Below, piece by piece: positions 1-64,000 of a stretch of DNA of 64,000 nt (positions are counted from its first letter, which is position 1; every line of letters starts with the position of its first letter). Under the pieces are notes generated by a model. The model was given only the letters and a program-made list of their open reading frames with translations, was not told the origin of the DNA and did not search any database. A program made the translations under genes and the position numbers. The DNA lies in assembly GCA_030765235.1 (NCBI GenBank), contig JAVCCW010000001.1, positions 35,172-99,171 of the forward strand, in the 5' to 3' direction. Source of the DNA: Candidatus Gorgyraea atricola. GTDB taxonomy: Bacteria; Omnitrophota; Gorgyraeia; Gorgyraeales; Gorgyraeaceae.

Positions 1-4
1 ATTT

Positions 5-796
5 TTATTTCCATATCAAATCTTTTGCATCAAACACAGGGCCATCCTTACACACTAACTCACACCCTTGTCCCTTGTCCCTTGTCCCTTGTCCCTTTAC
101 TTTAACGGCGCAACCCAAACACACCCCAACCCCGCACGCCATTGTCTCCTCCAATGAAACTTCACACATTAGTTCTTTCTTTCTGCATATAGCAGTAATA
201 CTTTTAAGCATTGGCTTAGGTCCGCAAGCATACACCCTTGTCTCTTGTCCCATGTCCCTTGTCCCTAATAACTCTGGCACAAATCCCTTGTGGCCGCAGC
301 TTCCATCATCAGTAGCGATATGGACCTCTGCGCTCAGATCTTTAAAATCCTTTTCGCACAATATTAAATTTTTAGTCCTAGCGCCAATTAATACAGTAGT
401 TTTTATTTTTTTCTTTGCCAATTCTTCAGCGAGAAAAACAAGCGGTGCCACTCCTATGCCCCCGCAGACTAAAATAGCTGATAGCTGAGAGCTGACAGCT
501 GAAGGCAATCCAAAACCATTGCCCAAAGGTCCTAAAACATCAATATGTTCTCCTGGTTTTCTCTCAGATAAAACCTCTGTGCCCTTACCTATTACTTCAT
601 ATAAAATCTCTAGATCTTTAGCCCGGTGAATGCTAAAAGGTCTTCTGAGTAATGGATCCAGCCCATCACTGCACCGTATCTGCACAAATTGGCCTGGCTT
701 TGCAGTCTTTGCAATATAAGGCGCATCAAGCGTCATCTTGTAATAGCTGTCACTTATCTTCTTATTCGATAAAATTTTAGCCTTTATGTCTTTCAT
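5..796 (-). CDS. pyrK: dihydroorotate dehydrogenase electron-transfer subunit (PyrK). It carries an 11-aa GQGTRDKGQG insertion between the 3rd and 4th cluster cysteines
   Basis: ORF-track translation shows an FAD/NAD-binding fold plus a C-terminal 2Fe-2S Cys motif MACGVGVCLGC...C typical of PyrK. It ends a pyr operon (pyrR-pyrB-pyrC upstream). The stop is at 5-7. Confidence 0.85.
   Translation of the reverse strand: MKDIKAKILSNKKISDSYYKMTLDAPYIAKTAKPGQFVQIRCSDGLDPLLRRPFSIHRAKDLEILYEVIGKGTEVLSERKPGEHIDVLGPLGNGFGLPSAVSSQLSAILVCGGIGVAPLVFLAEELAKKKIKTTVLIGARTKNLILCEKDFKDLSAEVHIATDDGSCGHKGFVPELLGTRDMGQETRVYACGPKPMLKSITAICRKKELMCEVSLEETMACGVGVCLGCAVKVKGQGTRDKGQGCELVCKDGPVFDAKDLIWK
65..97. repeat. 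heptanucleotide tandem repeat (CCTTGTC)x4 (coding-sense GACAAGG) inside pyrK
   Basis: Direct reading gives cccttgtcccttgtcccttgtcccttgtccc. It encodes the GQGTRDKGQG insertion. Confidence 0.9.
235..266. repeat. degenerate second copy of the heptamer repeat inside pyrK
   Basis: cccttgtctcttgtcccatgtcccttgtccc, encoding GTRDMGQETR. Confidence 0.7.
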
Positions 797-797
797 G

Positions 798-2045
798 TCA
801 AAATAAATCCATTTGTTTCTCGGAATTATCCTCTTTCTTCAATATTTCTATCTTACCATATTCTCCGTCAAAACCTGGTAAGATATTTACGTTGCCGTTT
901 CTTACATTTATGATAGCCTTTGCTATTTTTTTCGGGAGCTTAGTTAAGAGTTCATCTTTTCTTACTTCTGTAAGTACTTCAAATTCCGTACCCACTCTCG
1001 GGACTATTGCGCTATATTCTTTTTCAACAGCCTTTGAGCCATCACCCACGCCCAGCACATCTGAAATGATCTCAGAAAGTGGTATCATCCTCTTATATGG
1101 AACGCTTCCTTTAGGCACAAACCCTTCTGGCCTGTCTGCAAGCGTGTCTACTCTATTCATCACGCCTACTGTCAGTGACTTCCCGCACACAGGACAAGTA
1201 TTCTTGTTCTTTTTCGTTTCAGAAGGGCTAAATCTTACTTTGCAATTCCTATGGCCATCGTAATGATACTTGCCCTCTTCAGGAAAAAACTCCACTGTGT
1301 GCAAAAACTTCTTATTATCCTTTACCTTTAATGCGTCTGTTACAGATTTGTAGGACATCTCTACATCAAAGACATTTGCCTCTCTTCCGATCTTCCGAGG
1401 ACTGTGTGAATCAGAATTTGAAATAAGATTAAATCTATCGAGCTTACTCCATCTCCAGTTCATCCCAGGATCCGACGATAAACCAGTCTCGAGCGCATAG
1501 ATATCCTTGGTGTATTCCTCAAAACATTCCTCTATTGAATCAAATCCAGACTTTGAGCCGAATAAACTAAACCATGGCGTCCATATATGGCCAGGCACAA
1601 GAAACACGTCTTTACTGACTCCGAAAACAACCTCTGCCAGTTCTTTTGCGTCTATGCCTATAATAGGCCTGCCATCACTGGACAGATTCCCATAGCCAGA
1701 GAGTACATCATTTATTTTATCAACTACTTTAAAACTCGGCGCAAAAATAAGATTATGGATCTTACGAACCTTGTCATTTTTAGAATATATGCTCGATATC
1801 TCTGCGGTGAGTATAAAATTTACGCCATTATACTCAAAAAACCCATTGCCTGAATCCTTCAGGTGCTTTTTTAATTCCTCAAGCCAGAGATGGTGCGTAA
1901 AATCTCCCGTGCCCAGAAGAGATATGCCTTTGTACTTTGCCGTCTCAGAAAGTGTCTTTACCTCCATTTGCGGGCTTGTTGCGCGGCTATATTTAGAATG
2001 TATGTGAAAATCAGCTACGAATTTCATACTACCTTTCCCTTGCAA
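798..2045 (-). CDS. PHP-domain phosphoesterase with a Zn-ribbon (endonuclease Q / COG1379 family)
   Basis: Motifs recalled from archaeal EndoQ are present: DFHIHSKYS, LLGTGDFTH, SNSDSHSP, GKYHYDGHRNC, CPVCGK Zn ribbon and C-terminal PGFDGEYGKIEI. The real start may be the internal M at about 2027. Confidence 0.6.
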   Translation of the reverse strand: MQGKGSMKFVADFHIHSKYSRATSPQMEVKTLSETAKYKGISLLGTGDFTHHLWLEELKKHLKDSGNGFFEYNGVNFILTAEISSIYSKNDKVRKIHNLIFAPSFKVVDKINDVLSGYGNLSSDGRPIIGIDAKELAEVVFGVSKDVFLVPGHIWTPWFSLFGSKSGFDSIEECFEEYTKDIYALETGLSSDPGMNWRWSKLDRFNLISNSDSHSPRKIGREANVFDVEMSYKSVTDALKVKDNKKFLHTVEFFPEEGKYHYDGHRNCKVRFSPSETKKNKNTCPVCGKSLTVGVMNRVDTLADRPEGFVPKGSVPYKRMIPLSEIISDVLGVGDGSKAVEKEYSAIVPRVGTEFEVLTEVRKDELLTKLPKKIAKAIINVRNGNVNILPGFDGEYGKIEILKKEDNSEKQMDLF

Positions 2046-3289
2046 ATCGTGTATTCAACTATGCCTTTTAATTTTCTTCCTAAAAATGCGGAATTCTTTG
2101 ACCTAGACAGAAAATGCTTTTTCTTGACCACCCATTCCTTTTCCGGAGAAACTATAATCACATCTGCTATAGCGCCAACACTCAATGTACCTTTGTCTAT
2201 ACGCAGAATCTTTGAAGGATTACTAGACATCTTCCTAACTAAATCGCTCCAGCTAAGTATCCCCGGAGAAATCAGCTCTTTTATCGCCACTGCAAGCTCT
2301 GTCTCTAAACCTATGCTCCCTAACGCTGCATATTCGAACTCAATATCTTTTTCATTCTCTGTATGAGGCGCGTGATCAGAAGCAATCGCATCTATAGCGC
2401 CATCCTTCAGTCCTTGTTTTATCGCGCTAACATCTTCTTTGGCCCTTAAAGGAGGATTGATCTTCATATTCGTATTGTAATCTATCAGATCATCTTCGCT
2501 CAGACTAAAATAATGAGGCGCAGTCTCTGCGCTCACCTTTATACCTTTTTTCTTTGCCTTTCTTATGATCTCTACTGACTCTTTGCAGCTTACATGCGCA
2601 ATGTGGACTGCTGCACCTGATTTTTCTGCCAGTTTAATATCCCGCTCTACCCTTTTATGCTCTGATTCGCCAGAGATTCCTCTCATGCCAAGCCTTGTAG
2701 CAATAAAACCGCGATTGATCATGCCTCTACCAGAAAGAGACTTATCCTCAGAGTGGCATACCACAAGCATTTTTTCTTTTTTCGAATCCTTAAGCGCCTT
2801 TAACATCAATTCACCATCGTCGACAGATAAACCATCATCTGAAATAGCAACTGCACCTGCTTTTTTTAAAGCGGCAATATCGCATAGCTTCTTGCCATTT
2901 CGACCCATTGTAATAGCGCCAGCAATAAGTACATTAACATTTGCGGTTTTATTTATTATATTCTTTAAGAGTTCTACATTCTCTGTACTATCTATTGCAG
3001 GCGTGGTATTAGGCATTGCAAGAACAGTTGTCACGCCTCCTTTAGCCGCGGCCTTTGTGCCGCTGGCAACAGTCTCTTTGTCCTCTCGGCCAGGTTCTCT
3101 TAAATGAACATGCATGTCTACGATTCCTGGCATAACTATCTTGCCCTTTGCGTCAATCGTTTTTTCTGCGTCTACCTTTATAGTATCTGCCACCCTGGAT
3201 ATCTTATCCCCGATTATAAGGACATCCATTACCTTTTCTATTTTATTAACTGGGTCTATCACTAGACCGCCCTTAATTAGTATTTTCAT
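2024..3289 (-). CDS. pyrC: dihydroorotase
   Basis: The metal-binding DMHVHLREPG motif and amidohydrolase fold are present. It sits between pyrB and pyrK. Confidence 0.85.
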   Translation of the reverse strand: MKILIKGGLVIDPVNKIEKVMDVLIIGDKISRVADTIKVDAEKTIDAKGKIVMPGIVDMHVHLREPGREDKETVASGTKAAAKGGVTTVLAMPNTTPAIDSTENVELLKNIINKTANVNVLIAGAITMGRNGKKLCDIAALKKAGAVAISDDGLSVDDGELMLKALKDSKKEKMLVVCHSEDKSLSGRGMINRGFIATRLGMRGISGESEHKRVERDIKLAEKSGAAVHIAHVSCKESVEIIRKAKKKGIKVSAETAPHYFSLSEDDLIDYNTNMKINPPLRAKEDVSAIKQGLKDGAIDAIASDHAPHTENEKDIEFEYAALGSIGLETELAVAIKELISPGILSWSDLVRKMSSNPSKILRIDKGTLSVGAIADVIIVSPEKEWVVKKKHFLSRSKNSAFLGRKLKGIVEYTICKGKVV

Positions 3290-4244
3290 TGCTTTTCTTC
3301 TCTCTTGCCTGTGAAAGCCAATATAGTACAGCCATTCTCACTGCTATACCATTAGTGACCTGCTCCAGAATTACAGAATTAAGACCATCTGCTACGTCGC
3401 TTGATATCTCGATACCTCTATTTATCGGGCCAGGGTGCATTACAATAATGTCCTTCTTGGCCTTTTTCAATCTCTCTTCTGTTATGCCAAATTTTTTAAA
3501 ATATTCTATTTGCTTTGGAAATACGCCCTCTTCATCGCGCTCAAACTGCATCCTCAATACATTTACAGCGTCGGCATTCGAAAGCGCCTCGTCTATATTA
3601 TCAGTGATGCCAACACCCATCTTTTCTATGCCAGGTGGTATCAATATCTTAGGCGCGCACACTGTGACCTTTGCGCCCAGCTTAGTAAGACCCCATATGT
3701 TTGAACGCGCTACGCGCGAATGCGCGATGTCCCCGACTATGCTGACTTTTAAACCTTCTATGCGGCCTGATTTCTTTTTCAGGGTAAATATATCCAAAAG
3801 ACCCTGTGTAGGATGTTCATGCCAGCCATCTCCTGCATTAACAACGCTTATATTCACATGTTTCGCGAGCATGGCTGCCGCGCCTGAGCAATTATGCCTC
3901 ACCACAATAATATCTGCCTTTAATGCCTCTATATTTTTGCCAGTATCGTTTAGTGTCTCGCCTTTTTTCACGCTCGATGTCTCAGTGGCAATATTTATTA
4001 CATCAGCTGAGAGCCTTTTGGCAGCGATCTCAAAGGATACCCTTGTCCTTGTAGAAGGTTCGTAGAATAGATTGACTACAGTCTTGCCTCGAAGCGCAGG
4101 GACCTTCTTAATAGGCCTATCCAGTATCTCTCTAAAAGAATCCGCAGTATCTAAAAGCAATTCTACATCTTCTTTTGAAAGATATTCCAGGCCCAGAAGA
4201 TCTTTGTGAGCCCAGTTTGGTTTTTTCTTAGTCTGCCTGGTCAT
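3273..4244 (-). CDS. pyrB: aspartate carbamoyltransferase catalytic subunit
   Basis: STRTR carbamoyl-phosphate binding motif (FYEPSTRTRVSFE) and the HPTQ motif. Confidence 0.9.
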   Translation of the reverse strand: MTRQTKKKPNWAHKDLLGLEYLSKEDVELLLDTADSFREILDRPIKKVPALRGKTVVNLFYEPSTRTRVSFEIAAKRLSADVINIATETSSVKKGETLNDTGKNIEALKADIIVVRHNCSGAAAMLAKHVNISVVNAGDGWHEHPTQGLLDIFTLKKKSGRIEGLKVSIVGDIAHSRVARSNIWGLTKLGAKVTVCAPKILIPPGIEKMGVGITDNIDEALSNADAVNVLRMQFERDEEGVFPKQIEYFKKFGITEERLKKAKKDIIVMHPGPINRGIEISSDVADGLNSVILEQVTNGIAVRMAVLYWLSQAREKKSNENTN

Positions 4245-4257
4245 TTTTAATGAGCAC

Positions 4258-4292
4258 TTGACTTACGGAGTCCGTAGGACGACGTAAGTCAA
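4258..4292 (-). other. 10-bp stem hairpin between the GIY-YIG stop and the pyrB start
   Basis: ttgacttacg-N15-cgtaagtcaa. The pyrB ATG lies 13 nt downstream of it on the minus transcript. Confidence 0.4.
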
Positions 4293-4300
4293 TGTGCGAA

Positions 4301-4555
4301 TTAAACCCCACACCCAGCAATGTATTGCTTTAAAGATTCTTTCAGTCTACTCTTTAGAGCAGTCAATGCTTGAGCATGAAGTTTTAATTGTTTTTCTCTA
4401 TTCCGAGCATCGGTTTCTGATTTATAAGCTTCATAATATATAACTTCAGAAGGATATTTACTGCTGTGTTCTCTATATCGTCTCTCCAAATCATTCGTAT
4501 AGCCATAATAAAGTTCTTTTGTCCTCTTACTTTTCAAGACATATACAAAATACAT
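4301..4555 (-). CDS. small stand-alone GIY-YIG nuclease family protein (URI domain, COG2827-like)
   Basis: MYFVYVLKSKR...LYYGYTNDLERRYREH is the canonical GIY-YIG N-terminus. The start was moved to the internal M; the track ORF runs 4301..4600. Confidence 0.7.
   Translation of the reverse strand: MYFVYVLKSKRTKELYYGYTNDLERRYREHSSKYPSEVIYYEAYKSETDARNREKQLKLHAQALTALKSRLKESLKQYIAGCGV
4306..4326. repeat. 21-bp perfect inverted repeat, left arm, flanking the GIY-YIG ORF
   Basis: ccccacacccagcaatgtatt is the reverse complement of 4549-4569. Confidence 0.9.
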
Positions 4556-4569
4556 TGCTGGGTGTGGGG
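4549..4569. repeat. 21-bp perfect inverted repeat, right arm. It contains the GIY-YIG ATG.
   Basis: aatacattgctgggtgtgggg. Confidence 0.9.
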
Positions 4570-4582
4570 TCAATTCGGACAG

Positions 4583-4617
4583 ACAGCTTACGAAAATCAA
4601 TGATTTTCGTAAGCTGT
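4583..4617 (-). other. 15-bp perfect-stem hairpin centred on the pyrR stop codon
   Basis: acagcttacgaaaat-caatg-attttcgtaagctgt. No U-tract follows on either strand. Confidence 0.4.
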
Positions 4618-5166
4618 GTCCTCATTGACTTCTATAAAAACACTGTCTTCTTTATCTATCTCTTCCAAGTTTAACTGTACCAGTTCATTTTGCGATGTCG
4701 GCAGATTCTTGCCCACATAATCAGCCCTTATGGGAAGCTCCCTATGGCCCCTATCTACAAGAATCGCCAGCTGAATAGTCTTTGGCCTCCCAAAATCTAC
4801 AAGCGCGTCCAGGGCGCACCTGATGGTCCTGCCCGTATATAAAACATCATCGACTAGGATCACGGCCTTACCTTCTATATCAAAATCTATCTCTGTTTTG
4901 TGCATTATCGGCTGCTCAGATACCAGACTTAGATCATCCCTGTAAAGCGTTATATCGAGCGCTCCTACAGGTAAGGTAACGCCATCTATGCGATTGATCG
5001 CCTGAGCGATCCTCTCCGCAAGCGCGTACCCTCTTGTCCTAACACCAATGATCACAAGATCTTCTGAGCCTTTATTCCTCTCCAATATCTCATGGCTCAT
5101 CCTTGTAACCGCACGATCTATCTCTTCTTTTGTCAGAACATTTTTCCTTGCCAACCTAGCCTCCAA
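4597..5166 (-). CDS. pyrR: bifunctional pyrimidine operon regulator / uracil phosphoribosyltransferase PyrR
   Basis: PRTase motif [13 protein letters not shown]. The N-terminus aligns with B. subtilis PyrR. The start is TTG at 5164-5166 or the TTG four codons in. Confidence 0.88.
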
Positions 5167-5310
5167 AAAAAATACCTTCCCGCTACCTGCCCCGTTCGAT
5201 AATTACAACATCTTCATTATCGAACGGGGATTATAGCAAGAAGGTCTATGATTTATGCCCTCTAAATTATTCATTTTCTCTTCCCTTTCCAGCCTCTCAG
5301 GGCTGATTTA
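5165..5310 (-). promoter_or_regulatory. PyrR-binding attenuator leader (anti-antiterminator loop plus intrinsic terminator) upstream of pyrR
   Basis: The minus-strand RNA contains CAGCCCUGAGAGGCUGGAAAGG, which resembles the PyrR-binding loop consensus UCCAGAGAGGCU..AAGG. About 60 nt downstream there is a 14-bp hairpin (5190-5229) followed by U8 and then the RBS GGAGG at the pyrR start. Confidence 0.55.
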
Positions 5311-5379
5311 AAGGTGTTTATTATTAAACATATTATACTATTTTTGTATGCTCCTGTCAATCATTTTATCCGTTAAACT

Positions 5380-8300
5380 CTAGAGATCGCCCATCCGAAC
5401 TTTTATGGTTTTCAAGTTATCAACAAAATCTAAAACTAAATGAGTTCTATTATACCCCAGCAACTCTATTAGATCTTTGCGTTCAATCTTGAAGTGTTCT
5501 GCTGCTCCTGGTCCACCATAAAATCCCCAACGAATTATATTCTCTCCTAATAACCCATGGAAGATAATCTCTTTTCCTGTGTCAAGATTTTTTATCCTGT
5601 ACTTGCCTCGCAAAGATAACGTCGGCCTCTCATTAAATGCTGAGGCAATCCTGTCAGACTGCTCATGCGATATCTCAAAATTAAAATGAGTATATCTGTC
5701 ATAAAACCGTACTGGCTTTGCCAACATCCCCCCAGGACCAACCACCCTATCAAGAAGCGCTATCCCATTTACTAACACTCTCCCTAATTTCAAATGACTT
5801 AAGTTCTGCTCGTCTATCACTTCTATATTAGCCTTGATTAATTCTTCTTTGAGATCATCATTTTCACCTAAAAAATTCCGGTCCCTATCTCTGCCTGACC
5901 TTAGCCGCTCCTGAATCTGTTCAACTGTATCTCCGCCCAACATCAGTACCGTACTTATTGCCGTAGTGGTATTTCTCCCCAAAACAGTGAACTTATTCGA
6001 ATCTTTATTAAGCGCCACCAAGGCCGTACTCTCCTCTGCAAGATGTATCTCTTCGGGAAATTCTATCCAACGCGGTCTGCCCTCTTCATCTATAACAAAA
6101 TCCATATTACCTGCATGCAGTTTACATAGCTGTTGCCCCTCATAACTATCATCCTTAATCAACCCCCTTACAATAGTTGAGTTAGTAATAGGGTCTGACA
6201 TAACACCTGCATGAGGTTTGGCTACGACCAATTCTACGTTATCGTTCTTTTGATTATAAATCAGAAGTACATTATCATCCAAAGTAAGATATACTCCTTC
6301 CACAGCTTTCTTTAACACTCTTTTAGCGACCAAGTCCTCTATTTGATGTGATACACTTCGTTCTATGGCATTACTATCCTGCTCGACTTCCTCTGAGACC
6401 CAACCTAACTGCCTGCCTACTGAAATTTCATTGCTACCATTTAAGAAAACGAGGCTCCTGTTCTCAGCATCATACCTTAAAGGAACGACTTTCTGCTCAT
6501 AATCAAATGACCATTTTGTCCAAGCAACCTCCTCTATTTTACCTGTGTTCTTTGTACAGACATCAGGCTTATCTTTGTCTTCATATAGATCCTGCCCCTG
6601 ATAAATTTTTATATCAGGCAGACCTATTTTTTTACGGTCTGTATAAAGTCCTCTTAAACTATCATCTTCGTTAAGAAGCAATACATATACGCCATTTTTG
6701 TAAACTTTAGCCGCTATTTCTTTAAAACCTATATCTTCAGTAAGCTGCACCTTATTAATAGCTACTGGCTTATGCTCTGATTCCCATTTCTTAACATCTG
6801 CCTCGTATTCTGTTTCGTTGGCAAAGAATATATGCCGAAGTGCCTTTTCGAAAGGATAATCGAATTTCCAGCCAATACTTTGTATCTTAGAAGAATCGCC
6901 TATCATTGTCCCTGGGAATCCTGGCGTTGGCATCCGATAGGCAATATTTTTCTCCAAATCTCCCATGCTCAACGCCCTCATAATACTCGCTATCATTTCA
7001 TTTATACCCCAGACCTTCTTCAAACCCACATTAAATACCGCTGCTGAATTCTCTGGCGTTCCTTCCCATTTAGCATGTTTCAAAATATGCAAAATACCTT
7101 TGGCTAAATCTGAAACGAATATCACATCTCTGCCAAAATCCCCTGGCATTATAAATATAGGCACTGATTGATTATTCTCAATCGCCCATATTGTCTGGGC
7201 TACCATATTGGCATTCCTGCCTTTTTGGAGCTCCTGACGGCCTGCATTATATACACTAAAATTCCTGGAGGCGTAAACATCAGCTTCGTATTCATGATGA
7301 TAGTGCTTAGCCACTAACTCCATACTTAGCTTCATAAATTCATATGGGGTTATCCACTTTTTTTCTTCAAGATGATTATCTTTTATCTCAACAAATTTAT
7401 CGAGTATATCCAATGTCGGCACTTCGCTAACTAGCTCGCCTATCGGGAACAACTTACAAAACGAACTTGTTGAGGCAAATACCGTACGAATATCATACAT
7501 CACAGCAAGATCCATCACAGTCTTAAATTCATATAAGCTTGTTAGCACCTCCTGCGTAACACAATGAGGAAAACGACCAGCATAAAGGGCTAACTCGGGA
7601 GAAAAATCATTATATAAAATCCTCAACAACTCTCCAAATTCTGCTTTAGTATTTATTCTGGCATACATTACCTCTTCTGGGGTAATTTTATCTATTTTTC
7701 TTGACCCGCTTAATTCGTCCACCATTTTATTCCATTTTATTGCTATCTCTTCTGGACTGCCTGTCCAATTCAACCACTGTGGAAATCCCCTTGTAACAAA
7801 CTGCGGTTCTGAAGAATACCCTCCTAAATATACTATACCGTTTATTTTCTTATAATCTTCTGGCCGATACTGCCGGCAAAAGCTGCTACTATCCTGCCTT
7901 AACAGTTTTACTCCTGGGATATTGTCATTTGCTGGACTGCCTAAAAGCAGGTTATCTACAGTTACCACTTCTTCATCTTGATTGACCAGCTGAAGAGCTG
8001 CCTCATACCCTATCATGCCTGCTGCTCCTATAACAACCTTTGTTCCGGGCTTAATAGGTTCATTATCGTTCTTGAAAAGCACATGAACGCCGTTACCTAC
8101 AGGATTATTTACATCGCTTGGAAAACTTGCATATTTCTTTGGTCTATTATGACCAATCGCCTTCATTTTTTTTGCTGGAGTTAATAACGCTAACGTCTTC
8201 CCTTTCACCGTTACTCTATTTATAGACTCCTTTACTCTTAAACCTATTGCCGAAGCCTTCCTGACTAAAGGATCGCTGTCATTGCTCAAAGTATTGTTTA

Positions 8301-10458
8301 AAGCGTCTTCTGCTCTTGGATCATCGAAATTACCTAATGCTTGAGTTGCAGCTTGGCGAACACGGCTTCTTTCATGTTTATCTCCCGATACTTCTATTAG
8401 AAGTCCTATTGCTTTCTCGCTCTGCATTCTGCTTAAACCTTCGGCTGCAGCTTCAAGAATAGCGCTATTTCTAATATTTCTATCCCTTGATCTTAATAGT
8501 CCTATCAAAGTTTTCTCTGCAGATACGCCTCCTATTCTGCCTAAGGCCCTGACAAAAGCCGCTTGACCATCTTTAGCTAATGCATTTTGCAAAGCCTCTA
8601 CTGCTACTTGGTCACCTATCTCTCCTAATATGTAGGCTATTTCTAAACGAACACGAATATCATCACTTGACTTTAACTCCTCTTTTAATAAATTTAAAGC
8701 TGCTTGACCTTGTTCTATTAACAATCCTGATATTGTCCTGACAGCTATTTTATTGCCAGACTCTATTGCCTCTTGCAATTGTTGCATCAAAAGACCTGCC
8801 GTGGCCACATTCTCTCCTGAAGCCAAATAATCTTTGACTGGCTGTAAGGCTTCAGCTAAAATACGCATCTTTTCTTTTCCGACTTCGCCAGCTAAGTCAA
8901 CTTCATTCGGTGTCTTAATCGGCACAAATTGGTCATCCCTGTCTATTACCACAGCAATATAGGGCCAGATTGTTGTAAAATCTCCTGTATAGCGCTCTAA
9001 TTGCAAACCAACATAAATATATTCAGTTGCGCCTATTGTCTCCTCGGTTTCTTTAACATCTATATATACTGGGATATCAACAGCATTGACTATTTCTGTT
9101 AATTCTTCAAAGCTTAATTTCTTATCATACTCATCAGAAAGTTTAAACTGATTAAATAAGCCGTCTACTGAAAGAAGAAACATCCCTGTATTAAAATATG
9201 GGTAAAGCCTCGACACTTCTTCTTTGCTCATTTTATCTACCGATTCACTTGCCTCTTTAGTAAAAGCTGGTTTTTCTACGATCTGTGTTGTCTTTCTGCC
9301 ATCTAGATATGTTATATCAGCATACAAACCGCCTTTTTCTCCTCTATTATCTCCTAACAGCGTCATAAAAACTGGCTCAGGTCTATTTTCTTTTTTGGCC
9401 TTAATGATTTCTTCCTCAAATAAGCCTTTTAATTCATCACTTACCTTACCCGCAGGATTGTTCATATGAGAATAAAAGATAAATTTGGTCTCATTTCTTT
9501 TTAATTCAGCCAATACATTGCTTAGGACAATCCACTTGATAAAATCCCAATGTCCAGCAGGATTAAAAACTAAATTGCCTTTCTGTGTCCTTAAAGGGTC
9601 TCCTGCCTTACCCATTTGAGTAGCAATACCTCTGTCTAATGCTTCTATGGTATTTTGCATATCTGCCCCAGTCATCTTCCCGTCTTTGACAGCTTTTCTT
9701 AATTGTCCTGCTTTTTTCTTTCGATATTCTTTCAGGAATTTATCAGTAGGATTAAGACGGATCTGCATGCCTTGTTTAAACACCTTCACGTTTTCTTTGC
9801 CATAACCAAAGTAATCATTGTCTTTCAATAGTTCTTTTACTGTATCTGCAGTTTGAAAGCTTACCATTATAACTTCGTCTTGCTGTAACTCAGGGTCATT
9901 AGCAGCTCTTTTTAAATCATCCCTGGCTTTAGCTGCTGCAGCAAACTTTAGCTCCAGAAATGAATGAGGATTAGCGTCGAGTCCTGGTATCACAAAACTA
10001 AAAGCGGCATTAAACAATCCTTTTGTCCTGGTAGAAAGGCCTCCTGCAGAAAAAGCAGAAGCACTTTTTATCTTTTTGCCAAGAGCAGTCCATCTAATGA
10101 TATCTTCCGTAGACTGTTTTCCCATAATTATTGCTTCGGAAGAACCCCGCATACTGCCTTTAATAGCATTGTTTTCGTAAGGAGTCATTCCTTGCCTTAT
10201 CTTTTCTTGAAATACCAGATTAATATCCTCTTCGGTCTCGTGATATTTATATTCTTTGAGTAGTTCTTGCTCATCTTGGATAATCTGAAGTTTCTCTAAT
10301 GTTTTTTTCTTGATCGGAATCCTTAAAGCAGTAGATTTATTGCAGGAATGTAATGGATAGGCGGTATTAGTCGAAAGAAATACTCCAACTAGAATAATGG
10401 CTATAACTTTGATGAAAGGAATTTTGATTTTATTTCTATGGCTCATTAGAATTGGCAT
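5380..10458 (-). CDS. giant secreted multidomain protein (1692 aa). It has an N-terminal signal peptide, a sugar-nucleotidyltransferase-like region, HEAT/PBS-lyase repeats and a Rossmann NAD-binding (epimerase-like) region.
   Basis: Signal peptide ...ILVGVFLSTNTAYPL. The HEAT block runs from about IRVRLEIAYILGEIGD to DPLVRKASAIGL. A GxxGxxG-like motif VVIGAAGMIGYEAALQLV is present. The domain calls come from motif inspection only. Confidence 0.75.
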   Translation of the reverse strand: MPILMSHRNKIKIPFIKVIAIILVGVFLSTNTAYPLHSCNKSTALRIPIKKKTLEKLQIIQDEQELLKEYKYHETEEDINLVFQEKIRQGMTPYENNAIKGSMRGSSEAIIMGKQSTEDIIRWTALGKKIKSASAFSAGGLSTRTKGLFNAAFSFVIPGLDANPHSFLELKFAAAAKARDDLKRAANDPELQQDEVIMVSFQTADTVKELLKDNDYFGYGKENVKVFKQGMQIRLNPTDKFLKEYRKKKAGQLRKAVKDGKMTGADMQNTIEALDRGIATQMGKAGDPLRTQKGNLVFNPAGHWDFIKWIVLSNVLAELKRNETKFIFYSHMNNPAGKVSDELKGLFEEEIIKAKKENRPEPVFMTLLGDNRGEKGGLYADITYLDGRKTTQIVEKPAFTKEASESVDKMSKEEVSRLYPYFNTGMFLLSVDGLFNQFKLSDEYDKKLSFEELTEIVNAVDIPVYIDVKETEETIGATEYIYVGLQLERYTGDFTTIWPYIAVVIDRDDQFVPIKTPNEVDLAGEVGKEKMRILAEALQPVKDYLASGENVATAGLLMQQLQEAIESGNKIAVRTISGLLIEQGQAALNLLKEELKSSDDIRVRLEIAYILGEIGDQVAVEALQNALAKDGQAAFVRALGRIGGVSAEKTLIGLLRSRDRNIRNSAILEAAAEGLSRMQSEKAIGLLIEVSGDKHERSRVRQAATQALGNFDDPRAEDALNNTLSNDSDPLVRKASAIGLRVKESINRVTVKGKTLALLTPAKKMKAIGHNRPKKYASFPSDVNNPVGNGVHVLFKNDNEPIKPGTKVVIGAAGMIGYEAALQLVNQDEEVVTVDNLLLGSPANDNIPGVKLLRQDSSSFCRQYRPEDYKKINGIVYLGGYSSEPQFVTRGFPQWLNWTGSPEEIAIKWNKMVDELSGSRKIDKITPEEVMYARINTKAEFGELLRILYNDFSPELALYAGRFPHCVTQEVLTSLYEFKTVMDLAVMYDIRTVFASTSSFCKLFPIGELVSEVPTLDILDKFVEIKDNHLEEKKWITPYEFMKLSMELVAKHYHHEYEADVYASRNFSVYNAGRQELQKGRNANMVAQTIWAIENNQSVPIFIMPGDFGRDVIFVSDLAKGILHILKHAKWEGTPENSAAVFNVGLKKVWGINEMIASIMRALSMGDLEKNIAYRMPTPGFPGTMIGDSSKIQSIGWKFDYPFEKALRHIFFANETEYEADVKKWESEHKPVAINKVQLTEDIGFKEIAAKVYKNGVYVLLLNEDDSLRGLYTDRKKIGLPDIKIYQGQDLYEDKDKPDVCTKNTGKIEEVAWTKWSFDYEQKVVPLRYDAENRSLVFLNGSNEISVGRQLGWVSEEVEQDSNAIERSVSHQIEDLVAKRVLKKAVEGVYLTLDDNVLLIYNQKNDNVELVVAKPHAGVMSDPITNSTIVRGLIKDDSYEGQQLCKLHAGNMDFVIDEEGRPRWIEFPEEIHLAEESTALVALNKDSNKFTVLGRNTTTAISTVLMLGGDTVEQIQERLRSGRDRDRNFLGENDDLKEELIKANIEVIDEQNLSHLKLGRVLVNGIALLDRVVGPGGMLAKPVRFYDRYTHFNFEISHEQSDRIASAFNERPTLSLRGKYRIKNLDTGKEIIFHGLLGENIIRWGFYGGPGAAEHFKIERKDLIELLGYNRTHLVLDFVDNLKTIKVRMGDL

Positions 10459-10461
10459 ATT

Positions 10462-13400
10462 TTATAATTGATCTCTAGTATCAGGAAACCCTGATAATTG
10501 TTCTGTAAATGTACCGCTATCTTTAATAAACAATTCCGAAACGCTTGGAGCAGATAATACCCTAAGAGGGTACCCTTTTATGCACTGCTGCCAGCGAGGA
10601 CTCTTCTTTAACACATCTAAGAGTTTTATTTTTCTCTCATCCCCATCAATAGAAGCCTCACCATCTTCTACTAACTGTGTAGCCTCGATCCTATCTAGTC
10701 CGATAGACATAGACTCTATCCTGCCGATAAGCTCATCTTTGGTGATAGACCTCATGTTAAATAGATCTGCCACACCCTCACCTAATTGACTGTACTCTTT
10801 TATGTCCTTCCATGATAAATCCCATTTGTAATAAGCCCATTCTGTCAATCCCATATGATGACTCATCAGTTGCCGCATTTCTTCATTTTCAAAAATTTCC
10901 TTCAGCGGAGTATTTTCCATCTTGAAAATCTTACCATCAGATAGGTCAATATAAGCAGCTCCAGCATCTTCAAAACCACCAGTGCCTTCTTTTCTGGAAA
11001 CCTTAGCATCTATCAGCAATAACCTGCCATATGTCCCGACCTTGCTTATATGCCCCCCCATAATTAAATCCACATCGCAATCCTTTGCCATCCTCTGGGT
11101 GAGCATTTCGCCACTAAATGAGAAGCTTTTATCTTTTACACCAGTAAACTTATATACCGGATTATCCGACTCACCTTCGTTCAGAAAACTAAAACCAGAG
11201 AAATTCTTTACCTTAAGATAAAGCAGGGCATATTCTCCCATGGCCAAATTTGTATGTGCCCATTGAATAAGCTCTTCGTTATCAATATCTTCCCTTAGTC
11301 TTTCCCACATAAACTGAGCAAACTGCAAGAAGGTAAATCCTTTGATAAGATATTTCTTACCACTCTTGCGGTAATTATCCTTCTGAACTTTTAACTCTTT
11401 TATCTTAGCCCATTTTAAGAATTCCTTGAAATCTATGCGCTCTACTTCATACTCATGAACGCTCTTGTCTTGATCCATTGCCCAGGGCACGGTATGCATA
11501 AGAAGAATCTTTTCAGAGCCGGCCTCGACGATTTTATATAAATCACTTCTAAGCACGTCTTTCACTAATTTCTTGGCTTCAGGGCTCTTTTTAATATTCT
11601 CGGTTATCTCCTGCATAATCCCCTGCCAGTCCTCTGAAAGAATAGCCAAAGGACGATGCTTTTTTATAGCTTCTTTTATCTCATCTATGCTTCTATATTT
11701 ATTTGCATTTTCCTCAGACATCAAAGGCCAAAGATACTCAATGCGAGTTTTAGCAAACTGATAATCATCCGTTTCTGCTATTGAAATCAAATAAATCATT
11801 AATGCTGCTAATTCTGCTTTTGATTTTGGACCTCTCTTACTGATACCTGTAGCTTCATCTATTTTATTCTTCTCTTTTTCTTCTTCTATGCTAATTCCTT
11901 CATAACTTTTTTCAGCCAGGTTTTTGAATTTCTCTATAAGTTTTCGATCGATGCCTAAGTATCCTATCATATTATCCATTGCCTCTTTGCCATAGCGATA
12001 TCCATGCAAAATAGCATGGGTAATATAATCTGGTCTTCCTAAAGCAGCCAGCATAAACCAGAGGTCATGATTGCCAACCAGGATATCGGCCTCTTTCCAC
12101 ATCTCAGGAGCAATCCATGCAGGCCCCCTGTCAACCCAATCTCCAAGTATAGCCATCTTCACCTTACCTTTATATGTATTCTTTAAGGCCTTAAATAAGA
12201 CATTAATGGTTACAGTAGTACCATGCGGATCGCTAACAATAAAATACGTTTCCTTTTCCTGATCTAAATCTTTTACTGCGTCTTTTAAAGGCGTTAACCT
12301 ATCGCTATGAGTCTTTGTTCCTATAGTATATAAATACGCATACTTGGTTTCCGCATTGTATCTAAACAAAGTGATTGTTTTTTCATCTATAGATATGGAA
12401 TCCAGTGGTAAATGTTCAGCTGATGACAGCTGTATCTCCTGATAAGATACCCAGCCTTGTGTCTTGACGACCTTGCTGTATTCATTTGGATCTTTAGTAA
12501 ACAGAAATATCTTTTTTCCCTGCGTACGAGCATACGTAAATGTCCGTGATGTACAATTTTTATCTGAAGGTGGCCAGACCCAAATAATAAAATCGTCTTT
12601 CCCTAACTGCTCCATCATCCATTGCCCTCTTGCCGACCCCGTATCTCTCAAAGATCGTAAACCAATGATTCTATCATCAGGAGTCATTTCAAATTTGACC
12701 CCTTTGGACTCCAGATGTGGCTTTAATTCATGCGCTGTTAGGTTGTCAATGCTCTTTCCCAGCCCAACATGATTTAAATACTCTTGCGCTTCAGCTTTGG
12801 TAATTTTGTTTCTTTCAACATTAGCATAACTCTTTATTGTGTTCCCATCTACCAATCTCCATGGCCTTACATCTCTCTTATCTCTTCCCTGGCCCACCAT
12901 TGTAACTCGATTTCCCTTGCCTCGCTGTACCATTGTGCCTACAACTATCCGATCTATCCCCTGAGGATCTTCTCCGACCAATACCTCAACATTCCCCCTA
13001 TCAGCTAAAAGTTCAGCTACATCCCTTGCAAACTTTTTAGCATCATCATCCAGGTAATCACGGGTACCACCAAAAAGCACCTTTATCTTTAAATCCTTCT
13101 TCGCATCAAGGTATTCTTTAATATAAACTACATCACGCATAAGATGAATATTTTCTATAGGCGCTTTGCCTTTTATGGTTTCCAGATGTTGCTGGATTTC
13201 TGCAAGGGCGGGGATGCTGGGCGTTAGAATAGTTGTCTTGACTGTCTCCGCTTTTGGATGCTGAGGCTCAACATAAGTCACCTTTTCCTCATCAATAGAG
13301 AATATCTTTTTGCCTTCACCCTGTGCGTATTTAAATGTCCTGGATGTGTGTGAATCGCCTGTAGCAAAGAGCCAAACAACAGAGTCATCTTTTTCTTTGA

Positions 13401-15411
13401 GCTGATCTATTGTCCAGCGGCCTCGCATTGACTGTTTATCTCTATAACTTAGGCCACTTGTCATAGAAGATGGAACTAACTCAAAACTGACTCCTTCTGA
13501 CTCTAAGTGTCTTTTTATCTCCCCATAAGAGAGTCCATAAATATCTTTTACGATCCCGATAGCTTTTAAATATTCATTAACTTCACTTTTACTGAGGTCT
13601 CCTCTAGAGATATATCTTTTTAGCATGGTCTCATTGGTAACTCTCCATATCTCATCGTCTTTTACACCTACAATCACAAGACTGGATGGTTTACCTGTTT
13701 TAAAAAATGCTGCTATAGCCAGCCTATCTATGCTTGTAGGATCATCGCCGATAATTAACCGAACATTTTTATTCTGGGCTATAAGATTCGCAAAGACATC
13801 GATAAAAGATTCACCTTTAGTACCTAGATTCCTGCTTCCGCCAAAGAATATAGACGCTTTGCCTTTTATGGTTTCCAGATGTTGCTGGATTTCTGCAAGG
13901 GCGGGGATGCTGGGCGTTATATTTGGATTGGAGGCAAGGGATGTAGAAGGTTTGATATTAATTATATATTGTCCTTCTTTCTCTTCTATCACAAAATCTC
14001 CGTGTGTCTTTTCGATCTCAAGTGCCTTCCTGATATTTTCAACAGTAAGCCAATCTATCTCACTCGAGATTTTTTTTACTATATCTTGCGGCATCTTTTT
14101 TATAATTTTTGGGATTATTTTGTGAACTATCTCTTCTAGTTCTTTGTTGTTTTTCGCTGCCTCAGTCGCTGTAAGCAAAGTATATCTAAAGCTAGAAGCA
14201 CCTGAACATTCTATTCCCAGATCCATAAGCAGCTCCAATTGCTCCATATCTTTTGCTATATCAGATACTTCTGACAGCATAAGGCCGATTATACCTGCGT
14301 CGCCTTTGGTAAATCTTATGCTTAAATTGGGCAGCTGATTACACATATCTTTTAGTTCAGTTGTATTCTGTGCCAGTTTAGCTGCTGCGGAAACACCCCA
14401 TCTTCTAAAGGGATTATCAAGGTCTATATTATTCTTGTCGAATTCTATATTTAACTTAAGTAAATAATCACACATATCTTTTAGTTCAGTTGTATTCTGT
14501 GACACTTTTACTACTACTAGCATGTGAAGCTCTAAAGTATGACCAGGATATATTTTATTTTTAGCGAATTTTCTTGCAAGGCTGCGAATAAGTTTCAATG
14601 CATTCTTTCTTTCGGTGGCAATTGTGAACTTTTCATTTATCGCTTTTTCCACTGTTTTCCACTCCTTAAATATCCACCCAGGTCTTGTGCTAAATACCGC
14701 GCCTTTCTCTTCCAATGCCACAAGTGCAGCTTGGCCTCTAGGATCTTCCACATCCTTAACTATAACCATCAATTCTGGGATAGATTTTTCTTTTCCATAT
14801 AATCCCATAAATTCTTTTACCAGCATAACCTGTTTATATAAATCCTCTTTTTCTGTGACTATGTTTCCTTCTCTATCTTCATTGTATCTATCTAAAATAT
14901 TTTTTGTCTCAACAAAATCAAATATAGGAGCTTCTTTTAAAATTACAGAAACTACTTTATCATCTTGCATATAAGTAATACCTGTTATAGCCTCCTCATT
15001 AAATTCCAGATGAGATTCTATGGAAGAAATTAAAGCAACTATCTTGGTTCCATCCTTTCTTTCTGCTATAGAAGCCTTTCCTTCATCGATCAACTTTTGA
15101 ACTCTATCTTTAGACATTGCTTTTTCAGGATATAGAGAGGCGACTTCTTTAACTGTAGCAAGATAATTTAATGCTTCTTCTGATGTTAGGTATCTTGAAA
15201 GGTCATATTTTCTTAAAAATAACGCTTTTTGGGTCTCTTGTATGCGCTCATCATTCCTGCGACTATCCAGCCTCACCCTAAGATTTTCAGATAAATCATC
15301 AGAAAGCGCGTATGAAGAATTTGCAAGTAGAAAAGTTACGAGGATTATAAAACTTATCGTTTTCCCCATCTTCTTGCCCCCCCTTAATAATACTTTGTTA
15401 AGGTCTAACAT
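10462..15411 (-). CDS. giant secreted multidomain protein (1649 aa). It has a signal peptide, two tandem DprA/SLOG-like Rossmann modules and a PPP-family metallophosphatase domain.
   Basis: Signal peptide ISFIILVTFLLANSSYAL. A duplicated module of about 250 aa (FGGSR...GIDR...) is present. The metallophosphatase motifs GDWVDRGP and GNHD are present. It lies 4 nt upstream of the 5380..10458 gene, suggesting an operon. Confidence 0.75.
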   Translation of the reverse strand: MLDLNKVLLRGGKKMGKTISFIILVTFLLANSSYALSDDLSENLRVRLDSRRNDERIQETQKALFLRKYDLSRYLTSEEALNYLATVKEVASLYPEKAMSKDRVQKLIDEGKASIAERKDGTKIVALISSIESHLEFNEEAITGITYMQDDKVVSVILKEAPIFDFVETKNILDRYNEDREGNIVTEKEDLYKQVMLVKEFMGLYGKEKSIPELMVIVKDVEDPRGQAALVALEEKGAVFSTRPGWIFKEWKTVEKAINEKFTIATERKNALKLIRSLARKFAKNKIYPGHTLELHMLVVVKVSQNTTELKDMCDYLLKLNIEFDKNNIDLDNPFRRWGVSAAAKLAQNTTELKDMCNQLPNLSIRFTKGDAGIIGLMLSEVSDIAKDMEQLELLMDLGIECSGASSFRYTLLTATEAAKNNKELEEIVHKIIPKIIKKMPQDIVKKISSEIDWLTVENIRKALEIEKTHGDFVIEEKEGQYIINIKPSTSLASNPNITPSIPALAEIQQHLETIKGKASIFFGGSRNLGTKGESFIDVFANLIAQNKNVRLIIGDDPTSIDRLAIAAFFKTGKPSSLVIVGVKDDEIWRVTNETMLKRYISRGDLSKSEVNEYLKAIGIVKDIYGLSYGEIKRHLESEGVSFELVPSSMTSGLSYRDKQSMRGRWTIDQLKEKDDSVVWLFATGDSHTSRTFKYAQGEGKKIFSIDEEKVTYVEPQHPKAETVKTTILTPSIPALAEIQQHLETIKGKAPIENIHLMRDVVYIKEYLDAKKDLKIKVLFGGTRDYLDDDAKKFARDVAELLADRGNVEVLVGEDPQGIDRIVVGTMVQRGKGNRVTMVGQGRDKRDVRPWRLVDGNTIKSYANVERNKITKAEAQEYLNHVGLGKSIDNLTAHELKPHLESKGVKFEMTPDDRIIGLRSLRDTGSARGQWMMEQLGKDDFIIWVWPPSDKNCTSRTFTYARTQGKKIFLFTKDPNEYSKVVKTQGWVSYQEIQLSSAEHLPLDSISIDEKTITLFRYNAETKYAYLYTIGTKTHSDRLTPLKDAVKDLDQEKETYFIVSDPHGTTVTINVLFKALKNTYKGKVKMAILGDWVDRGPAWIAPEMWKEADILVGNHDLWFMLAALGRPDYITHAILHGYRYGKEAMDNMIGYLGIDRKLIEKFKNLAEKSYEGISIEEEKEKNKIDEATGISKRGPKSKAELAALMIYLISIAETDDYQFAKTRIEYLWPLMSEENANKYRSIDEIKEAIKKHRPLAILSEDWQGIMQEITENIKKSPEAKKLVKDVLRSDLYKIVEAGSEKILLMHTVPWAMDQDKSVHEYEVERIDFKEFLKWAKIKELKVQKDNYRKSGKKYLIKGFTFLQFAQFMWERLREDIDNEELIQWAHTNLAMGEYALLYLKVKNFSGFSFLNEGESDNPVYKFTGVKDKSFSFSGEMLTQRMAKDCDVDLIMGGHISKVGTYGRLLLIDAKVSRKEGTGGFEDAGAAYIDLSDGKIFKMENTPLKEIFENEEMRQLMSHHMGLTEWAYYKWDLSWKDIKEYSQLGEGVADLFNMRSITKDELIGRIESMSIGLDRIEATQLVEDGEASIDGDERKIKLLDVLKKSPRWQQCIKGYPLRVLSAPSVSELFIKDSGTFTEQLSGFPDTRDQL
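13162..13226. repeat. 65-bp perfect direct repeat, copy 1, inside the giant gene (internal domain duplication)
   Basis: It is identical to 13855-13919 and encodes TPSIPALAEIQQHLETIKGKA. Confidence 0.9.
13855..13919. repeat. 65-bp perfect direct repeat, copy 2
   Basis: identical to 13162-13226. Confidence 0.9.
14341..14372. repeat. 32-bp direct repeat, copy 1, inside the giant gene
   Basis: acacatatcttttagttcagttgtattctgtg, repeated at 14470-14501. It encodes QNTTELKDMC. Confidence 0.85.
14470..14501. repeat. 32-bp direct repeat, copy 2
   Basis: identical to 14341-14372. Confidence 0.85.
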
Positions 15412-15484
15412 AATAGAGTCAAAAAAATAGTCTTGCTTTATTCACAAAAGGCTATATTGGGTTGGTTTTATTCGTTTATAAGTT

Positions 15485-15515
15485 AAGTATACCACGGAAA
15501 ACGGTTTCTTTCAAG
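15485..15515 (-). promoter_or_regulatory. putative extended -10 promoter (TGgTATACT) with a shared upstream motif, for the giant-gene operon
   Basis: The minus strand reads GAAAGAAACCGTTTTCCGTGGTATACT. The same GAAAnCGTTTTCGTGGTATA motif is found at 26545-26568 upstream of the third giant gene. Confidence 0.45.
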
Positions 15516-15556
15516 AAAAATCTTAGAGGTATAGCGTAAGATTGGAAATAGTGCGT

Positions 15557-16780
15557 CTATAGCGTTACCACATCATTCTCGTTATAGAGCGAGAGGAATA
15601 GGAGCATATATTCCTTTAAATGGCGGGTCAGGAGGAAGTTTTGTCTTATGTGCTCGCGGCCGTTCTCGCCAAGTTTCTTAGCATAGTCAGGCGCGTTCAA
15701 GAGCTGTTTTATGGCAAATGCCGCGCCTTCTATAGTGTGGCATAAAAGTCCGCCGTATTTGTGCTTTATCTGTAGAGGTATGCCTCCTACAGCTGATGCA
15801 ACAACTGGCTTACCTTTCCATAAGGCCTCTGAAACAGTAAGAGCAAAACCCTCTCTCAAGGACTTCTGAACAACCACATCTGCGACTCTCTGAAATACAT
15901 TTATCTCATAAGGAATATCTTCGACAAGCAATGCGTGGATATCAGGATCATTTCCTTTTGCCTCAAGGACCTGCTTGTATATCTTATCTGTCTCAGGATC
16001 ATCTGCTGCGCGATTCCCCACCAGAAGAAGCTGGCAATCTACGTATTTCTTTACCAGTTTATACGCCTCTATAACTCCCACAGGATCTTTGAGCGCGTCA
16101 TATCGGGAGATCTGGCACACGATAGGCTTTGCCTGCGGGTCGATCTTGTATTTATTCAATACCGTATCTATTTCCTTCTGTGTGACCTCTCTATTCTTAT
16201 CGCTAAAAGGGTCTATGGATGGTGATATTAAGATCTGTCGCGGTTTCATGGTGTGAGAAAAATGCGCGCTGGAAAATACCGCGGTATCATACTTATTAAA
16301 AAATCCTTCCAGGAAATGCCAGACATTTTTTTCTGGCTTTGAAACATCCACGTGACAACGCCATATCCATTTGCTATTTTTCATCTTAGGCTTTCTCTTG
16401 ATCAATGCTATGGGCTGCGGGTCGTGTATGAACATGATGTCCCCATACAGATTCATCTCTCTTATATTCTGCGCGCTGATATCATTAAAGATATCCCACA
16501 TCTTATTCGTAATCCTGGCTTCTTTTCCATGCAGGGCATTATGCATACTCTTTGTAACATCAAAAAAATCTGGAGAGCCCTTTATTACGTCCCACTGCGC
16601 GCTGACCTTGAGTTCCTGCATAAGAGGCGTGATCTTGGAGAGTATCTCAGCTACACCCCCGCCCATAGCAGTGGAATTGATATGCTGTATGGTCTTGCCC
16701 TTTAGATAGCCGGCAAGCATCCTTAGCTCATCTACAGTGCTTTTCCCAACTACCTCTTCGTATCTTTCAAGCATTGACAT
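15557..16780 (-). CDS. treT: trehalose glycosyltransferring synthase (TreT, GT4 family)
   Basis: Strong colinear similarity to archaeal TreT as recalled: NSTAMGGGVAEIL, WRCHVDVS, HDPQP, QISRYD, QLLLVG, SLREGFALTVSEALWKGKPVVASAVGGIPLQI. Confidence 0.8.
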   Translation of the reverse strand: MSMLERYEEVVGKSTVDELRMLAGYLKGKTIQHINSTAMGGGVAEILSKITPLMQELKVSAQWDVIKGSPDFFDVTKSMHNALHGKEARITNKMWDIFNDISAQNIREMNLYGDIMFIHDPQPIALIKRKPKMKNSKWIWRCHVDVSKPEKNVWHFLEGFFNKYDTAVFSSAHFSHTMKPRQILISPSIDPFSDKNREVTQKEIDTVLNKYKIDPQAKPIVCQISRYDALKDPVGVIEAYKLVKKYVDCQLLLVGNRAADDPETDKIYKQVLEAKGNDPDIHALLVEDIPYEINVFQRVADVVVQKSLREGFALTVSEALWKGKPVVASAVGGIPLQIKHKYGGLLCHTIEGAAFAIKQLLNAPDYAKKLGENGREHIRQNFLLTRHLKEYMLLFLSLYNENDVVTL

Positions 16781-17441
16781 TTTTTAATCTCTCTTCCACT
16801 AGATCTATTATCTTCTTCCTTAAATCTTCCATTGTATATGTATACGGATCCAGGGACTGCAGTTTATACGCAAGTTCCTTCTCTCCTAAAGACGTGCCCA
16901 GCCAGAAAGAAAAATCATTCGTCTCTTTGTCCAGGCGAAGCCTAGCCTCAAACATGTGAAAATATATTGAATTAACCGTGATCTTCTCCAATATCTCCAA
17001 AAAATCCTTGAGGGTCTTTGCCACATATGGCGTGGTTATAATAAAACTGATGCTCTTTATAAAATGAAATCTCTTCTCAGGCGAGGCAAATCTCAGCTTT
17101 ACACTAGGACATCCTTTTATGTGTTCGCTTATGATCCTTACTATCTCGTTCCTCAATAGTCTTATGGTATGGAACTGGATCGTGTCAATACTCGCGACCT
17201 TCTCTGCCAGCACATCTTCATTTAGGGCGCTCGCTATCCAATAGCTAAAATCATTCGGAGGTTCAGGGGAAAGACTTTCGTGCTGCTGCAGGAAATGATG
17301 GGTATGATAGTAAATAGATGAGCCAGGTACCTTTTTAATAAGATCCAAGAGCTCTGTTATATTAGAGGCCTTGAGACTCGTGAGGACTCTTAGATGAAGA
17401 CGCGTAGAAAATCTGAAGCTCTTGTCATTATCTTTGCCCAT
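16767..17441 (-). CDS. hypothetical protein with an internal two-fold domain duplication. It is conserved between otsB and treT.
   Basis: Two homologous halves (...SIYYHTHHF...NDFSYWIASALNE... and ...SIYFHMFEARL...NDFSFWLGTSLGE...). It overlaps both neighbours by about 14-17 nt, consistent with an operon. Confidence 0.55.
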   Translation of the reverse strand: MGKDNDKSFRFSTRLHLRVLTSLKASNITELLDLIKKVPGSSIYYHTHHFLQQHESLSPEPPNDFSYWIASALNEDVLAEKVASIDTIQFHTIRLLRNEIVRIISEHIKGCPSVKLRFASPEKRFHFIKSISFIITTPYVAKTLKDFLEILEKITVNSIYFHMFEARLRLDKETNDFSFWLGTSLGEKELAYKLQSLDPYTYTMEDLRKKIIDLVEERLKNVNA

Positions 17442-17456
17442 ATGAAATGAATTCTA

Positions 17457-18251
17457 TCACAGATCAAGCATTCTTTCTATAAAAAGTTTCACTTCACTCG
17501 TGTTTTTTAAAAAATAATCCGCCTTGCTTTTTATTTTCCTGGGCCCCACGAATATGGATATGCCTTTGCCCTTAATGGCCTTAAATGCATCTTCATCAGT
17601 AACATCATCGCCTATATGTATAGGTAGCGCGCGTTTATATTTCTTAAGCAGGCATAGCACTGCCTTGCCCTTGTCCCATTCAATGCCAGGCCTTACCTCT
17701 AAAACCATCTTACCTGCTGAGCTTTTAAGTTTTCTTGAAAGGACATATGGAGCCACGATTCTACTAAATGCTCTTTTAACTAATATTCTCTTCGCAGGCT
17801 TTACGAGCCTGTAATGCACGCTCAGCGTACAGCCTTTGTCCTCCACTATTACACCTTTAATATCAGCCAATGCCTTGTTTAACTTTGAAGTTACCTGTTC
17901 CACCGCGTAGGTGGAATTAATTCCACCTACGCGGTGGAACAGGTTTGCTCCATCCTCTATCTCCAAGCCATGATTCCCAGCATATACAATACCCTTGATG
18001 CCAACCATTTTCTTTACATTTGCCAGAGACCTTCCGCTTATAATAGCGAGTTTAAATCTAGGGTCTTTCTTTAGTTTTTTTAAGGAGTTTCTTACTGCTG
18101 GAGAGATCTTTGCCAATTCTGGCGTTGCCACAATAGGTGTAAGCGTGCCATCATAATCAAAAAATAAAAATGTCAAAGGAGATTTTTGTATCTGAGGGGA
18201 AATCTTGGCCCAACTGCTAAAAAGATATTTCATGTCATTCTTTAAATTCAA
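17457..18251 (-). CDS. otsB: trehalose-6-phosphate phosphatase (HAD-IIB)
   Basis: FFDYDGTLTP, GRSL, and the GDDVTDEDAF HAD motifs. Confidence 0.8.
   Translation of the reverse strand: MNLKNDMKYLFSSWAKISPQIQKSPLTFLFFDYDGTLTPIVATPELAKISPAVRNSLKKLKKDPRFKLAIISGRSLANVKKMVGIKGIVYAGNHGLEIEDGANLFHRVGGINSTYAVEQVTSKLNKALADIKGVIVEDKGCTLSVHYRLVKPAKRILVKRAFSRIVAPYVLSRKLKSSAGKMVLEVRPGIEWDKGKAVLCLLKKYKRALPIHIGDDVTDEDAFKAIKGKGISIFVGPRKIKSKADYFLKNTSEVKLFIERMLDL
17895..17943. repeat. 48-bp perfect palindrome (24+24, no spacer) inside the otsB coding frame
   Basis: ctgttccaccgcgtaggtggaatt|aattccacctacgcggtggaacag, encoding LFHRVGGINSTYAVEQ. Confidence 0.9.
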
Positions 18252-19713
18252 ATTTCAAGAGCTCTGAAAGAAGCTTACCTGCCCACTTATAGATATTGTT
18301 GTCTCTAACCTGTTTGCGCATCTTCTGCATACGAGACTTCGCGTCTTTTTTATTCATCTCGACAGCGACCTTTAATTTATCCGCGAAATCATCTGTATCA
18401 TAAGGATTTATCATGATCGCATCGTGCAGTTCACGAAAAGAACCTGTGAATTTGCTCAACACCAGGACTCCTGATGAATCTGTGTGCGCAGAGACATACT
18501 CCTTTGCCACAAGATTCATGCCGTCGTGGAGCGGACTCACCACGCATATATTAGCAAGCTTATAAAATGCTATGACCTCTGGATATGTTATATAGCGCCT
18601 TACAAATACTATGGGCTGCCATCCTTCGTATGAATGCTTCCAGTTTATCTCCTCTACAAGCGCGTTTATCTCGTCATTGAGATTTTTATAAGCAGGGATG
18701 TGCATCCTGGAAAGCCTGCCCATCTGTATAAAAACAAATTTTCCTCTATATTCAGGATATTTTTCCACAAACCTGTCTACTGCACGCAATCTTTCTAATA
18801 TTCCTTTTGTATAATCGATCCTGTCCAGGCCAAGCATGATAAAATCATAATTTAGCAGAAATTCCTCTTTGAGGTTCTGCATGTATTCTTCTACCTGGTC
18901 AGATTTTGAAAGTTCTTCTACATAGTCATGGTCCACGCCTATTGGAAAAGGCCTTATAATAGTCTCGTGCCCTCCTTTTATAATAGAAAATCTCTCACGA
19001 TCCACTCTTGCTTCTATCTCTTTTTCCACAGTAGAGATAAAATTCTCACAGTGATATCTTAGATGGAACCCTAAAAGGTCGTTTGCCAAAAGTCCCTCCA
19101 GGATCTCTGTCTTCTTGGGGCAGATCCTGAATACCTCTGGATTCGGCCATGGGATATGCCAGAAGTGGGCAGTGATTATATTATTGCCGCCTGCCTCCTT
19201 TAAAAATTTCGGCAAAAGCGCCATGTGGTAATCCTGTATCCATACAAATGCTTTTCTATTGCCTATCTCCTTAAGTATTGCGTCTGCGAATTTCCTGTTG
19301 ACCTTCTCGTACATGCGCCAGTCCGTTTCTTCAAACTTAGGCGGTGTATAAGATATATGCGAGAGAGGCCATAAGGCCTCGTTTGAAAAACCATAGTAAT
19401 AACCGTCTTCCTCTTCTTTTGTCAACCATACACGAAGAAGTGTATACTTCGGGTCATCTGGCGGCACCTGGACTCTATTGTCTTTATCTACTGTCTTTTT
19501 ATCAGCATCCCCGCTTCCATGCGCAACCCACAGGCCGCTACACGCCTTCATAACAGGGTCTAAGGCAGTTATTACGCCTCCTGCTGAACGCTGACAGATG
19601 ATCTTCCCCTTTTTATGCGTGTGCATATAGGGCTCTCTATTAGACACGACTATCAATAAATAGTCGCCCAATTGTTTCTCTATGACTTTCTTGAGATCGT
19701 CCTTAGTCCACAT
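18235..19713 (-). CDS. otsA: alpha,alpha-trehalose-phosphate synthase (UDP-forming), GT20
   Basis: GT20 landmarks: LWVAHGSG, FWHIPWPNPEVFRICP, GLDRIDYTKGI, VVSPLHDGMNLVAKEY. Confidence 0.85.
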   Translation of the reverse strand: MWTKDDLKKVIEKQLGDYLLIVVSNREPYMHTHKKGKIICQRSAGGVITALDPVMKACSGLWVAHGSGDADKKTVDKDNRVQVPPDDPKYTLLRVWLTKEEEDGYYYGFSNEALWPLSHISYTPPKFEETDWRMYEKVNRKFADAILKEIGNRKAFVWIQDYHMALLPKFLKEAGGNNIITAHFWHIPWPNPEVFRICPKKTEILEGLLANDLLGFHLRYHCENFISTVEKEIEARVDRERFSIIKGGHETIIRPFPIGVDHDYVEELSKSDQVEEYMQNLKEEFLLNYDFIMLGLDRIDYTKGILERLRAVDRFVEKYPEYRGKFVFIQMGRLSRMHIPAYKNLNDEINALVEEINWKHSYEGWQPIVFVRRYITYPEVIAFYKLANICVVSPLHDGMNLVAKEYVSAHTDSSGVLVLSKFTGSFRELHDAIMINPYDTDDFADKLKVAVEMNKKDAKSRMQKMRKQVRDNNIYKWAGKLLSELLKFEFKE

Positions 19714-19856
19714 AATAAAACCTCGTTTTTCGTTATTCGGTTGCGTAAATCGAATCGTTATTCGTTGATAGGTTGCGTTTTATTACGTCCAACGATTAAC
19801 GATCAACGATCAACGTTTCGATCTACGCAACCGTACAGCGTATAACAATCTTGTAT
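19714..19856 (-). promoter_or_regulatory. upstream region of the ots/treT operon, with short direct repeats
   Basis: TCGTTATTCG x2, GGTTGCGT x2 and (AACGATC)n (ccaacgattaacgatcaacgatcaacg). Confidence 0.35.
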
Positions 19857-20159
19857 CTATCTTAATTTAAAACTTATATCTAAGAGGGTTCTTACTAAAA
19901 AGCTGCGTAAAAAAATGATCGCGAGAAAGGCTATTATCGGTGATATATCAATACCGATCCCTGCCCGCAAAGGAAGCATTTTTCTTATGGGATAAAGAAT
20001 CGGCTCTGTGGTCTTGTATAAAAATTGGACTACGGAGTTAAGTGGATCCGGATTCACCCAGCTTATTATAGCGCGGATCAATATAAGCCAGTAAAGAACT
20101 GTCAACGCTATGTTCAATAGATTCGCCACTGCTGCGAGAAAATTTGAAAGAACAAACAT
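19857..20159 (-). CDS. YggT family membrane protein
   Basis: ISWVNPDPLNSVVQFLYKTTEPILYPIRKMLP...GIDISPIIAFLAI matches the YggT/Ycf19 signature pattern. Confidence 0.6.
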   Translation of the reverse strand: MFVLSNFLAAVANLLNIALTVLYWLILIRAIISWVNPDPLNSVVQFLYKTTEPILYPIRKMLPLRAGIGIDISPIIAFLAIIFLRSFLVRTLLDISFKLR

Positions 20160-21217
20160 TACTGTGCCTTCTCCTGTGCATAATTTATAGCGCGTATTGG
20201 ATAAGGTATGTTAATGCCTTCTTTAGCATAGCGCTCGTGAAGCCTTTTTATAAACTCATGCTTGATCAGATAATTATCTACGAATTCCTTTGCGCGCAGA
20301 ATAACCGTAAAATTTATACTAAAATCCGCGAATGTATGGTAGCGGATAAAAGGGTTAAACTCCGGCACCCCGCCCTGCACTATCTTCATTACGTCTTTAC
20401 CCACCTCGCAAGTCACCTTTTCAACATGCTTCAGGTCTGAATCATAATGCACACCCACCTGCACCAGCACTGCCAGCTCCTTCTGTGGATAATAATAATT
20501 TATGATCTTCGAACTAACCAAGCTCTTATTAGGCATTACCACCACATTATTCGGCAGCATCCTTATCCAGCTCGAACGCCAGCCAATCTTTTCCACATAA
20601 CCCTCTTCTCCTGAATCAAGCTTCACAAACTGGCCTACCTTTATCGGCTTATCAATAATGATCTGCATGCCCGCGAATAAATTCTCCAATGTCGGCTGTA
20701 AAGCCAATGCCACAGCCAAAGAACCAATGCCAAGTGAAGCCAGTATAGGCGTAATGGATACCCCAAAGCTATCCAGAAGTATCAAAACACCCAGCGCTAT
20801 CACCACTATCCTTACAAACCCTCTTACAACCCCGCCAGATGTCTTTAATATATCCACCTTGTGCGAGTAATTATGTACGAAGTTATTGGTCAGCTTATCT
20901 AAAAATAGAATAATAGCGACTATCGTGGTCGCCTTAAATGCCAGTATCACATAGCGCGTCAGCTCAGAATTAGCGCTTATAGGAGAGATCCTTTGGATAA
21001 TAAATACACCACTGGCAAATATCAATAATGTTAAAGGAAAGTTCAATGCGCCCAACAAGATATCATCCAGCTTAGAACGCGTGCGGCTACACAGCTTCTC
21101 CACCCGCTTAAATACCACCTTTTTAACAACTAAAAGTACGCTCACCCACACAAAATACACCACAGGTGCATATATGAAGGCAGGAATCCTTAAACCAAAT
21201 AGAGTGATTTCTTTCAT
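20159..21217 (-). CDS. mechanosensitive ion channel, MscS family
   Basis: N-terminal TM helices plus the MscS beta-domain IKVGQFVKLDSGEEGYVEKIGWRSSWIRMLPNNVVVMPNKSL. Confidence 0.8.
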   Translation of the reverse strand: MKEITLFGLRIPAFIYAPVVYFVWVSVLLVVKKVVFKRVEKLCSRTRSKLDDILLGALNFPLTLLIFASGVFIIQRISPISANSELTRYVILAFKATTIVAIILFLDKLTNNFVHNYSHKVDILKTSGGVVRGFVRIVVIALGVLILLDSFGVSITPILASLGIGSLAVALALQPTLENLFAGMQIIIDKPIKVGQFVKLDSGEEGYVEKIGWRSSWIRMLPNNVVVMPNKSLVSSKIINYYYPQKELAVLVQVGVHYDSDLKHVEKVTCEVGKDVMKIVQGGVPEFNPFIRYHTFADFSINFTVILRAKEFVDNYLIKHEFIKRLHERYAKEGINIPYPIRAINYAQEKAQ

Positions 21218-21271
21218 AATATATTCATAATAAACGAGTTGGGCGAATTTGTCAAGAAAAATCAGAAAACA

Positions 21272-21319
21272 TCAAAAAACAGGCCTTTTGCGTAAGTCAA
21301 TAAACAACACAAAAGGCCT
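21272..21319 (-). terminator. intrinsic terminator downstream of the 1723-aa giant gene
   Basis: The minus RNA reads AGGCCUUUU-N22-AAAAGGCCU followed by GUUUUUUGAUGUUUU. Confidence 0.5.
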
Positions 21320-21330
21320 TTAAACAATCT

Positions 21331-24300
21331 TTACATTGAACTATCTAGTACCTTGCTTCTTTTCTCTATGGTATCTAATATGCTAGGTCTTGCCTTCTCT
21401 AATATATCAGCTACTTCATCAAAATATGCCTTGAGCGCATGTCTTGTATCTTCATTGTTCTCATCAAATATAAGACTCATTGCCCAGCCAGGCTTATCCT
21501 TAGCAACTAATTTTCCATCTTCTAATTTCTGGCCGTCCTCTCGCTTAATATCATATCCAGAAAGTGCCAGGAGATTACCCAGCCAGTGCATCTTTAAATA
21601 ATCAGATGAATACTTGACATTTGAGTTCTTAAATTGCTCAAGATGATTCATGCCGATTAAAGATGTAGTAAGACACTTCTGAGCAGCCTTAATCATGGCA
21701 TGATATGCATGACCTGAGCCAGGAAGCTTGCCTACGTCAGCAAACTTTTTCAGGGTCTTTCTCCATAATACATCATCTCCATGATTCAATACATCCCGCA
21801 TGGCCAAACCATCTTTAGTATAAGATGTCTCACCAGAGTGCGCCAATTCGCCATATTCAATATCCCCTTTCTTTAGAGCAATACTGTGGATAGCTGCAGA
21901 TACATGGGCTGGATCAAATATATTTAGAGCCCTGCCTGTTTTGGCAGAAAGAGCTTCGAGTTCATTTATCAATTCCTCTTCTGTAAACAATCCCCTCTGT
22001 ACCATAGCATGCCAATTCAAGGTAATCTCATCTTTTGTAGCTGCATAGCGGCTTTCTGTTATAGCCTTAATTGTCCTTGTAAAATTAGCCTTCTTAAGCC
22101 TCATCCAGTCCACAATCTTTTTATAAAACTCTACTGGTGGCTGGTCTACTGCGCATATATTCCACTGCTCTGCAACGCCGAATACTGACCAGTGAACTAC
22201 ACTCATTATCCTGGCTAAAAGCACCTTATCATCAAGCTGTTGTGCTGCCTCATCATCATCAAAGTCTAAGACCATAACTGAATATCCAGCCTTCTTTAGC
22301 TGATCTATCTTTTTCTCAGAAACATTCGTCAATCCTTTGACTCGTATAACCAAAAATGCCTTGTCATTCTTACCAGTGACAACAGGCTCGCAGTTTTTGA
22401 GGTCTAAATCATCATTCATCACTATCTTTAATAAATGGTCCCTGTCTTTACCCAAAGACTCTTCAAAATCCTGCTTAATCCAGAGCGCTCCATCTTCCCA
22501 CGCGCCTTTTGAAGTATCGCCCTGCCATTCTTTGGGTATGGTAGTTACTATCTTGTTAATGCCTTGCTTCTCATTCATCACCATCCATGCGGAAACCGGC
22601 ATGGATTTTCCAAGAACTTCCTCTTCTTTAATATTAGCTGCGCTAACCCATTTTTGTAAGTCAATACCTGCCAGGGCTAAGGGCAAAAGCATACCATTAG
22701 TATAAGGCCCGTCATGCCTGCCTGATGTAGTAGCATTGCCTTTTAAATTAGGCATGCTTGCATCAGCTTGATCAGGCTGGTGCACGATCCTTTGGCAACC
22801 TTCTAAAGCTTTATCCACATATGAATTATCAATAGTAATCTTGTAAAAATGATCCTCTAGTTTAAGTCCATATTCTGCAAAGATTGGCTTTAAGGCATTA
22901 TCTGCATTATACACAGGCTCATAAGATGTCATACCTAAGGCCTGAGCAACAACCACGGTCTTTTTTAAACCCCTTTTCAAGGCTATCTCATAATCCAAGT
23001 CTAACTCACCTGATTTTTCTCTCTCTTGCTCAACTATTTTGTCGTATATAAACTGCAATGTCTCAGAATCCACATTGTCCACTCCGAAAAATATAAGCTT
23101 CTTTCCATTAACCCCCTCAATAGCTTTAGTAGCAATAGCGGCATTCTTATCCTCTATAGACCCGCCCATGCCTGGCCAGATAACATATTCTACATCTGTT
23201 TCGTAGGCATCGTTTAAGCGTTTGTTTATACCCTTTGCTGTCTTCTGGGTCCTCTCTATTAGCTTAGGGCCCAGCTCAGGATCATTAAGCGCCTTTCCTA
23301 AATAAAATGCGCCAAGATTTATCTTATTCACCTTACCTGGCTCAGAACTAGGCTCGCAAAACACCTCGATAAGCGGATGGTCTCCAATATTTAACTTTTC
23401 CGGATCCTGCGACGTCTTATTCTTCTCATCCCAGAACAAAGGATTCCAAATCCCTTCTTTTAAGGCATCATAAATCTTCTTCGCAAGCGTCCTGATGTTT
23501 TTCTTTGTAGGGAGAATTGGCGCTTCTTCCTTCACAGGCGTCATCCTAGTTATGTCCCGCTTGCGAGCTGTTACCTTTTCAGGACCATCGGGTAACTGCA
23601 ATCCTAACTCTTCAAAACCATTTATCTTTATCCCTTCCATGCTAACCTCGAAAGGCACATAGCCCTTTAAATTTCCTGTACCATGAATAATTTTTTTTGC
23701 TTCTACTTCTGTCAAAAGGTCTATCCCCATCGCTTTTAGGATATCTATAGCAGCTTGTTTTGTTTCTTCTGTTATCACTCCTATATTAGATGAGGGTCCT
23801 CCTGCACCTAAAGGCTGCGCTGCTATATGCGCCTCGTTTAGTTTCTGAACTGCACTATGTATGGGTTCCATTGTGTAAAGACTCATCTCTCTAAGTTTCT
23901 CGCCACCTATTCTGTCGTATAATTCTTTAACTAACCCATATTTGTCTTTATGTTTTTCTTCAAAAGCCAGTTCTGCAAATTTAGACGCATAACCAGGCAA
24001 CCCTGTTTTGCCTTCATGCGCATCAATTGCATTCCTTATCCAAATCCTGCAAAGCTCATCCCGTATCCAGACATATCTTAATACACCATCGATTAACGTA
24101 TGCCAATCTCCCTCTTTGTATGCCTGGGCATTTCGTGCTGTTATGGCTTTGAATTCCCCGAGTAAGTCTATTCCCTCTTTAATTCTAAAGCGTATAAAAT
24201 CTGTCCACATCTCATTAATCAACGCTGCTGTCCTATCGTCATCCGCTTCTCCATCTGTATACCCCTTGCCTGCCTGGACTAAAAGAAAGCGGTCTTCTAT

Positions 24301-26502
24301 CTCTTTTATTTTTTCTTCAGTGGTCGCTAATGGTATTGCTAATGCCCCGTAAGTATTAACAAGTTCTCCTTTTTCGTTTTTCTGTCCAGATCTCCATACT
24401 TGCTGGTGTATTCCGCCTGTTAAAAAACAAAGATGACCCTGGCCGCCTGTCAGACCTCTAAATACATCATTCTCGAGTTTTACTGCTAAGGCAAAGATAT
24501 CTGCTTGGCTGAGGTTTGCTCCGCTTAATATACTTGCAGCTGTTATGACTGACATGCTAAAACCATTTGAAGATTCCATGCCTCCTGCCAATGCCATTGC
24601 AGGAACAGGAGGACATGTTATCCTTATGCCTTTTAATCCACAGAGATTAGCAAATACAAAAGCTGGCAAAAATCTCATATGTGCTGTACCGTTTTCATCG
24701 AGTGCTACATTTCCTTTCACTACGAGAGGTTCGTCTTCTGGGATTCCATAATCAGGAGCAACATATTCTATAGCATCCGGATCATCTGCTGCTTCGATTT
24801 TTATAGTTATGCCCATCTTGCTTGCTATAGCAACTGTTGATGGAAATTCCTCTATTTTTTTAGCTTCAATTTCAGTGTACTCGTCTTGGAACTCAGGTAG
24901 ATCCAGGCTTGAACCGCCTATTACATCTGATCCCCTTAACTGTCCAGATACAGATGTTTCGATGTCGTTTTTCTTTGCTTCTAATAATTTATTTCTTGCT
25001 TCCTCAGCGCTTACACTAGGATTAACCCATTTTTTTAACTGCTTTTCGCTCACGCGTTTACGTAATCCAAAATTTATCTTTGGGTCAAACAAATATCCTT
25101 CCACCAGCACTGCGTCTCTTACTGCTTTTCTTACCTGCGTCAGGGTCTCCTCACCTGCTCTATCCAATGTGCCTCTCTGAAGCCCCTTGCCTATTACCTT
25201 TTCTGCTGCCACTTGCATGTCTTTTAAGTCTTCATGGGTAAGACCATCAAATTCAGGTGTAAATGCAGTTGTGCCGTCTTTTCTTCGTTCGATAATCCCT
25301 AACCGCTCACCGAGTCTAAATTCAGCATCAATTGTATAATCTGAAAATGGTTCTCCTGATTTTCTATCCCTTCCTGCCTCTTTCCTCACCTGTTTTAGAT
25401 TACTGGTATTGCATACACCTACTTGATCTATAAGCGTATCCAATAGACCATAGAAAGCCCCTTCGGTCTTGGGTTTAGCGTCTAAACTAAACGCAAGACC
25501 AGCGAGTGGTTCAGCACTTATTATATTTGCAAGCATTTTCCTGAGTGCTCCCTTGGCCTTTAAAGGATTATCTGGCCACCAACCTTTATCCATAATTCTT
25601 TTTATGCCCTTATAACCTTTTGCAACCAAAAACTTGTAATGTTCTGGTTTATTTAATTTAAGCAATTTAAAGAAATCGTCTATTTTGTAGGAGTGCAAAG
25701 ATTGATAAACCATGATATCATACATAGGTATGCCAACATCCCATAGATATCTTACATGTTCATCAATAACCCATTCTGGATCATCTGTTTCCTTATTCTT
25801 GTGCATTATCTCCTCTAATATCCTTTCAAAAATAACACGTGACAATGTATCAGTATAGTTCGCTTTCATATGTTTATAATACTTCTCGTCGTCCTTATTA
25901 GTAAGGCCTTCTCCTAGTATGTAACGCTCATATAAATGATGAATCCCCTCGTCAATTGCTATATAAACTGTCTTATTTTTCTCGTCATAATATCTCCTTG
26001 CTTGAGCCTTAAGAACACCTGACTTAACTGAAATAAATTTTATTTCTTTGGCACCCAAATTCCATTCCTTGCGAAAGTTTTTAGCAAAGATATCTAGAGC
26101 CAACTCTTGGGTCGGCAGTAATCTTCCAAAAAATCCATTAAAAATATCTACTACAAACCGCTCTAATTTATCTTCATGTGATGGCAAATCGGTAGTAATT
26201 AGATCACGTGGCTTCGCATCATCTATAGCAATACCTTCTAAAAAATCTTTCATATTTGCTGTTTCCTCAATCTTATTCTCCTTACTCAATACCTCTCTTA
26301 AGGTCGGCCCTGGCATGACTACGCCCATTATAAAGCTCTCGCCTTCTTTGGCAGCCTTGCTAGTCTGTTCTACCATACCAGGATTTCCCTGTAAGGCAGG
26401 CCGCAATGAGTTGGAACTGGGGATTGCATATGCTGTATTAGTTAATAGGAAGGTTATGATGGTAAGCGTAGAGATGATTCTATTACATAGATTGCTCTTC
26501 AT
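21331..26502 (-). CDS. giant secreted multidomain protein (1723 aa). A GHMP-kinase-like motif region and a sugar-phosphate-isomerase-like region are suspected.
   Basis: Signal peptide IISTLTIITFLLTNTAYAIP is paralogous to those of the other two giant proteins. AGGMESSNGFSMSVITAAS resembles the GHMP PxGSGLGSSAA motif. TSGRHDGPYTNG is loosely PGI-like. Both domain calls are weak. Confidence 0.7.
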   Translation of the reverse strand: MKSNLCNRIISTLTIITFLLTNTAYAIPSSNSLRPALQGNPGMVEQTSKAAKEGESFIMGVVMPGPTLREVLSKENKIEETANMKDFLEGIAIDDAKPRDLITTDLPSHEDKLERFVVDIFNGFFGRLLPTQELALDIFAKNFRKEWNLGAKEIKFISVKSGVLKAQARRYYDEKNKTVYIAIDEGIHHLYERYILGEGLTNKDDEKYYKHMKANYTDTLSRVIFERILEEIMHKNKETDDPEWVIDEHVRYLWDVGIPMYDIMVYQSLHSYKIDDFFKLLKLNKPEHYKFLVAKGYKGIKRIMDKGWWPDNPLKAKGALRKMLANIISAEPLAGLAFSLDAKPKTEGAFYGLLDTLIDQVGVCNTSNLKQVRKEAGRDRKSGEPFSDYTIDAEFRLGERLGIIERRKDGTTAFTPEFDGLTHEDLKDMQVAAEKVIGKGLQRGTLDRAGEETLTQVRKAVRDAVLVEGYLFDPKINFGLRKRVSEKQLKKWVNPSVSAEEARNKLLEAKKNDIETSVSGQLRGSDVIGGSSLDLPEFQDEYTEIEAKKIEEFPSTVAIASKMGITIKIEAADDPDAIEYVAPDYGIPEDEPLVVKGNVALDENGTAHMRFLPAFVFANLCGLKGIRITCPPVPAMALAGGMESSNGFSMSVITAASILSGANLSQADIFALAVKLENDVFRGLTGGQGHLCFLTGGIHQQVWRSGQKNEKGELVNTYGALAIPLATTEEKIKEIEDRFLLVQAGKGYTDGEADDDRTAALINEMWTDFIRFRIKEGIDLLGEFKAITARNAQAYKEGDWHTLIDGVLRYVWIRDELCRIWIRNAIDAHEGKTGLPGYASKFAELAFEEKHKDKYGLVKELYDRIGGEKLREMSLYTMEPIHSAVQKLNEAHIAAQPLGAGGPSSNIGVITEETKQAAIDILKAMGIDLLTEVEAKKIIHGTGNLKGYVPFEVSMEGIKINGFEELGLQLPDGPEKVTARKRDITRMTPVKEEAPILPTKKNIRTLAKKIYDALKEGIWNPLFWDEKNKTSQDPEKLNIGDHPLIEVFCEPSSEPGKVNKINLGAFYLGKALNDPELGPKLIERTQKTAKGINKRLNDAYETDVEYVIWPGMGGSIEDKNAAIATKAIEGVNGKKLIFFGVDNVDSETLQFIYDKIVEQEREKSGELDLDYEIALKRGLKKTVVVAQALGMTSYEPVYNADNALKPIFAEYGLKLEDHFYKITIDNSYVDKALEGCQRIVHQPDQADASMPNLKGNATTSGRHDGPYTNGMLLPLALAGIDLQKWVSAANIKEEEVLGKSMPVSAWMVMNEKQGINKIVTTIPKEWQGDTSKGAWEDGALWIKQDFEESLGKDRDHLLKIVMNDDLDLKNCEPVVTGKNDKAFLVIRVKGLTNVSEKKIDQLKKAGYSVMVLDFDDDEAAQQLDDKVLLARIMSVVHWSVFGVAEQWNICAVDQPPVEFYKKIVDWMRLKKANFTRTIKAITESRYAATKDEITLNWHAMVQRGLFTEEELINELEALSAKTGRALNIFDPAHVSAAIHSIALKKGDIEYGELAHSGETSYTKDGLAMRDVLNHGDDVLWRKTLKKFADVGKLPGSGHAYHAMIKAAQKCLTTSLIGMNHLEQFKNSNVKYSSDYLKMHWLGNLLALSGYDIKREDGQKLEDGKLVAKDKPGWAMSLIFDENNEDTRHALKAYFDEVADILEKARPSILDTIEKRSKVLDSSM

Positions 26503-26544
26503 ATAAATTCTCCTTTTGTTAAGCAGATTTTAAATATATTTATA

Positions 26545-26575
26545 ATATACCACGAAAACGCTTTCTCGTCAATCA
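26545..26575 (-). promoter_or_regulatory. putative extended -10 promoter (TGgTATATT) for the giant gene, sharing a motif with 15485-15515
   Basis: The minus strand reads GAGAAAGCGTTTTCGTGGTATATTAT, then about 40 nt to the RBS AAAGGAG and the ATG. Confidence 0.45.
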
Positions 26576-26580
26576 AAAAA

Positions 26581-27264
26581 TTATACCCTTTTTGAAGCTT
26601 TGCTTATTATAAGAACGAACTCTCCGCGGGGTAAATGGGAGGTAAAATGCTGAATTGCGCTGGAGGCTTTAAGGCGTAGGGTCTCTTCAAAAACTTTTGT
26701 CAGCTCTCGACTTACAACAATCTCTCTATCCCCTAATATATCTAATATATCCTCTAAACACTTTAAAACCCTGTGCGGAGATTCATAGAGGATAATGGTT
26801 CTTGCTTCATTTTTTAACGCGCCTAGCTGTTTTCTGCGCCTTGCCTTCTTATTAGACAAAAACCCCTGGAATGCGAAGCTATCAGTAGGCATGCCTGATG
26901 AGACCAGGGCTGCTATAAGTGCACATGGCCCAGGCAAAGCTATTATAGGTATATCATTATCTATAGCTAGTCTTATAATCTTATATCCAGGGTCGCTTAT
27001 CCCAGGCGTGCCACTGTCAGAGACAATGGCAATGTTCTTATCTTCCTTGAGTAATCTTATAAGATAGTCACCTTTTTTAACCTGATTGTGCTCGAAGTAA
27101 CTTGTGGTGGGCTTGTCGATACTATAATGGGAGAGCAGTTTTCTTGTATGCCTTGTATCCTCGCACGCAATAAGATCCACTTCTTTAAGCGTATCTATGG
27201 CGCGTAACGTTATGTCTCTGAGATTACCTATAGGTGTAGCAACTATATAAAGTTTTCCTGGCAT
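26581..27264 (-). CDS. rsmI: 16S rRNA (cytidine1402-2'-O)-methyltransferase
   Basis: LYIVATPIGNLRDITLRAIDTLKEVDLIACEDTRHT is a canonical RsmI N-terminus. Confidence 0.85.
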   Translation of the reverse strand: MPGKLYIVATPIGNLRDITLRAIDTLKEVDLIACEDTRHTRKLLSHYSIDKPTTSYFEHNQVKKGDYLIRLLKEDKNIAIVSDSGTPGISDPGYKIIRLAIDNDIPIIALPGPCALIAALVSSGMPTDSFAFQGFLSNKKARRRKQLGALKNEARTIILYESPHRVLKCLEDILDILGDREIVVSRELTKVFEETLRLKASSAIQHFTSHLPRGEFVLIISKASKRV

Positions 27265-27266
27265 GA

Positions 27267-29090
27267 TTATTCTACTGTAACGCTCTTAGCGAGATTCCTT
27301 GGTTGGTCTACGTCGCAACCTCTTTTAACCGCAATATAATATGCCAAGAGCTGTAATGGCAGGACTGTAACTATGGGTGAAAATAGCTCATCTGTCTTAG
27401 GCACGTATATAACCTCTTTTGTTAATCGCTTTATCTCACTATCCCCCTCAGTGGCCACTATGATTACCTTGCCTTTTCTTGCGCAGATCTCCTGTATATT
27501 AGAAACCATTTTCTCATATATAGACGAATCAGGCGCAATACAGACTACAGCTCTATATTCATCTATCAATGCAATCGGCCCATGCTTCATCTCTCCTGCT
27601 GCATAGCCCTCTGCTGGGATATAGGAAATCTCTTTAAGTTTCAATGCGCCTTCGAGCGCAGTTGGAAAATTCAAATTCCTTCCAAGATACAAGAACGAGC
27701 CATAATGCAGGTGTTTTCCTGCAAGCTTCTTGATATAGTTTTTGTTTTCGAGAACCTTTTCTAATATCCTTGGTAGCGCCTTAAATTCCTTTATTAAAAA
27801 TCTCTTAACCCTTTTTCTCAGTAAGGCCCTTTTCTCAGCAAGATAAAACGAAAGTAGATAAAGTATTGCAAGCTGCGCTGTGTATGCCTTTGTAGATGCA
27901 ACACCTATCTCTGGCCCAGCATAAGTATAAAGGACCCCGTCTGATACTCTAGTAAGGCTTGAACCTACGACATTGCAAATAGATAAAATCTTCGCACCCT
28001 TCTTTTTTGCCTCTTTTATAGCAGCCAGAGTATCTGCTGTCTCACCTGACTGACTTATGGCTATAACGAGTGTATTTTTATCTACGATAAACCGTCTATA
28101 CCTAAACTCAGAAGATAGATCGACTGTTACTGGAATCCTGGTGAATCTTTCTATGAGGTATTTTCCAACCATGCCTGCATGATATGCAGTGCCGCAGGCA
28201 AGGATTATAATATTTGATATCTTTTTTATCTGCATATCAGAAAGATTGATTCCATCAAGCACTATTTCACTCGCACCCTTTATTCGCGAAGATATTATCT
28301 GCTTTAAGACCTTGGGCTGCTCATGTATCTCCTTCAGCATGAAATGCGAAAAGCCTGATTTCTGTGCGCTTGAGACGCTCCATTTAATCGTATCGATCTG
28401 CTTTTTCTTCTTTTTGCCGCTTGCGTCTAAGATCTTTACTTTATTCTGCGATAGACTTACTATTTCACCATCGTCAATATATATGACCCTTTTTGTATGC
28501 CGTAATATTGCCGGCACATCTGAGGCAATAAAATTCTCTCCCCTGCCTACACCGACGATAAGAGGGCTTTCCCTCCTTGCTCCAATTAACTTATCCGGCT
28601 CATTGCTGCAGACGACTCCCAGAGCAAAAGAACCCTTTAAATATTTCACTGCCTTTAATACTGCCTTTTCTAAATCCCCTCTATAGTATTCCTCTATTAA
28701 GTGCGCTATCACTTCGCTATCTGTCTCTGACTTAAATCTGTGACCTTCTCTAATAAGAGTCTCTTTTAACTCGTGAAAATTCTCTATTATGCCGTTGTGA
28801 ACCACTGCAATATCTCCAGTACAGTCTGTATGAGGGTGCGCATTTACATTTGTTGGCGCGCCATGCGTAGCCCAGCGCGTATGTCCTATACCTATTCTGC
28901 TGTGCCCCAATTTCTTGATAATCTGCACAAGGTCTTTCATCTTGCCAGACCGCTTGGCGATCTTTACAGTCCCTTGCCCCACTATACACACGCCTGCAGA
29001 ATCATACCCACGGTACTCAAGCTGCTTCAACCCCTCTATAAGAATCGGCAACGCATCCTTCTTACCTATATACCCAACTATCCCGCACAT
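27267..29090 (-). CDS. glmS: glutamine--fructose-6-phosphate aminotransferase (isomerizing)
   Basis: MCGIVGY Ntn-amidotransferase start followed by two SIS domains. Confidence 0.9.
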   Translation of the reverse strand: MCGIVGYIGKKDALPILIEGLKQLEYRGYDSAGVCIVGQGTVKIAKRSGKMKDLVQIIKKLGHSRIGIGHTRWATHGAPTNVNAHPHTDCTGDIAVVHNGIIENFHELKETLIREGHRFKSETDSEVIAHLIEEYYRGDLEKAVLKAVKYLKGSFALGVVCSNEPDKLIGARRESPLIVGVGRGENFIASDVPAILRHTKRVIYIDDGEIVSLSQNKVKILDASGKKKKKQIDTIKWSVSSAQKSGFSHFMLKEIHEQPKVLKQIISSRIKGASEIVLDGINLSDMQIKKISNIIILACGTAYHAGMVGKYLIERFTRIPVTVDLSSEFRYRRFIVDKNTLVIAISQSGETADTLAAIKEAKKKGAKILSICNVVGSSLTRVSDGVLYTYAGPEIGVASTKAYTAQLAILYLLSFYLAEKRALLRKRVKRFLIKEFKALPRILEKVLENKNYIKKLAGKHLHYGSFLYLGRNLNFPTALEGALKLKEISYIPAEGYAAGEMKHGPIALIDEYRAVVCIAPDSSIYEKMVSNIQEICARKGKVIIVATEGDSEIKRLTKEVIYVPKTDELFSPIVTVLPLQLLAYYIAVKRGCDVDQPRNLAKSVTVE

Positions 29091-29722
29091 ATGTCCTCCG
29101 GTATCCCGATATCAACCACTATAACTTCACCCGTATGCTCTGGACCTTTATTGATATAAAATCCCTTTTTAGGAAATTGCATTGTTACTGTCTTAGTTGC
29201 CCTTATTGCCTCACCTAAAACTTCGCCAGTATCTGCGTTCAGGCCTGACGGAACGTCTATTGAAAGAATCGGTATATTTCTTTTATTCAAATCTGCGATG
29301 ATCGATCTAGCTGGCTCCCTAACTTCACCCTTCAAACCTATCCCAAATATAGCATCTATAAGTAACTGAGGTCGGACCTCGAACACTTGATGTTCGAGGT
29401 CCGACCTCGGCACTATCTCTTCTACAGCAACACCGATCTTCATCAACTTATCCAAATTTATCTTTGGATCATTCTTTATGCTGGATATTTTACCTATTAT
29501 ATATACCTGAACCTCTGCTCCCTTATTGGCCAAATGCCTCGCAGCTACAAGCCCGTCCCCTCCATTATTGCCTGTGCCACAGAATATTGCAACCCTTTTT
29601 GCAGAAACCTCCTCTGCCACCTTGCGGCCTGCATTTTCCATGAGCACAATTGAGGCAATACCAATCTCCTCTATTGTCTTGCGGTCCATTTCCTGCATCT
29701 CTTTCACGCTGACTCTCCGCAT
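29078..29722 (-). CDS. nnr: NAD(P)H-hydrate epimerase (YjeF N-terminal domain)
   Basis: LMENAGRKVAEEV...FCGTGNNGGDGLVAARHL. The track ORF extends to a GTG at 29791, but the start at M24 (29722) is more plausible. Confidence 0.7.
   Translation of the reverse strand: MRRVSVKEMQEMDRKTIEEIGIASIVLMENAGRKVAEEVSAKRVAIFCGTGNNGGDGLVAARHLANKGAEVQVYIIGKISSIKNDPKINLDKLMKIGVAVEEIVPRSDLEHQVFEVRPQLLIDAIFGIGLKGEVREPARSIIADLNKRNIPILSIDVPSGLNADTGEVLGEAIRATKTVTMQFPKKGFYINKGPEHTGEVIVVDIGIPEDICAG
29368..29408. repeat. 18-bp-arm palindrome with a 5-nt spacer inside the nnr coding frame
   Basis: gaggtcggacctcgaaca-cttga-tgttcgaggtccgacctc. Confidence 0.85.
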
Positions 29723-29800
29723 AGGCCCATGTATTATAACACCCCTCACTTTATAGGGCAAGGTTGAACCTTTAATGGGGATATGATACACTTATAGACA

Positions 29801-32026
29801 ATGAACCTTAAAAGAAAGCTCTATCTAAGCGCATTTGTGCTGGGCCTGACCTCGATGGTAGGCCAGATCATTATTATAAGGGAGCTTATTGTAGTATCCT
29901 ATGGGAATGAGCTTTCGCTTGGCATCATACTTGCGAGCTGGCTATTCTGGGTATCTATCGGGAGTCTGGTATTTGGACGGCTCGTTGATAAAATCAAATT
30001 TAAAGAAACGCTGCTCTCTATCATTCAGCTGGCAACATCTATCGCCTTACCACTACATATATTCCTCATAAGAAATATAAAATCCCTGCTACACATATCT
30101 CCGGGAGAGGTAATGGGATTTTCTTCTATATTTATCTCTTCTTTTCTATCTCTTAGCGCAATATGTGTACTCTTGGGATTTACATTTACGCTAATATCAA
30201 AACTCGCTGCTACGAATTCTAAAGTTCCGTCTAAAGAAATAGGAAAGATCTATCTCTTAGAAGGTCTCGGCGCATCTATCGGAGGCATAGTATATAGTTT
30301 TTTCCTGATAACAACTCTCTCGCCGCTACAGAATATATTAATAGTCAGTTCTTGTAATCTAGTCGCCTCCATCTTTTTCAACAGAAATATCCTGCAGCTT
30401 GCATATCTGATCATACTCTCTGTGGCATTTGTACTTAACTGGCCATCACATTTGGATAGATTTGCCAGATCCATGCAGTTCAGGCCCTTTAAAATGGTTG
30501 AGAGCGTTGATTCTATATATGGAAATATCAGCGTCACTAAAACAGGTAAAGAGTATAGTTTCTTTGAGAATGGGCTTTTGATGTTTACCAGCGGTGATAC
30601 GCTTACGAGCGAAGAAGCTGTGCATTATGCAATGCTCGAGCATCCGTCTCCGAAAAACATACTCCTTATAGGAGGAGGTATAGGCGGACCTTTACAGCAA
30701 ATCCTCAAACACCGCGTGGATAATGTAGACTATGTAGAATTGGATCCCCTGATTATTGAGGTGGCTGAAAAATATCTCGCACCTGTAAAGGATAAGCGCG
30801 TCAACATACATCATATCGACGGCAGGCTGTTTGTGAAGCAACAACTGAGGGACAAGGGACAAGGGACAAGGGACAAGGGTTATGACATAGTAATAATAAA
30901 CCTCCCGGATCCATATACAGCTATGTTAAATAGGTTCTACTCTGTCGAGTTCTTCGGGGAGGTAAAAGAAATCCTCTCAGACGGCGGGCTTCTCTCATTC
31001 TCCCTGACTTCCTCTGAAAATTACATAAACCGCGAGAATGCAAGATATCTTGGCTGTATCTATAATACCCTCCAAAAAGAATTTAAAGACACAAAGGTCT
31101 TTCCAGGAGATAGCGTTGTGTTTCTCGCGTCAAACAAAACAGGTTCTCTTACGTACGACGCTAATATCCTTCTCCAAAGATTAAAAGAAAGACGGATAAA
31201 AACTCAATTTGTAAGAGAATATTACCTGCCTTTTAAACTCGCGCCCCTTAGGATCAAATATGTTGAAAATACTCTGCAGGAATTTGGCAGTAAAAAGATA
31301 AATCAGGACCTCAGGCCAATAGGATACTTCTACCACATACTATTATGGATGACGCTTTTTTCTGCAGGAAGGAGCATGCTACCGCATATTGGACTGATCA
31401 ACATCTATCTCTTTAGCGGGATAGCTTTCGCGCTCTTTCTCATTGCTCTCTTAATACAAAAACTAAAAAGGTCTTCTTTCAAAGTGCCAGTGGTATTATC
31501 CGTCGGCACTACTGGCATGAGTGAAATAGCCTTTCAGATAATCGTGATATTGGCATTTCAATCTCTATACGGCTATGTGTACTATAAGATAGGTGTAATT
31601 CTCACTTCATTTATGATAGGTCTAGTCTTGGGTAGCTTTTATATCAACAAATATCTTGGCCGCATTAAAAATGAAAGGACATTATATCTAAAGATCCAGG
31701 CGCTTATATGCGTCTACCCTTTGATCCTTCCTTTGATATTTACAAAACCTATTCCTGAGATAAGCTTCGCGATGCTGCCAATAGTAGCTGGATTTTTAGG
31801 CGGGGTGCAATTTCCGTTGGCAAACAAGATCTGCCTGAAGAGCGCCAAAGATGTGGGAAAAACTACAGGCGGTCTTTATGGGATCGATCTCTTGGGTGCT
31901 TGTATTGGTGGATTACTGGTAGGTTTATTACTGGTCCCGATACTAGGCATCATCCAGACCTGCATATTTCTATTTATTATCAATACACTTGTCTTAATAC
32001 TGCTTTGTAATTCCCGCCCGTCTTGA
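29801..32026 (+). CDS. polytopic membrane protein with a spermidine-synthase-like (aminopropyltransferase fold) domain
   Basis: About 8 N-terminal TM segments. A SAM-MTase/spermidine synthase core (LLIGGGIGG...VDYVELDPLIIEVAEKYL...DIVIINLPDPYT) is present, followed by more TM helices. It is the only plus-strand gene. Confidence 0.75.
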   Translation: MNLKRKLYLSAFVLGLTSMVGQIIIIRELIVVSYGNELSLGIILASWLFWVSIGSLVFGRLVDKIKFKETLLSIIQLATSIALPLHIFLIRNIKSLLHISPGEVMGFSSIFISSFLSLSAICVLLGFTFTLISKLAATNSKVPSKEIGKIYLLEGLGASIGGIVYSFFLITTLSPLQNILIVSSCNLVASIFFNRNILQLAYLIILSVAFVLNWPSHLDRFARSMQFRPFKMVESVDSIYGNISVTKTGKEYSFFENGLLMFTSGDTLTSEEAVHYAMLEHPSPKNILLIGGGIGGPLQQILKHRVDNVDYVELDPLIIEVAEKYLAPVKDKRVNIHHIDGRLFVKQQLRDKGQGTRDKGYDIVIINLPDPYTAMLNRFYSVEFFGEVKEILSDGGLLSFSLTSSENYINRENARYLGCIYNTLQKEFKDTKVFPGDSVVFLASNKTGSLTYDANILLQRLKERRIKTQFVREYYLPFKLAPLRIKYVENTLQEFGSKKINQDLRPIGYFYHILLWMTLFSAGRSMLPHIGLINIYLFSGIAFALFLIALLIQKLKRSSFKVPVVLSVGTTGMSEIAFQIIVILAFQSLYGYVYYKIGVILTSFMIGLVLGSFYINKYLGRIKNERTLYLKIQALICVYPLILPLIFTKPIPEISFAMLPIVAGFLGGVQFPLANKICLKSAKDVGKTTGGLYGIDLLGACIGGLLVGLLLVPILGIIQTCIFLFIINTLVLILLCNSRPS
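30849..30879. repeat. heptanucleotide tandem repeat (GACAAGG)x4 in frame in the spermidine-synthase-like gene
   Basis: gggacaagggacaagggacaagggacaaggg, encoding RDKGQGTRDKG. This is the same unit and the same encoded peptide as in pyrK. Confidence 0.9.
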
Positions 32027-32120
32027 TTTTTCAAAAAAATATGCTATACTTTAATTAGTGAATAAACCATGGTGAAAGGAGGCGCGGAGTTAGCGCAAGC
32101 ACAAAGGTTTATAGCCTATA

Positions 32121-32153
32121 AAAAAGACCCTTATTGAAGGGTCTTTTTTATTT
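32121..32153. terminator. bidirectional intrinsic terminator between convergent genes
   Basis: aaaaaag-ACCCTTattgAAGGGTct-tttttatttc has a 9-bp stem flanked by an A-run and a T-run. Confidence 0.7.
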
Positions 32154-33605
32154 CACATCCTCTTCGCCAAAGACCTCCGCTGAATAGATATAGATCTCTG
32201 TAGAGCTATCCTTCCACGCGGTTACGCTCAGGCCTGCTTTTTGGCAGGTGTGCTGAAGAAAAGTGTCTCTATCCCAACCATATTCTGTTGCGACCTGTGG
32301 TAATAAAATTCCTGAATAAAATCCTTGCTTCATATACAGGCCATGCTTACCGACCTCTATCTCGTTTACATCATCTATTCGTTTTAGAGGTGTAAGCGCT
32401 GATATCTCTATTTCCATATCTTTCAGCTCATCCTCATTCATCGGACTAAACCTTGGATCTTTTATTGCAGCTGAGCGCGCAACATCTTTGACAGTCTCAT
32501 GGAGAGGCTTTACTGCGATTATATAGCCTATACAGCCACGAAGCTGGCCGTGTTTTTTTATTGTCACAAACGCCCCGCAGTTTTCTTTGAGCCGCTCTTC
32601 TGTAACTTCAGGATAAAATCCTTTTTTCCCAGTTACAGACTCTATGATAGATGCCTTAGCGATCTCCATGAGTTTTCTCTTTTCTTCTTTATTTAAATAT
32701 TCATCCTTCATGAGCATCTCCCCCCTTTCAGGGACGTATATAACAATGCTTGAATAACCCACTACCCTTGATTTATCTCCTGTAACATCTCCGGAATTTG
32801 CGTATTTCAAAATCTTTGCCTTTGCATTATGTCTATTCGCAAGCATTATGGTAGCGAGCACTGCAATAGGCGCGTCTATCTCAGTGTCGCCATTCTTTAG
32901 CTGCTCCAATAACCCTTCTGCATCTAATTTTTCAATAGCAGAGATGCCACTTTTATCAAGCTGTACTGCCTTTTCATAAGCATAATAATGAGACAGATCC
33001 ACACTTATCACTAAAAGCGTATCGCGATCCATCGTGTCATAAAGCGCGTCACTTAAAATGCGCGCGTCACTAAATAGAGGCGTGCCCATGGTAATAGGCA
33101 CTATCGTAAAGTCCTTGTATATCCTCTGTAGAAATGGAAGCTCTACTTCAATGGCATGCTCTTTCTGGTGCGCCTCAGGATAGAATTTAAATCTATCGCT
33201 CTTTTTCATGATCTTTCCAGCAAGCTCTTCGTCTATCTTGATGCGACCAAGAGGAGTCTCGAAAAAACCTTTGTTATAAATAGAAATGCCCTCAAACCCT
33301 ACATAATGACTGGGTGAGATGATTATTATTTTCTTAAAATCTGTACCTTGCAGCTGCTTAAATCCATGCGCAGCGACCTGACCAGAATATCTATAGCCTG
33401 CGTGCGGCACAATGACTGCCAGAAACCTTGCATCAAGATCTACCTTTTTAACATTATCCAAAAACCCATCCACTGCCTCTAACAGCTCACTTTTATCCCC
33501 AGGATAAAACGCGCCTGCAACAGCTGCTTTTCGCACCTCTTCAGAAGAAGAGTTGCTGCATGAAAATAAAAATACAAGAAGAATTAGAATCGCTATTTTT
33601 CTCAT
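32148..33605 (-). CDS. AmmeMemoRadiSam system fusion protein: Memo-like (protein B) N-terminal part plus AMMECR1 (protein A) C-terminal part, with an N-terminal signal/lipoprotein-like peptide
   Basis: GAFYPGD...AVIVPHAGYRYSG is the Memo signature. GAFVTIKKHGQLRGCIGYI is the AMMECR1 signature. The N-terminus MRKIAILILLVFLFSCSNSS is signal-peptide-like. Confidence 0.8.
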   Translation of the reverse strand: MRKIAILILLVFLFSCSNSSSEEVRKAAVAGAFYPGDKSELLEAVDGFLDNVKKVDLDARFLAVIVPHAGYRYSGQVAAHGFKQLQGTDFKKIIIISPSHYVGFEGISIYNKGFFETPLGRIKIDEELAGKIMKKSDRFKFYPEAHQKEHAIEVELPFLQRIYKDFTIVPITMGTPLFSDARILSDALYDTMDRDTLLVISVDLSHYYAYEKAVQLDKSGISAIEKLDAEGLLEQLKNGDTEIDAPIAVLATIMLANRHNAKAKILKYANSGDVTGDKSRVVGYSSIVIYVPERGEMLMKDEYLNKEEKRKLMEIAKASIIESVTGKKGFYPEVTEERLKENCGAFVTIKKHGQLRGCIGYIIAVKPLHETVKDVARSAAIKDPRFSPMNEDELKDMEIEISALTPLKRIDDVNEIEVGKHGLYMKQGFYSGILLPQVATEYGWDRDTFLQHTCQKAGLSVTAWKDSSTEIYIYSAEVFGEEDVK

Positions 33606-33607
33606 GA

Positions 33608-33748
33608 TTAACCTGCCAAATTCTTATAATACCGCGCCTCTTTATGTTTACGAGGAATGATCTTCAATAAAGGCGCGATCAAAACTCCCAAAATCCCCAA
33701 AACCCCTGTCTTCAAAAACTCCTTCCGAGTAATCTTTTTCCCAAACAT
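33608..33748 (-). CDS. small predicted membrane protein (46 aa). It is not in the ORF track.
   Basis: MFGKKITRKEFLKTGVLGILGVLIAPLLKIIPRKHKEARYYKNLAG. RBS AAGGAGG lies 5 nt upstream of the ATG. The stop lies 3 nt before the downstream gene start, suggesting translational coupling. Confidence 0.4.
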   Translation of the reverse strand: MFGKKITRKEFLKTGVLGILGVLIAPLLKIIPRKHKEARYYKNLAG

Positions 33749-33778
33749 CTTCCCCTCCTTTACCTCTTCCACCTACCA

Positions 33779-33804
33779 GTAGGCCAGGTTTAAACCTGGC
33801 CTAC
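33779..33804. other. 26-bp perfect palindrome between the radical SAM gene and the small ORF
   Basis: gtaggccaggttt|aaacctggcctac. Confidence 0.5.
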
Positions 33805-33830
33805 ATGGGAGGAAATAAGCCTACATTAAG

Positions 33831-34808
33831 TTATTTCCATCTACCAGGTATTTGGTGGCTGCAAAATTTGCATTTGCCTTGTTCTGTAACATTATACTCT
33901 AAGATCATATAGCCGCGCCTGCCGATTACTGTATTTTTGCACATAGGGCAATACGTATTATTGCCGTCGTGGCCTGGCACATTACCTACGTAGACATAGT
34001 GGATACCTTTTGACATTGCAATGTCTCTTGCCAGCGTCAAAACCTCTTCTGGCGTGGGCGGAAGATTCTTGAGCTGATACATTGGCCAGAACCTGGAAAA
34101 ATGTAACGGCACCTCTGGCCCCACATTATCTACTATCCACTCGCAAAGCTTGGAAAAATCCTCTCTCGTATCATTATAAGTCGGCACTATAAGATTCGTA
34201 AGCTCTACCCATACGCCAGAACGTTTCATTGTAACTATTGTATCCAACACTGGCTGAAGCGTACCATTACACACTGTGTTATAGAATTTCTCTGTCATGC
34301 CTTTTAGATCAATGTTCGCAGCATCCACAAATGTAGTGGCCTCTTTTAATGGCTCTGGATTTATATAACCTGCTGTGACCCAAACATTCAAGAGTCCGTT
34401 TTTATGAGCGAGCCTAGCGCTATCAGCGGCATATTCAAAGAATGTAATCGGCTCAGAGTATGTATACGCTATTGTACTGCACTTTGCGGCAATAGCCTGC
34501 GCCACCATTTCTTCTGGAGGAAGGTCCATATTCCGGGTATTCTCAGGCTCTCTCTGCGATATCTCCCAGTTCTGACAGTACATGCAATGCAGATTGCATC
34601 CTGCTGTTGCTATAGAAAATGACTTTGTGCTGGGCAAATAATGAAAAAGCGGCTTTTTCTCAATCGGATCCACATGCACTGCGCATGGCTTACCATAGAC
34701 AAGCGTCTGTAGCTTTCCGTCTATATTCATACGAGAACGGCAGTCACCCCTGGCGCCATTACCTAAGATACATCTTCTAGGACATAATAAACACTGGACA
34801 TTACTCAT
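33831..34808 (-). CDS. AmmeMemoRadiSam system radical SAM enzyme
   Basis: The CNLHCMYCQNWEIS CxxxCxxC radical SAM motif is present. It lies in the same operon as the Memo/AMMECR1 fusion. Confidence 0.8.
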   Translation of the reverse strand: MSNVQCLLCPRRCILGNGARGDCRSRMNIDGKLQTLVYGKPCAVHVDPIEKKPLFHYLPSTKSFSIATAGCNLHCMYCQNWEISQREPENTRNMDLPPEEMVAQAIAAKCSTIAYTYSEPITFFEYAADSARLAHKNGLLNVWVTAGYINPEPLKEATTFVDAANIDLKGMTEKFYNTVCNGTLQPVLDTIVTMKRSGVWVELTNLIVPTYNDTREDFSKLCEWIVDNVGPEVPLHFSRFWPMYQLKNLPPTPEEVLTLARDIAMSKGIHYVYVGNVPGHDGNNTYCPMCKNTVIGRRGYMILEYNVTEQGKCKFCSHQIPGRWK

Positions 34809-34936
34809 CTATCACACTGTAATAACTTGCTTCTCTGGTTTCTAGATTAGATTTGGCTGGTTCTGTCGTCTTGCTCATTTTCCCCAGACTATAAATAGTG
34901 ATTATTACTATAATAATCGCCAGCGCTATAAAAAAT

Positions 34937-35647
34937 CTACGCATTTTTCTTTCTCCTCATATAAAGAGCGACCGCTATTATAAAAACTACGCCACTTATA
35001 ACCTGCGCTATCTTGATATCAGTTCCCCAAATATAAAGGCTATCCGCTCGTAGACTCGAGACTACTATCCTTATAGAATTATATATCATCAGATACAATA
35101 AAAAAAGCCCGCCAGAAAATATTATCTTCTTTCTCGCTATCCACAGGCCAAAAAATCCAATCAAATTCAAAACCATTTCATAAGCTTGAGTTGAATGAAC
35201 CCTTGAAGCATCTATTGGAATGCCATAACAACATCCATTTAAAAGACAGCCGATCCTGCCAATTGCCTGGCCCAGAAGAAGTGACGGCGCTACTAAATCA
35301 GCCAATCCCCAAAAAGAAATCCCACGGCGCTTCGCAAATAAAATACACGCGATTATTCCACCCAATATCCCACCATGTATGGCAAGCCCTCCCTGCCATA
35401 TCCTGAATATAGACAGTGGCTCTTCTATAAAAACTCGCGGGCTAAAAAATAAAAGATAATAAAGACGAGCGCCTATTAATGCGCCGATGATGAGATAAAA
35501 AGAAAGATCGTAAATTAAATCTTTCTTGAAATTTTTTCTAACTGCCTCGATCCTGGCAAGATAAATACCAAAAACAAAAGCTATGGCAATCATCATGCCA
35601 TAGCTATAAATTGTTATTGGGCCAAATTTGGCTATTATGGGGTGCAT
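34937..35647 (-). CDS. lgt: prolipoprotein diacylglyceryl transferase
   Basis: Lgt-like N-terminus (PITIYSYGMMIAIAF). The Lgt signature region around GQAIGRIGCLLNGCCYG is present. Confidence 0.85.
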   Translation of the reverse strand: MHPIIAKFGPITIYSYGMMIAIAFVFGIYLARIEAVRKNFKKDLIYDLSFYLIIGALIGARLYYLLFFSPRVFIEEPLSIFRIWQGGLAIHGGILGGIIACILFAKRRGISFWGLADLVAPSLLLGQAIGRIGCLLNGCCYGIPIDASRVHSTQAYEMVLNLIGFFGLWIARKKIIFSGGLFLLYLMIYNSIRIVVSSLRADSLYIWGTDIKIAQVISGVVFIIAVALYMRRKKNA

Positions 35648-35651
35648 CTTG

Positions 35652-36389
35652 TCATTTTATCTGTAGATCCAGCTTACCTGTTCTCTGCTTTGCAAGATCC
35701 CAGCTATACTCGTAAAGATGAAGGCCTTTGCTTGAGGCTATCATCTCGCCATTCTCAACGCCTATCTCTTCTGCCATGTATTGTTTTACCAGCTCTAGCC
35801 CGCCAAGATTCGATGGAAACCCTCCCCACAGATCCCAAGACCTGAAATACGGAAAGAAATGTAATTTCCCATACCGGATCCTAGTATCTATAAGTCTCAA
35901 GCACGGCGGATCATTGAGTTTTATATCAGATGGCATGCCTATTTCCATTACTGCCTGATTCGTGCCATGGCCCTGCGTCTTATACATCTTTATCACTTCT
36001 TCAACCTGATTTACCTCAAGCGGCATCTCTTTAACTATTTCTTTTTCCTTGAATCTGACCTTCGCGTCTACTAATCTTTCCCCATAAGTATAATCTTCTG
36101 TCTCTGTTTTCTGGCCAGTCAATAAATAAGACAGGTACCCATTTATATATTCCATACTGGTCGGCGCTGGTATGCTAGCGCCCTCTGGCATTATAGGAAT
36201 GATCTGATGAGAAGGATTTTTTATGCGGATAGTAACAAAATCAAACTCAAGCCTCTTCTGCCCCTCGTAGCTTCCCCTTGTTATCTTATACACATGGCCA
36301 TTGTCCAAGATCTCAGACAAACACCTGAACCACGCGTCATCCAGATCAAAGGCTTCAATATGAACAGGATTAAGCTCATTTTTGGACAT
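35652..36389 (-). CDS. thymidylate synthase-like protein (ThyA/dCMP-hydroxymethylase superfamily, short form)
   Basis: PPCLRLIDTRIRYGKLHFFPYFRSWDLWGGFPSNL aligns with the ThyA PCH...FQFY...YQRS.D...G.PFN core. The catalytic His is replaced by Leu. Confidence 0.5.
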   Translation of the reverse strand: MSKNELNPVHIEAFDLDDAWFRCLSEILDNGHVYKITRGSYEGQKRLEFDFVTIRIKNPSHQIIPIMPEGASIPAPTSMEYINGYLSYLLTGQKTETEDYTYGERLVDAKVRFKEKEIVKEMPLEVNQVEEVIKMYKTQGHGTNQAVMEIGMPSDIKLNDPPCLRLIDTRIRYGKLHFFPYFRSWDLWGGFPSNLGGLELVKQYMAEEIGVENGEMIASSKGLHLYEYSWDLAKQRTGKLDLQIK

Positions 36390-36886
36390 TACTTTAATCT
36401 CCAGTGCTTTTTTAATTCGTCGTTAATATTTTTGACCTTATGACCCTCTAATTCTTTTTCCTCTATTTTACTCTTTGATTTTCTCTTCTTCAACATAATT
36501 ATATTCTTTAATTCACTTATAGAAATCGCGTCACTACCATAGACCCTTGCGTGATTCCTGACAAAATTATCATCAGACGCGACACTTATCTGGTTGCTGT
36601 TAGACGCGGCCCTTAGCATATCCACAATAACGTTATCCGCATCCTTATCATAAGTCCCATACACTACCTCGATGTTCCCATATGCCTCTTGCCTCACGCC
36701 AAGCTCTTTATCCTTGCTGTCAAATACAATAGATACTTTATCAAACATGCGCTTCTTAGACATAAAATCCAAAAGTATTCTAATAAAATGCAAGCGGCTT
36801 GCCTCAAGGCTGATATCCTTCTTAGCCTCAAGCTCTTTGATCTTATTTATCGCGTTATATCCATCTATGATTAAATGCTTCGACAC
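36389..36886 (-). CDS. NYN-domain (YacP-like) predicted ribonuclease
   Basis: The LIIDGYN start is typical of the YacP/NYN family. Confidence 0.6.
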   Translation of the reverse strand: MSKHLIIDGYNAINKIKELEAKKDISLEASRLHFIRILLDFMSKKRMFDKVSIVFDSKDKELGVRQEAYGNIEVVYGTYDKDADNVIVDMLRAASNSNQISVASDDNFVRNHARVYGSDAISISELKNIIMLKKRKSKSKIEEKELEGHKVKNINDELKKHWRLK

Positions 36887-37293
36887 TCTATCCCTGCCTT
36901 TTTTAATAACGCTGTGGTCACGCCATCCCCGTCAACTACCTTTTTATCAAAACTCCCATCATAGATCTTCCCAACCCCGCACGACGGGCTTCTTGATTTA
37001 AGAATCGCTTCTTTCACATCATACTTTTTCGCGATCTCCAGTGCTACAAAAGCACCTTTAATAAACTGTTCTGTTACATCCAGGCCATTTTCATCAAAGG
37101 CCTTTGCCTTGCCCTCTAAAACATCCTTGCCTGTGCCGTCTTTGATCTCTGCCTTTGTTCGGGGGATGCTTCTCCCCCCAAGTACTTCAGGACACATAGC
37201 AATACATTCCAGATCCTTTACTCTTGGATTAAGTCTACTTTCCCCGTCATATGCACACTTCTCACCTGCCAAACATGCACTAACTAAAATCAT
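36871..37293 (-). CDS. DUF523 family protein (YbbK-like)
   Basis: ILVSACLAGEKCAYDG...SPSCG matches the DUF523 pattern. Confidence 0.55.
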   Translation of the reverse strand: MILVSACLAGEKCAYDGESRLNPRVKDLECIAMCPEVLGGRSIPRTKAEIKDGTGKDVLEGKAKAFDENGLDVTEQFIKGAFVALEIAKKYDVKEAILKSRSPSCGVGKIYDGSFDKKVVDGDGVTTALLKKAGIECRSI

Positions 37294-37907
37294 AACTTAA
37301 ACTCCTTTAGTAATCTTTCAAACGCCCCATTCCCATCAAATACAATTCCCTTTATGCCAAGCTTTGCTGCCGCATCAACTAAATCCTTTCTATCGTCGAT
37401 ATAAAACGCCTTTGATGCCTCTATTTTGGCAAAATCTAGGGCAGTCTTATAAATCTCAGGTGCTGGTTTTCTATAACCCACCTCGTAAGAAAGTATCAGT
37501 TTATCAAACTCGTTAAAAATCGGCATCTTGGGTTTAAGAAACTCGAAATGCGACTCATTTAGATTCGACATCATGATGAGCTTATATTGTGCTTTTACGC
37601 TCCTTAAAAACTCATGCATTTTCTTATTAAGCTCTACCTCAAAAAATATATCCTGCCATATCGGCATAAACTCATCTTGTCCTATGCTTAACTCAAGCGT
37701 ATCCTTAACCCTACGAAAAAACTCATCCGTAGAAATCTTACCTTCTTCATAAGCCTCAGTCAGGCCTGAATCAAAGAAAAGATCATAGATCTCCTCTTCC
37801 CCCTTAGGCGTACACTCCAAAATCTTCCTCACAGCAATCCTGTGATCAAAATTCACCAGCACATTCCCAAGATCACAGATTATAGCACTGTATTTATTAT
37901 TCTTCAT
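37290..37907 (-). CDS. HAD-superfamily hydrolase
   Basis: Motif I-like start. YIDDRKDLVDAAAKLGIKGIVFDG is a HAD C-terminal motif. Confidence 0.65.
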   Translation of the reverse strand: MKNNKYSAIICDLGNVLVNFDHRIAVRKILECTPKGEEEIYDLFFDSGLTEAYEEGKISTDEFFRRVKDTLELSIGQDEFMPIWQDIFFEVELNKKMHEFLRSVKAQYKLIMMSNLNESHFEFLKPKMPIFNEFDKLILSYEVGYRKPAPEIYKTALDFAKIEASKAFYIDDRKDLVDAAAKLGIKGIVFDGNGAFERLLKEFKL

Positions 37908-37951
37908 AGGTAATTAGTATAAACAGTTTAGTCCTTATAATCAAGAAACTT

Positions 37952-37988
37952 TACATTTAAAGCAAGACCTCAAATGTAAAGTTATTTT
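37952..37988 (-). terminator. hairpin downstream of the paralog array (12-bp stem), candidate terminator
   Basis: aactttacattt-N13-aaatgtaaagtt. Only a weak U-run follows. Confidence 0.4.
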
Positions 37989-37990
37989 AT

Positions 37991-38102
37991 CACATCCAGG
38001 ACCTCCCCCGTACCACTTCGGGTACGGGGCATGCTGGCGGGCATCGAGCCTATTAACCGTGGCGAAAACAGGCCCAAGCCGCCAGTAGGATCCGTGGATT
38101 TA
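37991..38102. repeat. conserved 3'-flank element, copy 1, immediately after the stop of paralog 1. It contains an extra 9-bp-stem hairpin.
   Basis: ...gcgggcatcgagcctattaaccgtggcgaaaacaggcccaagccgccagtaggatccgtggatttatt. Alignment by eye gives about 63/68 identity with the 39964-40053 core. Copy 1 also has ccccgtacc-acttcg-ggtacgggg. Confidence 0.8.
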
Positions 38103-39950
38103 TTAAATATCCGTTAATCTCTTGCGTTTTCTTAAAAAACTAGATTCACTATAACCTAATTTTTGTTCTGCCTTTTTAATATTACCTCTTGTTTCAGCTA
38201 ATGTATTTTTTATCAGTTCGTTTTCTTTCCCTTCAAAATAATCTTTGATATCCTTCTCTCCTTTTAAAAATCTCCACAATGGGCCTTCGTTAAGATTCGT
38301 CAATTTAGATAGCTTTTTGGAGTTACCTCCTGACTTATCGATTAATGATTTCCATTTTTTTATTTTTCTTTTCTTTATCTCTTGTTGTAACTCGAGTCTT
38401 TTTATCTTGCGCCTAAATGTAACCAAGTCAAGATTCATTAATTTAGCCGTCCTCCCGTACATATATAACCCTTCGTCAAGTTTTTTAAGCAAACTATCTA
38501 TTTCGATACGCTTTTGATTAACTGTGATCAGTGGCCATATATTATTTCTCTTAATAATCTCATAAAAACCCGATTTCTCAAACCCAGACAATTCTATTGC
38601 TTTTAATGGCTCCCATTCTGCCTTTCTCAACCAATAAATCGCAGCTGCCTTCTTCCCAAACAATGCCTTTGCCTCTATTGCGTTCTCAAGGAGCTCTGCA
38701 TGCCAAACCGCCTTATCATCAGTGGCTTGAAAGATGTGCTGCTTTATATCATCTAAATATTGATCCATATAATCATTGTAACTATAGGCGAATAATGTTC
38801 TCAATGTGTATATATTTTTGATCTTACCCCCTGGTTTTGTGTTTGTATAGTCGAGTTCTTTGATAAGCCTGCCCACTAGCTCCTCTTCTGATAACGTGTC
38901 TATATTATTGATGTTTAATAATGCGCTTTCTTTCTTAAACACATCTATTTTATTTTGATTTGCAACCAAACCACCCCGCAGGATTGACAGCTTAGTATCC
39001 ATTTGATCTATTATGTCACTAAAAATAACTGGCCTCTCCTTGCAATACCAATTCTTTCTAAGCCATTTACAGAATAACAACCAATCATAATCCTTGTTTC
39101 TTGCCGATTTTTTTATAAAGAGATCTTTTATTTTCTTATGGGTCTGTGTCATCATTTTAAACTCTGAAAAGCGCTGTTTAATTCTGCTGGTTATAAAAAT
39201 GCCCTTTATGGGTAAGTCTAATCCTGATAATAGACGTCCTTTCTTTGTCAAACAATACCTGTGGGGCCATGCTCCGGCAGACTTAGCTTCACCTGTCCGT
39301 TCCATATAAAAAACTTCTGCAACATAGCCAAGCTTTTTGGCTTCTTGAATAGAGCGAAATACTGTAAGCTTATCTATGTCGTTTTCTGTGATCTCTTTGT
39401 ACGACTCTACGATATCAAGAATACTAAAACTGCCAGAACCTTTTAAAGCGCATGTCTTTAATACATTCAAGCTCTTTAAGGGTTTAACTTTTCTATTGCC
39501 TACGAGAAGATCTATATCTAGATTATTTTTAGAAAATAGGCTTGTTATTTCTTTTGCATCATCGCTTAATTTATAAAAACCATATCCTACTTTTACAAGA
39601 TAGCCATCTCGATATAATCTGTTTATGTGATTATGGGCTTTTGTGTCATTCAATTTTGTTCCTGTAATATTTCCATTGCATACCATCCTATATGTCCTTC
39701 TTGAAAAAGGTTTATCAAGAAAATTAACATCAGCAAGTATCTTTATAGCTACTATATTCGATTTTACAAGTCTTAAGCCTTTTTGAAGCACCAGGCTATT
39801 GTCAGAGACTACAACATCTAGCTTCTGACACAATTCACTCCCCCTGCCGCCAAGGCCCAGGGGATTCCTCAGAGTAGACGCATACACTATCTGCTGCGCT
39901 AAGAAAATACTAAGTATCAATATTGAAATTATCTTTTTTGCCTTCTCCAT
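38103..39950 (-). CDS. paralog 1 of the signal-peptide/HTH family (615 aa). It has a C-terminal Fis-type HTH.
   Basis: Signal peptide KKIISILILSIFLAQQIVYASTLRNPLGLGG. The C-terminus NTLAETRGNIKKAEQKLGYSESSFLRKRKRL has the Fis/NtrC HTH_8 pattern. Confidence 0.7.
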   Translation of the reverse strand: MEKAKKIISILILSIFLAQQIVYASTLRNPLGLGGRGSELCQKLDVVVSDNSLVLQKGLRLVKSNIVAIKILADVNFLDKPFSRRTYRMVCNGNITGTKLNDTKAHNHINRLYRDGYLVKVGYGFYKLSDDAKEITSLFSKNNLDIDLLVGNRKVKPLKSLNVLKTCALKGSGSFSILDIVESYKEITENDIDKLTVFRSIQEAKKLGYVAEVFYMERTGEAKSAGAWPHRYCLTKKGRLLSGLDLPIKGIFITSRIKQRFSEFKMMTQTHKKIKDLFIKKSARNKDYDWLLFCKWLRKNWYCKERPVIFSDIIDQMDTKLSILRGGLVANQNKIDVFKKESALLNINNIDTLSEEELVGRLIKELDYTNTKPGGKIKNIYTLRTLFAYSYNDYMDQYLDDIKQHIFQATDDKAVWHAELLENAIEAKALFGKKAAAIYWLRKAEWEPLKAIELSGFEKSGFYEIIKRNNIWPLITVNQKRIEIDSLLKKLDEGLYMYGRTAKLMNLDLVTFRRKIKRLELQQEIKKRKIKKWKSLIDKSGGNSKKLSKLTNLNEGPLWRFLKGEKDIKDYFEGKENELIKNTLAETRGNIKKAEQKLGYSESSFLRKRKRLTDI

Positions 39951-39963
39951 AATCTATCCTAAA

Positions 39964-40053
39964 TCCAGGACCTCCTAGCGGGCATTGAGCCCATTAACCG
40001 TGGCGAAAACAGGTCCAAGCCGCCAGTAGGTGCCGTGGATTTATTGTCTTCTG
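39964..40053. repeat. conserved 3'-flank element, copy 2, immediately after the stop of paralog 2
   Basis: ccaggacctcctagcgggcattgagcccattaaccgtggcgaaaacaggtccaagccgccagtaggtgccgtggatttatt. Confidence 0.8.
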
Positions 40054-42648
40054 CTACAAACACTTCCTTGTCAAATTATAATCTCTTAATCTTTTATCAA
40101 AATATGAAAGCTTTAGCCCTGACATGAGCCAAGCCTCTTTTTGCATATCTACCGAGAGTACCAAAGACCTCAACCACTCCTCCTCTAATTGTTCAAAATA
40201 AGACAATAACTTATGTTCTCGCAGTACAGTCCTTAAGTTAATTACACCTTTTTCAGAATAACCTGCCAAACTAGCTGTTTTTATAATGTTGCCTCCTCCT
40301 TTCTCAATGCATTTCTGGAGAAAAAGGGTCTTTAGGTTATATTTACGCAATTTATATTTCGAAGTTGAAAGTGAAATTTTCTTATCGCCATCCTTTATAG
40401 CAAGAATTAATTTCTCCTTTTCTTCTTCTTCGCCCTTTTTCTTTCTTTCTTTAGCTTCTTTATCAAGCTTGTCACGAATATCATACTTGACTAACAATTT
40501 TCTTACAGTACGTCTAGCAAGATGCATTGCTATGGCTGTCTTAGTAACGTTACATCCGCTACTACGATATTCGCGGATCAATTTTGTCCTATACAACTCA
40601 TCCTTATTATCTTTGATTAGTTGATTCAATTTATGCCTTTTTATGCGCATATGCAAAGTTCGTAGTGGGATACCTGATAAATCGGCTGCCTTCCTTATAT
40701 GCCAATCTGTCTGAGCTAAATAATAGAGAATGGCTTCTCTTTCAAACGATTCATCAAAAGATATGTTCCCTTCTATAAACAACCTGAGTAGTTTTGCATA
40801 CCATTGTAATTTAGATATATTCTGACTCTCAAATTTAACAATATCTTTTAAATATCTCTTCATATGACTCTCTGAAGCATGATGCAAAAGCGCCTTTATT
40901 AAATCTATATGCAGCTTCACTCTCTTCGGACTTGTATTCAAAAGCTCTAGCCTGCTCATAAGTCTTGTGGTTATCTTTTCTTTCGAAAGCTTTTTTATTG
41001 TCTGATCATTCAAGTTTAATAATATGCTTTCTTCTGTAAAAGGGTTTTTTAACATTGTCTTGTTTTTCAAATTTTTATCTATTCTGGCAAGGATGCTGCC
41101 ATGGGTGCCCATTCTTTCTGCCATCCATCTGCAAAACGCTATCCAGTCTACATTATTCTCTTGGTTACTTATTTTTAAAAGTTCTTCCATTTTTACAAAA
41201 ACAAGCTGAGTAATTTCTTTTTTTATTTCTTCTTTATCCCTATTGATATTCGTAATTTCACTATTTCCTTTGGGCGGTTCTTTAATATGTAATTTTTGCT
41301 TTATCTCGCTAAAAATTTTGATCTCGACACCATCCATATTTTCTACATCCTCTAGATATTCTAAGATACCTTTTAATTCACGTGTCTTTGTCTTTTCCAT
41401 TTCAGCTTTAAAGGTCCTATTGTATGCTTCCAAAAATCCCTCTTTGCAATAAAACCTTAATATCAGATATAAGATGGTGTACAGTTTCTTTGCATCTTCT
41501 GCCATACTAGTTAATGTACTATTTTTCTTTATTCCTATGATACTACCAAGGGCTACATATGCCTCTAAAAGCCTCTCTTTTGATCTCATCAAATCTCCAG
41601 TAGAATAGTTACTTAAAACATCCTTTAAGTAACTGCACTTTTCTTTAACCCTTTTGTCCAATGAATACTTTAGCCCGTCATAACCAAAATGTCTCTCGGA
41701 AATAATCTCGAGCTTATCTACTAGTAGATATAAAGCCTGTTTTAGCTCTTCTCGTCTTCCTGACGCTATGCTGCCGTTGGATTTTCCAAAAATACCTTCA
41801 CATATTTCACTAAAGCCAAGCCATTTTTCATTTTTATGCAGCAAGTCCAAAACTTGTATTAAATAGCTATCTTGATCTTTGTCCTGCACTAGATAGTCAT
41901 CTTGGCCATTAAACACTCTATCGATAATATGCCTATGCTGTTCCAGCTTCTCAAAATCTAAAATCCCCCTCAATGGAAGTTTTGCCTCAGTTAGTTTTAT
42001 CAGCTCTGGTGAACATCGATAAAGTCCATGCTCGATTCTTATTATATGTCCCACGTCTTTAGCCTGTTGTAAAAAACTCTTCAATCTAGTCTCATTTTTA
42101 AATGCATAATCCCCATCTATACGACTGCATATGTCAAATACCTGTTTTCGACTAAAGCTTCTCTCTTTTTCTCCTATAAGAGTAAACAATTTAACTGTAT
42201 TTAGATAATCTACATTCAATAAAAGCCTAAAAAAAGTATTGGAATTTTGATGGGCGATTATCAATTGTTTCGCAGGTTCAGTTACTATATACTTTTTGCT
42301 TGGCAATGCCACAAGGATACCGACTTCAATGCCATGTTTTAAGTAATGTTTGTGGTTTGGGTCATTATGACGAGCATCATTATAATTGTCCCTATAAAAT
42401 AGATTAAGAGCCTTTTCGAATTCATCCTCAGAAAATTCCCCATTAGTCATATTTGCTGATGCAATAACTTTTAAGAGATGCACTGCTATCCTATCATCAT
42501 AAGCAGAGAGCTCCAAATATACCTTTCCAAATCTATCAGATCCCCCACAAAGCGGATTGCGCAGACTCTGTGCATAGATTGGCTGGTGGGTTAAGATAGC
42601 TATTAATATTAAGATTGAGATGAGTTTTTTTGATGTTTGCATATACAT
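40054..42648 (-). CDS. paralog 2 of the signal-peptide/HTH family (864 aa). It has three C-terminal Fis-type HTH-like motifs.
   Basis: The N-terminus KKLISILILIAILTHQPIYAQSLRNPLCGGS is near-identical at the DNA level to paralog 4. The HTH motifs are around GIPLRTLHMRIKRH, VTKTAIAMHLARRTVRKLL and GGNIIKTASLAGYSEKGVINLRTVL. Confidence 0.7.
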   Translation of the reverse strand: MYMQTSKKLISILILIAILTHQPIYAQSLRNPLCGGSDRFGKVYLELSAYDDRIAVHLLKVIASANMTNGEFSEDEFEKALNLFYRDNYNDARHNDPNHKHYLKHGIEVGILVALPSKKYIVTEPAKQLIIAHQNSNTFFRLLLNVDYLNTVKLFTLIGEKERSFSRKQVFDICSRIDGDYAFKNETRLKSFLQQAKDVGHIIRIEHGLYRCSPELIKLTEAKLPLRGILDFEKLEQHRHIIDRVFNGQDDYLVQDKDQDSYLIQVLDLLHKNEKWLGFSEICEGIFGKSNGSIASGRREELKQALYLLVDKLEIISERHFGYDGLKYSLDKRVKEKCSYLKDVLSNYSTGDLMRSKERLLEAYVALGSIIGIKKNSTLTSMAEDAKKLYTILYLILRFYCKEGFLEAYNRTFKAEMEKTKTRELKGILEYLEDVENMDGVEIKIFSEIKQKLHIKEPPKGNSEITNINRDKEEIKKEITQLVFVKMEELLKISNQENNVDWIAFCRWMAERMGTHGSILARIDKNLKNKTMLKNPFTEESILLNLNDQTIKKLSKEKITTRLMSRLELLNTSPKRVKLHIDLIKALLHHASESHMKRYLKDIVKFESQNISKLQWYAKLLRLFIEGNISFDESFEREAILYYLAQTDWHIRKAADLSGIPLRTLHMRIKRHKLNQLIKDNKDELYRTKLIREYRSSGCNVTKTAIAMHLARRTVRKLLVKYDIRDKLDKEAKERKKKGEEEEKEKLILAIKDGDKKISLSTSKYKLRKYNLKTLFLQKCIEKGGGNIIKTASLAGYSEKGVINLRTVLREHKLLSYFEQLEEEWLRSLVLSVDMQKEAWLMSGLKLSYFDKRLRDYNLTRKCL

Positions 42649-42652
42649 ATCT

Positions 42653-45600
42653 CTATGGGCATACCTCTAGATAAACTCTGGATTTTTTCTGCTCGCCTAA
42701 GTCAAATTTTTCAATCTCTTCAAGGAGCATCTCTTCCATTATTTCATTCATTATTTCAAACTTTTCTTCTTTTGTTGATGGAGCTAAAAGGCGGATGTCT
42801 CTTTTTTGGCGCCTGTCCATCTCTTTTGAGAGCTGTGTTCTTGCTTTGTCAAATTCCTTTTGTATATAGTCTACTGGATTATCAACACTTGTGCGCAGGT
42901 GTAGAATCCATGCCAATGTCTCTAATGTATCATCTAGCTCTTCTTCTTTAAGAGGGTCTTGACTCCACAGTGCCCATAGGATAATCTTTCTTTGTGTTGA
43001 AAGCTGGTCAAATATTCTGCCAAAACGCTTGCCCCAGTAACAGGCTTGGTTTAGCCAAGAGTTAAAGAGATTAATCCTTCCTATTATCTTTCTTTCCAGT
43101 TTTTCTTTTTGAGCCTTTGCCGTTCTTCTGATAGAGGTATTAAGCAGCTCTAATCCCTCTCCATGGCCTTTGGTCTTTTTGCCACGCAGCTTCTCTGTCA
43201 AGGGTAAAGCAGGGTCGATTATATAATCATCTTCTTCATCAGTCATAACTACTGCGCCTTTTAGCATTGGCTCGTAGTTTATTTTCCATGTTTTTTTTAT
43301 ATTAAGTTCAGCCTTAAGGTATTCTCTAAAACTTTGGTCTTGGTCATAGACAAATCCTCTATATGATAATGTATTATAATATTTAGTAAATTCCTGGTAT
43401 TCTCCAATCCATTCTCCTATAATTCCATATAGTTTGAAAATACCGTCATTTAAGAGATCACTGAAATACCTGTCTCCCCAATAGCCATCTGGGTCTGAAA
43501 CCCAGGTGTATTTTTTAACCTCTTCTATGATTAGCCAGAAGTGTGCTTCTGCAAACTCATCCCTGGCCTCTATATCGCCTTTTATGATTCTTTCTATTAG
43601 ACGAGCTTCTTTTTCAATGTCTAAGCCCTTCTTTGGCTTCTTGTAATCATCTAGGATGTACTTTAGGGGAGACTCTGTGCTGGATACCATTGTCTTTTTA
43701 CGCTTTAGATAATTTTTCTCTTCTTCTGCAGCATTTATCCCATCTTCTATGCGTTCTCTAAGAATTGGGTATTCTCCTTCTGTAAGCTCTAAGAGCACCT
43801 GTGCCTTCTTAAAAGAGCTTAATGCTGATCTAGGAAGCTGGCTTATGTCTAACTTGATCTCTGCTTTTTCTAATAACTCTTGTATTTTTTCAACAATAGC
43901 TAGCTCTAGAGCATATTTAAGATCCTGAGCGTCTTTAATGATAGTCTCATCTATGTGTTCTCCAAACTCTAACTGTTCAAAAACATTATTGATAGCTCGC
44001 TGCGCCGATCTGTACGAACCTTTTTGCAGATTAAACTGTGCTTTATCAAGATATTCTTCTGGGGTAAGAATCCTATATCTCCTGGCCATCTGAATCTGAC
44101 TTAATTTGTAGTTTGTCTCTTTCAATACCTTTGAAATCTGAAAGAATAGCTCCATATCCATAGGTGAAGCCCAATATTTTTTGGCCCACTTTAATCTCCG
44201 TGCAGCATCTGATAGCGCACCCTTCTTCATATACTGCATGCCCTTATTAAATAAGGACTGCACGATCTCTTCTTGTCGCTCAAAATCGAATTCGATTTTT
44301 TCCACAAACTGCTCCAGTATATCCCCCTGCATATCTATAATAACCGGCAAACCATATTTATCCAGAAGTGGTCGATTCTTTTTATCCTCTACAAGCCTTA
44401 GAAGTTTTGCCTCGCCATCAATAACTAAAACATCAATCCTTGCCCCAGCTAAGCCAGGCAAATGACATTTTAAATCTATAATGTTCCAATATAATATCTC
44501 ACTTTCTGGAACAGGTAAATCTATAATAAGACACGATTTTAGCCCTCTCGGTTTATTAATGCTCTTAGAGGCTTTGCTACCATCAAACATACAGACAAAA
44601 CCTCCTTCTTTAAAGGCGTTGATAAAATTTCCTTTTTCAAAAGCAGTCTTTGCTTCTTTAGCCAGTTTAAACATTGCTGATAGTCTTTTTTTAGCCATCA
44701 CCTCGCCATGTTCATCCAATACCTCTGCCTCTTTAACAATCGATTTCCCATTAAAATGTTGAATCTCAGTAACTCTTGCTTCTTTGTCGGCACACTTGAG
44801 GCCAAACTCCACACGTCTCTTCCCTGCTAAGAATAGATTTCCAGAGCTATTTAGCTTTAGACCTTCTATCCCATGCTCTACGTTGAGTTGATTAAACTTT
44901 TCTTTCCCAAGATAGTAAAAACCAAAGACCGTCTCTCGAATCTCTTTGTTCCTAACTCTACCAAGAGGAGAAGAAAACTCAGACTCCAGAGAAAAGACCT
45001 TATGAAACAATGTGTCAGGATAGTAGGTTATAAGCTCGCATCGTTCATCTGGATTTGTTAATAATCTAAAACGTCCTGTCGCTGTTACTGCAAACTGTAT
45101 GCCCCCATTACTCAATCCGCTATTTATTAGAACTACGATCTTTTTATACTTAGGATCAGTGCAATATTTTTGAAACTCCTTGCTATCAATTGCCCCTCTG
45201 TGGACACGTATAACGCTACGCTTGCCTTTCTCGTCAATGCCAATGATAGGCAAAAACTCCTCTGCAGCTATTGTTAGTCCGTCTTTTTTAAACAAAATCA
45301 TTCGCGGGATGCCGTCTTCCCATTCTACCTCGTACTCCTGGTGTGCATACTTGTCTGGATTAAACAAAAAACCATACTCTTCTAGTTTAAGAGCGGGGGA
45401 TCCTTTAAATCTACCGCGCAACACAACATGCCCTTGTTCTTTTAGATATTGGATCTTGCCCTTATGGCCCCGTGGCAATTCTTCGAAATCAACATAGTTA
45501 ACCTGTCCACCAAAGGCATGCTGGAGTTTAAGGTTCCAGAGATGTGCTTTTAATGCGCTATGCTCTTCTCCTAACCCGCCCTTATCTTTTGCCCTTAATA

Positions 45601-46240
45601 ACTTATTCAAGGCAATGCGCTTACGTTTGTCATTAAGAAACTTAAACACAACATCTTGTTTCCATAGGTCACTTACGTCCTCTATCTGCAATCGCTCTAG
45701 TAGGCGCTGTACAGGTAGACGTTTCTTCACAGTCTCTACGACACCAGCCAGATTAGTAAGTGCGCCATCGCGATTAAAGTCTGAAAATAGCTCAGGGTTT
45801 GTTTCAATAATAGAATAGCCTTGTTTTAAAAGTTCATTGTCAGGTTCTACGTCTCTAAGTTTATGCTCAAATATCAAACTCCAGATATCATTGACTAGGA
45901 TATTATCATCTGTGTATTTCCCATTGTTTGGGTCTAAGCTTAAATAACTATTTTTTAAAGAGCTTAATGTCTTGTTTTTTATAGAGTTATACCAGCTAGG
46001 GTCATGATATCTATTCACCTCAATCCATGCCTTGGATATTTCACGTACTAAATTAGGTTTCGCTTGAAGGTTTTTTAGTCCAATATATATTGCCTGATAA
46101 AGTAGACCTTTTTTTAATATCTTCCTGCCTTTTTCATTGCTTGCTAAAAGACGAGACCTAAGACCCTGCGCATAGATTGGCTGGTGGGTTAAGATAACTA
46201 TTAATATTAGAGTTGAGATGAGTTTTTTTGTGTTTTGCAT
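42653..46240 (-). CDS. paralog 3 of the signal-peptide family (1195 aa). It has a possible sigma-70 region-2-like segment.
   Basis: N-terminus KKLISTLILIVILTHQPIYAQGLRSRL. FSDLLNDGIFKLYG resembles the ECF sigma region 2.2 DLxQExF motif, but this is weak. Confidence 0.65.
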   Translation of the reverse strand: MQNTKKLISTLILIVILTHQPIYAQGLRSRLLASNEKGRKILKKGLLYQAIYIGLKNLQAKPNLVREISKAWIEVNRYHDPSWYNSIKNKTLSSLKNSYLSLDPNNGKYTDDNILVNDIWSLIFEHKLRDVEPDNELLKQGYSIIETNPELFSDFNRDGALTNLAGVVETVKKRLPVQRLLERLQIEDVSDLWKQDVVFKFLNDKRKRIALNKLLRAKDKGGLGEEHSALKAHLWNLKLQHAFGGQVNYVDFEELPRGHKGKIQYLKEQGHVVLRGRFKGSPALKLEEYGFLFNPDKYAHQEYEVEWEDGIPRMILFKKDGLTIAAEEFLPIIGIDEKGKRSVIRVHRGAIDSKEFQKYCTDPKYKKIVVLINSGLSNGGIQFAVTATGRFRLLTNPDERCELITYYPDTLFHKVFSLESEFSSPLGRVRNKEIRETVFGFYYLGKEKFNQLNVEHGIEGLKLNSSGNLFLAGKRRVEFGLKCADKEARVTEIQHFNGKSIVKEAEVLDEHGEVMAKKRLSAMFKLAKEAKTAFEKGNFINAFKEGGFVCMFDGSKASKSINKPRGLKSCLIIDLPVPESEILYWNIIDLKCHLPGLAGARIDVLVIDGEAKLLRLVEDKKNRPLLDKYGLPVIIDMQGDILEQFVEKIEFDFERQEEIVQSLFNKGMQYMKKGALSDAARRLKWAKKYWASPMDMELFFQISKVLKETNYKLSQIQMARRYRILTPEEYLDKAQFNLQKGSYRSAQRAINNVFEQLEFGEHIDETIIKDAQDLKYALELAIVEKIQELLEKAEIKLDISQLPRSALSSFKKAQVLLELTEGEYPILRERIEDGINAAEEEKNYLKRKKTMVSSTESPLKYILDDYKKPKKGLDIEKEARLIERIIKGDIEARDEFAEAHFWLIIEEVKKYTWVSDPDGYWGDRYFSDLLNDGIFKLYGIIGEWIGEYQEFTKYYNTLSYRGFVYDQDQSFREYLKAELNIKKTWKINYEPMLKGAVVMTDEEDDYIIDPALPLTEKLRGKKTKGHGEGLELLNTSIRRTAKAQKEKLERKIIGRINLFNSWLNQACYWGKRFGRIFDQLSTQRKIILWALWSQDPLKEEELDDTLETLAWILHLRTSVDNPVDYIQKEFDKARTQLSKEMDRRQKRDIRLLAPSTKEEKFEIMNEIMEEMLLEEIEKFDLGEQKKSRVYLEVCP

Positions 46241-46266
46241 AAGCTTATATTCAGGCCCGAGGCATC

Positions 46267-48243
46267 TTAAATAAAAATGCTACATCTTCTATTAGGTCTT
46301 ATTAATTGTTTCATTCTCTTTATTAATTGTATAGCTCTTCCTGAGTTTTGTTCTATCTTGTAAATCAAGTTCGCTGCGGCCTCTGTGAAGCCATCGTAAT
46401 CCAAAAATCTCTTGGCCCAGCATGTATAATCTTTCATATAAGGTTTGAAAGCATAGATATGAAGAAAATTTAAAAGATTTATATTATAATTTACAATGAG
46501 CGTATTATGGACTACGCCAAACCTTAACTCATTAAAGATCGTGATCACATCTCTCTCTTTCAATGGTAAAAGATCTGACTTGCTAATAAATTTCTCCATC
46601 ATGCCTCCATCATCTAACAAATTTATTTCAAAACCTAAGTCTTTACAGAAAAGTTGTTTAGTAATCTTGCTGTTAGATTTTTTTATATTCTTTTTTATTC
46701 CTAATCTCCTCTTCTTTATCCAGGCAATATCAAGTTCTTTAAAGGGTGGGAGTTTATATTGACTAATAATAAAACGTGGGAGGTCAGATCTCTTGGTGCC
46801 TGGAGGCACAATCCACCCATCTAAGCAAATAACCTTTACTGGCTTTAGTTCCCCATTTGTTCCACTATAAAGACGATTTAGCAATAATTTATATATTTCT
46901 TTTTTAAGCCTACGCTTACAATAATCCCGCTCTCCATCTGGATCTACTTTTAAAAAATTACTGATGAGGCGTAGCGATCCAGCATCTGCTCTCTTGATAT
47001 TCATTAGCTTCTTTTTAAAAATTACTTCTCTGTCAGCAATATTACAGGCGTGCATATATTTTAATGTCAAATATAACTCTATATATAAATCTGCTGATTT
47101 TTCGGACATCTTTCCCAATATAGAACTGTCCTCTAGGAGTCCTGGCTTGTATAGCTCGAAATAAAGGTCTCTAAACTTTCCATTCATAGAAGTTTTATTT
47201 ACAGAATCAAAAGGGAACTTTTTCAATATTTTTTTTGACTTATTAAGTCTGTTCCTTATTTCTTCATCAAGTCTAAATCTATAATATCTTCCATCATGTT
47301 TCGACAGAATAATTCCAAGATTCTCAGAAATCTTCTCAACAACTTCTACGATGTATCTCCTCTCAATGTTCGGCAATAGAGATCGCATATCTTGATATGC
47401 CAAAGTGTCGTGCTCGCATAAAAGATCCAGCACCTTTGTCAATACCAAATAAAGATCTGAGCTGGTAGATTGTGGAATCCTTCTCCCTATCTCCTCCATG
47501 ATAAATGTGCCTTTTATGGGGAATTCTTTTGCTGCGAATTTAATCCCTCTTGTTGTCAGCTTATATTTCTTATAACCAGCCTCTATGATATGTCCCTTTT
47601 CCTTTGCTTGTCGTAAAAAATGACCTATCATATTACTGATACCGTTCTCGCTCCTGGTATCTATCCCATTTCCAATAACTGTCTTGTACAACACTAATGG
47701 ATCCTGCTTTGAAAATGCTACTTCTTTCCCTATAAAAAAACACACCTTAAGTACATTTATATAGTCCAGTGCACTGATGCGATGTCTATTTTCTAAAATG
47801 TCTGCATGTTCTTTTAATTCATTAAAAATTCTGAGAAACTCCTTTGCATCATCAGTCAGCTTGTACATATCTCCTATTTTCTCAAGACAGCCCTGCCTAA
47901 CTCCTCGTTTTAGATGTTGATAAGCTCCAGCTATAGAAATTTCTTTACCTTTAGTGAGCGTATTAAACGCATCTTGATACGCCTTAGTCGTAAAGGCCTT
48001 TCTCGAAAGAACTTTCGCTTCGAAGATCACATGAAGCAAGCTAAAAGTTTCGATTCTTGGATTTACTAGTCCCTTATCAAGCGTGAGGGTATTATTTGAA
48101 GCTGCGTTTACCTCCTGGCAACCTTTTCCAATCCTAGGAGATCCCCCACAAAGCGGATTGCGCAGACTCTGTGCATAGATTGGCTGGTGGGTTAAGATAA
48201 CTATTAATATTAGAGTTGAGATGAGTTTTTTAAAGTTCTTCAT
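46267..48243 (-). CDS. paralog 4 of the signal-peptide family (658 aa) with winged-helix-like segments
   Basis: N-terminus KKLISTLILIVILTHQPIYAQSLRNPLCGGS. LRQAKEKGHIIEAGYKKYKLTTRG has the wHTH wing pattern. Confidence 0.7.
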   Translation of the reverse strand: MKNFKKLISTLILIVILTHQPIYAQSLRNPLCGGSPRIGKGCQEVNAASNNTLTLDKGLVNPRIETFSLLHVIFEAKVLSRKAFTTKAYQDAFNTLTKGKEISIAGAYQHLKRGVRQGCLEKIGDMYKLTDDAKEFLRIFNELKEHADILENRHRISALDYINVLKVCFFIGKEVAFSKQDPLVLYKTVIGNGIDTRSENGISNMIGHFLRQAKEKGHIIEAGYKKYKLTTRGIKFAAKEFPIKGTFIMEEIGRRIPQSTSSDLYLVLTKVLDLLCEHDTLAYQDMRSLLPNIERRYIVEVVEKISENLGIILSKHDGRYYRFRLDEEIRNRLNKSKKILKKFPFDSVNKTSMNGKFRDLYFELYKPGLLEDSSILGKMSEKSADLYIELYLTLKYMHACNIADREVIFKKKLMNIKRADAGSLRLISNFLKVDPDGERDYCKRRLKKEIYKLLLNRLYSGTNGELKPVKVICLDGWIVPPGTKRSDLPRFIISQYKLPPFKELDIAWIKKRRLGIKKNIKKSNSKITKQLFCKDLGFEINLLDDGGMMEKFISKSDLLPLKERDVITIFNELRFGVVHNTLIVNYNINLLNFLHIYAFKPYMKDYTCWAKRFLDYDGFTEAAANLIYKIEQNSGRAIQLIKRMKQLIRPNRRCSIFI

Positions 48244-48401
48244 AATCTACAAACAAAAAAGCCGAGCTGTCAGATAAGACAACGCGGCCTTGTAAGCTTG
48301 TCAGGATCCACGGTTTACTTTATCCAGACGCTCCTTATATGCTATTATAATAGATTTATAAACATTTTAACACAAGCCCCTAATAATGTCAATAACAATC
48401 C

Positions 48402-48444
48402 CTAAAGTAGACAAAACAGTCACTGACGGATTTGTCTACTTTAG
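48402..48444. repeat. palindromic REP-like element, copy A (14-bp arms), abutting the transporter stop codon
   Basis: ctaaagtagacaaa-N15-tttgtctactttag. Its arms are identical to copy B at 58521-58563. Confidence 0.85.
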
Positions 48445-49706
48445 CGCCAGGTTAGGTAGAGGAAGATGTAGGCAGATGTGACTGCGGCTAGAGTGAATGG
48501 TAGGCCGATCTTGAAAAATTCGCCAAATGAGACCTTGTATCCCCTGTCTCTGAGCATGCCCATTGACACAATGTTGGCTGAGGCGCCTATAGGGGTTATA
48601 TTACCGCCTAATGTAGCGCCTATTAATAAGCCGAATAGGAATAGCTCTGGCCTTGCGCCTGTATTGAGCGCAAGGATATTGGCAACAGGTATCATTGCTA
48701 TAACATAGGGAATATTATCAATAAAAGCAGAGCATAAGACTGAGATCCATACGATTAGAGTAAATGTCAGGAAGATATTGCCGCCTGTTAGGCCTGATAT
48801 AAATCCTGCGATATCCTGGATTACACCTACATGAGAAAGCGCTCCTATAAGAACAAAGACGCCTATTAAAAAGAAAAATGTGCGCCAGTCTATGTTCTTC
48901 GTGAAAGAAAAATGTTCTTTTGCAAAAAACTTATGCCATAAAAGGCCAATAGCGCCAAAGAATAGACATATAAGCGCGATACTGTAATAAGGCTTATTCT
49001 GGATAAAACTTGATGCACCAAGTGAAAGAATCATGAGCGTCATTAAAATGGTGGGCACCCATGTCTTGATCTTTATCTCTTCTATCTTCTGGACACCCTG
49101 TTTGTATTTCCTGAAAAGTAGGTATAACACTATGAATGAGGCAATGGCGCCTATTTCGACTGCGAATGCAATGCCAGGCCTTCCTTTCATCCAGAAAAAG
49201 TCCATGAAGTTCATGCGGTGAGACATGGCTAAGATTATACTGGGTGAATCGCCTATCATTGTGGCTGAACCCTGGAGATTTGAGCTTATGGCTATGCCTA
49301 TTAAGAAAGGAATGGGATTTGCTTTTAATTTTTTTGCAACCTCAAAGGCGATTGGCGCTACTATCAGAATAGTTGCTACATTTTCTGTAAAGCTGGATAT
49401 AAAACCGGCCAGGAGACACAAAAATAAAATTGCCGCGCCAACATTTTTTGACTTTCCAACAAGCCGCGATGCCAGAAATCCAGGCACATTGGAATAGATA
49501 AACAGGCCCGAGAGTATCATTGTGCCGAGAAATACGCCAAGCACATTGAAATTTATGCTTAAAAATGCGTCCTTTACGCTAATCGCCTGGAAGACTAAAA
49601 GAATCGCGATACCGCTAAATACTGACACCAGGGGGTTAAGCTTGCGATTAAATAAAATTATCGTAAGATAGGTAAGCAAAAATGTAACTATTACAAAAAT
49701 CTTCAT
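48441..49706 (-). CDS. ArsB/NhaD-superfamily (SLC13/CitT-like) anion permease
   Basis: About 12 TM segments. Conserved loops such as NVATILIVAPIA and GGNITPIGASANIV point to the ArsB/NhaD permease superfamily. Confidence 0.65.
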   Translation of the reverse strand: MKIFVIVTFLLTYLTIILFNRKLNPLVSVFSGIAILLVFQAISVKDAFLSINFNVLGVFLGTMILSGLFIYSNVPGFLASRLVGKSKNVGAAILFLCLLAGFISSFTENVATILIVAPIAFEVAKKLKANPIPFLIGIAISSNLQGSATMIGDSPSIILAMSHRMNFMDFFWMKGRPGIAFAVEIGAIASFIVLYLLFRKYKQGVQKIEEIKIKTWVPTILMTLMILSLGASSFIQNKPYYSIALICLFFGAIGLLWHKFFAKEHFSFTKNIDWRTFFFLIGVFVLIGALSHVGVIQDIAGFISGLTGGNIFLTFTLIVWISVLCSAFIDNIPYVIAMIPVANILALNTGARPELFLFGLLIGATLGGNITPIGASANIVSMGMLRDRGYKVSFGEFFKIGLPFTLAAVTSAYIFLYLTWR

Positions 49707-50320
49707 CTTACGCTGCTCCTTAAAAAATATGTCAATCTCTCCATTTCCATTGAGAGATCCACATTTAATACCTCTATATCTTTTGGCGCCTTGGGCCTGA
49801 TAGGCGCGAAATTAAAGATAGCCTTTATGCCTGAGGAAATCAACTCATCAATAGCTCCCTGCGCGACCTCCTGCGGCACAGCTACAATAGCCATATTAAT
49901 ATCTTTAGACTTTATAATTTTGCCCAGATCTCTTATATCTTTTATTTTAACACCTTCTTTTACCTTGTTCACCTTTTTTTTATCATTATCAAACGCGTAT
50001 TGTATATTAAAACCCTGGCTCTTAAACCCTTTGTATGCCAAAAGCGCAGAGCCCAGATTCCCAACCCCTACAAGCACAACATCCCAGGTCCTGTCTATGC
50101 CAAGTATCTTTTTTAATTCTAGCTTTAATGCCTCAGTGTTGTAGCCGCTTCCAGGTCTTCCGAACTGGCCAAAATACGTAAGGTCTTTCCTGATCTGCGC
50201 AGCACTACATTCTGTGAGAGTGGCTAATTCCTGAGAGGATATTATAGGCGTGTCTTTTAGCGATAGAAGCGCTCTGTAATAAAGCGCTATTCTTGGAATG
50301 CTGGATGACGGGATTTTCAA
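49703..50320 (-). CDS. rex: redox-sensing transcriptional repressor Rex
   Basis: RIALYYRAL...ISSQELA...AAQIRKDLTYFGQFG wHTH plus the Rossmann VVLVGVGNLGSAL. Confidence 0.85.
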   Translation of the reverse strand: MKIPSSSIPRIALYYRALLSLKDTPIISSQELATLTECSAAQIRKDLTYFGQFGRPGSGYNTEALKLELKKILGIDRTWDVVLVGVGNLGSALLAYKGFKSQGFNIQYAFDNDKKKVNKVKEGVKIKDIRDLGKIIKSKDINMAIVAVPQEVAQGAIDELISSGIKAIFNFAPIRPKAPKDIEVLNVDLSMEMERLTYFLRSSVR

Positions 50321-50538
50321 TCCACTGCCTCTACTTTTTCAATTTCCGGTACGTCTTTTTTTAATGCCTTTTCAACGCCTTGCTTCAAGGTTATCTGCGA
50401 CATAGGACAGCCCATGCACGCGCCTTTTAACCTTACCTTTACTACATTATCCACTATGTCGACTAACTCAATATCTCCGCCATCGCGCTGCAGGAATGGT
50501 CTTATCTTCTCTATTGCCTTCTCAACTTTTTCTCGCAT
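50317..50538 (-). CDS. NifU-like Fe-S cluster domain protein
   Basis: RPFLQRDGGDIELVDI...GACMGCP is a NifU C-terminal-domain motif. Confidence 0.75.
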   Translation of the reverse strand: MREKVEKAIEKIRPFLQRDGGDIELVDIVDNVVKVRLKGACMGCPMSQITLKQGVEKALKKDVPEIEKVEAVD

Positions 50539-50606
50539 AACAGCTCCTTTTTGGCTGGTTACAGAAGGTACAAAATTCTAAGTTTTTTGTACCTCGTGTA
50601 CCCACA

Positions 50607-50635
50607 TTATCCACATTATCCACAGGTTATCAACA
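50607..50635. promoter_or_regulatory. three tandem DnaA-box-like 9-mers upstream of the nifU-rex-permease operon
   Basis: Two perfect TTATCCACA boxes, TTATCCACATTATCCACA, followed by a TTATCAACA variant. Confidence 0.5.
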
Positions 50636-50640
50636 ATCCT

Positions 50641-51846
50641 CTATTCTATTGGCCGCTCTTTCAAGGACTTAAAGGTAACTCCGCTCTCTGCCCCTGGTAT
50701 GGGTGCAACTGGCTCTGTTAAAAGGAAATCGCCTTTCTTAATCCACGTCTTAAGAGTCTCAGCGATCTCCACTGCCTTTGGATAACTGGAGAGTGCGCCT
50801 GTTGGCACATCTTTGCCTTTAACTTTTATTGTACCGCTTTTAAGCTGAGTATAGTTTACTTCACCCAGGCTCCCTGGTTTACAATTCGGATATGCATCGC
50901 TATAGTCAACTATCTGTGTCCAGATCTCCTCATCCTTTATTGCTGTGAATTTGCAGATTTCTTCATTCAATATAGGGATAGGTAAACCTATGCCTACAGT
51001 TAGCGTAACGCCATACCCCTGAAATGTCGTACCCACCAAATACTCCGGAGACATGCCTTTTAAATCACCTATTACAGCTAAGGTGCCTGCTGGTGCCTGT
51101 GGGATACCTGTTGCTTTACGCTTTACTGTAGGTGCATGCTGTGTGCCCTGCCAGGCAATATAACCTTCTCCGCCTCCAAGAAAGATCTTTGTACCAATAC
51201 CCAGAGTCTTGTAATGCGGATCGTTCAAGAGAGGTGAAAGCTGACCTGCTGAGCAATAATAGGCATTCCCGAGCTGTGGACGCAAACTACCCATGTAAGT
51301 GTAAATCATCCTGTCAGAAAGATTCACTGCACAGTTATAATTCTGATAGACATTTCTCATGTTAAAAAGCACTGCCTCGTTCAGGTCTTTTATGTTTATC
51401 AGGGTGTCAAGTTTCTTACGCGGATAACAATCTGTGCCATACGCGGTAGCAGAAAGTTTAACATCTTTTCCTGCAACAAGTTCCTGTATCACATGGGCAC
51501 CACCATATTTAAACTCGCCTGGATAGACTTTGTTCTGAGGGTCGTCGTCTGGCAATGCTGTTGCCCCGAGAAATACATCAACAGCTGCAAAGCCTGTATA
51601 GAGTGGCACATCATTCAGGGTAGTTTTGCCTCCGCCGAGTTTTATCCTGGGCTTTGCATGACCTATATTAAAATACGCGCCTGAAGAGCACATAGGGCCG
51701 AACGTACCAGTGGTCACAACATCCACGCGCTCAGCTGTCTTTTTTAAACCATCTTTTTCCACAAGGTCGATTATCTCCTCAGCTGTAACCACTACAGCCT
51801 GACCTTTTTTTATCTTTTCATTGATTTCTTTAATCGTCTTCGCCAT
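50641..51846 (-). CDS. DUF39 homocysteine-biosynthesis sulfur-incorporation enzyme (L-aspartate-semialdehyde sulfurtransferase family, COG1900)
   Basis: VDVVTTGTFGPMCSSGA and the overall length match DUF39. It is adjacent to the NifU-like and cysK genes. Confidence 0.65.
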   Translation of the reverse strand: MAKTIKEINEKIKKGQAVVVTAEEIIDLVEKDGLKKTAERVDVVTTGTFGPMCSSGAYFNIGHAKPRIKLGGGKTTLNDVPLYTGFAAVDVFLGATALPDDDPQNKVYPGEFKYGGAHVIQELVAGKDVKLSATAYGTDCYPRKKLDTLINIKDLNEAVLFNMRNVYQNYNCAVNLSDRMIYTYMGSLRPQLGNAYYCSAGQLSPLLNDPHYKTLGIGTKIFLGGGEGYIAWQGTQHAPTVKRKATGIPQAPAGTLAVIGDLKGMSPEYLVGTTFQGYGVTLTVGIGLPIPILNEEICKFTAIKDEEIWTQIVDYSDAYPNCKPGSLGEVNYTQLKSGTIKVKGKDVPTGALSSYPKAVEIAETLKTWIKKGDFLLTEPVAPIPGAESGVTFKSLKERPIE

Positions 51847-51886
51847 CTTAGACCTCCGTCTTTTTTATTGTAATAAATTATTAAAA

Positions 51887-52813
51887 TTAGTCTATAAATA
51901 AGTCTGTGCTTATATACCTTTCTCCTGTGTCTGGCAATATAACCACTATGACTTTACCTTTATTCTCTGGGCGCTTTCCCATCTCAAGCGCTGCATGCAA
52001 TGCTGCTCCGCTTGAAATTCCTGCGAGTATACCTTCTGCTTTTGTCAGAGTTCTTGCTGCGGAAAATGCATCTTCGTTTTTAACCTTAATTACCTCGTCT
52101 ATTAAACCCTTATCCAATACATCTGGTATAAAACCAGCGCCTATTCCCTGAATCTTATGCGGCCCTGAACTGCCGCCTGAAATAACAGGTGAATCATATG
52201 GCTCAACAGCCACGACTTTAAAATCCTTTTTTCTCTGCTTAATTACCTGGCCAATTCCTGTCAGCGTGCCCCCTGTTCCTACGCCGCTCACCAATATATC
52301 TACATTTCCATCTGTGTCATTCCAGATCTCCTCTGCAGTAGTCTCTCTATGGATCTTTGGATTCGCAGGGTTCTTAAATTGCTGCGGGATGAATGCGCCT
52401 TTGGTTTTAGCAGCAAGATCTTCTGCTTTCTCTATCGCGCCTTTCATGCCCTTATCGCCCGGGGTCAGTATTATTTCAGCGCCGAATAATTTCAAGAGCT
52501 GGCGCCGTTCAACACTCATTGTGTCAGGCATGGTAATAATGAGCTTGTAACCCCTGGCTGCTGCAACAAATGCAAGGCCGATTCCAGTGTTTCCACTTGT
52601 GGGTTCAATTATTGTAGCGCCTGGTTTCAGGAGGCCTTTTTCTTCGGCATCCTTTATCATAGAAAATCCGATTCTATCCTTTACGCTTCCTGCAGGATTA
52701 AATGACTCGATCTTGGCTAAGATTTCAGCCACGGAATCCTTTGTGATCTTATTTAATCTAACAAGAGGCGTATTCCCGATAGTTTCAGTGATGCTATTAT
52801 AGATTTTTGACAT
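51887..52813 (-). CDS. cysK: cysteine synthase A (O-acetylserine sulfhydrylase)
   Basis: IGNTPLVRL start. The PLP lysine lies in PAGSVKDR. The GTGGT loop is present. Confidence 0.88.
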
Positions 52814-52828
52814 GAGATAGGCTCCTTT

Positions 52829-53281
52829 TTAAATGCTATATGTTAAAGGTGCTTTTTCTTTTTTCTTTGCCTCAGCCCTTCTAACTAGCTCAGCAAAAGT
52901 AATAGTGTCTACGATCAAAGACGTTGCTGTATAAATCTGGTTCCATATATCCTTAAATATACAATCTCTAAAATCCTTACATTCTTCGTATTTCTTTTTC
53001 CCAGAACATGCAATAGGCTCTATAGGCCCTTCGAGAAATCTAATCACCTCTCCTATTGTAATCCCTTCAGGCGGCTTGGCTAACAAATAGCCTCCACTTA
53101 CGCCGCGCTTACTATCTACAAAGCCGCCTTTTTTTAAAGTCAAAAGTACCTGTTCTAAAAATTTATCTGGTATGTCGCCTTTCTTAGCAAGTTCCTGTAT
53201 TGAAACAACACCTTTATTATAATTAAGCGCGAGTTCAAGCATGGTCTTTAATGCATAATCACCTTTATAGCTAACCTTCAT
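52829..53281 (-). CDS. Rrf2-family transcriptional regulator (IscR/CymR-like)
   Basis: YALKTMLELAL...VSIQELAK...FLEQVLLTLKKGGFV...RGVSGGYLLAKP. Confidence 0.8.
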   Translation of the reverse strand: MKVSYKGDYALKTMLELALNYNKGVVSIQELAKKGDIPDKFLEQVLLTLKKGGFVDSKRGVSGGYLLAKPPEGITIGEVIRFLEGPIEPIACSGKKKYEECKDFRDCIFKDIWNQIYTATSLIVDTITFAELVRRAEAKKKEKAPLTYSI

Positions 53282-53289
53282 TCAGCACC

Positions 53290-53340
53290 TCCTAATCTCT
53301 ATAATCTTGATTGACTTAGTAGAGATTATACCACAATCTC
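53290..53340 (-). promoter_or_regulatory. promoter (extended -10 TGTGGTATAAT) with an overlapping inverted-repeat operator, upstream of the Rrf2 gene
   Basis: The minus strand reads tgTGgTATAATctctactaagtcaatcaagattatagagattAGGAGGtgctgaATG. The IR is aatctcta-N18-tagagatt (53294-53327). Confidence 0.5.
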
Positions 53341-53354
53341 TTTTTCTGTCAAGT

Positions 53355-53397
53355 CTTTTTTTCAAGGCGAAACCTCCGCCATGTTACATGGCGGAGG
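53355..53397. terminator. 20-bp-arm perfect palindrome, probable terminator after the ThiI-like gene
   Basis: aaggcgaaacctccgccatgt|tacatggcggaggtttcgcctt is preceded by T7 on the plus strand. Confidence 0.55.
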
Positions 53398-53409
53398 TTT
53401 CGCCTTGGC

Positions 53410-54408
53410 CTAAAGCCTGAGGCTTGAGAACGTGGGGTCAGGGGCTGCTTGGACAAGGATTGATTTTAATTCCTGGGATGGGAGGGTTTTATAGGAGACT
53501 TTTACAGCATGTGAATTAGCATCTGAATATCTGGCAACAATAGAAGATGCAAGAGTGATGGCTTCTTCTGTAACACTACCACGTAATAAGCCAATCGGGC
53601 TGGGGATGTCTATTACGTCAAAGATATGGTCGCCTGGCTGGCTAAATGAAAGAAGTGTCTCGTTTTCTTTTTCATTGCGGCCAACGAATAGCTTAGACTT
53701 GGCATTTATCCTGAATTGCCTGCCGGTTTTTAAGATATGGAGATCGCTAAGGTCGTAATTGGGTTTATATTTTAAAAGATCCTTTAGCCTATTGGAAAAA
53801 CCCTTGTCTGTTAAAAGACATCCTCCTGCAGGGCATGGATAATCGCTTATTCCTAATTCTTCTGCAAGAGATATCTGCTTTACGCGCATTCTGCCCTGGA
53901 TATCCAAGAGTTTTTCTCTATCCACAACCCCCTCTTTCTCTGGCAGGGTTGTCTCAAATAATTTTGCAGAGAGCGGTCTGAGGATCAAACCTTTTAGCCC
54001 TGATTCTTTTTCTATCAGTTCTATCGCATGCCTTCTCTGTGACATGGGCCTTTGTCCGAGCACCTCTCCTGTTATGATAAAAGACGCGCCTATCTCGTCC
54101 ATAAAAGCCTTGGCTTTTTTAAATGTAAAGATCCTGCAATCAATACAGGGGTTCATGGCCCTTCCGCGGCCATGTTTGGGATTTTTCACGACCTCCATAT
54201 ATTCGCTCGTGACATTCATTACCTTTAAAGGCACACCTAATTCCTTTGCTGCTTTTGTAGCCTGGTGCATACAGCCTTTAGATGTACACGTGCAGAATAT
54301 AGTCAGGAAATTAAGTGCATGCACTTCTACATCCTGCTCAAGCATGAGCTTTATAGCAAGCATGCTATCTAATCCGCCGGAGAATAATGCAACTGCTTTC
54401 TTATTCAT
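53410..54408 (-). CDS. PP-loop ATPase of the ThiI/tRNA-sulfurtransferase family (no THUMP domain)
   Basis: ALFSGGLDS PP-loop. FIITGEVLGQRPMSQ resembles ThiI GESLGQVASQ. Confidence 0.55.
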   Translation of the reverse strand: MNKKAVALFSGGLDSMLAIKLMLEQDVEVHALNFLTIFCTCTSKGCMHQATKAAKELGVPLKVMNVTSEYMEVVKNPKHGRGRAMNPCIDCRIFTFKKAKAFMDEIGASFIITGEVLGQRPMSQRRHAIELIEKESGLKGLILRPLSAKLFETTLPEKEGVVDREKLLDIQGRMRVKQISLAEELGISDYPCPAGGCLLTDKGFSNRLKDLLKYKPNYDLSDLHILKTGRQFRINAKSKLFVGRNEKENETLLSFSQPGDHIFDVIDIPSPIGLLRGSVTEEAITLASSIVARYSDANSHAVKVSYKTLPSQELKSILVQAAPDPTFSSLRL

Positions 54409-55766
54409 CTTTTTCTCAATCGATCGAGATATTCTCTTATCTTTTTCTCGTACCCAATATCTGTTGGTTCGTAATAAATTTTTTTATCTGGAATGTATTC
54501 CTGGTCCACGTAGTGATCCTTATATTGATGAGCGTATTTATAGTCTTTGCCATGGCCTAATATCTTTGCGCCAGGATAGCTGGCATCCTTTAGGTGTTTT
54601 GGCACTTCAAGCGTCTTATGCGCTTCTACATCCTTCATTGCCTTTTCAATGCCAAGGTACGCTGCATTGCTTTTTGGCGCGCAAGCAATATAGCAGACAG
54701 CCTGCGCCAAAGGAATCCTTGCCTCTGGCATGCCCACAAATTCAGCCACCTGAAAGGCCGCGTTTGCCACTACAATCGCCTGCGGGTCAGCATTGCCCAC
54801 ATCCTCTGCAGCGCAGATAACAATGCGACGCGCAATAAACCGAGGATCCTCTCCCGCGTAAAGCATCTTTGCGAGCCAGTATAGCGCTGCGTCAGGATCT
54901 GAGCCGCGCATGCTCTTTATAAAAGCAGATATCGTATCATAATGTCCGTCTTCGTCCTTGTCATACAGGACTGCTTTTTTCTGTATAGACTCTTCTGCTA
55001 CCTTTATATTAAAATCTACGATTCCTGATTTCGGCTTTATTGTTAATGCGCCTACTTCAAGCGCGTTAAGCGCCTTTCTCGCATCACCATCACACACATC
55101 TGCGAGAAAATTCAAAACATTCTGTTCGACCTTAATAGATATTTTCCCAAGACCTCTTTCCTTGTCTCCTAAGGCATTCTTCAATATGCTGATTATGTTT
55201 TCTTTTGATAATTTCTTTAATTCAAAAACTATTGATCGCGATATGAGCGGCGAAACCAGACTAAAAAATGGATTATGTGTTGTGGCGCCTATCAATACAG
55301 GATTGCCTGACTCCACATCCGGCATCAATACATCCTGCTGCGCCTTATTAAACCTGTGGATCTCATCTATAAAAAGTATGGTCTTCTTGCCAGATGCTCG
55401 TTCTCGCTCTTTGCTCGCCCTGATCGCATCCCTTAATTCCTGGACATTTGAAAGTACAGCGTTTATCTCATAAAAATATGTCTTTGTAATATTCGCGATC
55501 ACATGCGCGAGAGCAGTTTTTCCTGTGCCTGGCGGGCCATAGAGGATCAAAGAAGCGATCCTGTCAGCATCTATTGCTCTTCGCAAAAGCTTACCCTCGC
55601 CAAGTATATGCGTCTGGCCTATAAACTCGTCCAAAGTCCTTGGCCGCATCCGCACAGCTAAGGGCTCGTATTTTTTCACGTTCTTTTTTTTGGATTCAAA
55701 TAAATCAGGCATGAGAAAATAAAAATCCCCGCTAGTGCCGCATGAAAGGCCGTATTTTGAACCCAT
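54405..55766 (-). CDS. rarA: replication-associated recombination protein A (AAA+ ATPase RarA/MgsA)
   Basis: Walker A LYGPPGTGKTALA, Walker B ILFIDEIHRFNK, sensor and C-terminal MgsA domains. The true start may be the internal MPDLFES. Confidence 0.85.
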   Translation of the reverse strand: MGSKYGLSCGTSGDFYFLMPDLFESKKKNVKKYEPLAVRMRPRTLDEFIGQTHILGEGKLLRRAIDADRIASLILYGPPGTGKTALAHVIANITKTYFYEINAVLSNVQELRDAIRASKERERASGKKTILFIDEIHRFNKAQQDVLMPDVESGNPVLIGATTHNPFFSLVSPLISRSIVFELKKLSKENIISILKNALGDKERGLGKISIKVEQNVLNFLADVCDGDARKALNALEVGALTIKPKSGIVDFNIKVAEESIQKKAVLYDKDEDGHYDTISAFIKSMRGSDPDAALYWLAKMLYAGEDPRFIARRIVICAAEDVGNADPQAIVVANAAFQVAEFVGMPEARIPLAQAVCYIACAPKSNAAYLGIEKAMKDVEAHKTLEVPKHLKDASYPGAKILGHGKDYKYAHQYKDHYVDQEYIPDKKIYYEPTDIGYEKKIREYLDRLRKR

Positions 55767-55951
55767 TTAGCAAGTGGGTGCCCTCTTAGATGTTTGGTGT
55801 TCCCTAGCTCCTAAGAACCAGGTCTACAGCCACACCTAACGTTAGGCTCCCAATTTAATGGTGTTGGCTCAAAAACTTCCTTTTCACCGCGCGCGCTGCA
55901 GGGATACCTATATTATAGCATAAAGAGCTGAATAAATCAACTCGGCGCCCC

Positions 55952-58015
55952 TTACCTTATCTGCGCGCCCAGCTCCTTGACAAGCGAATCTTGTATATTT
56001 TTGTGTATCTGGATGACCTCTTCGTCCTTCAGGGTCTTTTCGTCTGAACGATATTCTACTGTATAAGCAAGGCTCTTTTTACCCTCTTGGATCTGCTGAC
56101 CTTTATAGAGATCAAAGACATCGACTGATCTCACCAGTTCATTGCCTTGCTTTTTTATCAAATCGAATATGCCCTCCGCGCTTACAGAATCATCCACGAG
56201 TATAGAGATGTCTCTCTTGATGGAAGGATATCTTGGTAATGCCATGAATTTTCTCTGAAGCTGGGCATACTGCAATATCTTTTCCATGTCAATCTCTGCG
56301 AGATAGACCTTTTGTTTTATGCCAAACTTTCTGGCGATGCTTGGCTTCACCTCTCCTGCAACACCGATTATGTCCTTGTCTATCTTTATACAGATCGATA
56401 TCTCGTCCCTGAATATGAAAGACTCTGCCTTCTCGATCTTATAATCCATTATACCAATAGACGGTAAAAAGGTCTCCACGACACCTTTTAAGTCAAAGAA
56501 CTCCAGGTCTCTTGGCCTATCTTTCCAGTTGCCTTTTGTAGATCCACACATGCCGATAGAGAGTCGCATCTTCTCTGATACTTCTCCTGCTTCTTGACCT
56601 TTGAGATAGATCTTGCTCATCTCAAAAAGCTGTATCGGGCTATTGCCCCTGTTAAGGTTCCAGCTAACAACCTCGAGCATCTCTGAAATCAAACTAGGCC
56701 TCATAAACTCCTGGTTAGAACTCAAAGGATTTTGAAGACGCACTAGCCCATCCAAAGATATGCCAAGCGCCTCTATGCTGGACCTACTCGCAAGGGTATA
56801 CGTAACGATCTCGTTAAGACTTAAAGAACAAAGAATATTCTTTAGCTCTTTTGCCAGCAGAAGTTCTGATTTTTTCTCTTCTTCATATGTCTTTTGTATT
56901 GTAAATTCGGGGATCTTTGAAGGGATCTTGTCATATCCATAAAGCCTTGCTATCTCTTCTATAAGATCTATGCCGTTTTCCAGATCCTGCCTATATGAAG
57001 GGCACCTTACAAGTATCTTCGATTTTCCTTTCTTTACAGGGTTCAGATCCAGCCTCTTAAAAATATCCATTATATCTGTAGAGATTATTTCTATGCCGAG
57101 CACCCGAGGGATCTCGTCTATATCCAGTTCGATCTCTTTTTCGTTAAGTACCTTCCCGCCTACATCAGTCAGCGTGCCCTTGAGCCTGCCACCTGCGATT
57201 TCCTTGATCATCTCTTGTGCCCTTACACTGGCAGCCAGGATCATGCCAAAATCAACTCCCCTTTCAAATCTGTAGCTCGATTCAGAGGCAAGACTAAGTT
57301 TTCTCTGGGCCTTTCTGACAATGACTGGATCAAAATACGCGCTCTCGAGCAGGATTGTTTTTGTCTTTTCTGATATCTCTGTATGTTTTCCGCCCATTAT
57401 GCCGGCTATTGCTACAGGTGAATTCGCATCCGCTATAATAAGCATACCAGGCTCTAATTCTCTTTTGACTCCGTCTATAGCAACGATCGACTCACCCTTC
57501 TTTGTCTTTCTGACAATGATCTTTCCGCCTTCCAGTTTATCAAGATCAAATGCGTGAAGAGGCTGGCCTGTTTCAAAAAGCACGTAATTTGTTATATCAA
57601 CTATGTTATTCACAGATCTAACGCCCACTGCATTGAGCCTCTCAACAAGCCACTGAGGAGAAGGTCCTACCTTGACATTTTTTATAATGCACCCTACATA
57701 CCTGGGGCATGCCTTTTTATCTAACACCTCTACTTTTGCAGAGCCGCGGCCAGACCCTTTTTTCATGTAGGCCTTTTTGATCGACGCTGGCACTTTTAGA
57801 GAGCTATCAATTGCTGCTGCAAGCTCTCTTGCAACACCCATAACAGACAGACAATCAGGCCTGTTAGGCGTGATCTCTATATCCATAATGTGGTCTTTCT
57901 CTATATTAATGACAGAAGTGACTTCAAGACCTGTCATGGTAAGGGCCTGTTGAACCTTGTCCGGCCCGCCTTTCACGTCAACATAATCCTTTAACCAATC
58001 TAAACTAATTCGCAT
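55952..58015 (-). CDS. pheT: phenylalanine--tRNA ligase beta subunit (short form)
   Basis: MRISLDWLKDYVD B3/4 start, followed by B5 and the class II core. It is adjacent to pheS. Confidence 0.85.
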   Translation of the reverse strand: MRISLDWLKDYVDVKGGPDKVQQALTMTGLEVTSVINIEKDHIMDIEITPNRPDCLSVMGVARELAAAIDSSLKVPASIKKAYMKKGSGRGSAKVEVLDKKACPRYVGCIIKNVKVGPSPQWLVERLNAVGVRSVNNIVDITNYVLFETGQPLHAFDLDKLEGGKIIVRKTKKGESIVAIDGVKRELEPGMLIIADANSPVAIAGIMGGKHTEISEKTKTILLESAYFDPVIVRKAQRKLSLASESSYRFERGVDFGMILAASVRAQEMIKEIAGGRLKGTLTDVGGKVLNEKEIELDIDEIPRVLGIEIISTDIMDIFKRLDLNPVKKGKSKILVRCPSYRQDLENGIDLIEEIARLYGYDKIPSKIPEFTIQKTYEEEKKSELLLAKELKNILCSLSLNEIVTYTLASRSSIEALGISLDGLVRLQNPLSSNQEFMRPSLISEMLEVVSWNLNRGNSPIQLFEMSKIYLKGQEAGEVSEKMRLSIGMCGSTKGNWKDRPRDLEFFDLKGVVETFLPSIGIMDYKIEKAESFIFRDEISICIKIDKDIIGVAGEVKPSIARKFGIKQKVYLAEIDMEKILQYAQLQRKFMALPRYPSIKRDISILVDDSVSAEGIFDLIKKQGNELVRSVDVFDLYKGQQIQEGKKSLAYTVEYRSDEKTLKDEEVIQIHKNIQDSLVKELGAQIR

Positions 58016-58033
58016 AAGTCCCTTCCTTTAATA

Positions 58034-58492
58034 TTAAATTACATTAGTAATAATTCCATTAACGATTGTAAAGGTTTTTTGATTGGGCGCATTTCCCGCT
58101 GTAACGACACCTGAGTAGCCTGTAGAGGCACCCACTGAAACAGAACCTGCTGTATCGCTAACTGAAAAGACTATGGTGCTTACAGTATCAGCGTTGACTG
58201 TGCCAGTTACATCCAGGGCCTGTACAGGAACAGTTGTGCCTATGCCCACATTGCCTTCTATTACTAAATCGGCATTGGCGTCGATTGTATTTGTGCATGT
58301 ACCAGGCGCCCAGCAATAATCTGAACCAGCATAATTATCTCCTATTGCTATTTTCTTTGACCTAAGCTCATCATACGCCCCATACGGCGCAGGATAATAC
58401 GTGGTAAGTGTAATCTCTTCGGCGATACTAATAACATTCATACACAATATCGCAAATAAAATTATCGAAAATATTATAAAGATCCTCTTCAT
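58034..58492 (-). CDS. hypothetical small exported protein
   Basis: N-terminal signal peptide. Repetitive G/T/V-rich stretches are present, such as GNVGIGTTVPVQALDVTG. Confidence 0.5.
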   Translation of the reverse strand: MKRIFIIFSIILFAILCMNVISIAEEITLTTYYPAPYGAYDELRSKKIAIGDNYAGSDYCWAPGTCTNTIDANADLVIEGNVGIGTTVPVQALDVTGTVNADTVSTIVFSVSDTAGSVSVGASTGYSGVVTAGNAPNQKTFTIVNGIITNVI

Positions 58493-58520
58493 AACTCCCC
58501 CTTCCGCGTAAGTTCCGCGT

Positions 58521-58563
58521 CTAAAGTAGACAAATCAGTCAGTGACTGTTTTGTCTACTTTAG
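58521..58563. repeat. palindromic REP-like element, copy B, flanked by a 19-nt imperfect direct repeat
   Basis: ctaaagtagacaaa-N14-tttgtctactttag. The flanks are cttccgcgtaagttccgcg and cttccgcgtggttccgcg. Confidence 0.85.
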
Positions 58564-58585
58564 CTTCCGCGTGGTTCCGCGATTA

Positions 58586-59602
58586 TTAAAATTGCTTCAA
58601 AAACCTCACGTCGTTCTCGTAAAAGAGTCTTATGTCGTCGATGCCATGTTTTAACATGCAAATCCTGTCAATGCCCATGCCGAACGCAAGCCCTGTATAT
58701 TTCGAAGGATCTATCTTCACAAACTCAAGCACCTTTGGATTTATCATACCTGCGCCAAGCACCTCGAGCCAGCCTTTATGCGAACAGACCCTGCAGCCCT
58801 TGCCTTTGCATATAAAACATGATATATCGATCTCGGCTGAGGGTTCAGTAAAAGGAAAATAGTGCGGCCTGAACTTCATCTTTACATCGTCGCCAAAATA
58901 TTCCTTTGCAAACTTCTCCAGTATGCCCTTTAAATCAGAAAACACGATCCCTTCGTCGACCATGAATCCCTCTATCTGGTAAAACATGAACGAGTGGCTC
59001 GCGTCAACCGCATCTGGCCTGTAGACCTTGCCTGCGTGTATGACCTGTATGGGGGGCTTTTCCTTTTCCATGATCCTGATCTGCGCAGTAGATGTCTGGC
59101 TGCGCAACAGTCTCCCGCCCTCGACATAAAACGTATGAAAAGTCTCCCTTGAAGGATGTTTCTTAGGAATATTAAGCGCCTCAAAATTATAAAATTCTGT
59201 TTCCACTTCTGGCGTAATAACAGACTTAAACCCCATCCTGAGAAAAATATCTATAATGTCCTCCATGGTCTTTAAAAGCGGGTGGGCGTGGCCCATCTCC
59301 CTTTTTAAACCTGGGAGCGTCGTGTCATTTATCTCAAAAAGCGTCTGCTCTGCGTCCCTGAAAGACTGCTCCTTCTCATCCAATAAAGAGCCGATCTTAC
59401 CCTTTAATTCATTTATATACTGCCCTGCCTTTGGCTTGTCTTTTTTCGCGACATTCTTTATGCCTTTTATGGCAGAGGTGATCTCGCCTTTTCGGCCAAG
59501 ATACTTGACCTTTATCTTTTCCAGTTCTTCAAGATTGGCCACCTCTACGACTTCCTTAAGGGCAAGTTTTTCCATGGTCTTCAGTTTTTCTAACAGCTTC
59601 AT
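58586..59602 (-). CDS. pheS: phenylalanine--tRNA ligase alpha subunit
   Basis: Class II aaRS motifs: FRPHYFPFTEPSAE and GLAFGMGIDRICM. Confidence 0.9.
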   Translation of the reverse strand: MKLLEKLKTMEKLALKEVVEVANLEELEKIKVKYLGRKGEITSAIKGIKNVAKKDKPKAGQYINELKGKIGSLLDEKEQSFRDAEQTLFEINDTTLPGLKREMGHAHPLLKTMEDIIDIFLRMGFKSVITPEVETEFYNFEALNIPKKHPSRETFHTFYVEGGRLLRSQTSTAQIRIMEKEKPPIQVIHAGKVYRPDAVDASHSFMFYQIEGFMVDEGIVFSDLKGILEKFAKEYFGDDVKMKFRPHYFPFTEPSAEIDISCFICKGKGCRVCSHKGWLEVLGAGMINPKVLEFVKIDPSKYTGLAFGMGIDRICMLKHGIDDIRLFYENDVRFLKQF

Positions 59603-59612
59603 GCATTCCCCC

Positions 59613-60314
59613 TTATTTCTCTATATGATATTTCTTCTTGAACTTATCCAGGTTCTCGTTCGAGCCTATAATTACAAAAGTATCTCCTTGTTTAACAACA
59701 TAATCTGCCTTTGGCGCCACATTTAAGTCTTCTTTGCCGTCTGCGCCCGCGTCCTTTCTCCGTATGCCAATAATATTCAGTCCGTGTTTTGCCCTAACGT
59801 CCATGTCCCTGATGGACTTTCCAATAAATTCCTTTGGCGGCACTGTTTCCATTATGCCGAATTCTGGCGAGAGCTCTATGTGTTCGAGTATAGACGGGGA
59901 TGTAAGTGAATTCGCGATCCTTGCGCCCATGTCCCTTTCGAGCAGCACTACTTTTTCTGCGCCGACCTTTTCCAGGACCTTGCCATGTTCATTTGTTACT
60001 GCGCGGGCAACAACATGCTGGATGCCCAGCTCCTTTAAAATCAATGTCGTAAGAACAGAGGCCTCGAGATTTGTGCCTATGCCTACTACTGCCACATCCA
60101 CATTCATTATGCCAACAGCCTTTAGCGCCTTTTCATCTGTAGAATCCACCTGCACTGCTTCTGTTGCAAACTCAGATGCCTCCTGCACCAATTCTTCGTC
60201 TTTATCAATAGCCAGCACCTGATGGCCTTTTTCGCTCAATGTCTTTGCCACGCTCCAACCAAACCTGCCCAATCCTATTACCGCGAACTGTCTCATTTTA
60301 TCCTCCTTAGCCAA
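59613..60314 (-). CDS. ktrA: TrkA/KtrA K+ uptake regulatory subunit (RCK N and C domains)
   Basis: FAVIGLGRFGWSVAKTL Rossmann fold plus RCK_C. Confidence 0.8.
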   Translation of the reverse strand: MAKEDKMRQFAVIGLGRFGWSVAKTLSEKGHQVLAIDKDEELVQEASEFATEAVQVDSTDEKALKAVGIMNVDVAVVGIGTNLEASVLTTLILKELGIQHVVARAVTNEHGKVLEKVGAEKVVLLERDMGARIANSLTSPSILEHIELSPEFGIMETVPPKEFIGKSIRDMDVRAKHGLNIIGIRRKDAGADGKEDLNVAPKADYVVKQGDTFVIIGSNENLDKFKKKYHIEK

Positions 60315-61665
60315 CCATGACTTTTTCTTCAGGATATTTATAGATGATCTGCTGTTCCTTCATCGCAACTGCGAGCGCAAGCGTCAAAGGCCCTATCCTC
60401 CCGACAAACATTGTGATCATGATCAAGAATTTTCCCGCAGGGCTTAATATAGGTGTAATGCCTGTTGAAAGTCCTACTGTGCCGAATGCAGAAGTAACCT
60501 CAAACAGTATCTGTAAAAAATAATTAGGCATTGCCTCGTTCCCGCGCTCAACAAAACTTAGAAGCATAGTAAAGCCCACTATCCATGTAACAGCCAGACC
60601 TGCTATCATCACTGCCTTTCTGAAAATCGGCCGGGGTATAGTCCTTTTAAATCCCTGTATATTATTCCTGTTTTTTATCATGCTCCATGCGCCTGCTAAA
60701 AGAACCCCGAAGGTACATGTCTTTATGCCGCCGCCTGTTGAACCAGGCGAGGCGCCTATGAACATTAATATAATAATGAAAAATAGCGTCGGGCTTGCAA
60801 GATCAGCTATGGACACTGTATTAAAACCTGCTGTCCTGGATGTGGTGGATTGGAAAAATGATGTTAAGATTTTATCCTTCAGGCCAAGACCATCCAAGAC
60901 CTGGTGATTCTCGAGCAAAAAGAAAACTGCTGCGCCCAGTAAAAGTAACGCGGCACTCACACTCACAGCCATCTTTGTCTGAAGGCTTAGTTTTGCGAAA
61001 AGATGTTTAACCCCTTCCTTGCTCCCTAAAAAGAGTTTTCGAAAAGCCCATCTGAAGATCTTTGGAATATCTATAAGCACTATAAATCCAATACCGCCCA
61101 GAATAATCAGGGCGATCATGACGAGATTCACATACGCATCCTGCCTGTACAAGGCAAAACTCGCGGCATTGAGTGAAAATCCAGCGTTGCAAAATGCAGA
61201 TATAGCATGAAAGATTGAGGCATAGATGTCGCCAAATCGATTATACAAAAGCGCCGCGCCGATAGCCTCCAGACAAAACGTTATCCCGAGAATATACAGG
61301 ATAAGTGTCTTTAGCCCTAGCACAGAATGGTGATCAAGCGCGCCCTTCACTACGACATTTTCGCGAAGCGTAAGTTTTCTGCCCAAGAGAATCGCGAAGA
61401 ATGTGGATAGCGTCATTATGCCGAGTCCGCCTATCTGTATTAGAAATAATATTACAGAGCGGCCGAAGTCAGAAAAATCAGTGCCTGTGTCCTTTACAAT
61501 AAGCCCTGTGACGCAGGTAGCGCTTGTCGCAGTAAAAAATGCATCCACTGCGCCTATTGATTCGCCATCACTAGAGCTCTGAGGCAAAGACAAAAGCACT
61601 GCACCAATGAGAATTGCTATAAGAAAGCTAAATATCACCACCTGAGGCGGTTTCAATTTACGCAT
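60307..61665 (-). CDS. ktrB: TrkH/KtrB family K+ transporter
   Basis: Polytopic protein with repeated selectivity-filter-like glycines. It overlaps ktrA by 8 nt. Confidence 0.8.
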   Translation of the reverse strand: MRKLKPPQVVIFSFLIAILIGAVLLSLPQSSSDGESIGAVDAFFTATSATCVTGLIVKDTGTDFSDFGRSVILFLIQIGGLGIMTLSTFFAILLGRKLTLRENVVVKGALDHHSVLGLKTLILYILGITFCLEAIGAALLYNRFGDIYASIFHAISAFCNAGFSLNAASFALYRQDAYVNLVMIALIILGGIGFIVLIDIPKIFRWAFRKLFLGSKEGVKHLFAKLSLQTKMAVSVSAALLLLGAAVFFLLENHQVLDGLGLKDKILTSFFQSTTSRTAGFNTVSIADLASPTLFFIIILMFIGASPGSTGGGIKTCTFGVLLAGAWSMIKNRNNIQGFKRTIPRPIFRKAVMIAGLAVTWIVGFTMLLSFVERGNEAMPNYFLQILFEVTSAFGTVGLSTGITPILSPAGKFLIMITMFVGRIGPLTLALAVAMKEQQIIYKYPEEKVMVG

Positions 61666-61675
61666 AAGAGCTTAC

Positions 61676-62026
61676 TTATTTCTTTTTCGTGGCGTCTACT
61701 AGTTTCTTAAAAACTGGTCTATCATTCACTGCTAGATCTGCCAGGATCTTCCTATTTAGACTCACCTTTGAATCTGACAAGGACTTCATGAATTTGCTGT
61801 AAGATACGCCAAGGTCTTTACAGGCATTGGATATCCTTAGAATCCAGAGTCTTCTTATAGTTCTTTTTTTCACACGCCTATCTCTAGTGGCGTACATAAG
61901 GGCTTTATTGACTGACTCCATTGTGACTCTGTGCCACTTGCTCCTGCCAGCCCTCTGGCCCTTTGCCATCTTAGAAACTTTTTTTCTGCGTGCGCGCGAT
62001 GCTGGTCCATATTTTACTCGTGCCAC
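61676..62026 (-). CDS. rplT: 50S ribosomal protein L20
   Basis: MARVKYGPASRARRKKV...RDRRVKKR. Confidence 0.9.
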   Translation of the reverse strand: MARVKYGPASRARRKKVSKMAKGQRAGRSKWHRVTMESVNKALMYATRDRRVKKRTIRRLWILRISNACKDLGVSYSKFMKSLSDSKVSLNRKILADLAVNDRPVFKKLVDATKKK

Positions 62027-62038
62027 TTTCCCCTCCTT

Positions 62039-62236
62039 TTAACCGTACGGTAACAATTTCTTTGTTCTTCTTGCTACCTTTCCTGTAATTATTGTGGCCT
62101 TTCTTAAGCCGCGCTTGCGGCCAGAAGATTTAGACGTCAATAAATGTCTTCTTCCTGCTTTATGACCTTTGAGTTTCCCCTTTTTTGTTAATTTAAGACG
62201 CTTCTTCGCGCCCTTGTTCGTCTTTAACTTTGGCAT
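62039..62236 (-). CDS. rpmI: 50S ribosomal protein L35
   Basis: MPKLKTNKGAKKRLKLTKKGKL. Confidence 0.9.
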   Translation of the reverse strand: MPKLKTNKGAKKRLKLTKKGKLKGHKAGRRHLLTSKSSGRKRGLRKATIITGKVARRTKKLLPYG

Positions 62237-62247
62237 TATATTCTCCT

Positions 62248-62784
62248 TTATTTCTTTACAGTGCTTTTAGCGCGCGGGGTAAAGTACACCTGGATGCTTC
62301 TGCCTTCCCGTGCAGGGCCTTTTTCAACCTCTCCGACATCAGCAAGATCAGATACAACGCGGTCCAATACCTTCCTGCCTATATCCATGTGAGCCATCTC
62401 CCTGCCCCTGAATACCATTGTAATCTTTGTCTTATCCCCTCTTTCCAAAAATTTCTTGAGATGGTGAAGCTTGACCTGATAGTCGTGTTCTTCTATATGA
62501 GGTTTTACCTTGATCTCCTTTAGATGCACTATCTTTTGATGTTTGCGGGCCTCTTTTTCCTTTTTATCCTGGTCGTATTTGAATTTACTATAATCCATAA
62601 TACGACATACAGGCGGCTTTGCAGAAGCTGCGACTTCTACTAAATCAAGTCCTGCCTCCTGCGCCCTCTGCAGCGCATCTTGAGTGGGCACAACTCCCAT
62701 CTGCTCACTATCAGGCCCTATCAACCTGACCTCTTTTATCCTGATTCTTTGATTTACTCTAAGTGGCCTTGCGATACTAATCAC
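62248..62784 (-). CDS. infC: translation initiation factor IF-3
   Basis: IRIKEVRLIGPDSEQMGV...CRIMDYSKFKY. The track start is a GTG lying inside the RBS AGGAGGTGA, so the real start is probably the non-canonical AUU/AUC just downstream (62781 or 62775). Confidence 0.85.
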   Translation of the reverse strand: MISIARPLRVNQRIRIKEVRLIGPDSEQMGVVPTQDALQRAQEAGLDLVEVAASAKPPVCRIMDYSKFKYDQDKKEKEARKHQKIVHLKEIKVKPHIEEHDYQVKLHHLKKFLERGDKTKITMVFRGREMAHMDIGRKVLDRVVSDLADVGEVEKGPAREGRSIQVYFTPRAKSTVKK

Positions 62785-62787
62785 CTC

Positions 62788-64000
62788 CTATTTTCGTTGT
62801 TCGGTTTTAGGTGTTCGCGATTCGTCTTTTATCCTCTTCAAAAACTCCTCTATCTTTATAGTGCCGAGATTGCCTTCTTTTCTTGCGCGGAGCGAAACCG
62901 TACCAGCGTCTTTTTCCTTGTCGCCCACGATCAGCATATACGGGACCTTGTTTAATTCTGCCTCGCGTATCTTATACTGAAGCTTTTCGCTCCTTGCGTC
63001 TATCTCAGCCCTTATATCTTCCTCCTGTAATTTCTTCAAAATGCCTGTTGCGTAATCATGCGAGCGATCTGTGATCGGGGCCACTACTGCCTGCACAGGA
63101 CTAAGCCACACAGGAAACGCGCCTTTATAATGCTCGATAAGCGTACCTATAAAACGCTCAACACTCCCGAGTATAACCCTGTGCAACATTACTGGTCTCT
63201 CTTTTTTGCCGTCTTTCGATATGTAAGATAGATCAAATCTTTCAGGCAACGCAAAATCACACTGTACTGTTGCGCACTGCCAAGGACGGCCCAATGCATC
63301 TTTTACCATGATATCTATCTTTGGCCCGTAAAACGCTCCCTCGCCCTCGTTGACTTCGTACTTCATGCTTTTTGACTCGAGCGCCTTCTTTAGCGCGCCT
63401 GTAGCAGCTTCCCAAATATCGAGTGAGCCAATGTATTTTGGCGGGCGGGTTGAAAGATCGATCTTATAATCAGTAAATCCAAACACCTTCATTGTATCAA
63501 TGACAAAATCTATAACACCCTCGATCTCTTTTTCAACCTGTGATGGAAGACAAAAGATATGCGCATCGTCCTGCGTAAATCCTCTTACCCTTAAAAGCCC
63601 ATGGAGCACGCCTGATTTTTCGCGCCTGTGCACATTGCCTAATTCAAAAAATCGTATAGGCAGGTCCTTGTAGCTGCGTAGTTTTGACTTATAGATCAGC
63701 ATATGGCCAGGACAGTTCATTGGCTTTAGCACATACTCGTCTTTCTCGACCTTAAAGATGTACATGTTTTCTTTATAATATTCATAATGGCCAGAAGTGA
63801 CCCAGATGTCTGATTTTAAGATATGCGGGCTCATAACTATCTGATAGCCGCGCTTCAAATGTTCTTTCTTTATGTAATCCTCTATGTGCATCCTTAATAA
63901 AGCGCCTTTTGGATGATAAAACACAAGGCCTGGCCCGACCTCGTCGTGGATGCTGAATAGATCCAGGTCTTTGCCAAGTTTTCTGTGATCCCGGAGCTTT
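62788..64000 (-). CDS. thrS: threonine--tRNA ligase. Only the C-terminal approximately 400 aa are present, truncated by the window edge.
   Basis: Class II core plus anticodon-binding domain. The reading frame stays open to position 64000 (upstream residues ...[25 protein letters not shown]). The stop TAG overlaps the infC RBS. Confidence 0.85.

Follow-up and report, generated by a model that had tools for sequence, protein, structure and literature searches.

Three giant genes, G1 (5380..10458), G2 (10462..15411) and G3 (21331..26502), lie on the minus strand of the window, by which we mean the whole 64-kb stretch of DNA that was analysed. All three are intact and, as the earlier note had stated, of giant size (1649-1723 aa), each consisting of one uninterrupted ORF that encodes 1692 aa in G1, 1649 aa in G2 (counted from the first ATG) and 1723 aa in G3. 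G1 is 100% identical over 1692 aa to P0001, which is encoded by the MAG Candidatus Gorgyraea atricola (Omnitrophota), and the trio belongs to this organism. Beyond their leader peptides the three proteins are mutually unrelated in pairwise comparison, and the GC content of their genes is slightly below that of neighbouring genes.

G2 is the first gene of a G2-G1 operon. Its stop codon is separated by only 3 nt from the start of G1, and the two genes are therefore considered co-transcribed, with translational coupling probable. The more likely start of G2 is the ATG at 15369, giving MGKTISF... and a protein of 1635 aa, because a Shine-Dalgarno sequence (AAGGGGGG) is found about 8 nt upstream of it and none precedes the ATG at 15411. 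G3 forms a unit of its own with an AAGGAG Shine-Dalgarno sequence upstream. The two transcription units flank a block of genes that the earlier note had described as mscS, yggT and trehalose genes, and which we identified as mscS, yggT, otsA, otsB, DUF5752 and treT; glmS is also among the cytoplasmic sugar genes around the trio. Gene annotation and domain searches found no secretion apparatus or pilus genes in the 64-kb window.

Domain content of the three proteins

Pfam was run on whole proteins at E values up to 0.1 and on fragments, whilst NCBIfam on fragments gave nothing useful. Five of the six domain calls made in the earlier note were verified by Pfam, a PDB profile or a structure model. 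The nucleotidyltransferase-like, HEAT and Rossmann NAD-binding domains that it had read in G1 matched UDPGP, HEAT_2 and Epimerase, respectively. The UDP-sugar-pyrophosphorylase-like nucleotidyltransferase module (residues 71-539, 8842..10248, minus strand) carries AGGLSTR at 138-144 and scores 26.4 bits against PF01704 as a fragment (cut-off 22) and 21.5 bits in the whole protein; P0024, a relative with the same set of modules, reaches 69 bits for UDPGP. It is followed by a HEAT-repeat linker (residues ~550-745, 8224..8811, minus strand; HEAT_2 70.7 bits, HEAT_PBS), which also gave alphaRep matches in the PDB, and by an extended-SDR (GalE/RmlB-like) module with an insertion of ~150 aa (residues ~805-1212, 6823..8046, minus strand). 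The latter scores 53 bits against Epimerase (cut-off 20.9), contains GxxGxxG at 811-817 and YxxxK at 1039-1043, and matches the galE, heptose epimerase and dTDP-glucose dehydratase families as well as PDB entry 6dnt.

G2 contains a module of ~250 aa in two tandem copies (residues 497-742 and 743-1000, 12412..13923, minus strand), which are 43% identical and each contain FGG(S/T)R and G(D/E)DPxxIDR. The repeats matched no family in Pfam, NCBIfam or the PDB, where a profile search with both copies returned insignificant SLC12 matches only, and a single-sequence AlphaFold model of them had a pLDDT of 33. Their resemblance to SLOG/DprA (FGGxR ... GxDPxxIDR) therefore appears to be one of motifs only. 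No relatives of G2 were found in metagenome scans with either the repeat alignment or the whole protein, and a PDB sequence search with the whole protein gave nothing useful. Downstream of the repeats lies a metallophosphoesterase module (10912..12264, minus strand), with 28.0 bits to PF06874 (cut-off 27) and 26.1 bits to PF00149 in the fragment search. The PF06874 match covers profile positions 186-427 of 639 and is present for the fragment only, being absent from the whole-protein results. The metal-binding motifs are intact (DPHG 1060-1064, GDWVDRG 1090-1096, GNHD 1113-1116 and GGH 1451-1454). Thus, the earlier reading of a metallophosphatase stands, whilst its assignment to the PPP family would need correcting, the best Pfam match, that of the fragment, being class III fructose-1,6-bisphosphatase.

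The two modules of G3 were harder to recognise. The region proposed as GHMP-kinase-like (residues 466-990, 23533..25107, minus strand) contains GGMESS at 640-645, TGGQGH at 685-690 and LGAGGP at 898-903, and scores 17.6-19.4 bits against GHMP_kinases_N, below the gathering score of 22.3, with 25.9 bits for the homologue P0020. A PDB profile search by sequence with the GHMP-like alignment had no matches, and the fold was recovered only through a structure model. AF2 returned a two-domain GHMP fold (pLDDT 83, pTM 0.80) and Foldseek matched this model to 137 PDB entries at E values up to 1e-3, of which the best 50 were all GHMP kinases or decarboxylases. At the top were the heptose kinase WcbL (4usk, 1.2e-9), HddA-like kinases and galactokinases; the module may be an anomeric/heptose-type sugar kinase of the GHMP family.

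The isomerase-like region of the earlier note likewise proved to belong to the phosphoglucose isomerase (PGI) superfamily. This divergent module (residues 1005-1703, 21394..23490, minus strand) contains PGMGGS (1110), SGRHD (1260), EESLGK (1347) and QPPVEFYK (1454). All eight PDB matches of its profile (A4) were glucose-6-phosphate isomerases, at 2e-9 to 2e-7 (best 2.2e-9), and the last three motifs align to GRFS, ESLGK and QPGVELGK of 7nss, which hold the catalytic-site Arg (GGRxS), Glu (ESxGK) and Lys (GVExxK). PF00342 matched neither G3 nor the stand-alone homologues of the module, and NCBIfam was also blind to it; the region that follows the GHMP-like module in P0012 scores 29 bits against PF00342 (cut-off 22). 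Searching the PDB by sequence with the whole of G3 gave nothing useful.

The content of normally cytoplasmic, enzyme-like domains is thus real, with catalytic and cofactor motifs retained, and the searches returned enzyme domains and not repeats alone. No hydrolytic or toxin domains were detected in the trio by Pfam. To judge from these matches, the domains appear to share a coherent theme of sugar phosphates and nucleotide sugars and not to be a miscellany; together the trio would resemble a gluconeogenic and Leloir-type sugar-activation set.

Homologues of the modules are found in many arrangements. A sensitive search with G3 residues 540-1723 gave 241 matches, in which the two modules were matched separately and at varying positions within proteins of 1,000-7,944 aa; they also occur as free-standing proteins of 500-680 aa. 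A word-index search with G3 had no match, and the sensitive search found G3 itself only as a 363-aa fragment. Omnitrophota account for the named matches and for 13 of 23 genome loci. Partner modules in relatives are PGI, aldose 1-epimerase, and UDPGP together with radical SAM; the fusions of the kinase module with aldose 1-epimerase, with PGI or with UDPGP are as expected of enzymes of one pathway. Members of the module families from many genomes are 40-68% identical, and the closest relative of the G3 PGI module (68% identity) has a different architecture. On this distribution the modules are, in all appearance, independently shuffled, mobile units. Most of G3, and G2, have no close relatives.

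Leader peptides and their spread

The N-terminal peptides quoted in the earlier note were all recovered and can be aligned with one another. On the minus strand, the leaders read ...HRNKIKIPFIK / VIAIILVGVFLST / NTAYPLHSC...ALRIPI in G1 (10354..10458), MGK / TISFIILVTFLLA / NSSYA followed by LSDD...LRVRL in G2 (15304..15369), and MKSNLCNR / IISTLTIITFLLT / NTAYA followed by IPSSNSLRPAL in G3 (26425..26502), with putative cleavage after NSSYA and NTAYA in the latter two. In a rule-based assessment they are signal-peptide-like, with a positive n-region, an apolar core of 12-13 residues and a small-aromatic-small site (-3, -2, -1). All three have an apolar run of 13 residues, and each protein has this single N-terminal hydrophobic segment and none elsewhere in the chain. 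Net charges of the N- and C-flanks are +4/+1 (G1), +1/-2 (G2) and +2/+1 (G3).

Four more proteins of the window share the leader, and across all seven I, L, Y, L and R are invariant. Therefore, the view of the trio as a paralogous signal-peptide set holds as regards the shared leader; as a private set it does not, since most long Omnitrophota proteins with the same modules carry the leader too. An N-terminal apolar segment was present in 45 of 69 Met-starting long proteins (at least 1,000 aa; ~65%), mostly of Omnitrophota, that share the G3 modules, against 3 of 50 short ones, and in about eight of nine long ORFs with complete 5′ ends in the genome loci. Stand-alone homologues of the modules are without it. 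The same leader precedes HTH_8 domains in the proteins S1 and S2 and a CsrA domain in P0010. A search of 5.8 billion proteins with the leader alignment had no match at E values up to 10, the profile being too short for a database of that size. Moreover, a regular-expression scan of all locus ORFs was left out of the evidence as too permissive, picking membrane proteins and missing G1 and G3.

Over 59 leaders of the class, the net charge is +2.9 in the N-flank against +0.1 in the C-flank, the N-flank being the more positive in 54, and the median apolar run (in a slightly smaller set) is 13 residues. The class-typical leader, as it can be read from these alignments, would combine an n-region of +1 to +4 with 12-13 apolar core residues; its c-region would close with (small)-(Y/F/W)-(A/S), and LRxx(L/I) would follow within 2-12 residues. 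A conserved Arg is found early in the mature N-terminus, where the conserved motif is LRxP, or LPxPGTMV in another leader subtype. S-Y-A|L in G2 and A-Y-A|I in G3 are putative signal peptidase I sites that match the rule of small residues at -1 and -3 and have no Pro at +1. G1 reads A-Y-P, with Pro at the homologous position, and would need a different cleavage site. Other types of signal were also considered. A prepilin-type leader was ruled out by the lack of G|F...E and a Tat-type leader by the lack of twin Arg; a lipoprotein-type leader was ruled out as well, the LHSC of G1 being neither a canonical lipobox nor conserved. C-terminal sorting signals were rejected.

Promoters of the two transcription units

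The G2-G1 promoter (15486..15514, minus strand) has the -35 hexamer TTGAAA and the -10 TATACT, and that of G3 (26544..26572, minus strand) has TTGACG and TATATT, each with a 17-nt spacer and TGG before the -10; an extended -10 sigma-70 promoter would thus drive each unit. The G2-G1 spacer contains the palindrome GAAACCGTTTTC (15497-15508) and the G3 spacer GAAAGCGTTTTC (26554-26565), the common 12-bp form being GAAAnCGnTTTC. The common upstream motif with an extended -10 described in the earlier note was found at both sites, as were the similar spacers; the single consensus written for it was not, as it needs a 1-nt indel. Aligned without gaps, the two promoters show no significant similarity; it is seen only when a 1-nt indel is allowed. 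Under that comparison the pair ranks at the top of 153 pairs of upstream regions in the window, with a score of 22 (next 19) that was reached by none of 1000 shuffles. It is supported by these alignments that the two promoters share more than their sigma-70 hexamers.

The palindrome GAAAnCGnTTTC has exactly two copies in 64 kb against 0.11 expected, a statistic that is post hoc because the pattern was taken from those two sites and then counted. In answer to the concern that such a motif could be ubiquitous, it occurs nowhere else in the 64-kb window, and it is absent from 25 other loci. No orthologues of G2 or of the promoters were found among the scans and loci examined. The palindrome would most simply be the operator of one dimeric repressor. 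LacI/GalR-type operators are palindromes of 14-18 bp with a central CG, and GAAAnCGnTTTC presumably resembles them; no LacI-family gene was found in the window.

Site of action and relation to known systems

The explanation we favour, tentatively and at somewhat short of an even chance, is that the trio are small representatives of the long multi-enzyme proteins known from this phylum, in which a Sec leader is joined to shuffled sugar-enzyme modules that are exported to act outside the cytoplasm, under a shared operator. With no second hydrophobic segment, the whole polypeptide would be translocated by SecYEG. Signal peptidase I would cut after the aromatic-Ala pair, and the string of enzymes would then work on sugars and their phosphates, either in the periplasm or where cell and host meet. 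Several features argue against export. The GHMP module would need ATP, the UDPGP module an NTP and the SDR module NAD, and the bacterial periplasm is not known to supply ATP, NTP or NAD. Further points against it are the nucleic-acid-binding domains behind the same leader (HTH_8 in S1 and S2, CsrA in P0010), the Pro of A-Y-P in G1 and the conserved Arg early in the mature part.

The dependence of modules on ATP, UTP and NAD, together with the setting among cytoplasmic sugar genes, argues equally for a cytoplasmic site. The proteins could form a membrane-tethered metabolon, which we regard as appreciably less probable. Here the leader would be an uncleaved anchor, or would direct SRP targeting without full translocation, and PGI, FBPase, sugar kinase, NDP-sugar synthesis and epimerase would work inside to feed the synthesis of trehalose, GlcN-6-P and the envelope. 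Consistent with this are the retained ATP and NAD motifs, the position of the trio between otsA/otsB/treT and glmS, the HTH_8 and CsrA domains, and the leaderless stand-alone homologues, which suggest that the same enzymes are ordinary cytoplasmic ones elsewhere. Moreover, canonical PGI is reported from just 67 out of 176 complete genomes, most of them of Gorgyraeia (10.64898/2026.06.07.730766), and neither Pfam nor NCBIfam recognises the G3 PGI module; West-Roberts et al. express doubts of their own about placing such domains outside the cell (10.1101/2023.11.21.568195). Against a tether stand the charge bias, which orients the N-terminus inwards in 54 of 59 leaders, a core whose 12-13 residues are too few to form a stable transmembrane helix and are usual for signal peptides that are cleaved, the conserved small-aromatic-small site, which suits signal peptidase I, and the lack of a second hydrophobic segment to return the chain inside.

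The earlier note saw the proteins as effectors of an epibiotic or predatory lifestyle. They would leave by Sec, cross the outer membrane (e.g. by a T2SS or pilus-type system) and enter a host or prey cell, rewiring its sugar metabolism or regulation. The ATP, UTP, NAD, DNA and RNA of a host cell would reconcile a signal peptide with nucleotide-dependent enzymes and nucleic-acid-binding domains, and LRxP or LPxPGTMV could be a second sorting signal; Omnitrophota have been proposed to live as predators or episymbionts, and conserved secretion loci are reported close to their giant genes (PMC10066038; 10.1101/2023.11.21.568195). Nevertheless, no direct evidence supports this role and we consider it improbable, as the window lacks secretion or pilus genes, no known effector or translocation motif and no hydrolytic or toxin domain was found in the proteins, and the anabolic theme and linkage to the cell's own trehalose genes suit self-metabolism better than attack. 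Least credible of all is that the genes are decaying mosaic ORFs, either hypervariable cargo or an assembly artefact, with enzyme-like pieces that no longer work. The scarcity of close relatives for G2 and most of G3, the different architecture around the nearest relative of the PGI module and the slightly low GC point that way, but three uninterrupted ORFs of ~5 kb, intact metal-binding, ATP, NAD and PGI motifs, the identity of 40-68% within module families across many genomes, and good promoters and Shine-Dalgarno sites all speak against it.

Should export, our preferred reading, be extended to the class, Gorgyraeia would run part of the chemistry of hexose entry and sugar activation (FBPase, PGI, anomeric kinase, NDP-sugar synthesis, epimerisation) on multi-enzyme chains that bear the leader and lie outside the cytoplasm. 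We think this rather unlikely. If true, a metabolic pathway dependent on ATP/NTP would operate at the host interface or in the periplasm, with a phylum-specific leader and a motif of the mature N-terminus directing its sorting. Conversely, the chains may stay inside and supply steps that are scored as missing in Omnitrophota genomes, in which case part of the inferred host dependence would be an annotation artefact, an outcome nearly as consequential.

Metabolic-enzyme domains in signal-peptide-bearing Omnitrophota proteins are already in the literature (10.1101/2023.11.21.568195; 10.64898/2026.06.07.730766). Giant proteins of the phylum are reported to contain PGI, FBPase, HEAT_2, radical SAM and Lysine_decarbox domains and are predicted to be extracellular (10.1101/2023.11.21.568195), and 94% of the multi-enzyme metabolic long proteins of Gorgyraeia bear a signal peptide or TM segment according to Nielsen and Lui 2026 (10.64898/2026.06.07.730766). 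The trio are a small, single-leader variant of these giants. Class 1 of Nielsen and Lui shares with them the phylum and taxonomic class, chains tiled by different enzyme families with no dominant single repeat, a set of sugar-metabolism modules, radical SAM, HEAT scaffolding and a signal peptide and/or TM segment, and the G3 modules are met with again in proteins as long as 7,944 aa. Its members have at least 10,000 aa, whereas the trio have 1,635-1,723 aa; each of the three contains two to four modules and a single leader, with no TM segment beyond it. The archaeovorins (West-Roberts 2023, 10.1101/2023.11.21.568195) are similar in that HEAT is the commonest domain and the puzzle of localisation is the same. 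However, they reach 30,000 aa or more and bear many TM helices and divergent SecA_DEAD domains; the trio have none of these features, and no SecA family was among the Pfam matches of the whole proteins (E up to 0.1) or fragments.

The module folds and signature motifs match those of Leloir and gluconeogenic enzymes (GalM/GalK, UDP-sugar pyrophosphorylase, GalE, PGI and class III FBPase). Unlike these, the modules have all diverged strongly, with scores at or under the Pfam cut-offs, are fused in long chains and are placed behind a signal peptide, and the G3 PGI module has ~700 aa against 415-550 aa in known PGIs. P0002 and P0003 (1,674 and 1,687 aa) are similar in size to G1 and have a UDPGP-like domain 39-42% identical to its own within a design of HAD-like, radical SAM, GFO/IDH/MocA and UDPGP; in contrast to G1 a hydrophobic N-terminus is lacking, and the UDPGP-like domain lies at the C-terminal end. 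Their host is probably an archaeon, given the GatD/GatE-type genes on the contig.

Both preprints place central-metabolism domains of Omnitrophota giants outside the cell by topology predictors (10.1101/2023.11.21.568195; 10.64898/2026.06.07.730766). In neither is this placement settled, because dozens of TM helices, with up to 147 predicted in the longest protein, may be miscalled. Localisation of archaeovorin domains is likewise ambiguous since TM helices can be missed, whereas the topology of the trio is all-or-none. With one hydrophobic segment per protein the chain is either wholly out or wholly in, and the question of inside or outside is therefore experimentally testable. No mention of the conserved leader, of the GHMP-like or the divergent PGI-like module family, or of the promoter palindrome was seen in the available text of Nielsen and Lui 2026 (10.64898/2026.06.07.730766). 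The analysis defines a conserved leader by which the class can be recognised, two families of modules missed by standard annotation, of which the PGI one could explain "missing" PGI calls, and a candidate operator linking the G2-G1 and G3 units. The trio contain the same kinds of modules as the giants and are small enough to clone, which opens their location and role to reporter fusions and enzyme assays.

Three large genes in two transcription units

The three large reading frames described in the earlier note were all found in place and uninterrupted on the minus strand: G1 at 5380..10458 (1692 aa), G2 at 10462..15411 (1649 aa from its first ATG) and G3 at 21331..26502 (1723 aa). As G1 starts 3 nt past the stop of G2, G2 and G1 form a single transcription unit and G3 a second. 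The first ATG of G2 has no Shine-Dalgarno sequence and the second, at 15369, is preceded by AAGGGGGG; translation from there opens with MGKTISF, resembling the other leaders, and this second ATG is probably the true start. Over its full length G1 is 100% identical to an NCBI protein of the MAG Candidatus Gorgyraea atricola, which belongs to the Omnitrophota of the PVC group. No similarity between G1, G2 and G3 was detectable outside their N-termini.

All genes in the surrounding region are on the minus strand, in the order glmS, a TP_methylase-family gene, G3, mscS, yggT, otsA, otsB, a DUF5752 gene, treT, G2, G1, a phosphoribosyltransferase gene and pyrimidine biosynthesis genes. The remainder of the window is housekeeping in nature, including lgt, pheT, trkH and a 6S RNA (Rfam RF00013, 87 bits; 55722-55907, minus strand, downstream of an mgsA-like gene), and no secretion, pilus or tRNA genes were found in the 64 kb. 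Plus-strand GC skew is uniformly and strongly negative and nearly all genes lie on the minus strand, which is consistent with a single replichore arm transcribed co-directionally with replication.

Both transcription units are preceded by minus-strand promoters with a 17-nt spacer and an extended -10 (TGG before the -10 hexamer), TTGAAA/TATACT at 15514-15486 for G2 and TTGACG/TATATT at 26572-26544 for G3. If one indel is allowed, roughly 50 nt of the two regions can be aligned, with a score of 23 against a shuffle mean of 11.2 (sd 2.1) that none of 1000 shuffles reached. When 18 genuine upstream regions from the window were compared all against all, this pair ranked top of 153 (22, against 19 for the next). 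The shared spacer contains a 12-bp palindrome, GAAA(C/G)CGTTTTC, whose symmetry, central CG and position between -35 and -10 look like those of a dimeric-repressor operator, making it a candidate regulatory site that may resemble LacI-family operators. Within the window, GAAANCGNTTTC is confined to these two promoters, two occurrences against 0.11 expected, a post hoc figure as the pattern was derived from both sites, and it is absent from the 25 other loci. The co-regulation proposed previously is probable. The genes downstream of G1 and G3 have perfect or near-perfect sigma-70 promoters of their own on the minus strand, TTGACA/TATAAT for the phosphoribosyltransferase gene (5332-5360) and TTGACA/TATTAT for mscS (21227-21255), each with a 17-nt spacer, so that read-through from G1 or G3 is not necessary for their expression.

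A common leader and its distribution

The N-termini of G1-G3 align with those of four further genes, S1-S4, with I, L, Y, L and R invariant. S1-S4 are tandem paralogues on the minus strand (38103-39950, 40054-42648, 42653-46240 and 46267-48243) encoding 615-1195 aa at a lower GC content of 0.35-0.37. Their leader reads KKLISTLILIVILTHQPIYA|QSLRNPL, and the palindrome is absent from the promoter of this cluster (TTGACA, 17-nt spacer, TAAAAT). The common plan is a net charge of +1 to +4, an apolar core of 12-13 residues, a polar c-region ending [I/V/S/A/T]-[Y]-[A] and LRxx(L/I) 2-12 residues further on; G1 deviates at the cleavage site with A-Y-P. The leader is the one hydrophobic segment in each protein. 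S1 and S2 also carry C-terminal Fis-type HTH_8 DNA-binding domains that exceed the Pfam cut-off, an unexpected feature in proteins with a signal peptide.

Leaders of this type extend well beyond the window. Among proteins sharing the modules of G3, an N-terminal apolar segment is present in 45 of 69 long proteins (1,000 aa or more, beginning with Met) versus 3 of 50 short ones, and in the genome loci about 8 of the 9 long ORFs that are complete at the 5′ end carry one. The c-region consensus in module-sharing proteins is [small/aliphatic]-[Y/F/W]-[A/S], often with x-P next, followed by one of two kinds of motif: (S/T)LRxP, as in the window proteins, or LPxPGTMV. The latter follows a (Y/F)A(Q) site in long module-bearing proteins (P0028, P0034, P0050, P0064, P0074, P0087, P0106, P0107, P0116, P0118 and P0150; loci L014 and L020). 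Over 59 leaders, the net charge was +2.9 in the 15-residue N-flank and +0.1 in the C-flank, with N exceeding C in 54. Because the charge is positive inside, the core is shorter than a transmembrane helix and, G1 aside, the c-region suits the -3/-1 rule, we call the leader a cleavable Sec signal peptide; this rule-based call upholds the signal-type leader claimed for the trio.

The Y-A...LR pattern is absent from the two other signal-bearing proteins of the window, and the leader therefore appears specific to large modular proteins rather than being a generic signal peptide. One of the two is a Memo-AMMECR1 fusion (within 32148-34808, minus strand) with a lipoprotein-type signal, LLVFLFSC, which adjoins a radical SAM gene (33831-34808). 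These three components may form the AmmeMemoRadiSam system, usually regarded as cytoplasmic; the fusion would then be a further 'cytoplasmic' protein with an export signal in this genome. The other is a 152-aa protein (58034-58492, minus strand) with TLTTYYPAPYGAYDEL directly after the predicted cleavage site and no match in Pfam.

Enzyme-like modules

Pfam, profile and structure matches bore out the enzyme-like content of all three proteins, and five of the six domain assignments of the earlier note were verified. The leader of G1 is followed by a UDP-sugar-pyrophosphorylase-like nucleotidyltransferase (residues 71-539; PF01704, 26.4 bits on a fragment, cut-off 22) with its AGGLSTR loop at 138-144, then HEAT repeats (residues ~550-745; HEAT_2 70.7 bits, with alphaRep matches) and an extended SDR of the GalE/RmlB type (residues ~805-1212; Epimerase 53 bits). 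The SDR retains GxxGxxG (811-817) and YxxxK (1039-1043) and also matches galE, heptose-epimerase and dTDP-glucose-dehydratase models; the final 480 aa have no domain assignment. For the nucleotidyltransferase, the word-indexed collection gave just two relatives, P0002 and P0003, both leaderless multi-enzyme proteins of ~1,680 aa (L001 10001-15025) that combine a HAD-like N-terminus, radical SAM, GFO/IDH/MocA and a C-terminal UDPGP-like domain 39-42% identical to that of G1. GatD/GatE-type and archaeal-type ProRS genes on their contig point to a probable archaeal origin. This suggests that modules may be shared between Omnitrophota and an archaeal lineage.

In G2, about 460 aa without domain assignment follow the leader. 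A tandem module of two ~250-aa copies, 43% identical and each opening with LETIKGKA, is the region putatively assigned to DprA/SLOG in the earlier note; Pfam, NCBIfam and a PDB profile search gave no family match, and no homologues for profile building were found. The metallophosphoesterase has all metal-binding motifs intact (DPHG 1060, GDWVDRG 1090, GNHD 1113, GGH 1451), its best family being PF06874, the class III (Firmicute-type) fructose-1,6-bisphosphatase (FBPase; 28.0 bits, cut-off 27, E 9e-7, 240 residues). Metagenome scans with the repeat alignment and whole G2 detected no relatives.

G3 has about 440 unassigned residues after its leader, then a GHMP-like module of 520 aa (residues 466-990) and a phosphoglucose isomerase (PGI)-like module of 700 aa (1005-1703). 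A sensitive library search with residues 540-1723 yielded 241 proteins (E ≤ 1e-3), from which the two modules emerge as separate evolutionary units. The AlphaFold model of the first module (nine homologues; pLDDT 83, pTM 0.80) matched the heptose kinase WcbL (1.2e-9), an HddA-like kinase and then galactokinases and mevalonate kinases in Foldseek. GGMESS (motif II) and LGAGGP (motif III) are retained, and the GHMP-kinase fold was verified at the level of the predicted model. A nine-sequence profile of the second module retrieved only glucose-6-phosphate isomerases from the PDB (7nss 2.2e-9, 1zzg 1.1e-8, 7e76, 6otu), with SGRHD, W.KQ.FEESLGK and QPPVEFYK falling on the active-site motifs GRFS, ESLGK and QPGVELGK. 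Pfam and NCBIfam detected this module neither in G3 nor in stand-alone homologues.

Of the proteins in the hit clusters, those with a name come from Omnitrophota MAGs (P0010/P0161 and P0012), and one stand-alone PGI-like protein comes from a Bryobacteraceae MAG. A kinase-core scan of one genome per species found 23 loci, in MAGs labelled Omnitrophota (13), Elusimicrobiota (3), Planctomycetes (3), Clostridia (2), Thermofilum (1) and Patescibacteria (1). In P0012 the PGI lies immediately downstream of the kinase module, as in G3; elsewhere the kinase module is fused to aldose 1-epimerase (P0011) or to B12/radical-SAM and UDPGP (P0024). An ORF of L005, open at both ends (3467 aa), has two tandem GHMP-like modules (residues 1217-1731 and 1747-2252). 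The closest relative of the PGI module, P0008 (68% identity), has a leader of like type (FLFTNNVYALP...STLRPP) and a different N-terminal half, an instance of fast-changing architectures. The leader-bearing Omnitrophota protein P0010 (3946 aa, L002 1916-13756) joins a CsrA RNA-binding regulator domain to a PGI-like module, and its gene immediately precedes an operon for an ABC sugar transporter (SBP_bac_1 and two permeases).

Site of action and relation to known giant proteins

Going by family membership, FBPase, PGI, an anomeric/heptose-type sugar kinase, an NDP-sugar pyrophosphorylase and an SDR of the 4-epimerase/dehydratase type would provide consecutive activities of gluconeogenesis and Leloir-type sugar activation, and the neighbouring otsA/B, treT and glmS may consume the products. 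We tentatively favour export, at somewhat less than an even chance: Sec would translocate the pre-proteins, cleavage would follow the aromatic-Ala pair, the strings of enzymes would work outside the cytoplasm, and the palindrome would co-regulate both operons. The chief difficulty is biochemical, as GHMP kinases need ATP, the pyrophosphorylase NTP and the SDR NAD; a further one is the presence of Fis-type HTH (S1, S2) and CsrA (P0010) domains behind like leaders.

These difficulties bring in two rivals. A membrane-tethered cytoplasmic metabolon, which we consider rather unlikely, is favoured by the genomic context and by a PGI module that is invisible to standard models, and, of 176 complete genomes, mostly Gorgyraeia, Nielsen and Lui report canonical PGI in just 67 (10.64898/2026.06.07.730766); the geometry of the leader is contrary to it. 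Delivery into a host cell, the effector role of the earlier note, would reconcile a signal peptide with the cofactor needs, but it is unsupported and seems improbable, given an anabolic theme, no hydrolase or toxin domains and a window without secretion genes. Decay or artefact is very unlikely with ORFs and motifs intact.

The earlier observation was real and mostly correct and its interpretation partly right; the phenomenon belongs to a class described before. West-Roberts et al. name HEAT repeats as the commonest domain in giant "Archaeovorins" (10.1101/2023.11.21.568195), and Nielsen and Lui describe Gorgyraeia "multi-enzyme metabolic cluster" proteins, 10,000 aa or longer, with sugar-metabolism modules and HEAT scaffolding, 94% of them with a signal peptide or TM helices, leaving four hypotheses standing (10.64898/2026.06.07.730766). 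G1-G3 appear to work alike and have modules in common with proteins as long as 7,944 aa. As they fall outside the named giant classes in size, multi-TM character and SecA_DEAD, we class them as a small variant with a single leader and not as Archaeovorins. The accessible text of both papers did not yield a conserved leader joined to either of two types of mature N-terminal motif, GHMP-like and divergent PGI-like modules defined as families, a difference between stand-alone modules that lack the leader and fused ones that bear it, or the palindrome in the promoters. G1-G3 are valuable above all because their topology is all-or-none and their size suits cloning, so that the question of the Omnitrophota multi-enzyme proteins can be tested directly.

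Follow-up and report, generated by a model that had tools for sequence, protein, structure and literature searches.

Two palindromes that lie in frame within the otsB and nnr genes of the window (the whole 64-kb stretch of DNA analysed here) are, with a probability that we put at about 80%, hairpin repeats of REP/REPIN type, small and non-autonomous, that became fixed inside coding sequence. The observations that carry this reading are the dispersal of copies, their identity, their position relative to genes, their in-frame translation, a REP-associated tyrosine transposase (RAYT) gene flanked by the otsB family on one contig, and divergence by mirrored changes. The nnr palindrome is a separate family (family 2) from the otsB palindrome (family 1), and the window holds one copy of each, as follows:

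17457 to 18251, minus strand: otsB (trehalose-6-phosphate phosphatase), host of the family-1 copy; Pfam Trehalose_PPase 2.3e-45, and orthologues
17893 to 17944, no strand assigned: putative family-1 REP doublet (REPIN-like), a 52-bp perfect palindrome
29078 to 29791, minus strand: nnr / YjeF_N (NAD(P)H-hydrate epimerase), host of the family-2 copy; Pfam YjeF_N 4.4e-49
29368 to 29408, no strand assigned: family-2 palindrome (18+5+18), GAGGTCGGACCTCGAACA-CTTGA-TGTTCGAGGTCCGACCTC

Palindromes in the otsB and nnr coding sequences

The preliminary description of this DNA reported a 24+24 nt perfect palindrome in the OtsB reading frame, and the palindrome is indeed real and in that frame, but it is larger than reported, with 26+26 nt and no spacer at 17893–17944 (ACCTGTTCCACCGCGTAGGTGGAATT|AATTCCACCTACGCGGTGGAACAGGT). 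It lies entirely within the minus-strand ORF 17457–18251 of the otsA-otsB-DUF5752-treT operon and encodes the peptide NLFHRVGGINSTYAVEQV of OtsB, with its centre on a codon boundary. Its layout consists of a basal stem ACCTGTTCC, a core ACC-GCGTA-GGT that contains GTAG, an apex GGAATTAATTCC, a mirrored core ACC-TACGC-GGT and a basal stem GGAACAGGT, while each arm also has a 7-bp stem of its own (TTCCACC-GCGTA-GGTGGAA). The RNA is predicted to fold into a hairpin of -52.6 kcal/mol (z = -13.3). In the AlphaFold model of OtsB (pLDDT 90.8), the element residues 103–120 run from the end of a strand through a turn into the start of a helix, at pLDDT 74–82. A profile search of the genome contigs with the OtsB alignment gave at most 49% identity among the matches listed.

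The nnr palindrome was found as reported, with 18-nt arms (29368–29385 and 29391–29408) that are 100% complementary around a 5-nt spacer, in frame within the YjeF_N ORF, where it encodes the peptide PRSDLEHQVFEVRP of Nnr. The protein is a 100% match to a Ca. Gorgyraea atricola protein, and its true start is likely the Met at 29722, which is the NCBI choice (ORF 29078–29722, 214 aa). The element forms a low-confidence surface loop in the structure model (residues 104–119), and the predicted RNA hairpin has -39.5 kcal/mol (z = -9.5). Chance had been called an implausible source of such palindromes, and the arithmetic agrees, as a perfect palindrome with 26-bp arms has an expectation of ~1e-11 in 64 kb. 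The 19-nt otsB half-site and the 18-nt nnr arm were each found at their own site only (chance expectation 0.01–0.02).

Ortholog alignment showed that the element residues of both proteins are lineage-specific and not conserved core, in line with the original proposal. The accompanying suggestion that the palindromes add peptide segments holds for nnr, where the copy corresponds to 7 extra residues (+21 nt from a 41-nt element) when compared with the empty site of L092 and with most orthologues, but not for otsB, where protein length is unchanged and an equally long native strand-turn-helix segment was replaced. Neither the lack of length gain from 52 nt in otsB nor the gain of only 21 nt from 41 nt in nnr is predicted by simple insertion.

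Perfect palindromes with zero spacer are the classic signature of a fold-back chimera from library preparation or assembly, a possibility already raised when the palindromes were first noticed. Independent assemblies from other samples carry both sequences, with the otsB palindrome present in ENA contig L003 (99.97% identity over 2872 nt) and the nnr palindrome in JGI contig L192 (100% identity over 1447 nt), and hence neither palindrome is an artefact. As the diverged relatives L091, L092 and L095 also have palindromes at the same site, and the reading frames are intact, the probability left for an artefact is negligible.

Dispersal of the palindrome families

Metagenomes scanned for the core of the otsB palindrome (ACCGCGTAGGT-N{0,12}-ACCTACGCGGT) gave 93 loci, which represent 92 distinct sites after removal of duplicates, against an estimated chance expectation of about one locus. 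Essentially the same 50–52-bp palindrome was present at 15 loci besides otsB, with unrelated flanks, and 16 copies of the subtype seen in the window lack bordering direct repeats indicative of target-site duplication. At least seven of these 15 loci map to one Gorgyraea-like Omnitrophota MAG (accession block MBU1146739–MBU1148416), as assigned by exact or ≥90%-cluster matches of the copy-adjacent proteins to NCBI Omnitrophota MAG accessions, and one such ≥90% cluster includes a Ca. Gorgyraea atricola protein.

The family-1 copies lie beside and within unrelated genes in either orientation, with 36/92 between the stop and start of co-directional genes, 19/92 near a stop and 16/92 near a start. 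Many end in the Shine-Dalgarno-like sequences GGAGGTGGT or GGGGTGGTT, 5–25 nt before a start codon. Only six of the 92 sites were scored inside an ORF (86/92 were not). Two TsaB-like genes (Pfam TsaD, 4.5e-23 and 6.4e-30) carry in-frame copies, with all in-frame copies (otsB and the two TsaB-like genes) using the same ..RVG.. frame. The motifs GC-GTAG-GT and AC-CTAC-GC were present at 92/92 sites, as the search pattern itself demanded both. The conserved part of the family is an 11-nt core located within the stem, with basal and apical stems differing between subfamilies, and in many copies the palindrome is perfect as far as the centre or close to it. In Rfam, the only matches were microRNA-hairpin look-alikes below threshold, and neither palindrome family was found on viral contigs.

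Family 2, which lacks the GTAG tag, was detected at two sites only, both of them intragenic. Besides nnr, its doublet (TGTTCGAGG-N5-CCTCGAACA) is present as CTGTTCGAGGCCGAACCTCGAACA-AAGC-TGTTCGAGGTTCGGCCTCGAACAG in contig L175, in frame in an AcrB-family gene whose Pfam ACR_tran match spans the doublet; this contig also carries a family-1 copy. Further family-2 units with free loops were not found beyond these two sites in 1.9 Mb of loci. The scan for relatives that had been proposed for both palindromes thus gave 92 distinct sites for the otsB family and a second, unrelated locus for the nnr palindrome.

Three more palindromes were identified in intergenic regions of the window:

33779 to 33804, no strand assigned: GTAG-tagged palindrome GTAG-GCCAGGTTTAAACCTGGC-CTAC, a separate dispersed REP-like family of the same genome
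48402 to 48444, no strand assigned: palindrome CTAAA-GTAG-ACAAAACAGTCA..TGAC..TTTGT-CTAC-TTTAG, window copy 1 of a REP-like family
58521 to 58563, no strand assigned: second window copy of the GTAG-tagged family at 48402–48444

Identical 27–28-nt copies of the first palindrome were found in L105, L119, L121 and L153, while copies of the second family occur in L127, L143 (two copies), L178 and L188, which are contigs carrying family-1 copies. GTAG/CTAC tags occur in three palindrome families of the window.

The dispersal also bears on whether the palindromes could have arisen locally, through a fold-back template-switch error that perfected a quasi-palindrome in place and then maintains it, with no mobile element involved. 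Several features resemble the products of such a process, namely the unchanged length of otsB and a gain in nnr of about one arm, the strictly mirrored differences between orthologous copies (including a pair next to the centre that is unable to pair), and the typical slippage products seen as three tandem 13-nt units in L092 and an 18-nt partial duplication in L091. However, a 50–52-bp sequence identical to that in otsB is found at 15 other unrelated loci, its core at 92 sites, and the nnr doublet is found again in a gene of AcrB type; independent origins of identical 50-bp sequences are not credible. The dispersed identical copies of the metagenome scan rule out local template switching as the origin, which we regard as extremely improbable.

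Orthologous copies diverge by mirrored changes

Orthologous copies in sister lineages, at ~10% nucleotide divergence, differ solely by mirrored changes that preserve the hairpin. The otsB copies of the window and L091 are separated by four paired changes, each copy still being a perfect palindrome, with three of the four changed pairs being transversions and no G:U intermediates; one changed pair adjoins the centre and cannot pair in a hairpin. L091 has GGAG in place of GTAG and carries the loop variant CCGGA/TCCGG. Compared with L092, the window copy shows three paired basal changes, and the L092 site carries a different subtype plus extra units; L092 contains three tandem 13-nt units. For nnr, there are two paired changes between the window and L091/L095, and L091 has, beside a complete doublet of the other type, an 18-nt partial duplication that is a remnant of a window-type unit. 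Element-free alleles are present within the same clade, for otsB in L084 and for nnr in L092.

The L084 otsB allele is 79% identical, with otsA 90–92% identical, and contains a short AGTGG-GA-CCACT sequence. This was considered as a decayed element and rejected, since the encoded NILKSGSGTT resembles EILKPKGAST; judging by the sequence, a native segment of an allele of recombinant or outgroup origin would be the better reading. A peptide mirror-symmetry test additionally flagged the distant orthologues P0044 and P0042, but their DNA is without palindromes at this position.

The symmetry would be kept by selection on the hairpin, by copying from arm to arm, or by exchange with other family members, and template switching may keep both arms identical after insertion. 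A more specific version, which we put forward tentatively as a possibility and no further, is in-place renewal of resident copies, together with adoption of the otsB element as a functional structural module of the enzyme. The element at a site would then be repeatedly overwritten by, or exchanged for, the current variant of the lineage via RAYT or recombination, amounting to concerted evolution of orthologous REPINs, and the module in OtsB would comprise the strand, the turn and the start of the helix. This suggestion is based on the exclusively mirrored changes, the L092 subtype at the same otsB site and the L091 nnr remnant, and on integration having been accompanied by loss of native sequence rather than being a pure insertion.

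It is unlikely that the elements are instead selected cis-regulatory hairpins, with the RNA or DNA hairpin doing a job at each site. The roles proposed are operon-internal mRNA stabilisation or processing, a site for a double-strand-specific RNase, control of translation initiation, or protein binding, and the otsB and nnr copies would tune the expression of their operons. The high predicted stability of both hairpins, the 36/92 copies located precisely in the spacer from one stop to the following start, the Shine-Dalgarno-like ends, and the perfect pairing retained through paired changes are all consistent with such roles, and effects of REPs on mRNA stability and on termination are known (PMC3733652). 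On the other hand, the copies are near or inside unrelated genes in both orientations, and otsB (L084) and nnr (L092) have element-free alleles in the same clade, while the lack of G:U intermediates and the predominance of transversions among the otsB pairs fit symmetry at the DNA level better than selection on RNA. A regulatory function would thus supplement the mobile-repeat explanation and not replace it.

Association with a RAYT transposase on one contig

One short contig (L117) links family 1 to a transposase. Its ORF 1079–1711 scores 30.2 bits against Pfam Y1_Tnp (cut-off 23) and matches NCBIfam REP_Tyr_transpos with E = 1.4e-20 at 73.7 bits, which is below the curated cut-off of 80, and both HUH and YxxxNP motifs are present. 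The gene is flanked on both sides by family-1 palindromes (1000–1046 and 1703–1742), one of which overlaps its stop codon. Among the RAYT-like genes fetched, none from the Gorgyraea lineage was flanked by family-1 elements, and family 2 gave no transposase link. A partial gene on L135 was considered as a RAYT of the Gorgyraea subfamily and rejected: the RAYT-like genes on L100, L135, L189 and L190 are related and are flanked by GGGGACAC repeats, and because these repeats are unrelated to family 1, RAYTs of this type were not linked to it.

We infer mobilisation by a RAYT within the Gorgyraea lineage. Family 1 is an inverted doublet around ACC-GCGTA-GGT / ACC-TACGC-GGT bearing the GTAG/CTAC tag of GTAG-type REPs, and such REP-like elements would be copied as single-stranded DNA hairpins by the tyrosine (HUH/Y1) transposase, with copies landing chiefly in short intergenic spacers. 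An intragenic copy would survive only in the one stop-free frame, which the palindromic structure makes identical on both strands, and only where the protein tolerates change. In OtsB the element has taken over the start of the cap domain, a strand-turn-helix stretch, and Nnr has a surface loop that the element lengthens by 7 residues; both copies would probably be neutral for the host proteins. Copies thus fixed would be inherited vertically while remaining perfect hairpins.

Alternatively, the elements might be MITEs or other repeats moved by a DDE transposase or a site-specific recombinase, with the L117 RAYT being coincidental. MITEs that depend on DDE transposases have terminal inverted repeats around an internal body, produce target-site duplications and measure 70–300 bp. 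The family-1 elements are ~50 bp and form one continuous hairpin rather than terminal repeats around a body, and lack target-site duplication at 16 copies; furthermore, the element is on both flanks of the L117 RAYT, over the stop codon in one case, and three window families have GTAG/CTAC tags. This makes the alternative very unlikely, even though a single RAYT association was found, family 2 is without the GTAG tag, and CGTC-type REPs are known that lack a dedicated transposase (PMC3733652).

Relation to known hairpin repeats

GTAG-type REP elements and RAYT transposases were reportedly described by Nunvar in 2010. GTAG REP families, REP dimers, in-frame intragenic REPs and REPs flanking RAYT genes have been documented (PMC3733652), as have REPIN doublets with common compensatory changes (PMC3116915, Bertels & Rainey 2011). 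Family 1 resembles these in having short palindromic units, with GTAG/CTAC at the sites retrieved, that are paired in inverted orientation and fold into a single long hairpin. Dozens of copies are dispersed, chiefly in the short spacers that separate co-directional genes, complementary changes in the stem set subfamilies apart, and units also form tandem clusters. A further resemblance would be the Y1/HUH transposase gene with flanking repeats on L117, and target-site duplications are lacking, as with 'peel and paste' integration of a single strand. Family 1 differs in its conserved 11-nt core inside the stem with variable basal and apical stems, in the many copies whose palindrome is perfect to the centre or close to it, and in the position of GTAG, which is an unpaired tail in classical REPs but is paired within the stem of the long hairpin here. 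The host phylum also differs, being Omnitrophota, for which we found no description of REPs in the literature.

Intragenic REPs have been reported in Opitutus terrae, Thauera, Xanthomonas recB, uvrA and others (Di Nocera et al. 2013, PMC3733652), and like the elements described here these are monomers or dimers wholly contained in ORFs of known function and read in frame. They supply ~20–30 extra residues thought to be in loops or linkers (PMC3733652), whereas the otsB copy replaces a structured segment, and the host genes here (otsB, nnr, tsaB and acrB-like) are not DNA repair genes. Unlike in the described cases, orthologous copies were traced through three lineages, with a fourth having the element-free allele.

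The initial interpretation as RPE-like in-frame elements in another lineage was right in its core idea, since Rickettsia palindromic elements are likewise palindromic repeats that lie in frame in functional genes and are translated as peptide segments. Classical RPE-1 is about 100–150 bp long and encodes about 30–50 residues. The elements described here measure 41–52 bp, are mostly extragenic and comprise two families, with family 1 being GTAG-tagged and linked to a RAYT. RPE-4 and RPE-6 are REP-type repeats with the CGTC tag, a group with no known transposase (PMC3733652). The otsB and nnr elements are probably not members of the RPEs; the closest known kind and better match is the GTAG-type REP/REPIN with RAYT.

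Quasi-palindrome template switching could explain the matching arms, but as a local process does not explain identical copies at many loci. Such mutations, reportedly described by Ripley, the Lovett laboratory, and Monttinen & Loytynoja in 2022, are said to generate perfect inverted repeats and multiple 'compensatory' changes per event.

The data extend REP/REPIN-type hairpin repeats, and probably RAYTs, to Omnitrophota, a phylum known almost only from metagenomes. They also provide a natural series at one gene site, in which one allele lacks the element, two variants are symmetric and one is expanded; this series can be used to study the persistence and symmetry of hairpin repeats and their entry into protein-coding sequence. 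Short-read assemblies will probably break at perfect palindromes of 40–50 bp, which can also cause errors in gene calling and be taken for artefacts. The conserved 11-nt core serves as a simple marker by which family-1 elements can be located. The mini-hairpin in each arm extends past ACC/GGT by a mean of 1.5 bp, compared with 0.6 bp in a permutation control, which is a modest excess.

Palindromes within the otsB and nnr reading frames

The palindromes within otsB and nnr are best explained as REP/REPIN-type hairpin repeats in coding sequence. For otsB, the preliminary description was correct in placing a perfect palindrome in the OtsB frame, but at 24+24 nt it slightly understated the extent of the element; the nnr palindrome was present as described.

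17893-17944: otsB palindrome, perfect 26+26 nt with zero spacer, within the minus-strand ORF 17457-18251
17457-18251, minus strand: otsB, trehalose-phosphate phosphatase (Pfam Trehalose_PPase, 2.3e-45)
29368-29385 and 29391-29408: nnr palindrome, 18-nt arms with 100% complementarity and a 5-nt spacer, within a YjeF_N / NAD(P)H-hydrate epimerase ORF
16767-17441, minus strand: DUF5752 gene, between otsB and a TreT-type trehalose synthase gene

The centre of the otsB palindrome falls on a codon boundary, which gives the arms mirrored codons, and the OtsB peptide across it reads ..GANLFHRVGGINSTYAVEQVTSK... The half-sites of both palindromes had no further occurrence in the window (0.01-0.02 expected by chance). 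A fold-back assembly artefact was ruled out, as the otsB palindrome was also found on an ENA contig (99.97% identical over 2.9 kb) and the nnr palindrome on a JGI contig (100% identical over 1.4 kb). At NCBI, Nnr has a match of 100% identity in 'Candidatus Gorgyraea atricola' (phylum Omnitrophota).

Nearly all OtsB orthologues are 255-261 aa long, and the palindrome-coded residues align gap-free to a region of variable sequence flanked by two conserved motifs, GNHGLEIE and IKG; with regard to length, the otsB palindrome is thus not an insertion. The corresponding Nnr residues (PRSDLEHQVFEVRP) fall in a loop rich in indels and account for the 7 residues by which Nnr exceeds most orthologues in length. 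In both proteins the coded residues are lineage-specific, with added length in Nnr only. In AlphaFold models (input alignments of 22 sequences each), OtsB element residues 103-120 run from the end of a beta-strand through a turn into the start of a cap-domain helix (its first turns), at locally lower confidence (pLDDT 74-82 vs a mean of 90.8), and Nnr element residues 104-119 form low-confidence coil (pLDDT 65-69). The predicted mRNA hairpins are very stable (-52.6 kcal/mol for otsB and -39.5 kcal/mol for nnr), and a regulatory role is possible. Throughout the clade, the gene order is otsA-otsB-DUF5752-treT, with the uncharacterised DUF5752 gene invariably between otsB and treT; this conserved partner of trehalose genes may merit attention.

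Dispersal and architecture of the otsB palindrome family

The search for further members of the otsB palindrome family (family 1) was productive: scanning metagenome contigs with the pattern ACCGCGTAGGT-N{0,12}-ACCTACGCGGT (22 fixed bases; approximately one chance match estimated, the size of the contig collection not being given) yielded 93 loci, or 92 distinct sites once duplicates were removed. Family-1 elements commonly start with (A)ACC and a variable basal stem, followed by the core ACC-GCGTA-GGT. The apex is self-complementary and differs between copies (for example GGAATTAATTCC, TGCC-NNN-GGCA, GCGC-ACC-GCGC or GTAAATAC); after it, core and basal stem return in mirror image, as ACC-TACGC-GGT and a stem ending in GGT(T). 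Essentially the 50-52-bp palindrome of the window was present at 15 loci besides otsB, with basal stems CCTGTTCC (n=9), CCTCTTCC (n=4) and CCTTTTCC (n=1), the remaining locus having a central T-to-C change. The flanks of these 15 loci were unrelated to one another and displayed no target-site duplication. Proteins beside seven of the window-type copies gave exact or >=90%-cluster matches to a single NCBI accession block of one Omnitrophota MAG, and one of these clusters also includes a Ca. Gorgyraea atricola protein; many copies therefore reside in one genome, that of a close relative.

Position of the 92 family-1 sites relative to genes
Between stop and next start of co-directional genes: 36/92
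Adjoining a stop only: 19/92
Adjoining a start only: 16/92
Between two stops: 3/92
No gene boundary within 40 nt: 12/92
Scored inside an ORF: 6/92

Three of the six sites scored inside an ORF were the otsB site itself (window, the ENA contig and the related lineage L092), and two were true in-frame copies at different positions in TsaB-like genes (loci L122 and L180; Pfam TsaD, 4.5e-23 and 6.4e-30). The sixth (L108) was rejected on inspection, which places the element just upstream of a SecA start. All intragenic family-1 copies use the ..RVG.. frame; of the alternatives, one has TAG in the core and the other, in the window's subtype, a central TAA, and since the element is palindromic, the same constraint applies on both strands. 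The 3′ end of many copies is GGAGGTGGT, GGGGTGGTT or GGGGGAAGGT, located 5-25 nt ahead of a start codon (for example L144 8124-8175, L146 821-855, L152 722-756 and L139 2020-2073). The element may provide a Shine-Dalgarno sequence there, or conceal one.

A second family and further palindromes

The nnr palindrome is a member of a second family, distinct from that of otsB. The view that both palindromes are similar elements was supported in that each recurs elsewhere (the otsB core at 92 sites in all, the nnr palindrome at locus L175), but they form two separate families. Family 2 lacks the GTAG tag and was found at only two sites among the fetched loci, nnr and the unrelated L175 locus. The L175 copy, CTGTTCGAGGCCGAACCTCGAACA-AAGC-TGTTCGAGGTTCGGCCTCGAACAG, has the loop variant seen at nnr in L091 and L095; it is read in frame within a transporter gene of the AcrB family, and a single uninterrupted Pfam ACR_tran match (7e-62) spans it. 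The L175 contig also bears a family-1 copy. Both families were absent from the viral contig collection. Other palindromes were detected in the window:

33779-33804: dispersed palindrome, GTAG-stem-loop-CTAC
48402-48444 and 58521-58563: dispersed pair of one family, GTAG-stem-loop-CTAC
53352-53418: intergenic palindrome, 33-nt arms, 85% complementary

The dispersed GTAG-stem-loop-CTAC families indicate that the genome hosts several REP-like families, and copies of the 48402-48444/58521-58563 family also occurred on contigs with family-1 copies. The palindrome at 53352-53418 has GCGGAGGTTT in common with a GTAG-CGGAGGTTTAAACCTCCG-CTAC palindrome beside family-1 copies at L097 and L100, and may represent yet another REP-like family.

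The same sites in related lineages

Syntenic DNA was compared from four related lineages (otsA nucleotide identity 85-95%). At the otsB site, the L091 palindrome is perfect over 25+25 nt and departs from that of the window at 4 positions per arm, with all changes mirrored between the arms and 3/4 changed pairs being transversions. The closest relative by otsA, L092 (94.5%), has a differently built version of the element, CCTATCC-GACCGCGTAGGTC-(GACCTACGCGGTC)x3-GGATAGG, which retains the window's core ACCGCGTAGGT / ACCTACGCGGT, shows three mirrored basal changes, contains additional 13-nt units and encodes 7 more residues. The three tandem copies of this hairpin unit (L092 17336-17400) are translated in all three phases (RPTRSTYAVDLRG), and at 3 x 13 = 39 nt the reading frame is kept. 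The L084 otsB site has native-looking sequence; its otsB (1674-2441) is ~79% identical to the window clade vs 90-92% for the adjacent otsA (194-1672), which suggests a recombination breakpoint between the genes. The best reading of this otsB is that recombination introduced an allele lacking the element.

At the nnr site, two mirrored changes separate the palindrome of L091 and L095 from that of the window, and L092 is empty, with the usual orthologue sequence instead. Directly upstream of its complete doublet with the other loop variant, L091 carries an incomplete window-type unit of 18 nt (GAGGTCGGACCTGGTGTC, 4236-4253), which adds 6 residues.

Putative mobilisation and symmetric divergence

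Locus L117 has a 210-aa ORF between two family-1 palindromes (1000-1046 and 1703-1742, the latter overlapping its stop codon), with HUH (MPTHFHLI) and YIHINPV motifs; it passed the Pfam Y1_Tnp cut-off (30.2 bits vs 23) and matched the NCBIfam 'REP-associated tyrosine transposase' (RAYT) model with E = 1.4e-20 (73.7 bits, just under the curated 80). A transposase gene between its own repeats is the defining REP/RAYT arrangement (PMC3733652; PMC3116915). This is the single case of a family-1-flanked RAYT. The RAYT-like Y1 transposase genes retrieved from Gorgyraea-type samples are flanked by GGGGACAC repeats unrelated to family 1:

L190 2812-3294
L100 793-1275 and 8459-8968
L189 1-446
L135 10811-11011

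These inverted repeats fit the GGGGWSAS motif of 'TIRYT' elements (PMC3733652). They and their RAYT-like genes are a repeat system distinct from family 1, present in samples of the same kinds.

We propose that REP/REPIN-type repeats landed in the otsB and nnr coding sequences and were retained, because the single open frame was hit at a position tolerating change. From the L117 arrangement and established REP/RAYT and IS200/IS605 behaviour, we infer that a RAYT would mobilise them as single-stranded hairpins. The net length change was 0 for the 52-nt otsB copy and +21 nt for the 41-nt nnr copy, and flank trimming in the window and L091 differs from that in L092; integration was accompanied by loss of native sequence, an outcome that simple insertion would not predict. 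Every difference between orthologous copies is strictly symmetric between the arms, with no G:T intermediates among these differences. This symmetry could result from hairpin selection, from arm-to-arm copying by template switching, or from exchange with other family members, which would be the most interesting if true; dispersed copies show the same mirrored loop variants, and in L091 part of the other nnr variant survives.

GTAG-type REPs are already known, including dimers and clusters, subfamilies whose stems differ by complementary changes, and intragenic copies encoding 20-30 residues, of which the verrucomicrobium Opitutus terrae had the highest reported count (PMC3733652), and compensatory changes are reported to be common in REPIN hairpins (PMC3116915). 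Rickettsia palindromic elements, to which the palindromes had been likened, are the rickettsial analogue. Two Omnitrophota genome papers mention neither palindromic repeats nor REPs or RAYTs, and the finding thus places a known element type in a new phylum. Distinctive are the conserved 11-nt stem core of family 1 and a well-resolved in-frame case in which the element replaces part of a folded domain.

Other features of the region

A 1723-aa ORF (21331-26502, minus strand) between the TP_methylase and MscS-channel genes was present in the window only, with nothing at this position in L091 (6352-8203) or the more distant L089 (6421-8209) and a 236-aa ORF in L092 (12548-15251); it appears to be a giant gene inserted in this lineage specifically. 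Two further giant ORFs are located at 5380-10458 and 10462-15411. The window glmS (27267-29090, 607 aa) is without an intein, and glmS of a more distant relative (L089 3482-6418, L090 3260-6418) contains one (Intein_splicing and LAGLIDADG_3). A full-length 6S RNA (SsrS) gene was detected at 55722-55907 on the minus strand (Rfam RF00013, 87 bits).

Follow-up and report, generated by a model that had tools for sequence, protein, structure and literature searches.

A hypervariable slot of Candidatus Gorgyraea atricola holds an apparent four-gene operon with a portable N-terminal cassette

Organisation of the operon and its genomic slot

The window analysed here is a stretch of 64,000 nt from an Ace Lake MAG of Candidatus Gorgyraea atricola (Omnitrophota), and the NCBI protein records carry the same name. 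It contains four ORFs in the order P4>P3>P2>P1, all on the minus strand and exactly at the coordinates where an earlier note on this DNA had placed four co-directional genes (Table 1). NCBI sets the start of P2 at 42642, which gives a protein of 862 aa. The four genes look like a single operon, preceded by a sigma-70-like promoter and a conserved leader and closed by a conserved 3′ hairpin module.

Table 1. Features of the P4-P1 array and its borders (window coordinates)
Feature	Position	Strand	Description
Sigma-70-like promoter	48364..48392	-	TTGACA-17 nt-TAAAAT with extended TG; 11/12 matches, top site of a 12-kb scan
Conserved 5′ leader	48244..48363	-	~88% identity over 123 nt to L001 7717-7839
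P4 (P9L93_00365), 658 aa	46267..48243	-	Signal peptide (by inspection), two winged-helix-like units (aa ~50-260), P2-like helical middle, unique C-terminal part
P4 5′ block, codons 5-35	48139..48231	-	Repeat comparison
P3 (P9L93_00360), 1195 aa	42653..46240	-	Orphan; only aa 1-37 common with the family; weak sigma-factor-like stretch at aa ~870-985
P3 5′ block	46161..46228	-	Equal to P4 over codons 5-23, sharp divergence after
P2, 864 aa	40054..42648	-	Signal peptide (by inspection), two winged-helix-like units, helical middle, C-module with four HTH-like units
P2 5′ block	42538..42630	-	Equal to P4 over codons 16-35
HTH_8 (Fis/NtrC-type) unit of P2, aa 633-671	40636..40752	-	34.8-39.5 bits against cut-off 22; pLDDT 62-77
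GC-rich hairpin element in the P2-P1 gap	39968..40045	-	Copy of hairpin 1 of the 3′ module; repeat D2, 88% identity; fold z-score -3.0
P1, 615 aa	38103..39950	-	Diverged signal-peptide copy, two winged-helix-like units, C-module with four HTH-like units
HTH_8 unit of P1, aa 576-611	38118..38225	-	27.1-30.1 bits against cut-off 22
Conserved 3′ module, three hairpins	37947..38104	-	z-scores -4.75 and -4.78; last hairpin (37947-37983) terminator-like

The slot is bordered by conserved housekeeping genes, a permease upstream and a HAD hydrolase downstream, and the array between them is hypervariable. Two loci used for comparison, L001 and L003, have the same flanking genes and carry a family gene in the same syntenic slot. 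The flanks are 83-88% identical between species at the DNA level and 86-94% at the protein level, whereas the family proteins are only ~33-36% identical. The earlier note was silent on this placement of the array in a syntenic slot, with the conserved leader at one end and the 3′ hairpin module at the other. In L001 the -10 region of the promoter and the sequence downstream of it are kept, and the 3′ module is found again downstream of the family gene (L001 10302-10450; z-score -7.1). The leader ends in a terminator-like hairpin (48266-48283) and a T-run that abut the ATG of P4, and it may represent either an attenuator or a small RNA of its own. Rfam searches returned no family for the leader and no match for the 3′ module.

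Searched in full with HMMER, 1.84 billion representatives gave 6 matches to the family, with relatives in only two further Gorgyraea-like genomes, and P3 matched itself alone. The P1/P2/P4 family is fast-diverging and so far seen in three Gorgyraea-like genomes only, which are the base of our comparisons. A lineage-restricted family in a hypervariable slot agrees with the variable protein system suggested previously. We ruled against a phage, plasmid or defence island, as the slot keeps its synteny across three genomes and PHROGs and PADLOC gave only noise with E > 1e-4; P3 had no match in phages by tblastn. Concerning mechanisms that generate variability, we saw no meaningful inverted repeat of the kind expected for an invertible shufflon. 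Family searches of the four array proteins gave neither a recombinase above threshold nor a reverse-transcriptase match that would point to a diversity-generating retroelement.

Relationships among the four proteins

P1, P2 and P4 are true paralogues, related well beyond the leader (E = 8e-29 and 2e-19). The alignment of P2 and P4 extends over ~400 aa with only 27% protein identity past the 5′ block, and P1 and P2 additionally have a ~250-aa C-module in common. P3 had been counted as a fourth paralogue, and this we reject: its BLASTP match to the family stops at aa 37, and when its N-terminal 305 aa were compared with the N-module of the family by hhalign, the probability was 1%. The array thus consists of three paralogues and one unrelated gene bearing the same first ~33 codons, and the ~250-aa N-terminal module ascribed to all four is present in P1, P2 and P4 and missing from P3. 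The sigma-factor-like stretch of P3 had no Pfam match. The NCBIfam models SigK, RpoD and sigma70-ECF, with SigK the best, hit it at E = 0.006-0.03, far under their cut-offs, and phrog_351 at E = 0.005, so a possible sigma-70 membership, which would call for region 2 and region 4 models above cut-off, is a lead only.

Predicted DNA-binding domains

For HTH_8 (PF02954) we required at least 22 bits, the Pfam gathering cut-off. A single unit in each of P1 and P2 passes it, and the Pfam search found no HTH_8 in P3, P4 or the L001 protein; of the HTH_8-like motifs reported for every paralogue, those of P1 and P2 are therefore retained and those of P3 and P4 are not. The C-module of P1 and P2 is helical and ends in four Fis-type HTH-like units, of which three per protein match only sub-threshold HTH models. 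The best PDB sequence match of the P2 unit is the NtrC-family HTH 4l5e. The proteins differ from Fis/NtrC-type regulators in lacking a receiver or AAA+ domain, in having the unit inside a run of four, and in starting with a signal peptide (by inspection).

The N-module was less clear. In the AlphaFold2 model it has two H-H-H-beta-beta units, unit A reaching pLDDT 70-82 and the whole model a mean of 42. The Foldseek list consisted mostly of winged-helix proteins, none of them significant (E >= 0.17). The sequence scored 17.5 bits with HTH_45, under the cut-off of 25.5, and among PDB profiles it matched the eS10 winged helix (E = 0.09). The modelled topology fits the winged-helix motifs named in the earlier note, and in view of the low-confidence model and the non-significant fold matches we call the module winged-helix-like. 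It resembles MarR/PadR-type regulators in having, as modelled, the H-H-H-beta-hairpin topology twice, in the wing-like 'GHI..Y.LT..G' pattern, and in the presence of PadR, OhrR, CadC and IdeR among the top, non-significant, fold matches. However, it has no significant sequence or fold match, there are two units per chain in the array proteins and four in the L001 protein, and the array units are joined to large helical regions and an export-type leader.

On this sequence evidence P1, P2 and P4 are probably DNA-binding proteins. The same units might instead function as protein-protein scaffolds, at the cell surface or in the envelope, as tandem winged helices do in kleisins, cullins and COR domains, the proteins being exported all the same. 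The top Foldseek matches do include the protein-binding winged-helix domains of MukF, JetA, MukE, MAGE, COR and cullin, and P4 has no HTH_8. However, these matches come from the same poor model and are not significant, HTH_8, which scores above its cut-off, is a module that binds DNA, and the mature proteins, with pI 9.3-9.7 and net charge +31 to +40, suit nucleic-acid binding. We consider a scaffold role improbable.

The near-identical 5′ block

The repeat comparison joined 42524-42643, 46122-46241 and 48125-48244 in one family, D1, and no additional copy of the block was found in the 64,000-nt window. The near-identity of P2 and P4 in this region, already noticed before, is real: 4/93 nt differ over codons 5-35, and where the amino acid is the same, 24/25 codons are identical. 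The stretch common to P3 was likewise found again (Table 1).

Within the genome the block is 95% identical for P2/P4 and 89% for P3/P4, while between species it reaches 79-81%. For same-amino-acid codons the between-species value is 14/19 (binomial P = 0.005 against P2/P4). The P1 copy has diverged to 60-64% identity, and in the comparison with it 8/17 such codons are identical. The tract ends are sharp and mosaic and differ from gene pair to gene pair. The paralogues are thus more alike than their between-species counterparts, synonymous sites included, with sharp tract ends, which is the pattern we take as the mark of gene conversion. The presence of the cassette on the unrelated P3 and a chimeric P2/P4 protein in another assembly (JGI protein P0008, exactly residues 1-36 of P2 joined to residues 35-658 of P4) also speak for the gene conversion or recombination that the earlier note had suggested. 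P0008 is itself possibly a short-read assembly chimera. As judged from the sequences, the identity of the block fits recombination or gene conversion between adjacent genes; such exchange among neighbours would hold the cassette identical, and the same process may have grafted it onto P3.

Selection on a nucleotide-level element, such as an sRNA target or a translation-control site, could also keep the block alike. It is ~80% conserved between species, the remainder of the gene is not, and no obvious Shine-Dalgarno sequence precedes P4, P3 or P2. However, between species the block is conserved to the same degree as the genome background (83-88%), which ordinary purifying selection on the peptide is enough to explain, and the excess identity is confined to the genome, with tract ends that vary by gene pair. 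P1 works with a copy of only 60-64% identity. A structured form of the nucleotide-level element that had been proposed was not borne out either: no RNA structure was found in the block, with fold z-scores of +0.1 to +1.7 across all five copies. We regard a nucleotide-level element as very unlikely.

Collapsed or chimeric contigs in the MAG might also produce such a repeat, and the earlier note had itself raised an assembly collapse. An independent MEGAHIT assembly (ENA ERZ27315536, contig k141_212442) is 99.96% identical to the window over 44730-49654 and contains the permease, the leader, P4 and P3, including both the P4 and the P3 block, at k = 141, which exceeds every exact repeat stretch. 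The three copies of the block are mutually different and in frame with long intact ORFs, and the family gene of another species also codes for this signal peptide. What remains for an artefact is that the P2 head was joined to the P4 body in P0008, by assemblers or in the population, and that records of the P2 and P3 proteins come only from the NCBI MAG. For P4 and P3 the artefact reading is largely refuted, and overall we find it barely credible.

The N-terminal cassette and its distribution

As described before, P1-P4 all begin with M..KK(L/I)IS(I/T)LIL...YA(Q/S)(S/T/G)LR. The longer LRNPLCGG, thought to be common to the four, occurs in P2 and P4, and is replaced by LRNPLGLGG in P1 and LRSRLLAS in P3. 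The cassette has a K/R n-region, a hydrophobic core of 11-13 residues and a c-region ending in x-Y-A, followed by [small]-L-R-x-x-[L/M/I], here called the LR motif.

We judged signal peptides by a positive n-region, a hydrophobic core of 7-15 residues, a polar c-region and small residues at -3 and -1. By inspection the array proteins have KK, a 12-residue core, and IYA or VYA preceding Q or S, as expected for Sec and signal peptidase I, and this supports the Sec-type signal peptide previously proposed on the HTH proteins. No second hydrophobic segment was found in the mature proteins. A lipoprotein signal (signal peptidase II) was rejected, as the Cys of NPLCGG lies 8 residues past YA with Leu at -1 and makes no lipobox, for which [LVI][ASTVI][GAS]C is expected where the hydrophobic core ends; this Cys is missing from P1, P3 and the L001 protein. 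Neither a Tat twin-Arg motif in the n-region nor a type IV prepilin leader (G|F-T-L-I-E ahead of the core) was seen in any of 12 N-termini.

The earlier note missed that the signature is not specific to the array, and that no fewer than six further families with cytoplasm-type enzyme domains carry it too. The LR motif is found in 11/13 signal-peptide-like ORFs and 1/55 others (Fisher P = 6e-10, with homologues counted as independent and from three genomes). In 11/12 proteins of ~7 unrelated families, positions -3 to -1 read [IVAS]-Y-[ASG], behind a core of 11-13 residues with Lys/Arg ahead. The carriers include acetate kinase and large multi-enzyme proteins; in the window, proteins of 1649-1723 aa combine an N-terminus of the P1-P4 type with epimerase, HEAT, Metallophos, AAA and GHMP-kinase matches. 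The first ~33 codons of P3 and the family genes are a portable targeting cassette, nearly identical in DNA in P2, P3 and P4. The combination of leader and LR motif occurs also on enzymes that normally function inside the cell.

Export or tethering

Our best explanation, put forward tentatively and with slightly less than even confidence, is Sec export of basic multi-HTH proteins, led by the cassette, to act on nucleic acid outside the cytoplasm, with the leader homogenised by recombination. The cassette would direct the proteins into the Sec pathway and be cleaved after YA by signal peptidase I, leaving the LR motif close to the new N-terminus, where it may serve in a further export step as a second signal for sorting. 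The predicted DNA binders might then target extracellular or partner-cell DNA, and an arms race could drive their diversification. Omnitrophota have been proposed to be predators or parasites (PMC10066038).

The N-terminus could alternatively be a membrane tether or pro-sequence on proteins that are not exported, with YA...LRxP as a site of regulated proteolytic release, as in pro-sigma-K of Bacillus. Every cargo domain is of cytoplasmic type (HTH, the sigma-like stretch, acetate kinase, NAD-dependent epimerase, GHMP kinase, AAA) and requires DNA, ATP or NAD as a cytoplasmic substrate. An Arg, often with further Lys/Arg, lies downstream of the hydrophobic core, and in E. coli Sec export tends to suffer from an Arg a few residues past the cleavage site. 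SigK is the best, sub-threshold, NCBIfam match of P3, and the acetate kinase orthologues of two genomes both retain the N-terminal extension. In Gorgyraia, acetate kinase is inferred to be the step that yields ATP (PMC10066038), and its export is biochemically hard to rationalise unless it is a second copy. However, 2-4 Lys/Arg ahead of the core against ~1 in the next 15 residues point to N-in/C-out by the positive-inside rule, and a core of only 11-13 residues with a 19-residue hydropathy mean of 1.5-2.0 is short for a membrane anchor. An AXA-like -3/-1 site, as required by signal peptidase I at the outer face, is conserved across unrelated families, and hypervariability is atypical of housekeeping regulators. 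We favour export over tethering facing the cytoplasm, and we regard the tether as rather unlikely.

On the export reading, P1-P4 might further be cargo of an undescribed route in Gorgyraeaceae, perhaps in Omnitrophota more widely, marked by a two-part signal with a Sec signal peptide ending in x-Y-A and, after it, small-L-R-x-x-L/M/I; we think this a long shot. If true, the route would export cytoplasm-type activities, namely multi-HTH DNA binders, a sigma-like protein, acetate kinase, an aldolase-like protein, nucleotide-sugar enzymes and kinases. The cargo would end up in a partner or prey cell, where P1-P4 would be effectors that hijack transcription, or in an extracytoplasmic compartment that is metabolically active. 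Gene swaps would drive the evolution of cargo slots, with recombination at the shared 5′ cassette and at the borders formed by the conserved leader and 3′ hairpins.

Comparison with known systems

A conserved leader on a hypervariable mature part is known from conotoxin superfamilies and from the tandem lipoprotein families of Borrelia and Staphylococcus, and gene conversion at the 5′ end from outer-membrane protein genes of Helicobacter pylori. The array is like these secreted and surface families in its tandem paralogues, a leader kept even at synonymous sites, concerted evolution and fast divergence past a sharp boundary. It differs in that its mature proteins are made of cytoplasm-type DNA-binding domains and that the cassette is found also on an unrelated neighbour and on enzymes. 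The host-targeting motifs RxLR and PEXEL of oomycete and Plasmodium effectors offer an analogy, being short Arg/Leu motifs a few to ~15 residues past the signal peptide on otherwise unrelated, fast-evolving proteins; they are different motifs and belong to eukaryotic systems.

TcpF has a short N-terminal secretion signal recognised by the minor pilin of a type IVb pilus (PMC9565799, PMC10120004), and the array may follow a similar two-step logic, with a Sec signal peptide first and, at the mature N-terminus, a short linear motif that a pilus or type II-like machine would use. Such machines are encoded beside giant genes in Omnitrophota (10.1101/2023.11.21.568195). The comparison is an analogy only, as the array proteins have no sequence similarity to TcpF and no secretion machinery lies within the 64,000-nt window. 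In the searched text of bioRxiv 10.64898/2026.06.07.730766 and 10.1101/2023.11.21.568195, and in curated libraries, we found no mention of the LR motif or of HTH cargo. The long and giant proteins described in these two sources come from the same phylum and class as the host of the array and join signal peptides or transmembrane helices with cytoplasm-type enzyme domains, as do the 1649-1723-aa proteins of the window; P1-P4 differ from them in their size of 615-1195 aa and their HTH units.

Organisation of the gene array

The four co-directional genes described in an earlier note were confirmed as ORFs on the minus strand with exactly the same boundaries, and we refer to them as P4, P3, P2 and P1 in the order of transcription. 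They are separated by gaps of 26, 4 and 103 nt (P4/P3, P3/P2 and P2/P1). Since the best sigma-70-like promoter site of the region (TTGACA-17-TAAAAT) lies before P4 and a terminator-like hairpin follows P1, we infer that the genes likely form a single operon. NCBI assigns the proteins to Candidatus Gorgyraea atricola (locus tags P9L93_00360/00365, 119-kb contig), whose MAG comes from Ace Lake, Antarctica, and serves as the type for an Omnitrophota genus (PMC8542988).

Features of the array, of its flanks and of the corresponding loci in two other Gorgyraea-like genomes (L001 and L003)
Feature	Locus	Coordinates	Strand	Remarks
Three unrelated proteins with the N-terminal signature	window	5380-10458; 10462-15411; 21331-26502	-	1649-1723 aa
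Three-hairpin GC-rich module	window	37947-38104		after last family gene
Three-hairpin GC-rich module	L001	10302-10450		after last family gene
Terminator-like hairpin	window	37983-37947	-	after P1
P1	window	38103-39950	-	615 aa
Copy of hairpin 1	window	39968-40045		between P2 and P1
P2	window	40054-42648	-	864 aa
P3	window	42653-46240	-	1195 aa
P4	window	46267-48243	-	658 aa
Promoter and 5′ leader	window	48244-48392	-	leader ~115 nt; intrinsic-terminator-like hairpin directly before P4 ATG
Sigma-70-like promoter	window	48392-48364	-	upstream of P4
6S RNA gene	window	55722-55907	-	Rfam RF00013
Conserved 5′ leader	L001	7717-7839
Palindromic insert	L001	7895-7930		between 5′ leader and family gene
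Family gene	L001	7941-10301		786 aa
Aldolase-like protein with the signature	L001	10456-11376
Aldolase-like protein with the signature	L003	~1040-1978
Acetate kinase with the signature	L001	11392-12717		Pfam E = 8e-100
Acetate kinase with the signature	L003	1992-3332		Pfam E = 8e-100

Relationships among the four proteins

P2 and P4 could be aligned over ~400 N-terminal residues (27 % identity, E = 8e-29), and P2 shares with P1 a C-terminal module of ~250 aa (28 % identity, E = 2e-19) as well as a more weakly matching N-terminal region. The similarity of P3 to the other three proteins is confined to aa 1-37, and hhalign gave a probability of 1 % that its next 305 residues match the N-terminal module (N-module) of the others. 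We therefore rejected P3 as a diverged member of the family, and the four paralogues of the earlier note become three paralogues (P1, P2 and P4) and one unrelated gene carrying the same N-terminal leader, i.e. the encoded signal-peptide-like start.

In protein searches P3 is an orphan, and its AlphaFold2 model was unusable (mean pLDDT 36). By eye, a pattern resembling sigma-70 regions 2 and 4 can be seen at aa ~870-985 and ~1080-1130, with aa ~885-910 looking like region 2. The best NCBIfam matches of P3 were all sigma factors, joined by one PHROG sigma family, and all of them were below threshold (SigK 0.006, RpoD 0.02, ECF 0.03, phrog_351 0.005). Pfam and PDB sequence searches returned nothing; with sub-threshold matches as its only support, the sigma-70 assignment is no more than a lead. 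Database searches gave no support for a phage, plasmid or defence origin.

Regarding the HTH and winged-helix motifs proposed earlier, the former hold for P2 (aa 633-671) and P1 (aa 576-611), where Pfam HTH_8 scores above the cut-off, and the latter are seen as modelled topology. Each HTH_8 unit is one of four HTH-like units in a row, and the others match HTH models only below threshold. In the AlphaFold2 model of P2, the N-module contains two units with helix-helix-helix-beta-hairpin topology. As this model is poor overall (mean pLDDT 42, with 70-82 for unit A and 62-77 for the HTH_8 unit), the outcome of the Foldseek search against PDB is indicative only: nothing was significant (best E = 0.17), and the non-significant list is dominated by winged-helix proteins (MukF, JetA, PadR, MarR, CadC, COR, MAGE). 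The top match of the PDB profile search was the winged-helix protein eS10 (E = 0.09). Pfam has no model for the N-module or for the C-module, the part of P1 and P2 with the HTH-like units. The mature forms of P1, P2 and P4 have a pI of 9.3-9.7 and no second hydrophobic segment.

Distribution and the syntenic slot

The family has no described relatives. A HMMER search of 1.84 billion representative proteins recovered P1, P2, P4, a 733-aa protein, a fragment and an unrelated triple-HTH_8 protein, and nothing else. The 733-aa protein is a portion of the 786-aa product of the L001 family gene (GCA_018818505.1), which begins with the same N-terminal leader (MQTPKKLTSILILITLLTQHLVYAQGLRNPL); its N-module is duplicated internally, giving four putative winged-helix units, and it has no scoring HTH_8. 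The fragment belongs to a third genome (L003). A metagenome scan found only the L001 organism again (L002). A signal-peptide profile run against a 5.8-billion protein set gave three candidates with shared words, none of which scored. In a genome-contig collection, seemingly lacking either genome, a peptide pattern hit 600 stretches with none confirmed, and a degenerate 26-nt DNA pattern hit none.

In the window, L001 and L003 alike, the slot is flanked by PALP-HcyBio-NifU-Rex-permease and, at its opposite end, by HAD-DUF523-NYN. Between the flanks, the window has the four genes of the array, and L001 and L003 each carry a single family gene together with genes for an aldolase-like protein and acetate kinase; no acetate kinase gene is present in the slot of the window. 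The flanking genes of the window and L001 are 83-88 % identical at the DNA level and 86-94 % at the protein level, and the family proteins 33-36 %. The borders of the slot are thus conserved and its content is hypervariable, as the flanks, the 5′ leader and the 3′ hairpins are kept while the inner genes differ.

The 5′ leader is the DNA that precedes the first gene. Its conservation in L001 is ~88 %, and another ~110 nt lie there between it and the family gene. It could act as an attenuator or as an independent small RNA. The three-hairpin module is >90 % conserved between species and folds very stably (z-scores -4.8 and -7.1); a copy of its hairpin 1, without the other two, lies between P2 and P1 (88 %). 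Rfam contains no family matching the 5′ leader or the hairpin module. The window lacks the palindromic insert of L001 (GTCATTGCGAGCCCCGAAGGGGCGAAGCAATC), which resembles a small repeat element.

Homogenisation of the 5′ block

The near-identical coding DNA at the start of P2, P3 and P4 (5′ block, codons ~5-35) is real. Codons 5-35 of P2 and P4 (93 nt) show 4 mismatches, only one of them synonymous, and 24 of the 25 codons for the same amino acid are identical. The block is a mosaic, P3 being equal to P4 over codons 5-23 and P2 to P4 over codons 16-35. Between species it is 79-81 % identical, which equals the genome background (14/19 same-amino-acid codons identical), and identity between the P1 copy and the rest is 60-64 %. 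The block is homogenised within the genome: the excess of identity there is significant when measured against the between-species rate (binomial P = 0.005) and against the P1 rate (P = 2e-7).

Of the two explanations offered in the earlier note, a nucleotide-level functional element was not borne out as far as structured RNA is concerned, since the block folds no better than shuffled sequences (z-scores +0.1 to +1.7). The mosaic tracts and the excess identity favour the other one and agree with recombination or gene conversion in the only stretch that has the length and similarity needed for it. Conservation of the block between species can be explained by ordinary purifying selection on the peptide. 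A collapse of the blocks during assembly, which the note had also raised, is excluded for the P4 and P3 copies because an independent MEGAHIT assembly contains permease-5′ leader-P4-P3 at 99.96 % identity. As a natural instance of concerted evolution, restricted here to ~90 nt, the locus is clear-cut.

A further protein (P0008, JGI/IMG, 3,685-bp contig) falls within the 90 % cluster of P4 and is an exact fusion of P2[1-36] and P4[35-658], with the crossover inside a 60-nt stretch identical in P2 and P4. Such a junction is the expected product of a direct-repeat crossover, which would yield an excised circle or a duplication. P0008 is therefore either a genuine recombinant or an assembly chimera, as an assembler could have jumped through the repeat.

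An N-terminal signature shared with unrelated proteins

The N-terminus follows a signature composed of Lys/Arg, a hydrophobic core of 11-13 residues, x-Y-[A/S/G], 1-12 residues and [G/S/T/A/N]-L-R-x-x-[L/M/I]. The signature is not specific to the array, as several unrelated proteins carry it. The three large ones in the window have Pfam matches, some sub-threshold, that include HEAT, NAD-epimerase, UDPGP, Metallophos, AAA and GHMP kinase, and the acetate kinases of L001 and L003 have a signal-peptide-like extension followed by T/A-LRP-x-M. In the window, L001 and L003 together, the LR motif occurs in 11 of 13 signal-peptide-like ORFs and in 1 of 55 others (Fisher P = 6e-10), a count that enters homologues separately, so that only ~7 families are independent.

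Omnitrophota are widespread, uncultured and probably host-dependent nanobacteria, and long proteins combining signal peptides with cytoplasm-type domains are known from their literature. The Omnitrophota literature that we searched describes neither the LR motif nor HTH cargo, and none of the curated family libraries covers the motif. Concerted evolution and a conserved leader ahead of a hypervariable mature part are known from secreted and surface gene families; this pattern on multi-HTH proteins, combined with a post-signal-peptide motif shared with enzymes, is new, as far as the searched databases and papers show. The leader and motif on fast-evolving, predicted DNA-binding proteins and on metabolic enzymes provide a concrete, searchable handle, usable for listing the full cargo set in 176 complete genomes and for finding co-occurring machinery.

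Export or tether

The classical n-h-c layout and the -3/-1 site conserved across unrelated families suggest Sec export with cleavage after YA, and we consider export of the proteins a serious possibility, just short of probable. The LR motif might then be a second sorting signal, by analogy only with TcpF, whose mature N-terminus is recognised by the type IVb pilus (PMC9565799, PMC10120004). The exported proteins would bind nucleic acids outside the cytoplasm and may be under diversifying selection. It seems improbable that the array marks a new export route. The main alternative, a rather unlikely one in our view, takes the N-terminus for a cytoplasm-facing tether or a pro-sequence; the short hydrophobic core, the charge distribution around it and the conserved cleavage-type site are at odds with a tether, whereas the list of cargo gives it weight, including as it does acetate kinase, which is inferred to catalyse the step that yields ATP in Gorgyraia (PMC10066038). 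The acetate kinase copy number in the L001 and L003 genomes bears directly on this choice. With export, transcription-factor-like proteins and ATP-dependent enzymes would be placed beyond the cytoplasm, something rare in bacteria, and tethering inside the cell would amount to a lineage-wide habit of membrane-anchored regulators and enzymes.

Base composition

P1-P4 and the three large genes of the window that carry the leader have a GC3 of 0.33-0.36, compared with 0.40-0.46 in housekeeping neighbours. As the three large genes share the low values, the dip is a trait of the leader-bearing gene class and not clear evidence for transfer. The 6S RNA gene of the window was recognised with 87 bits.
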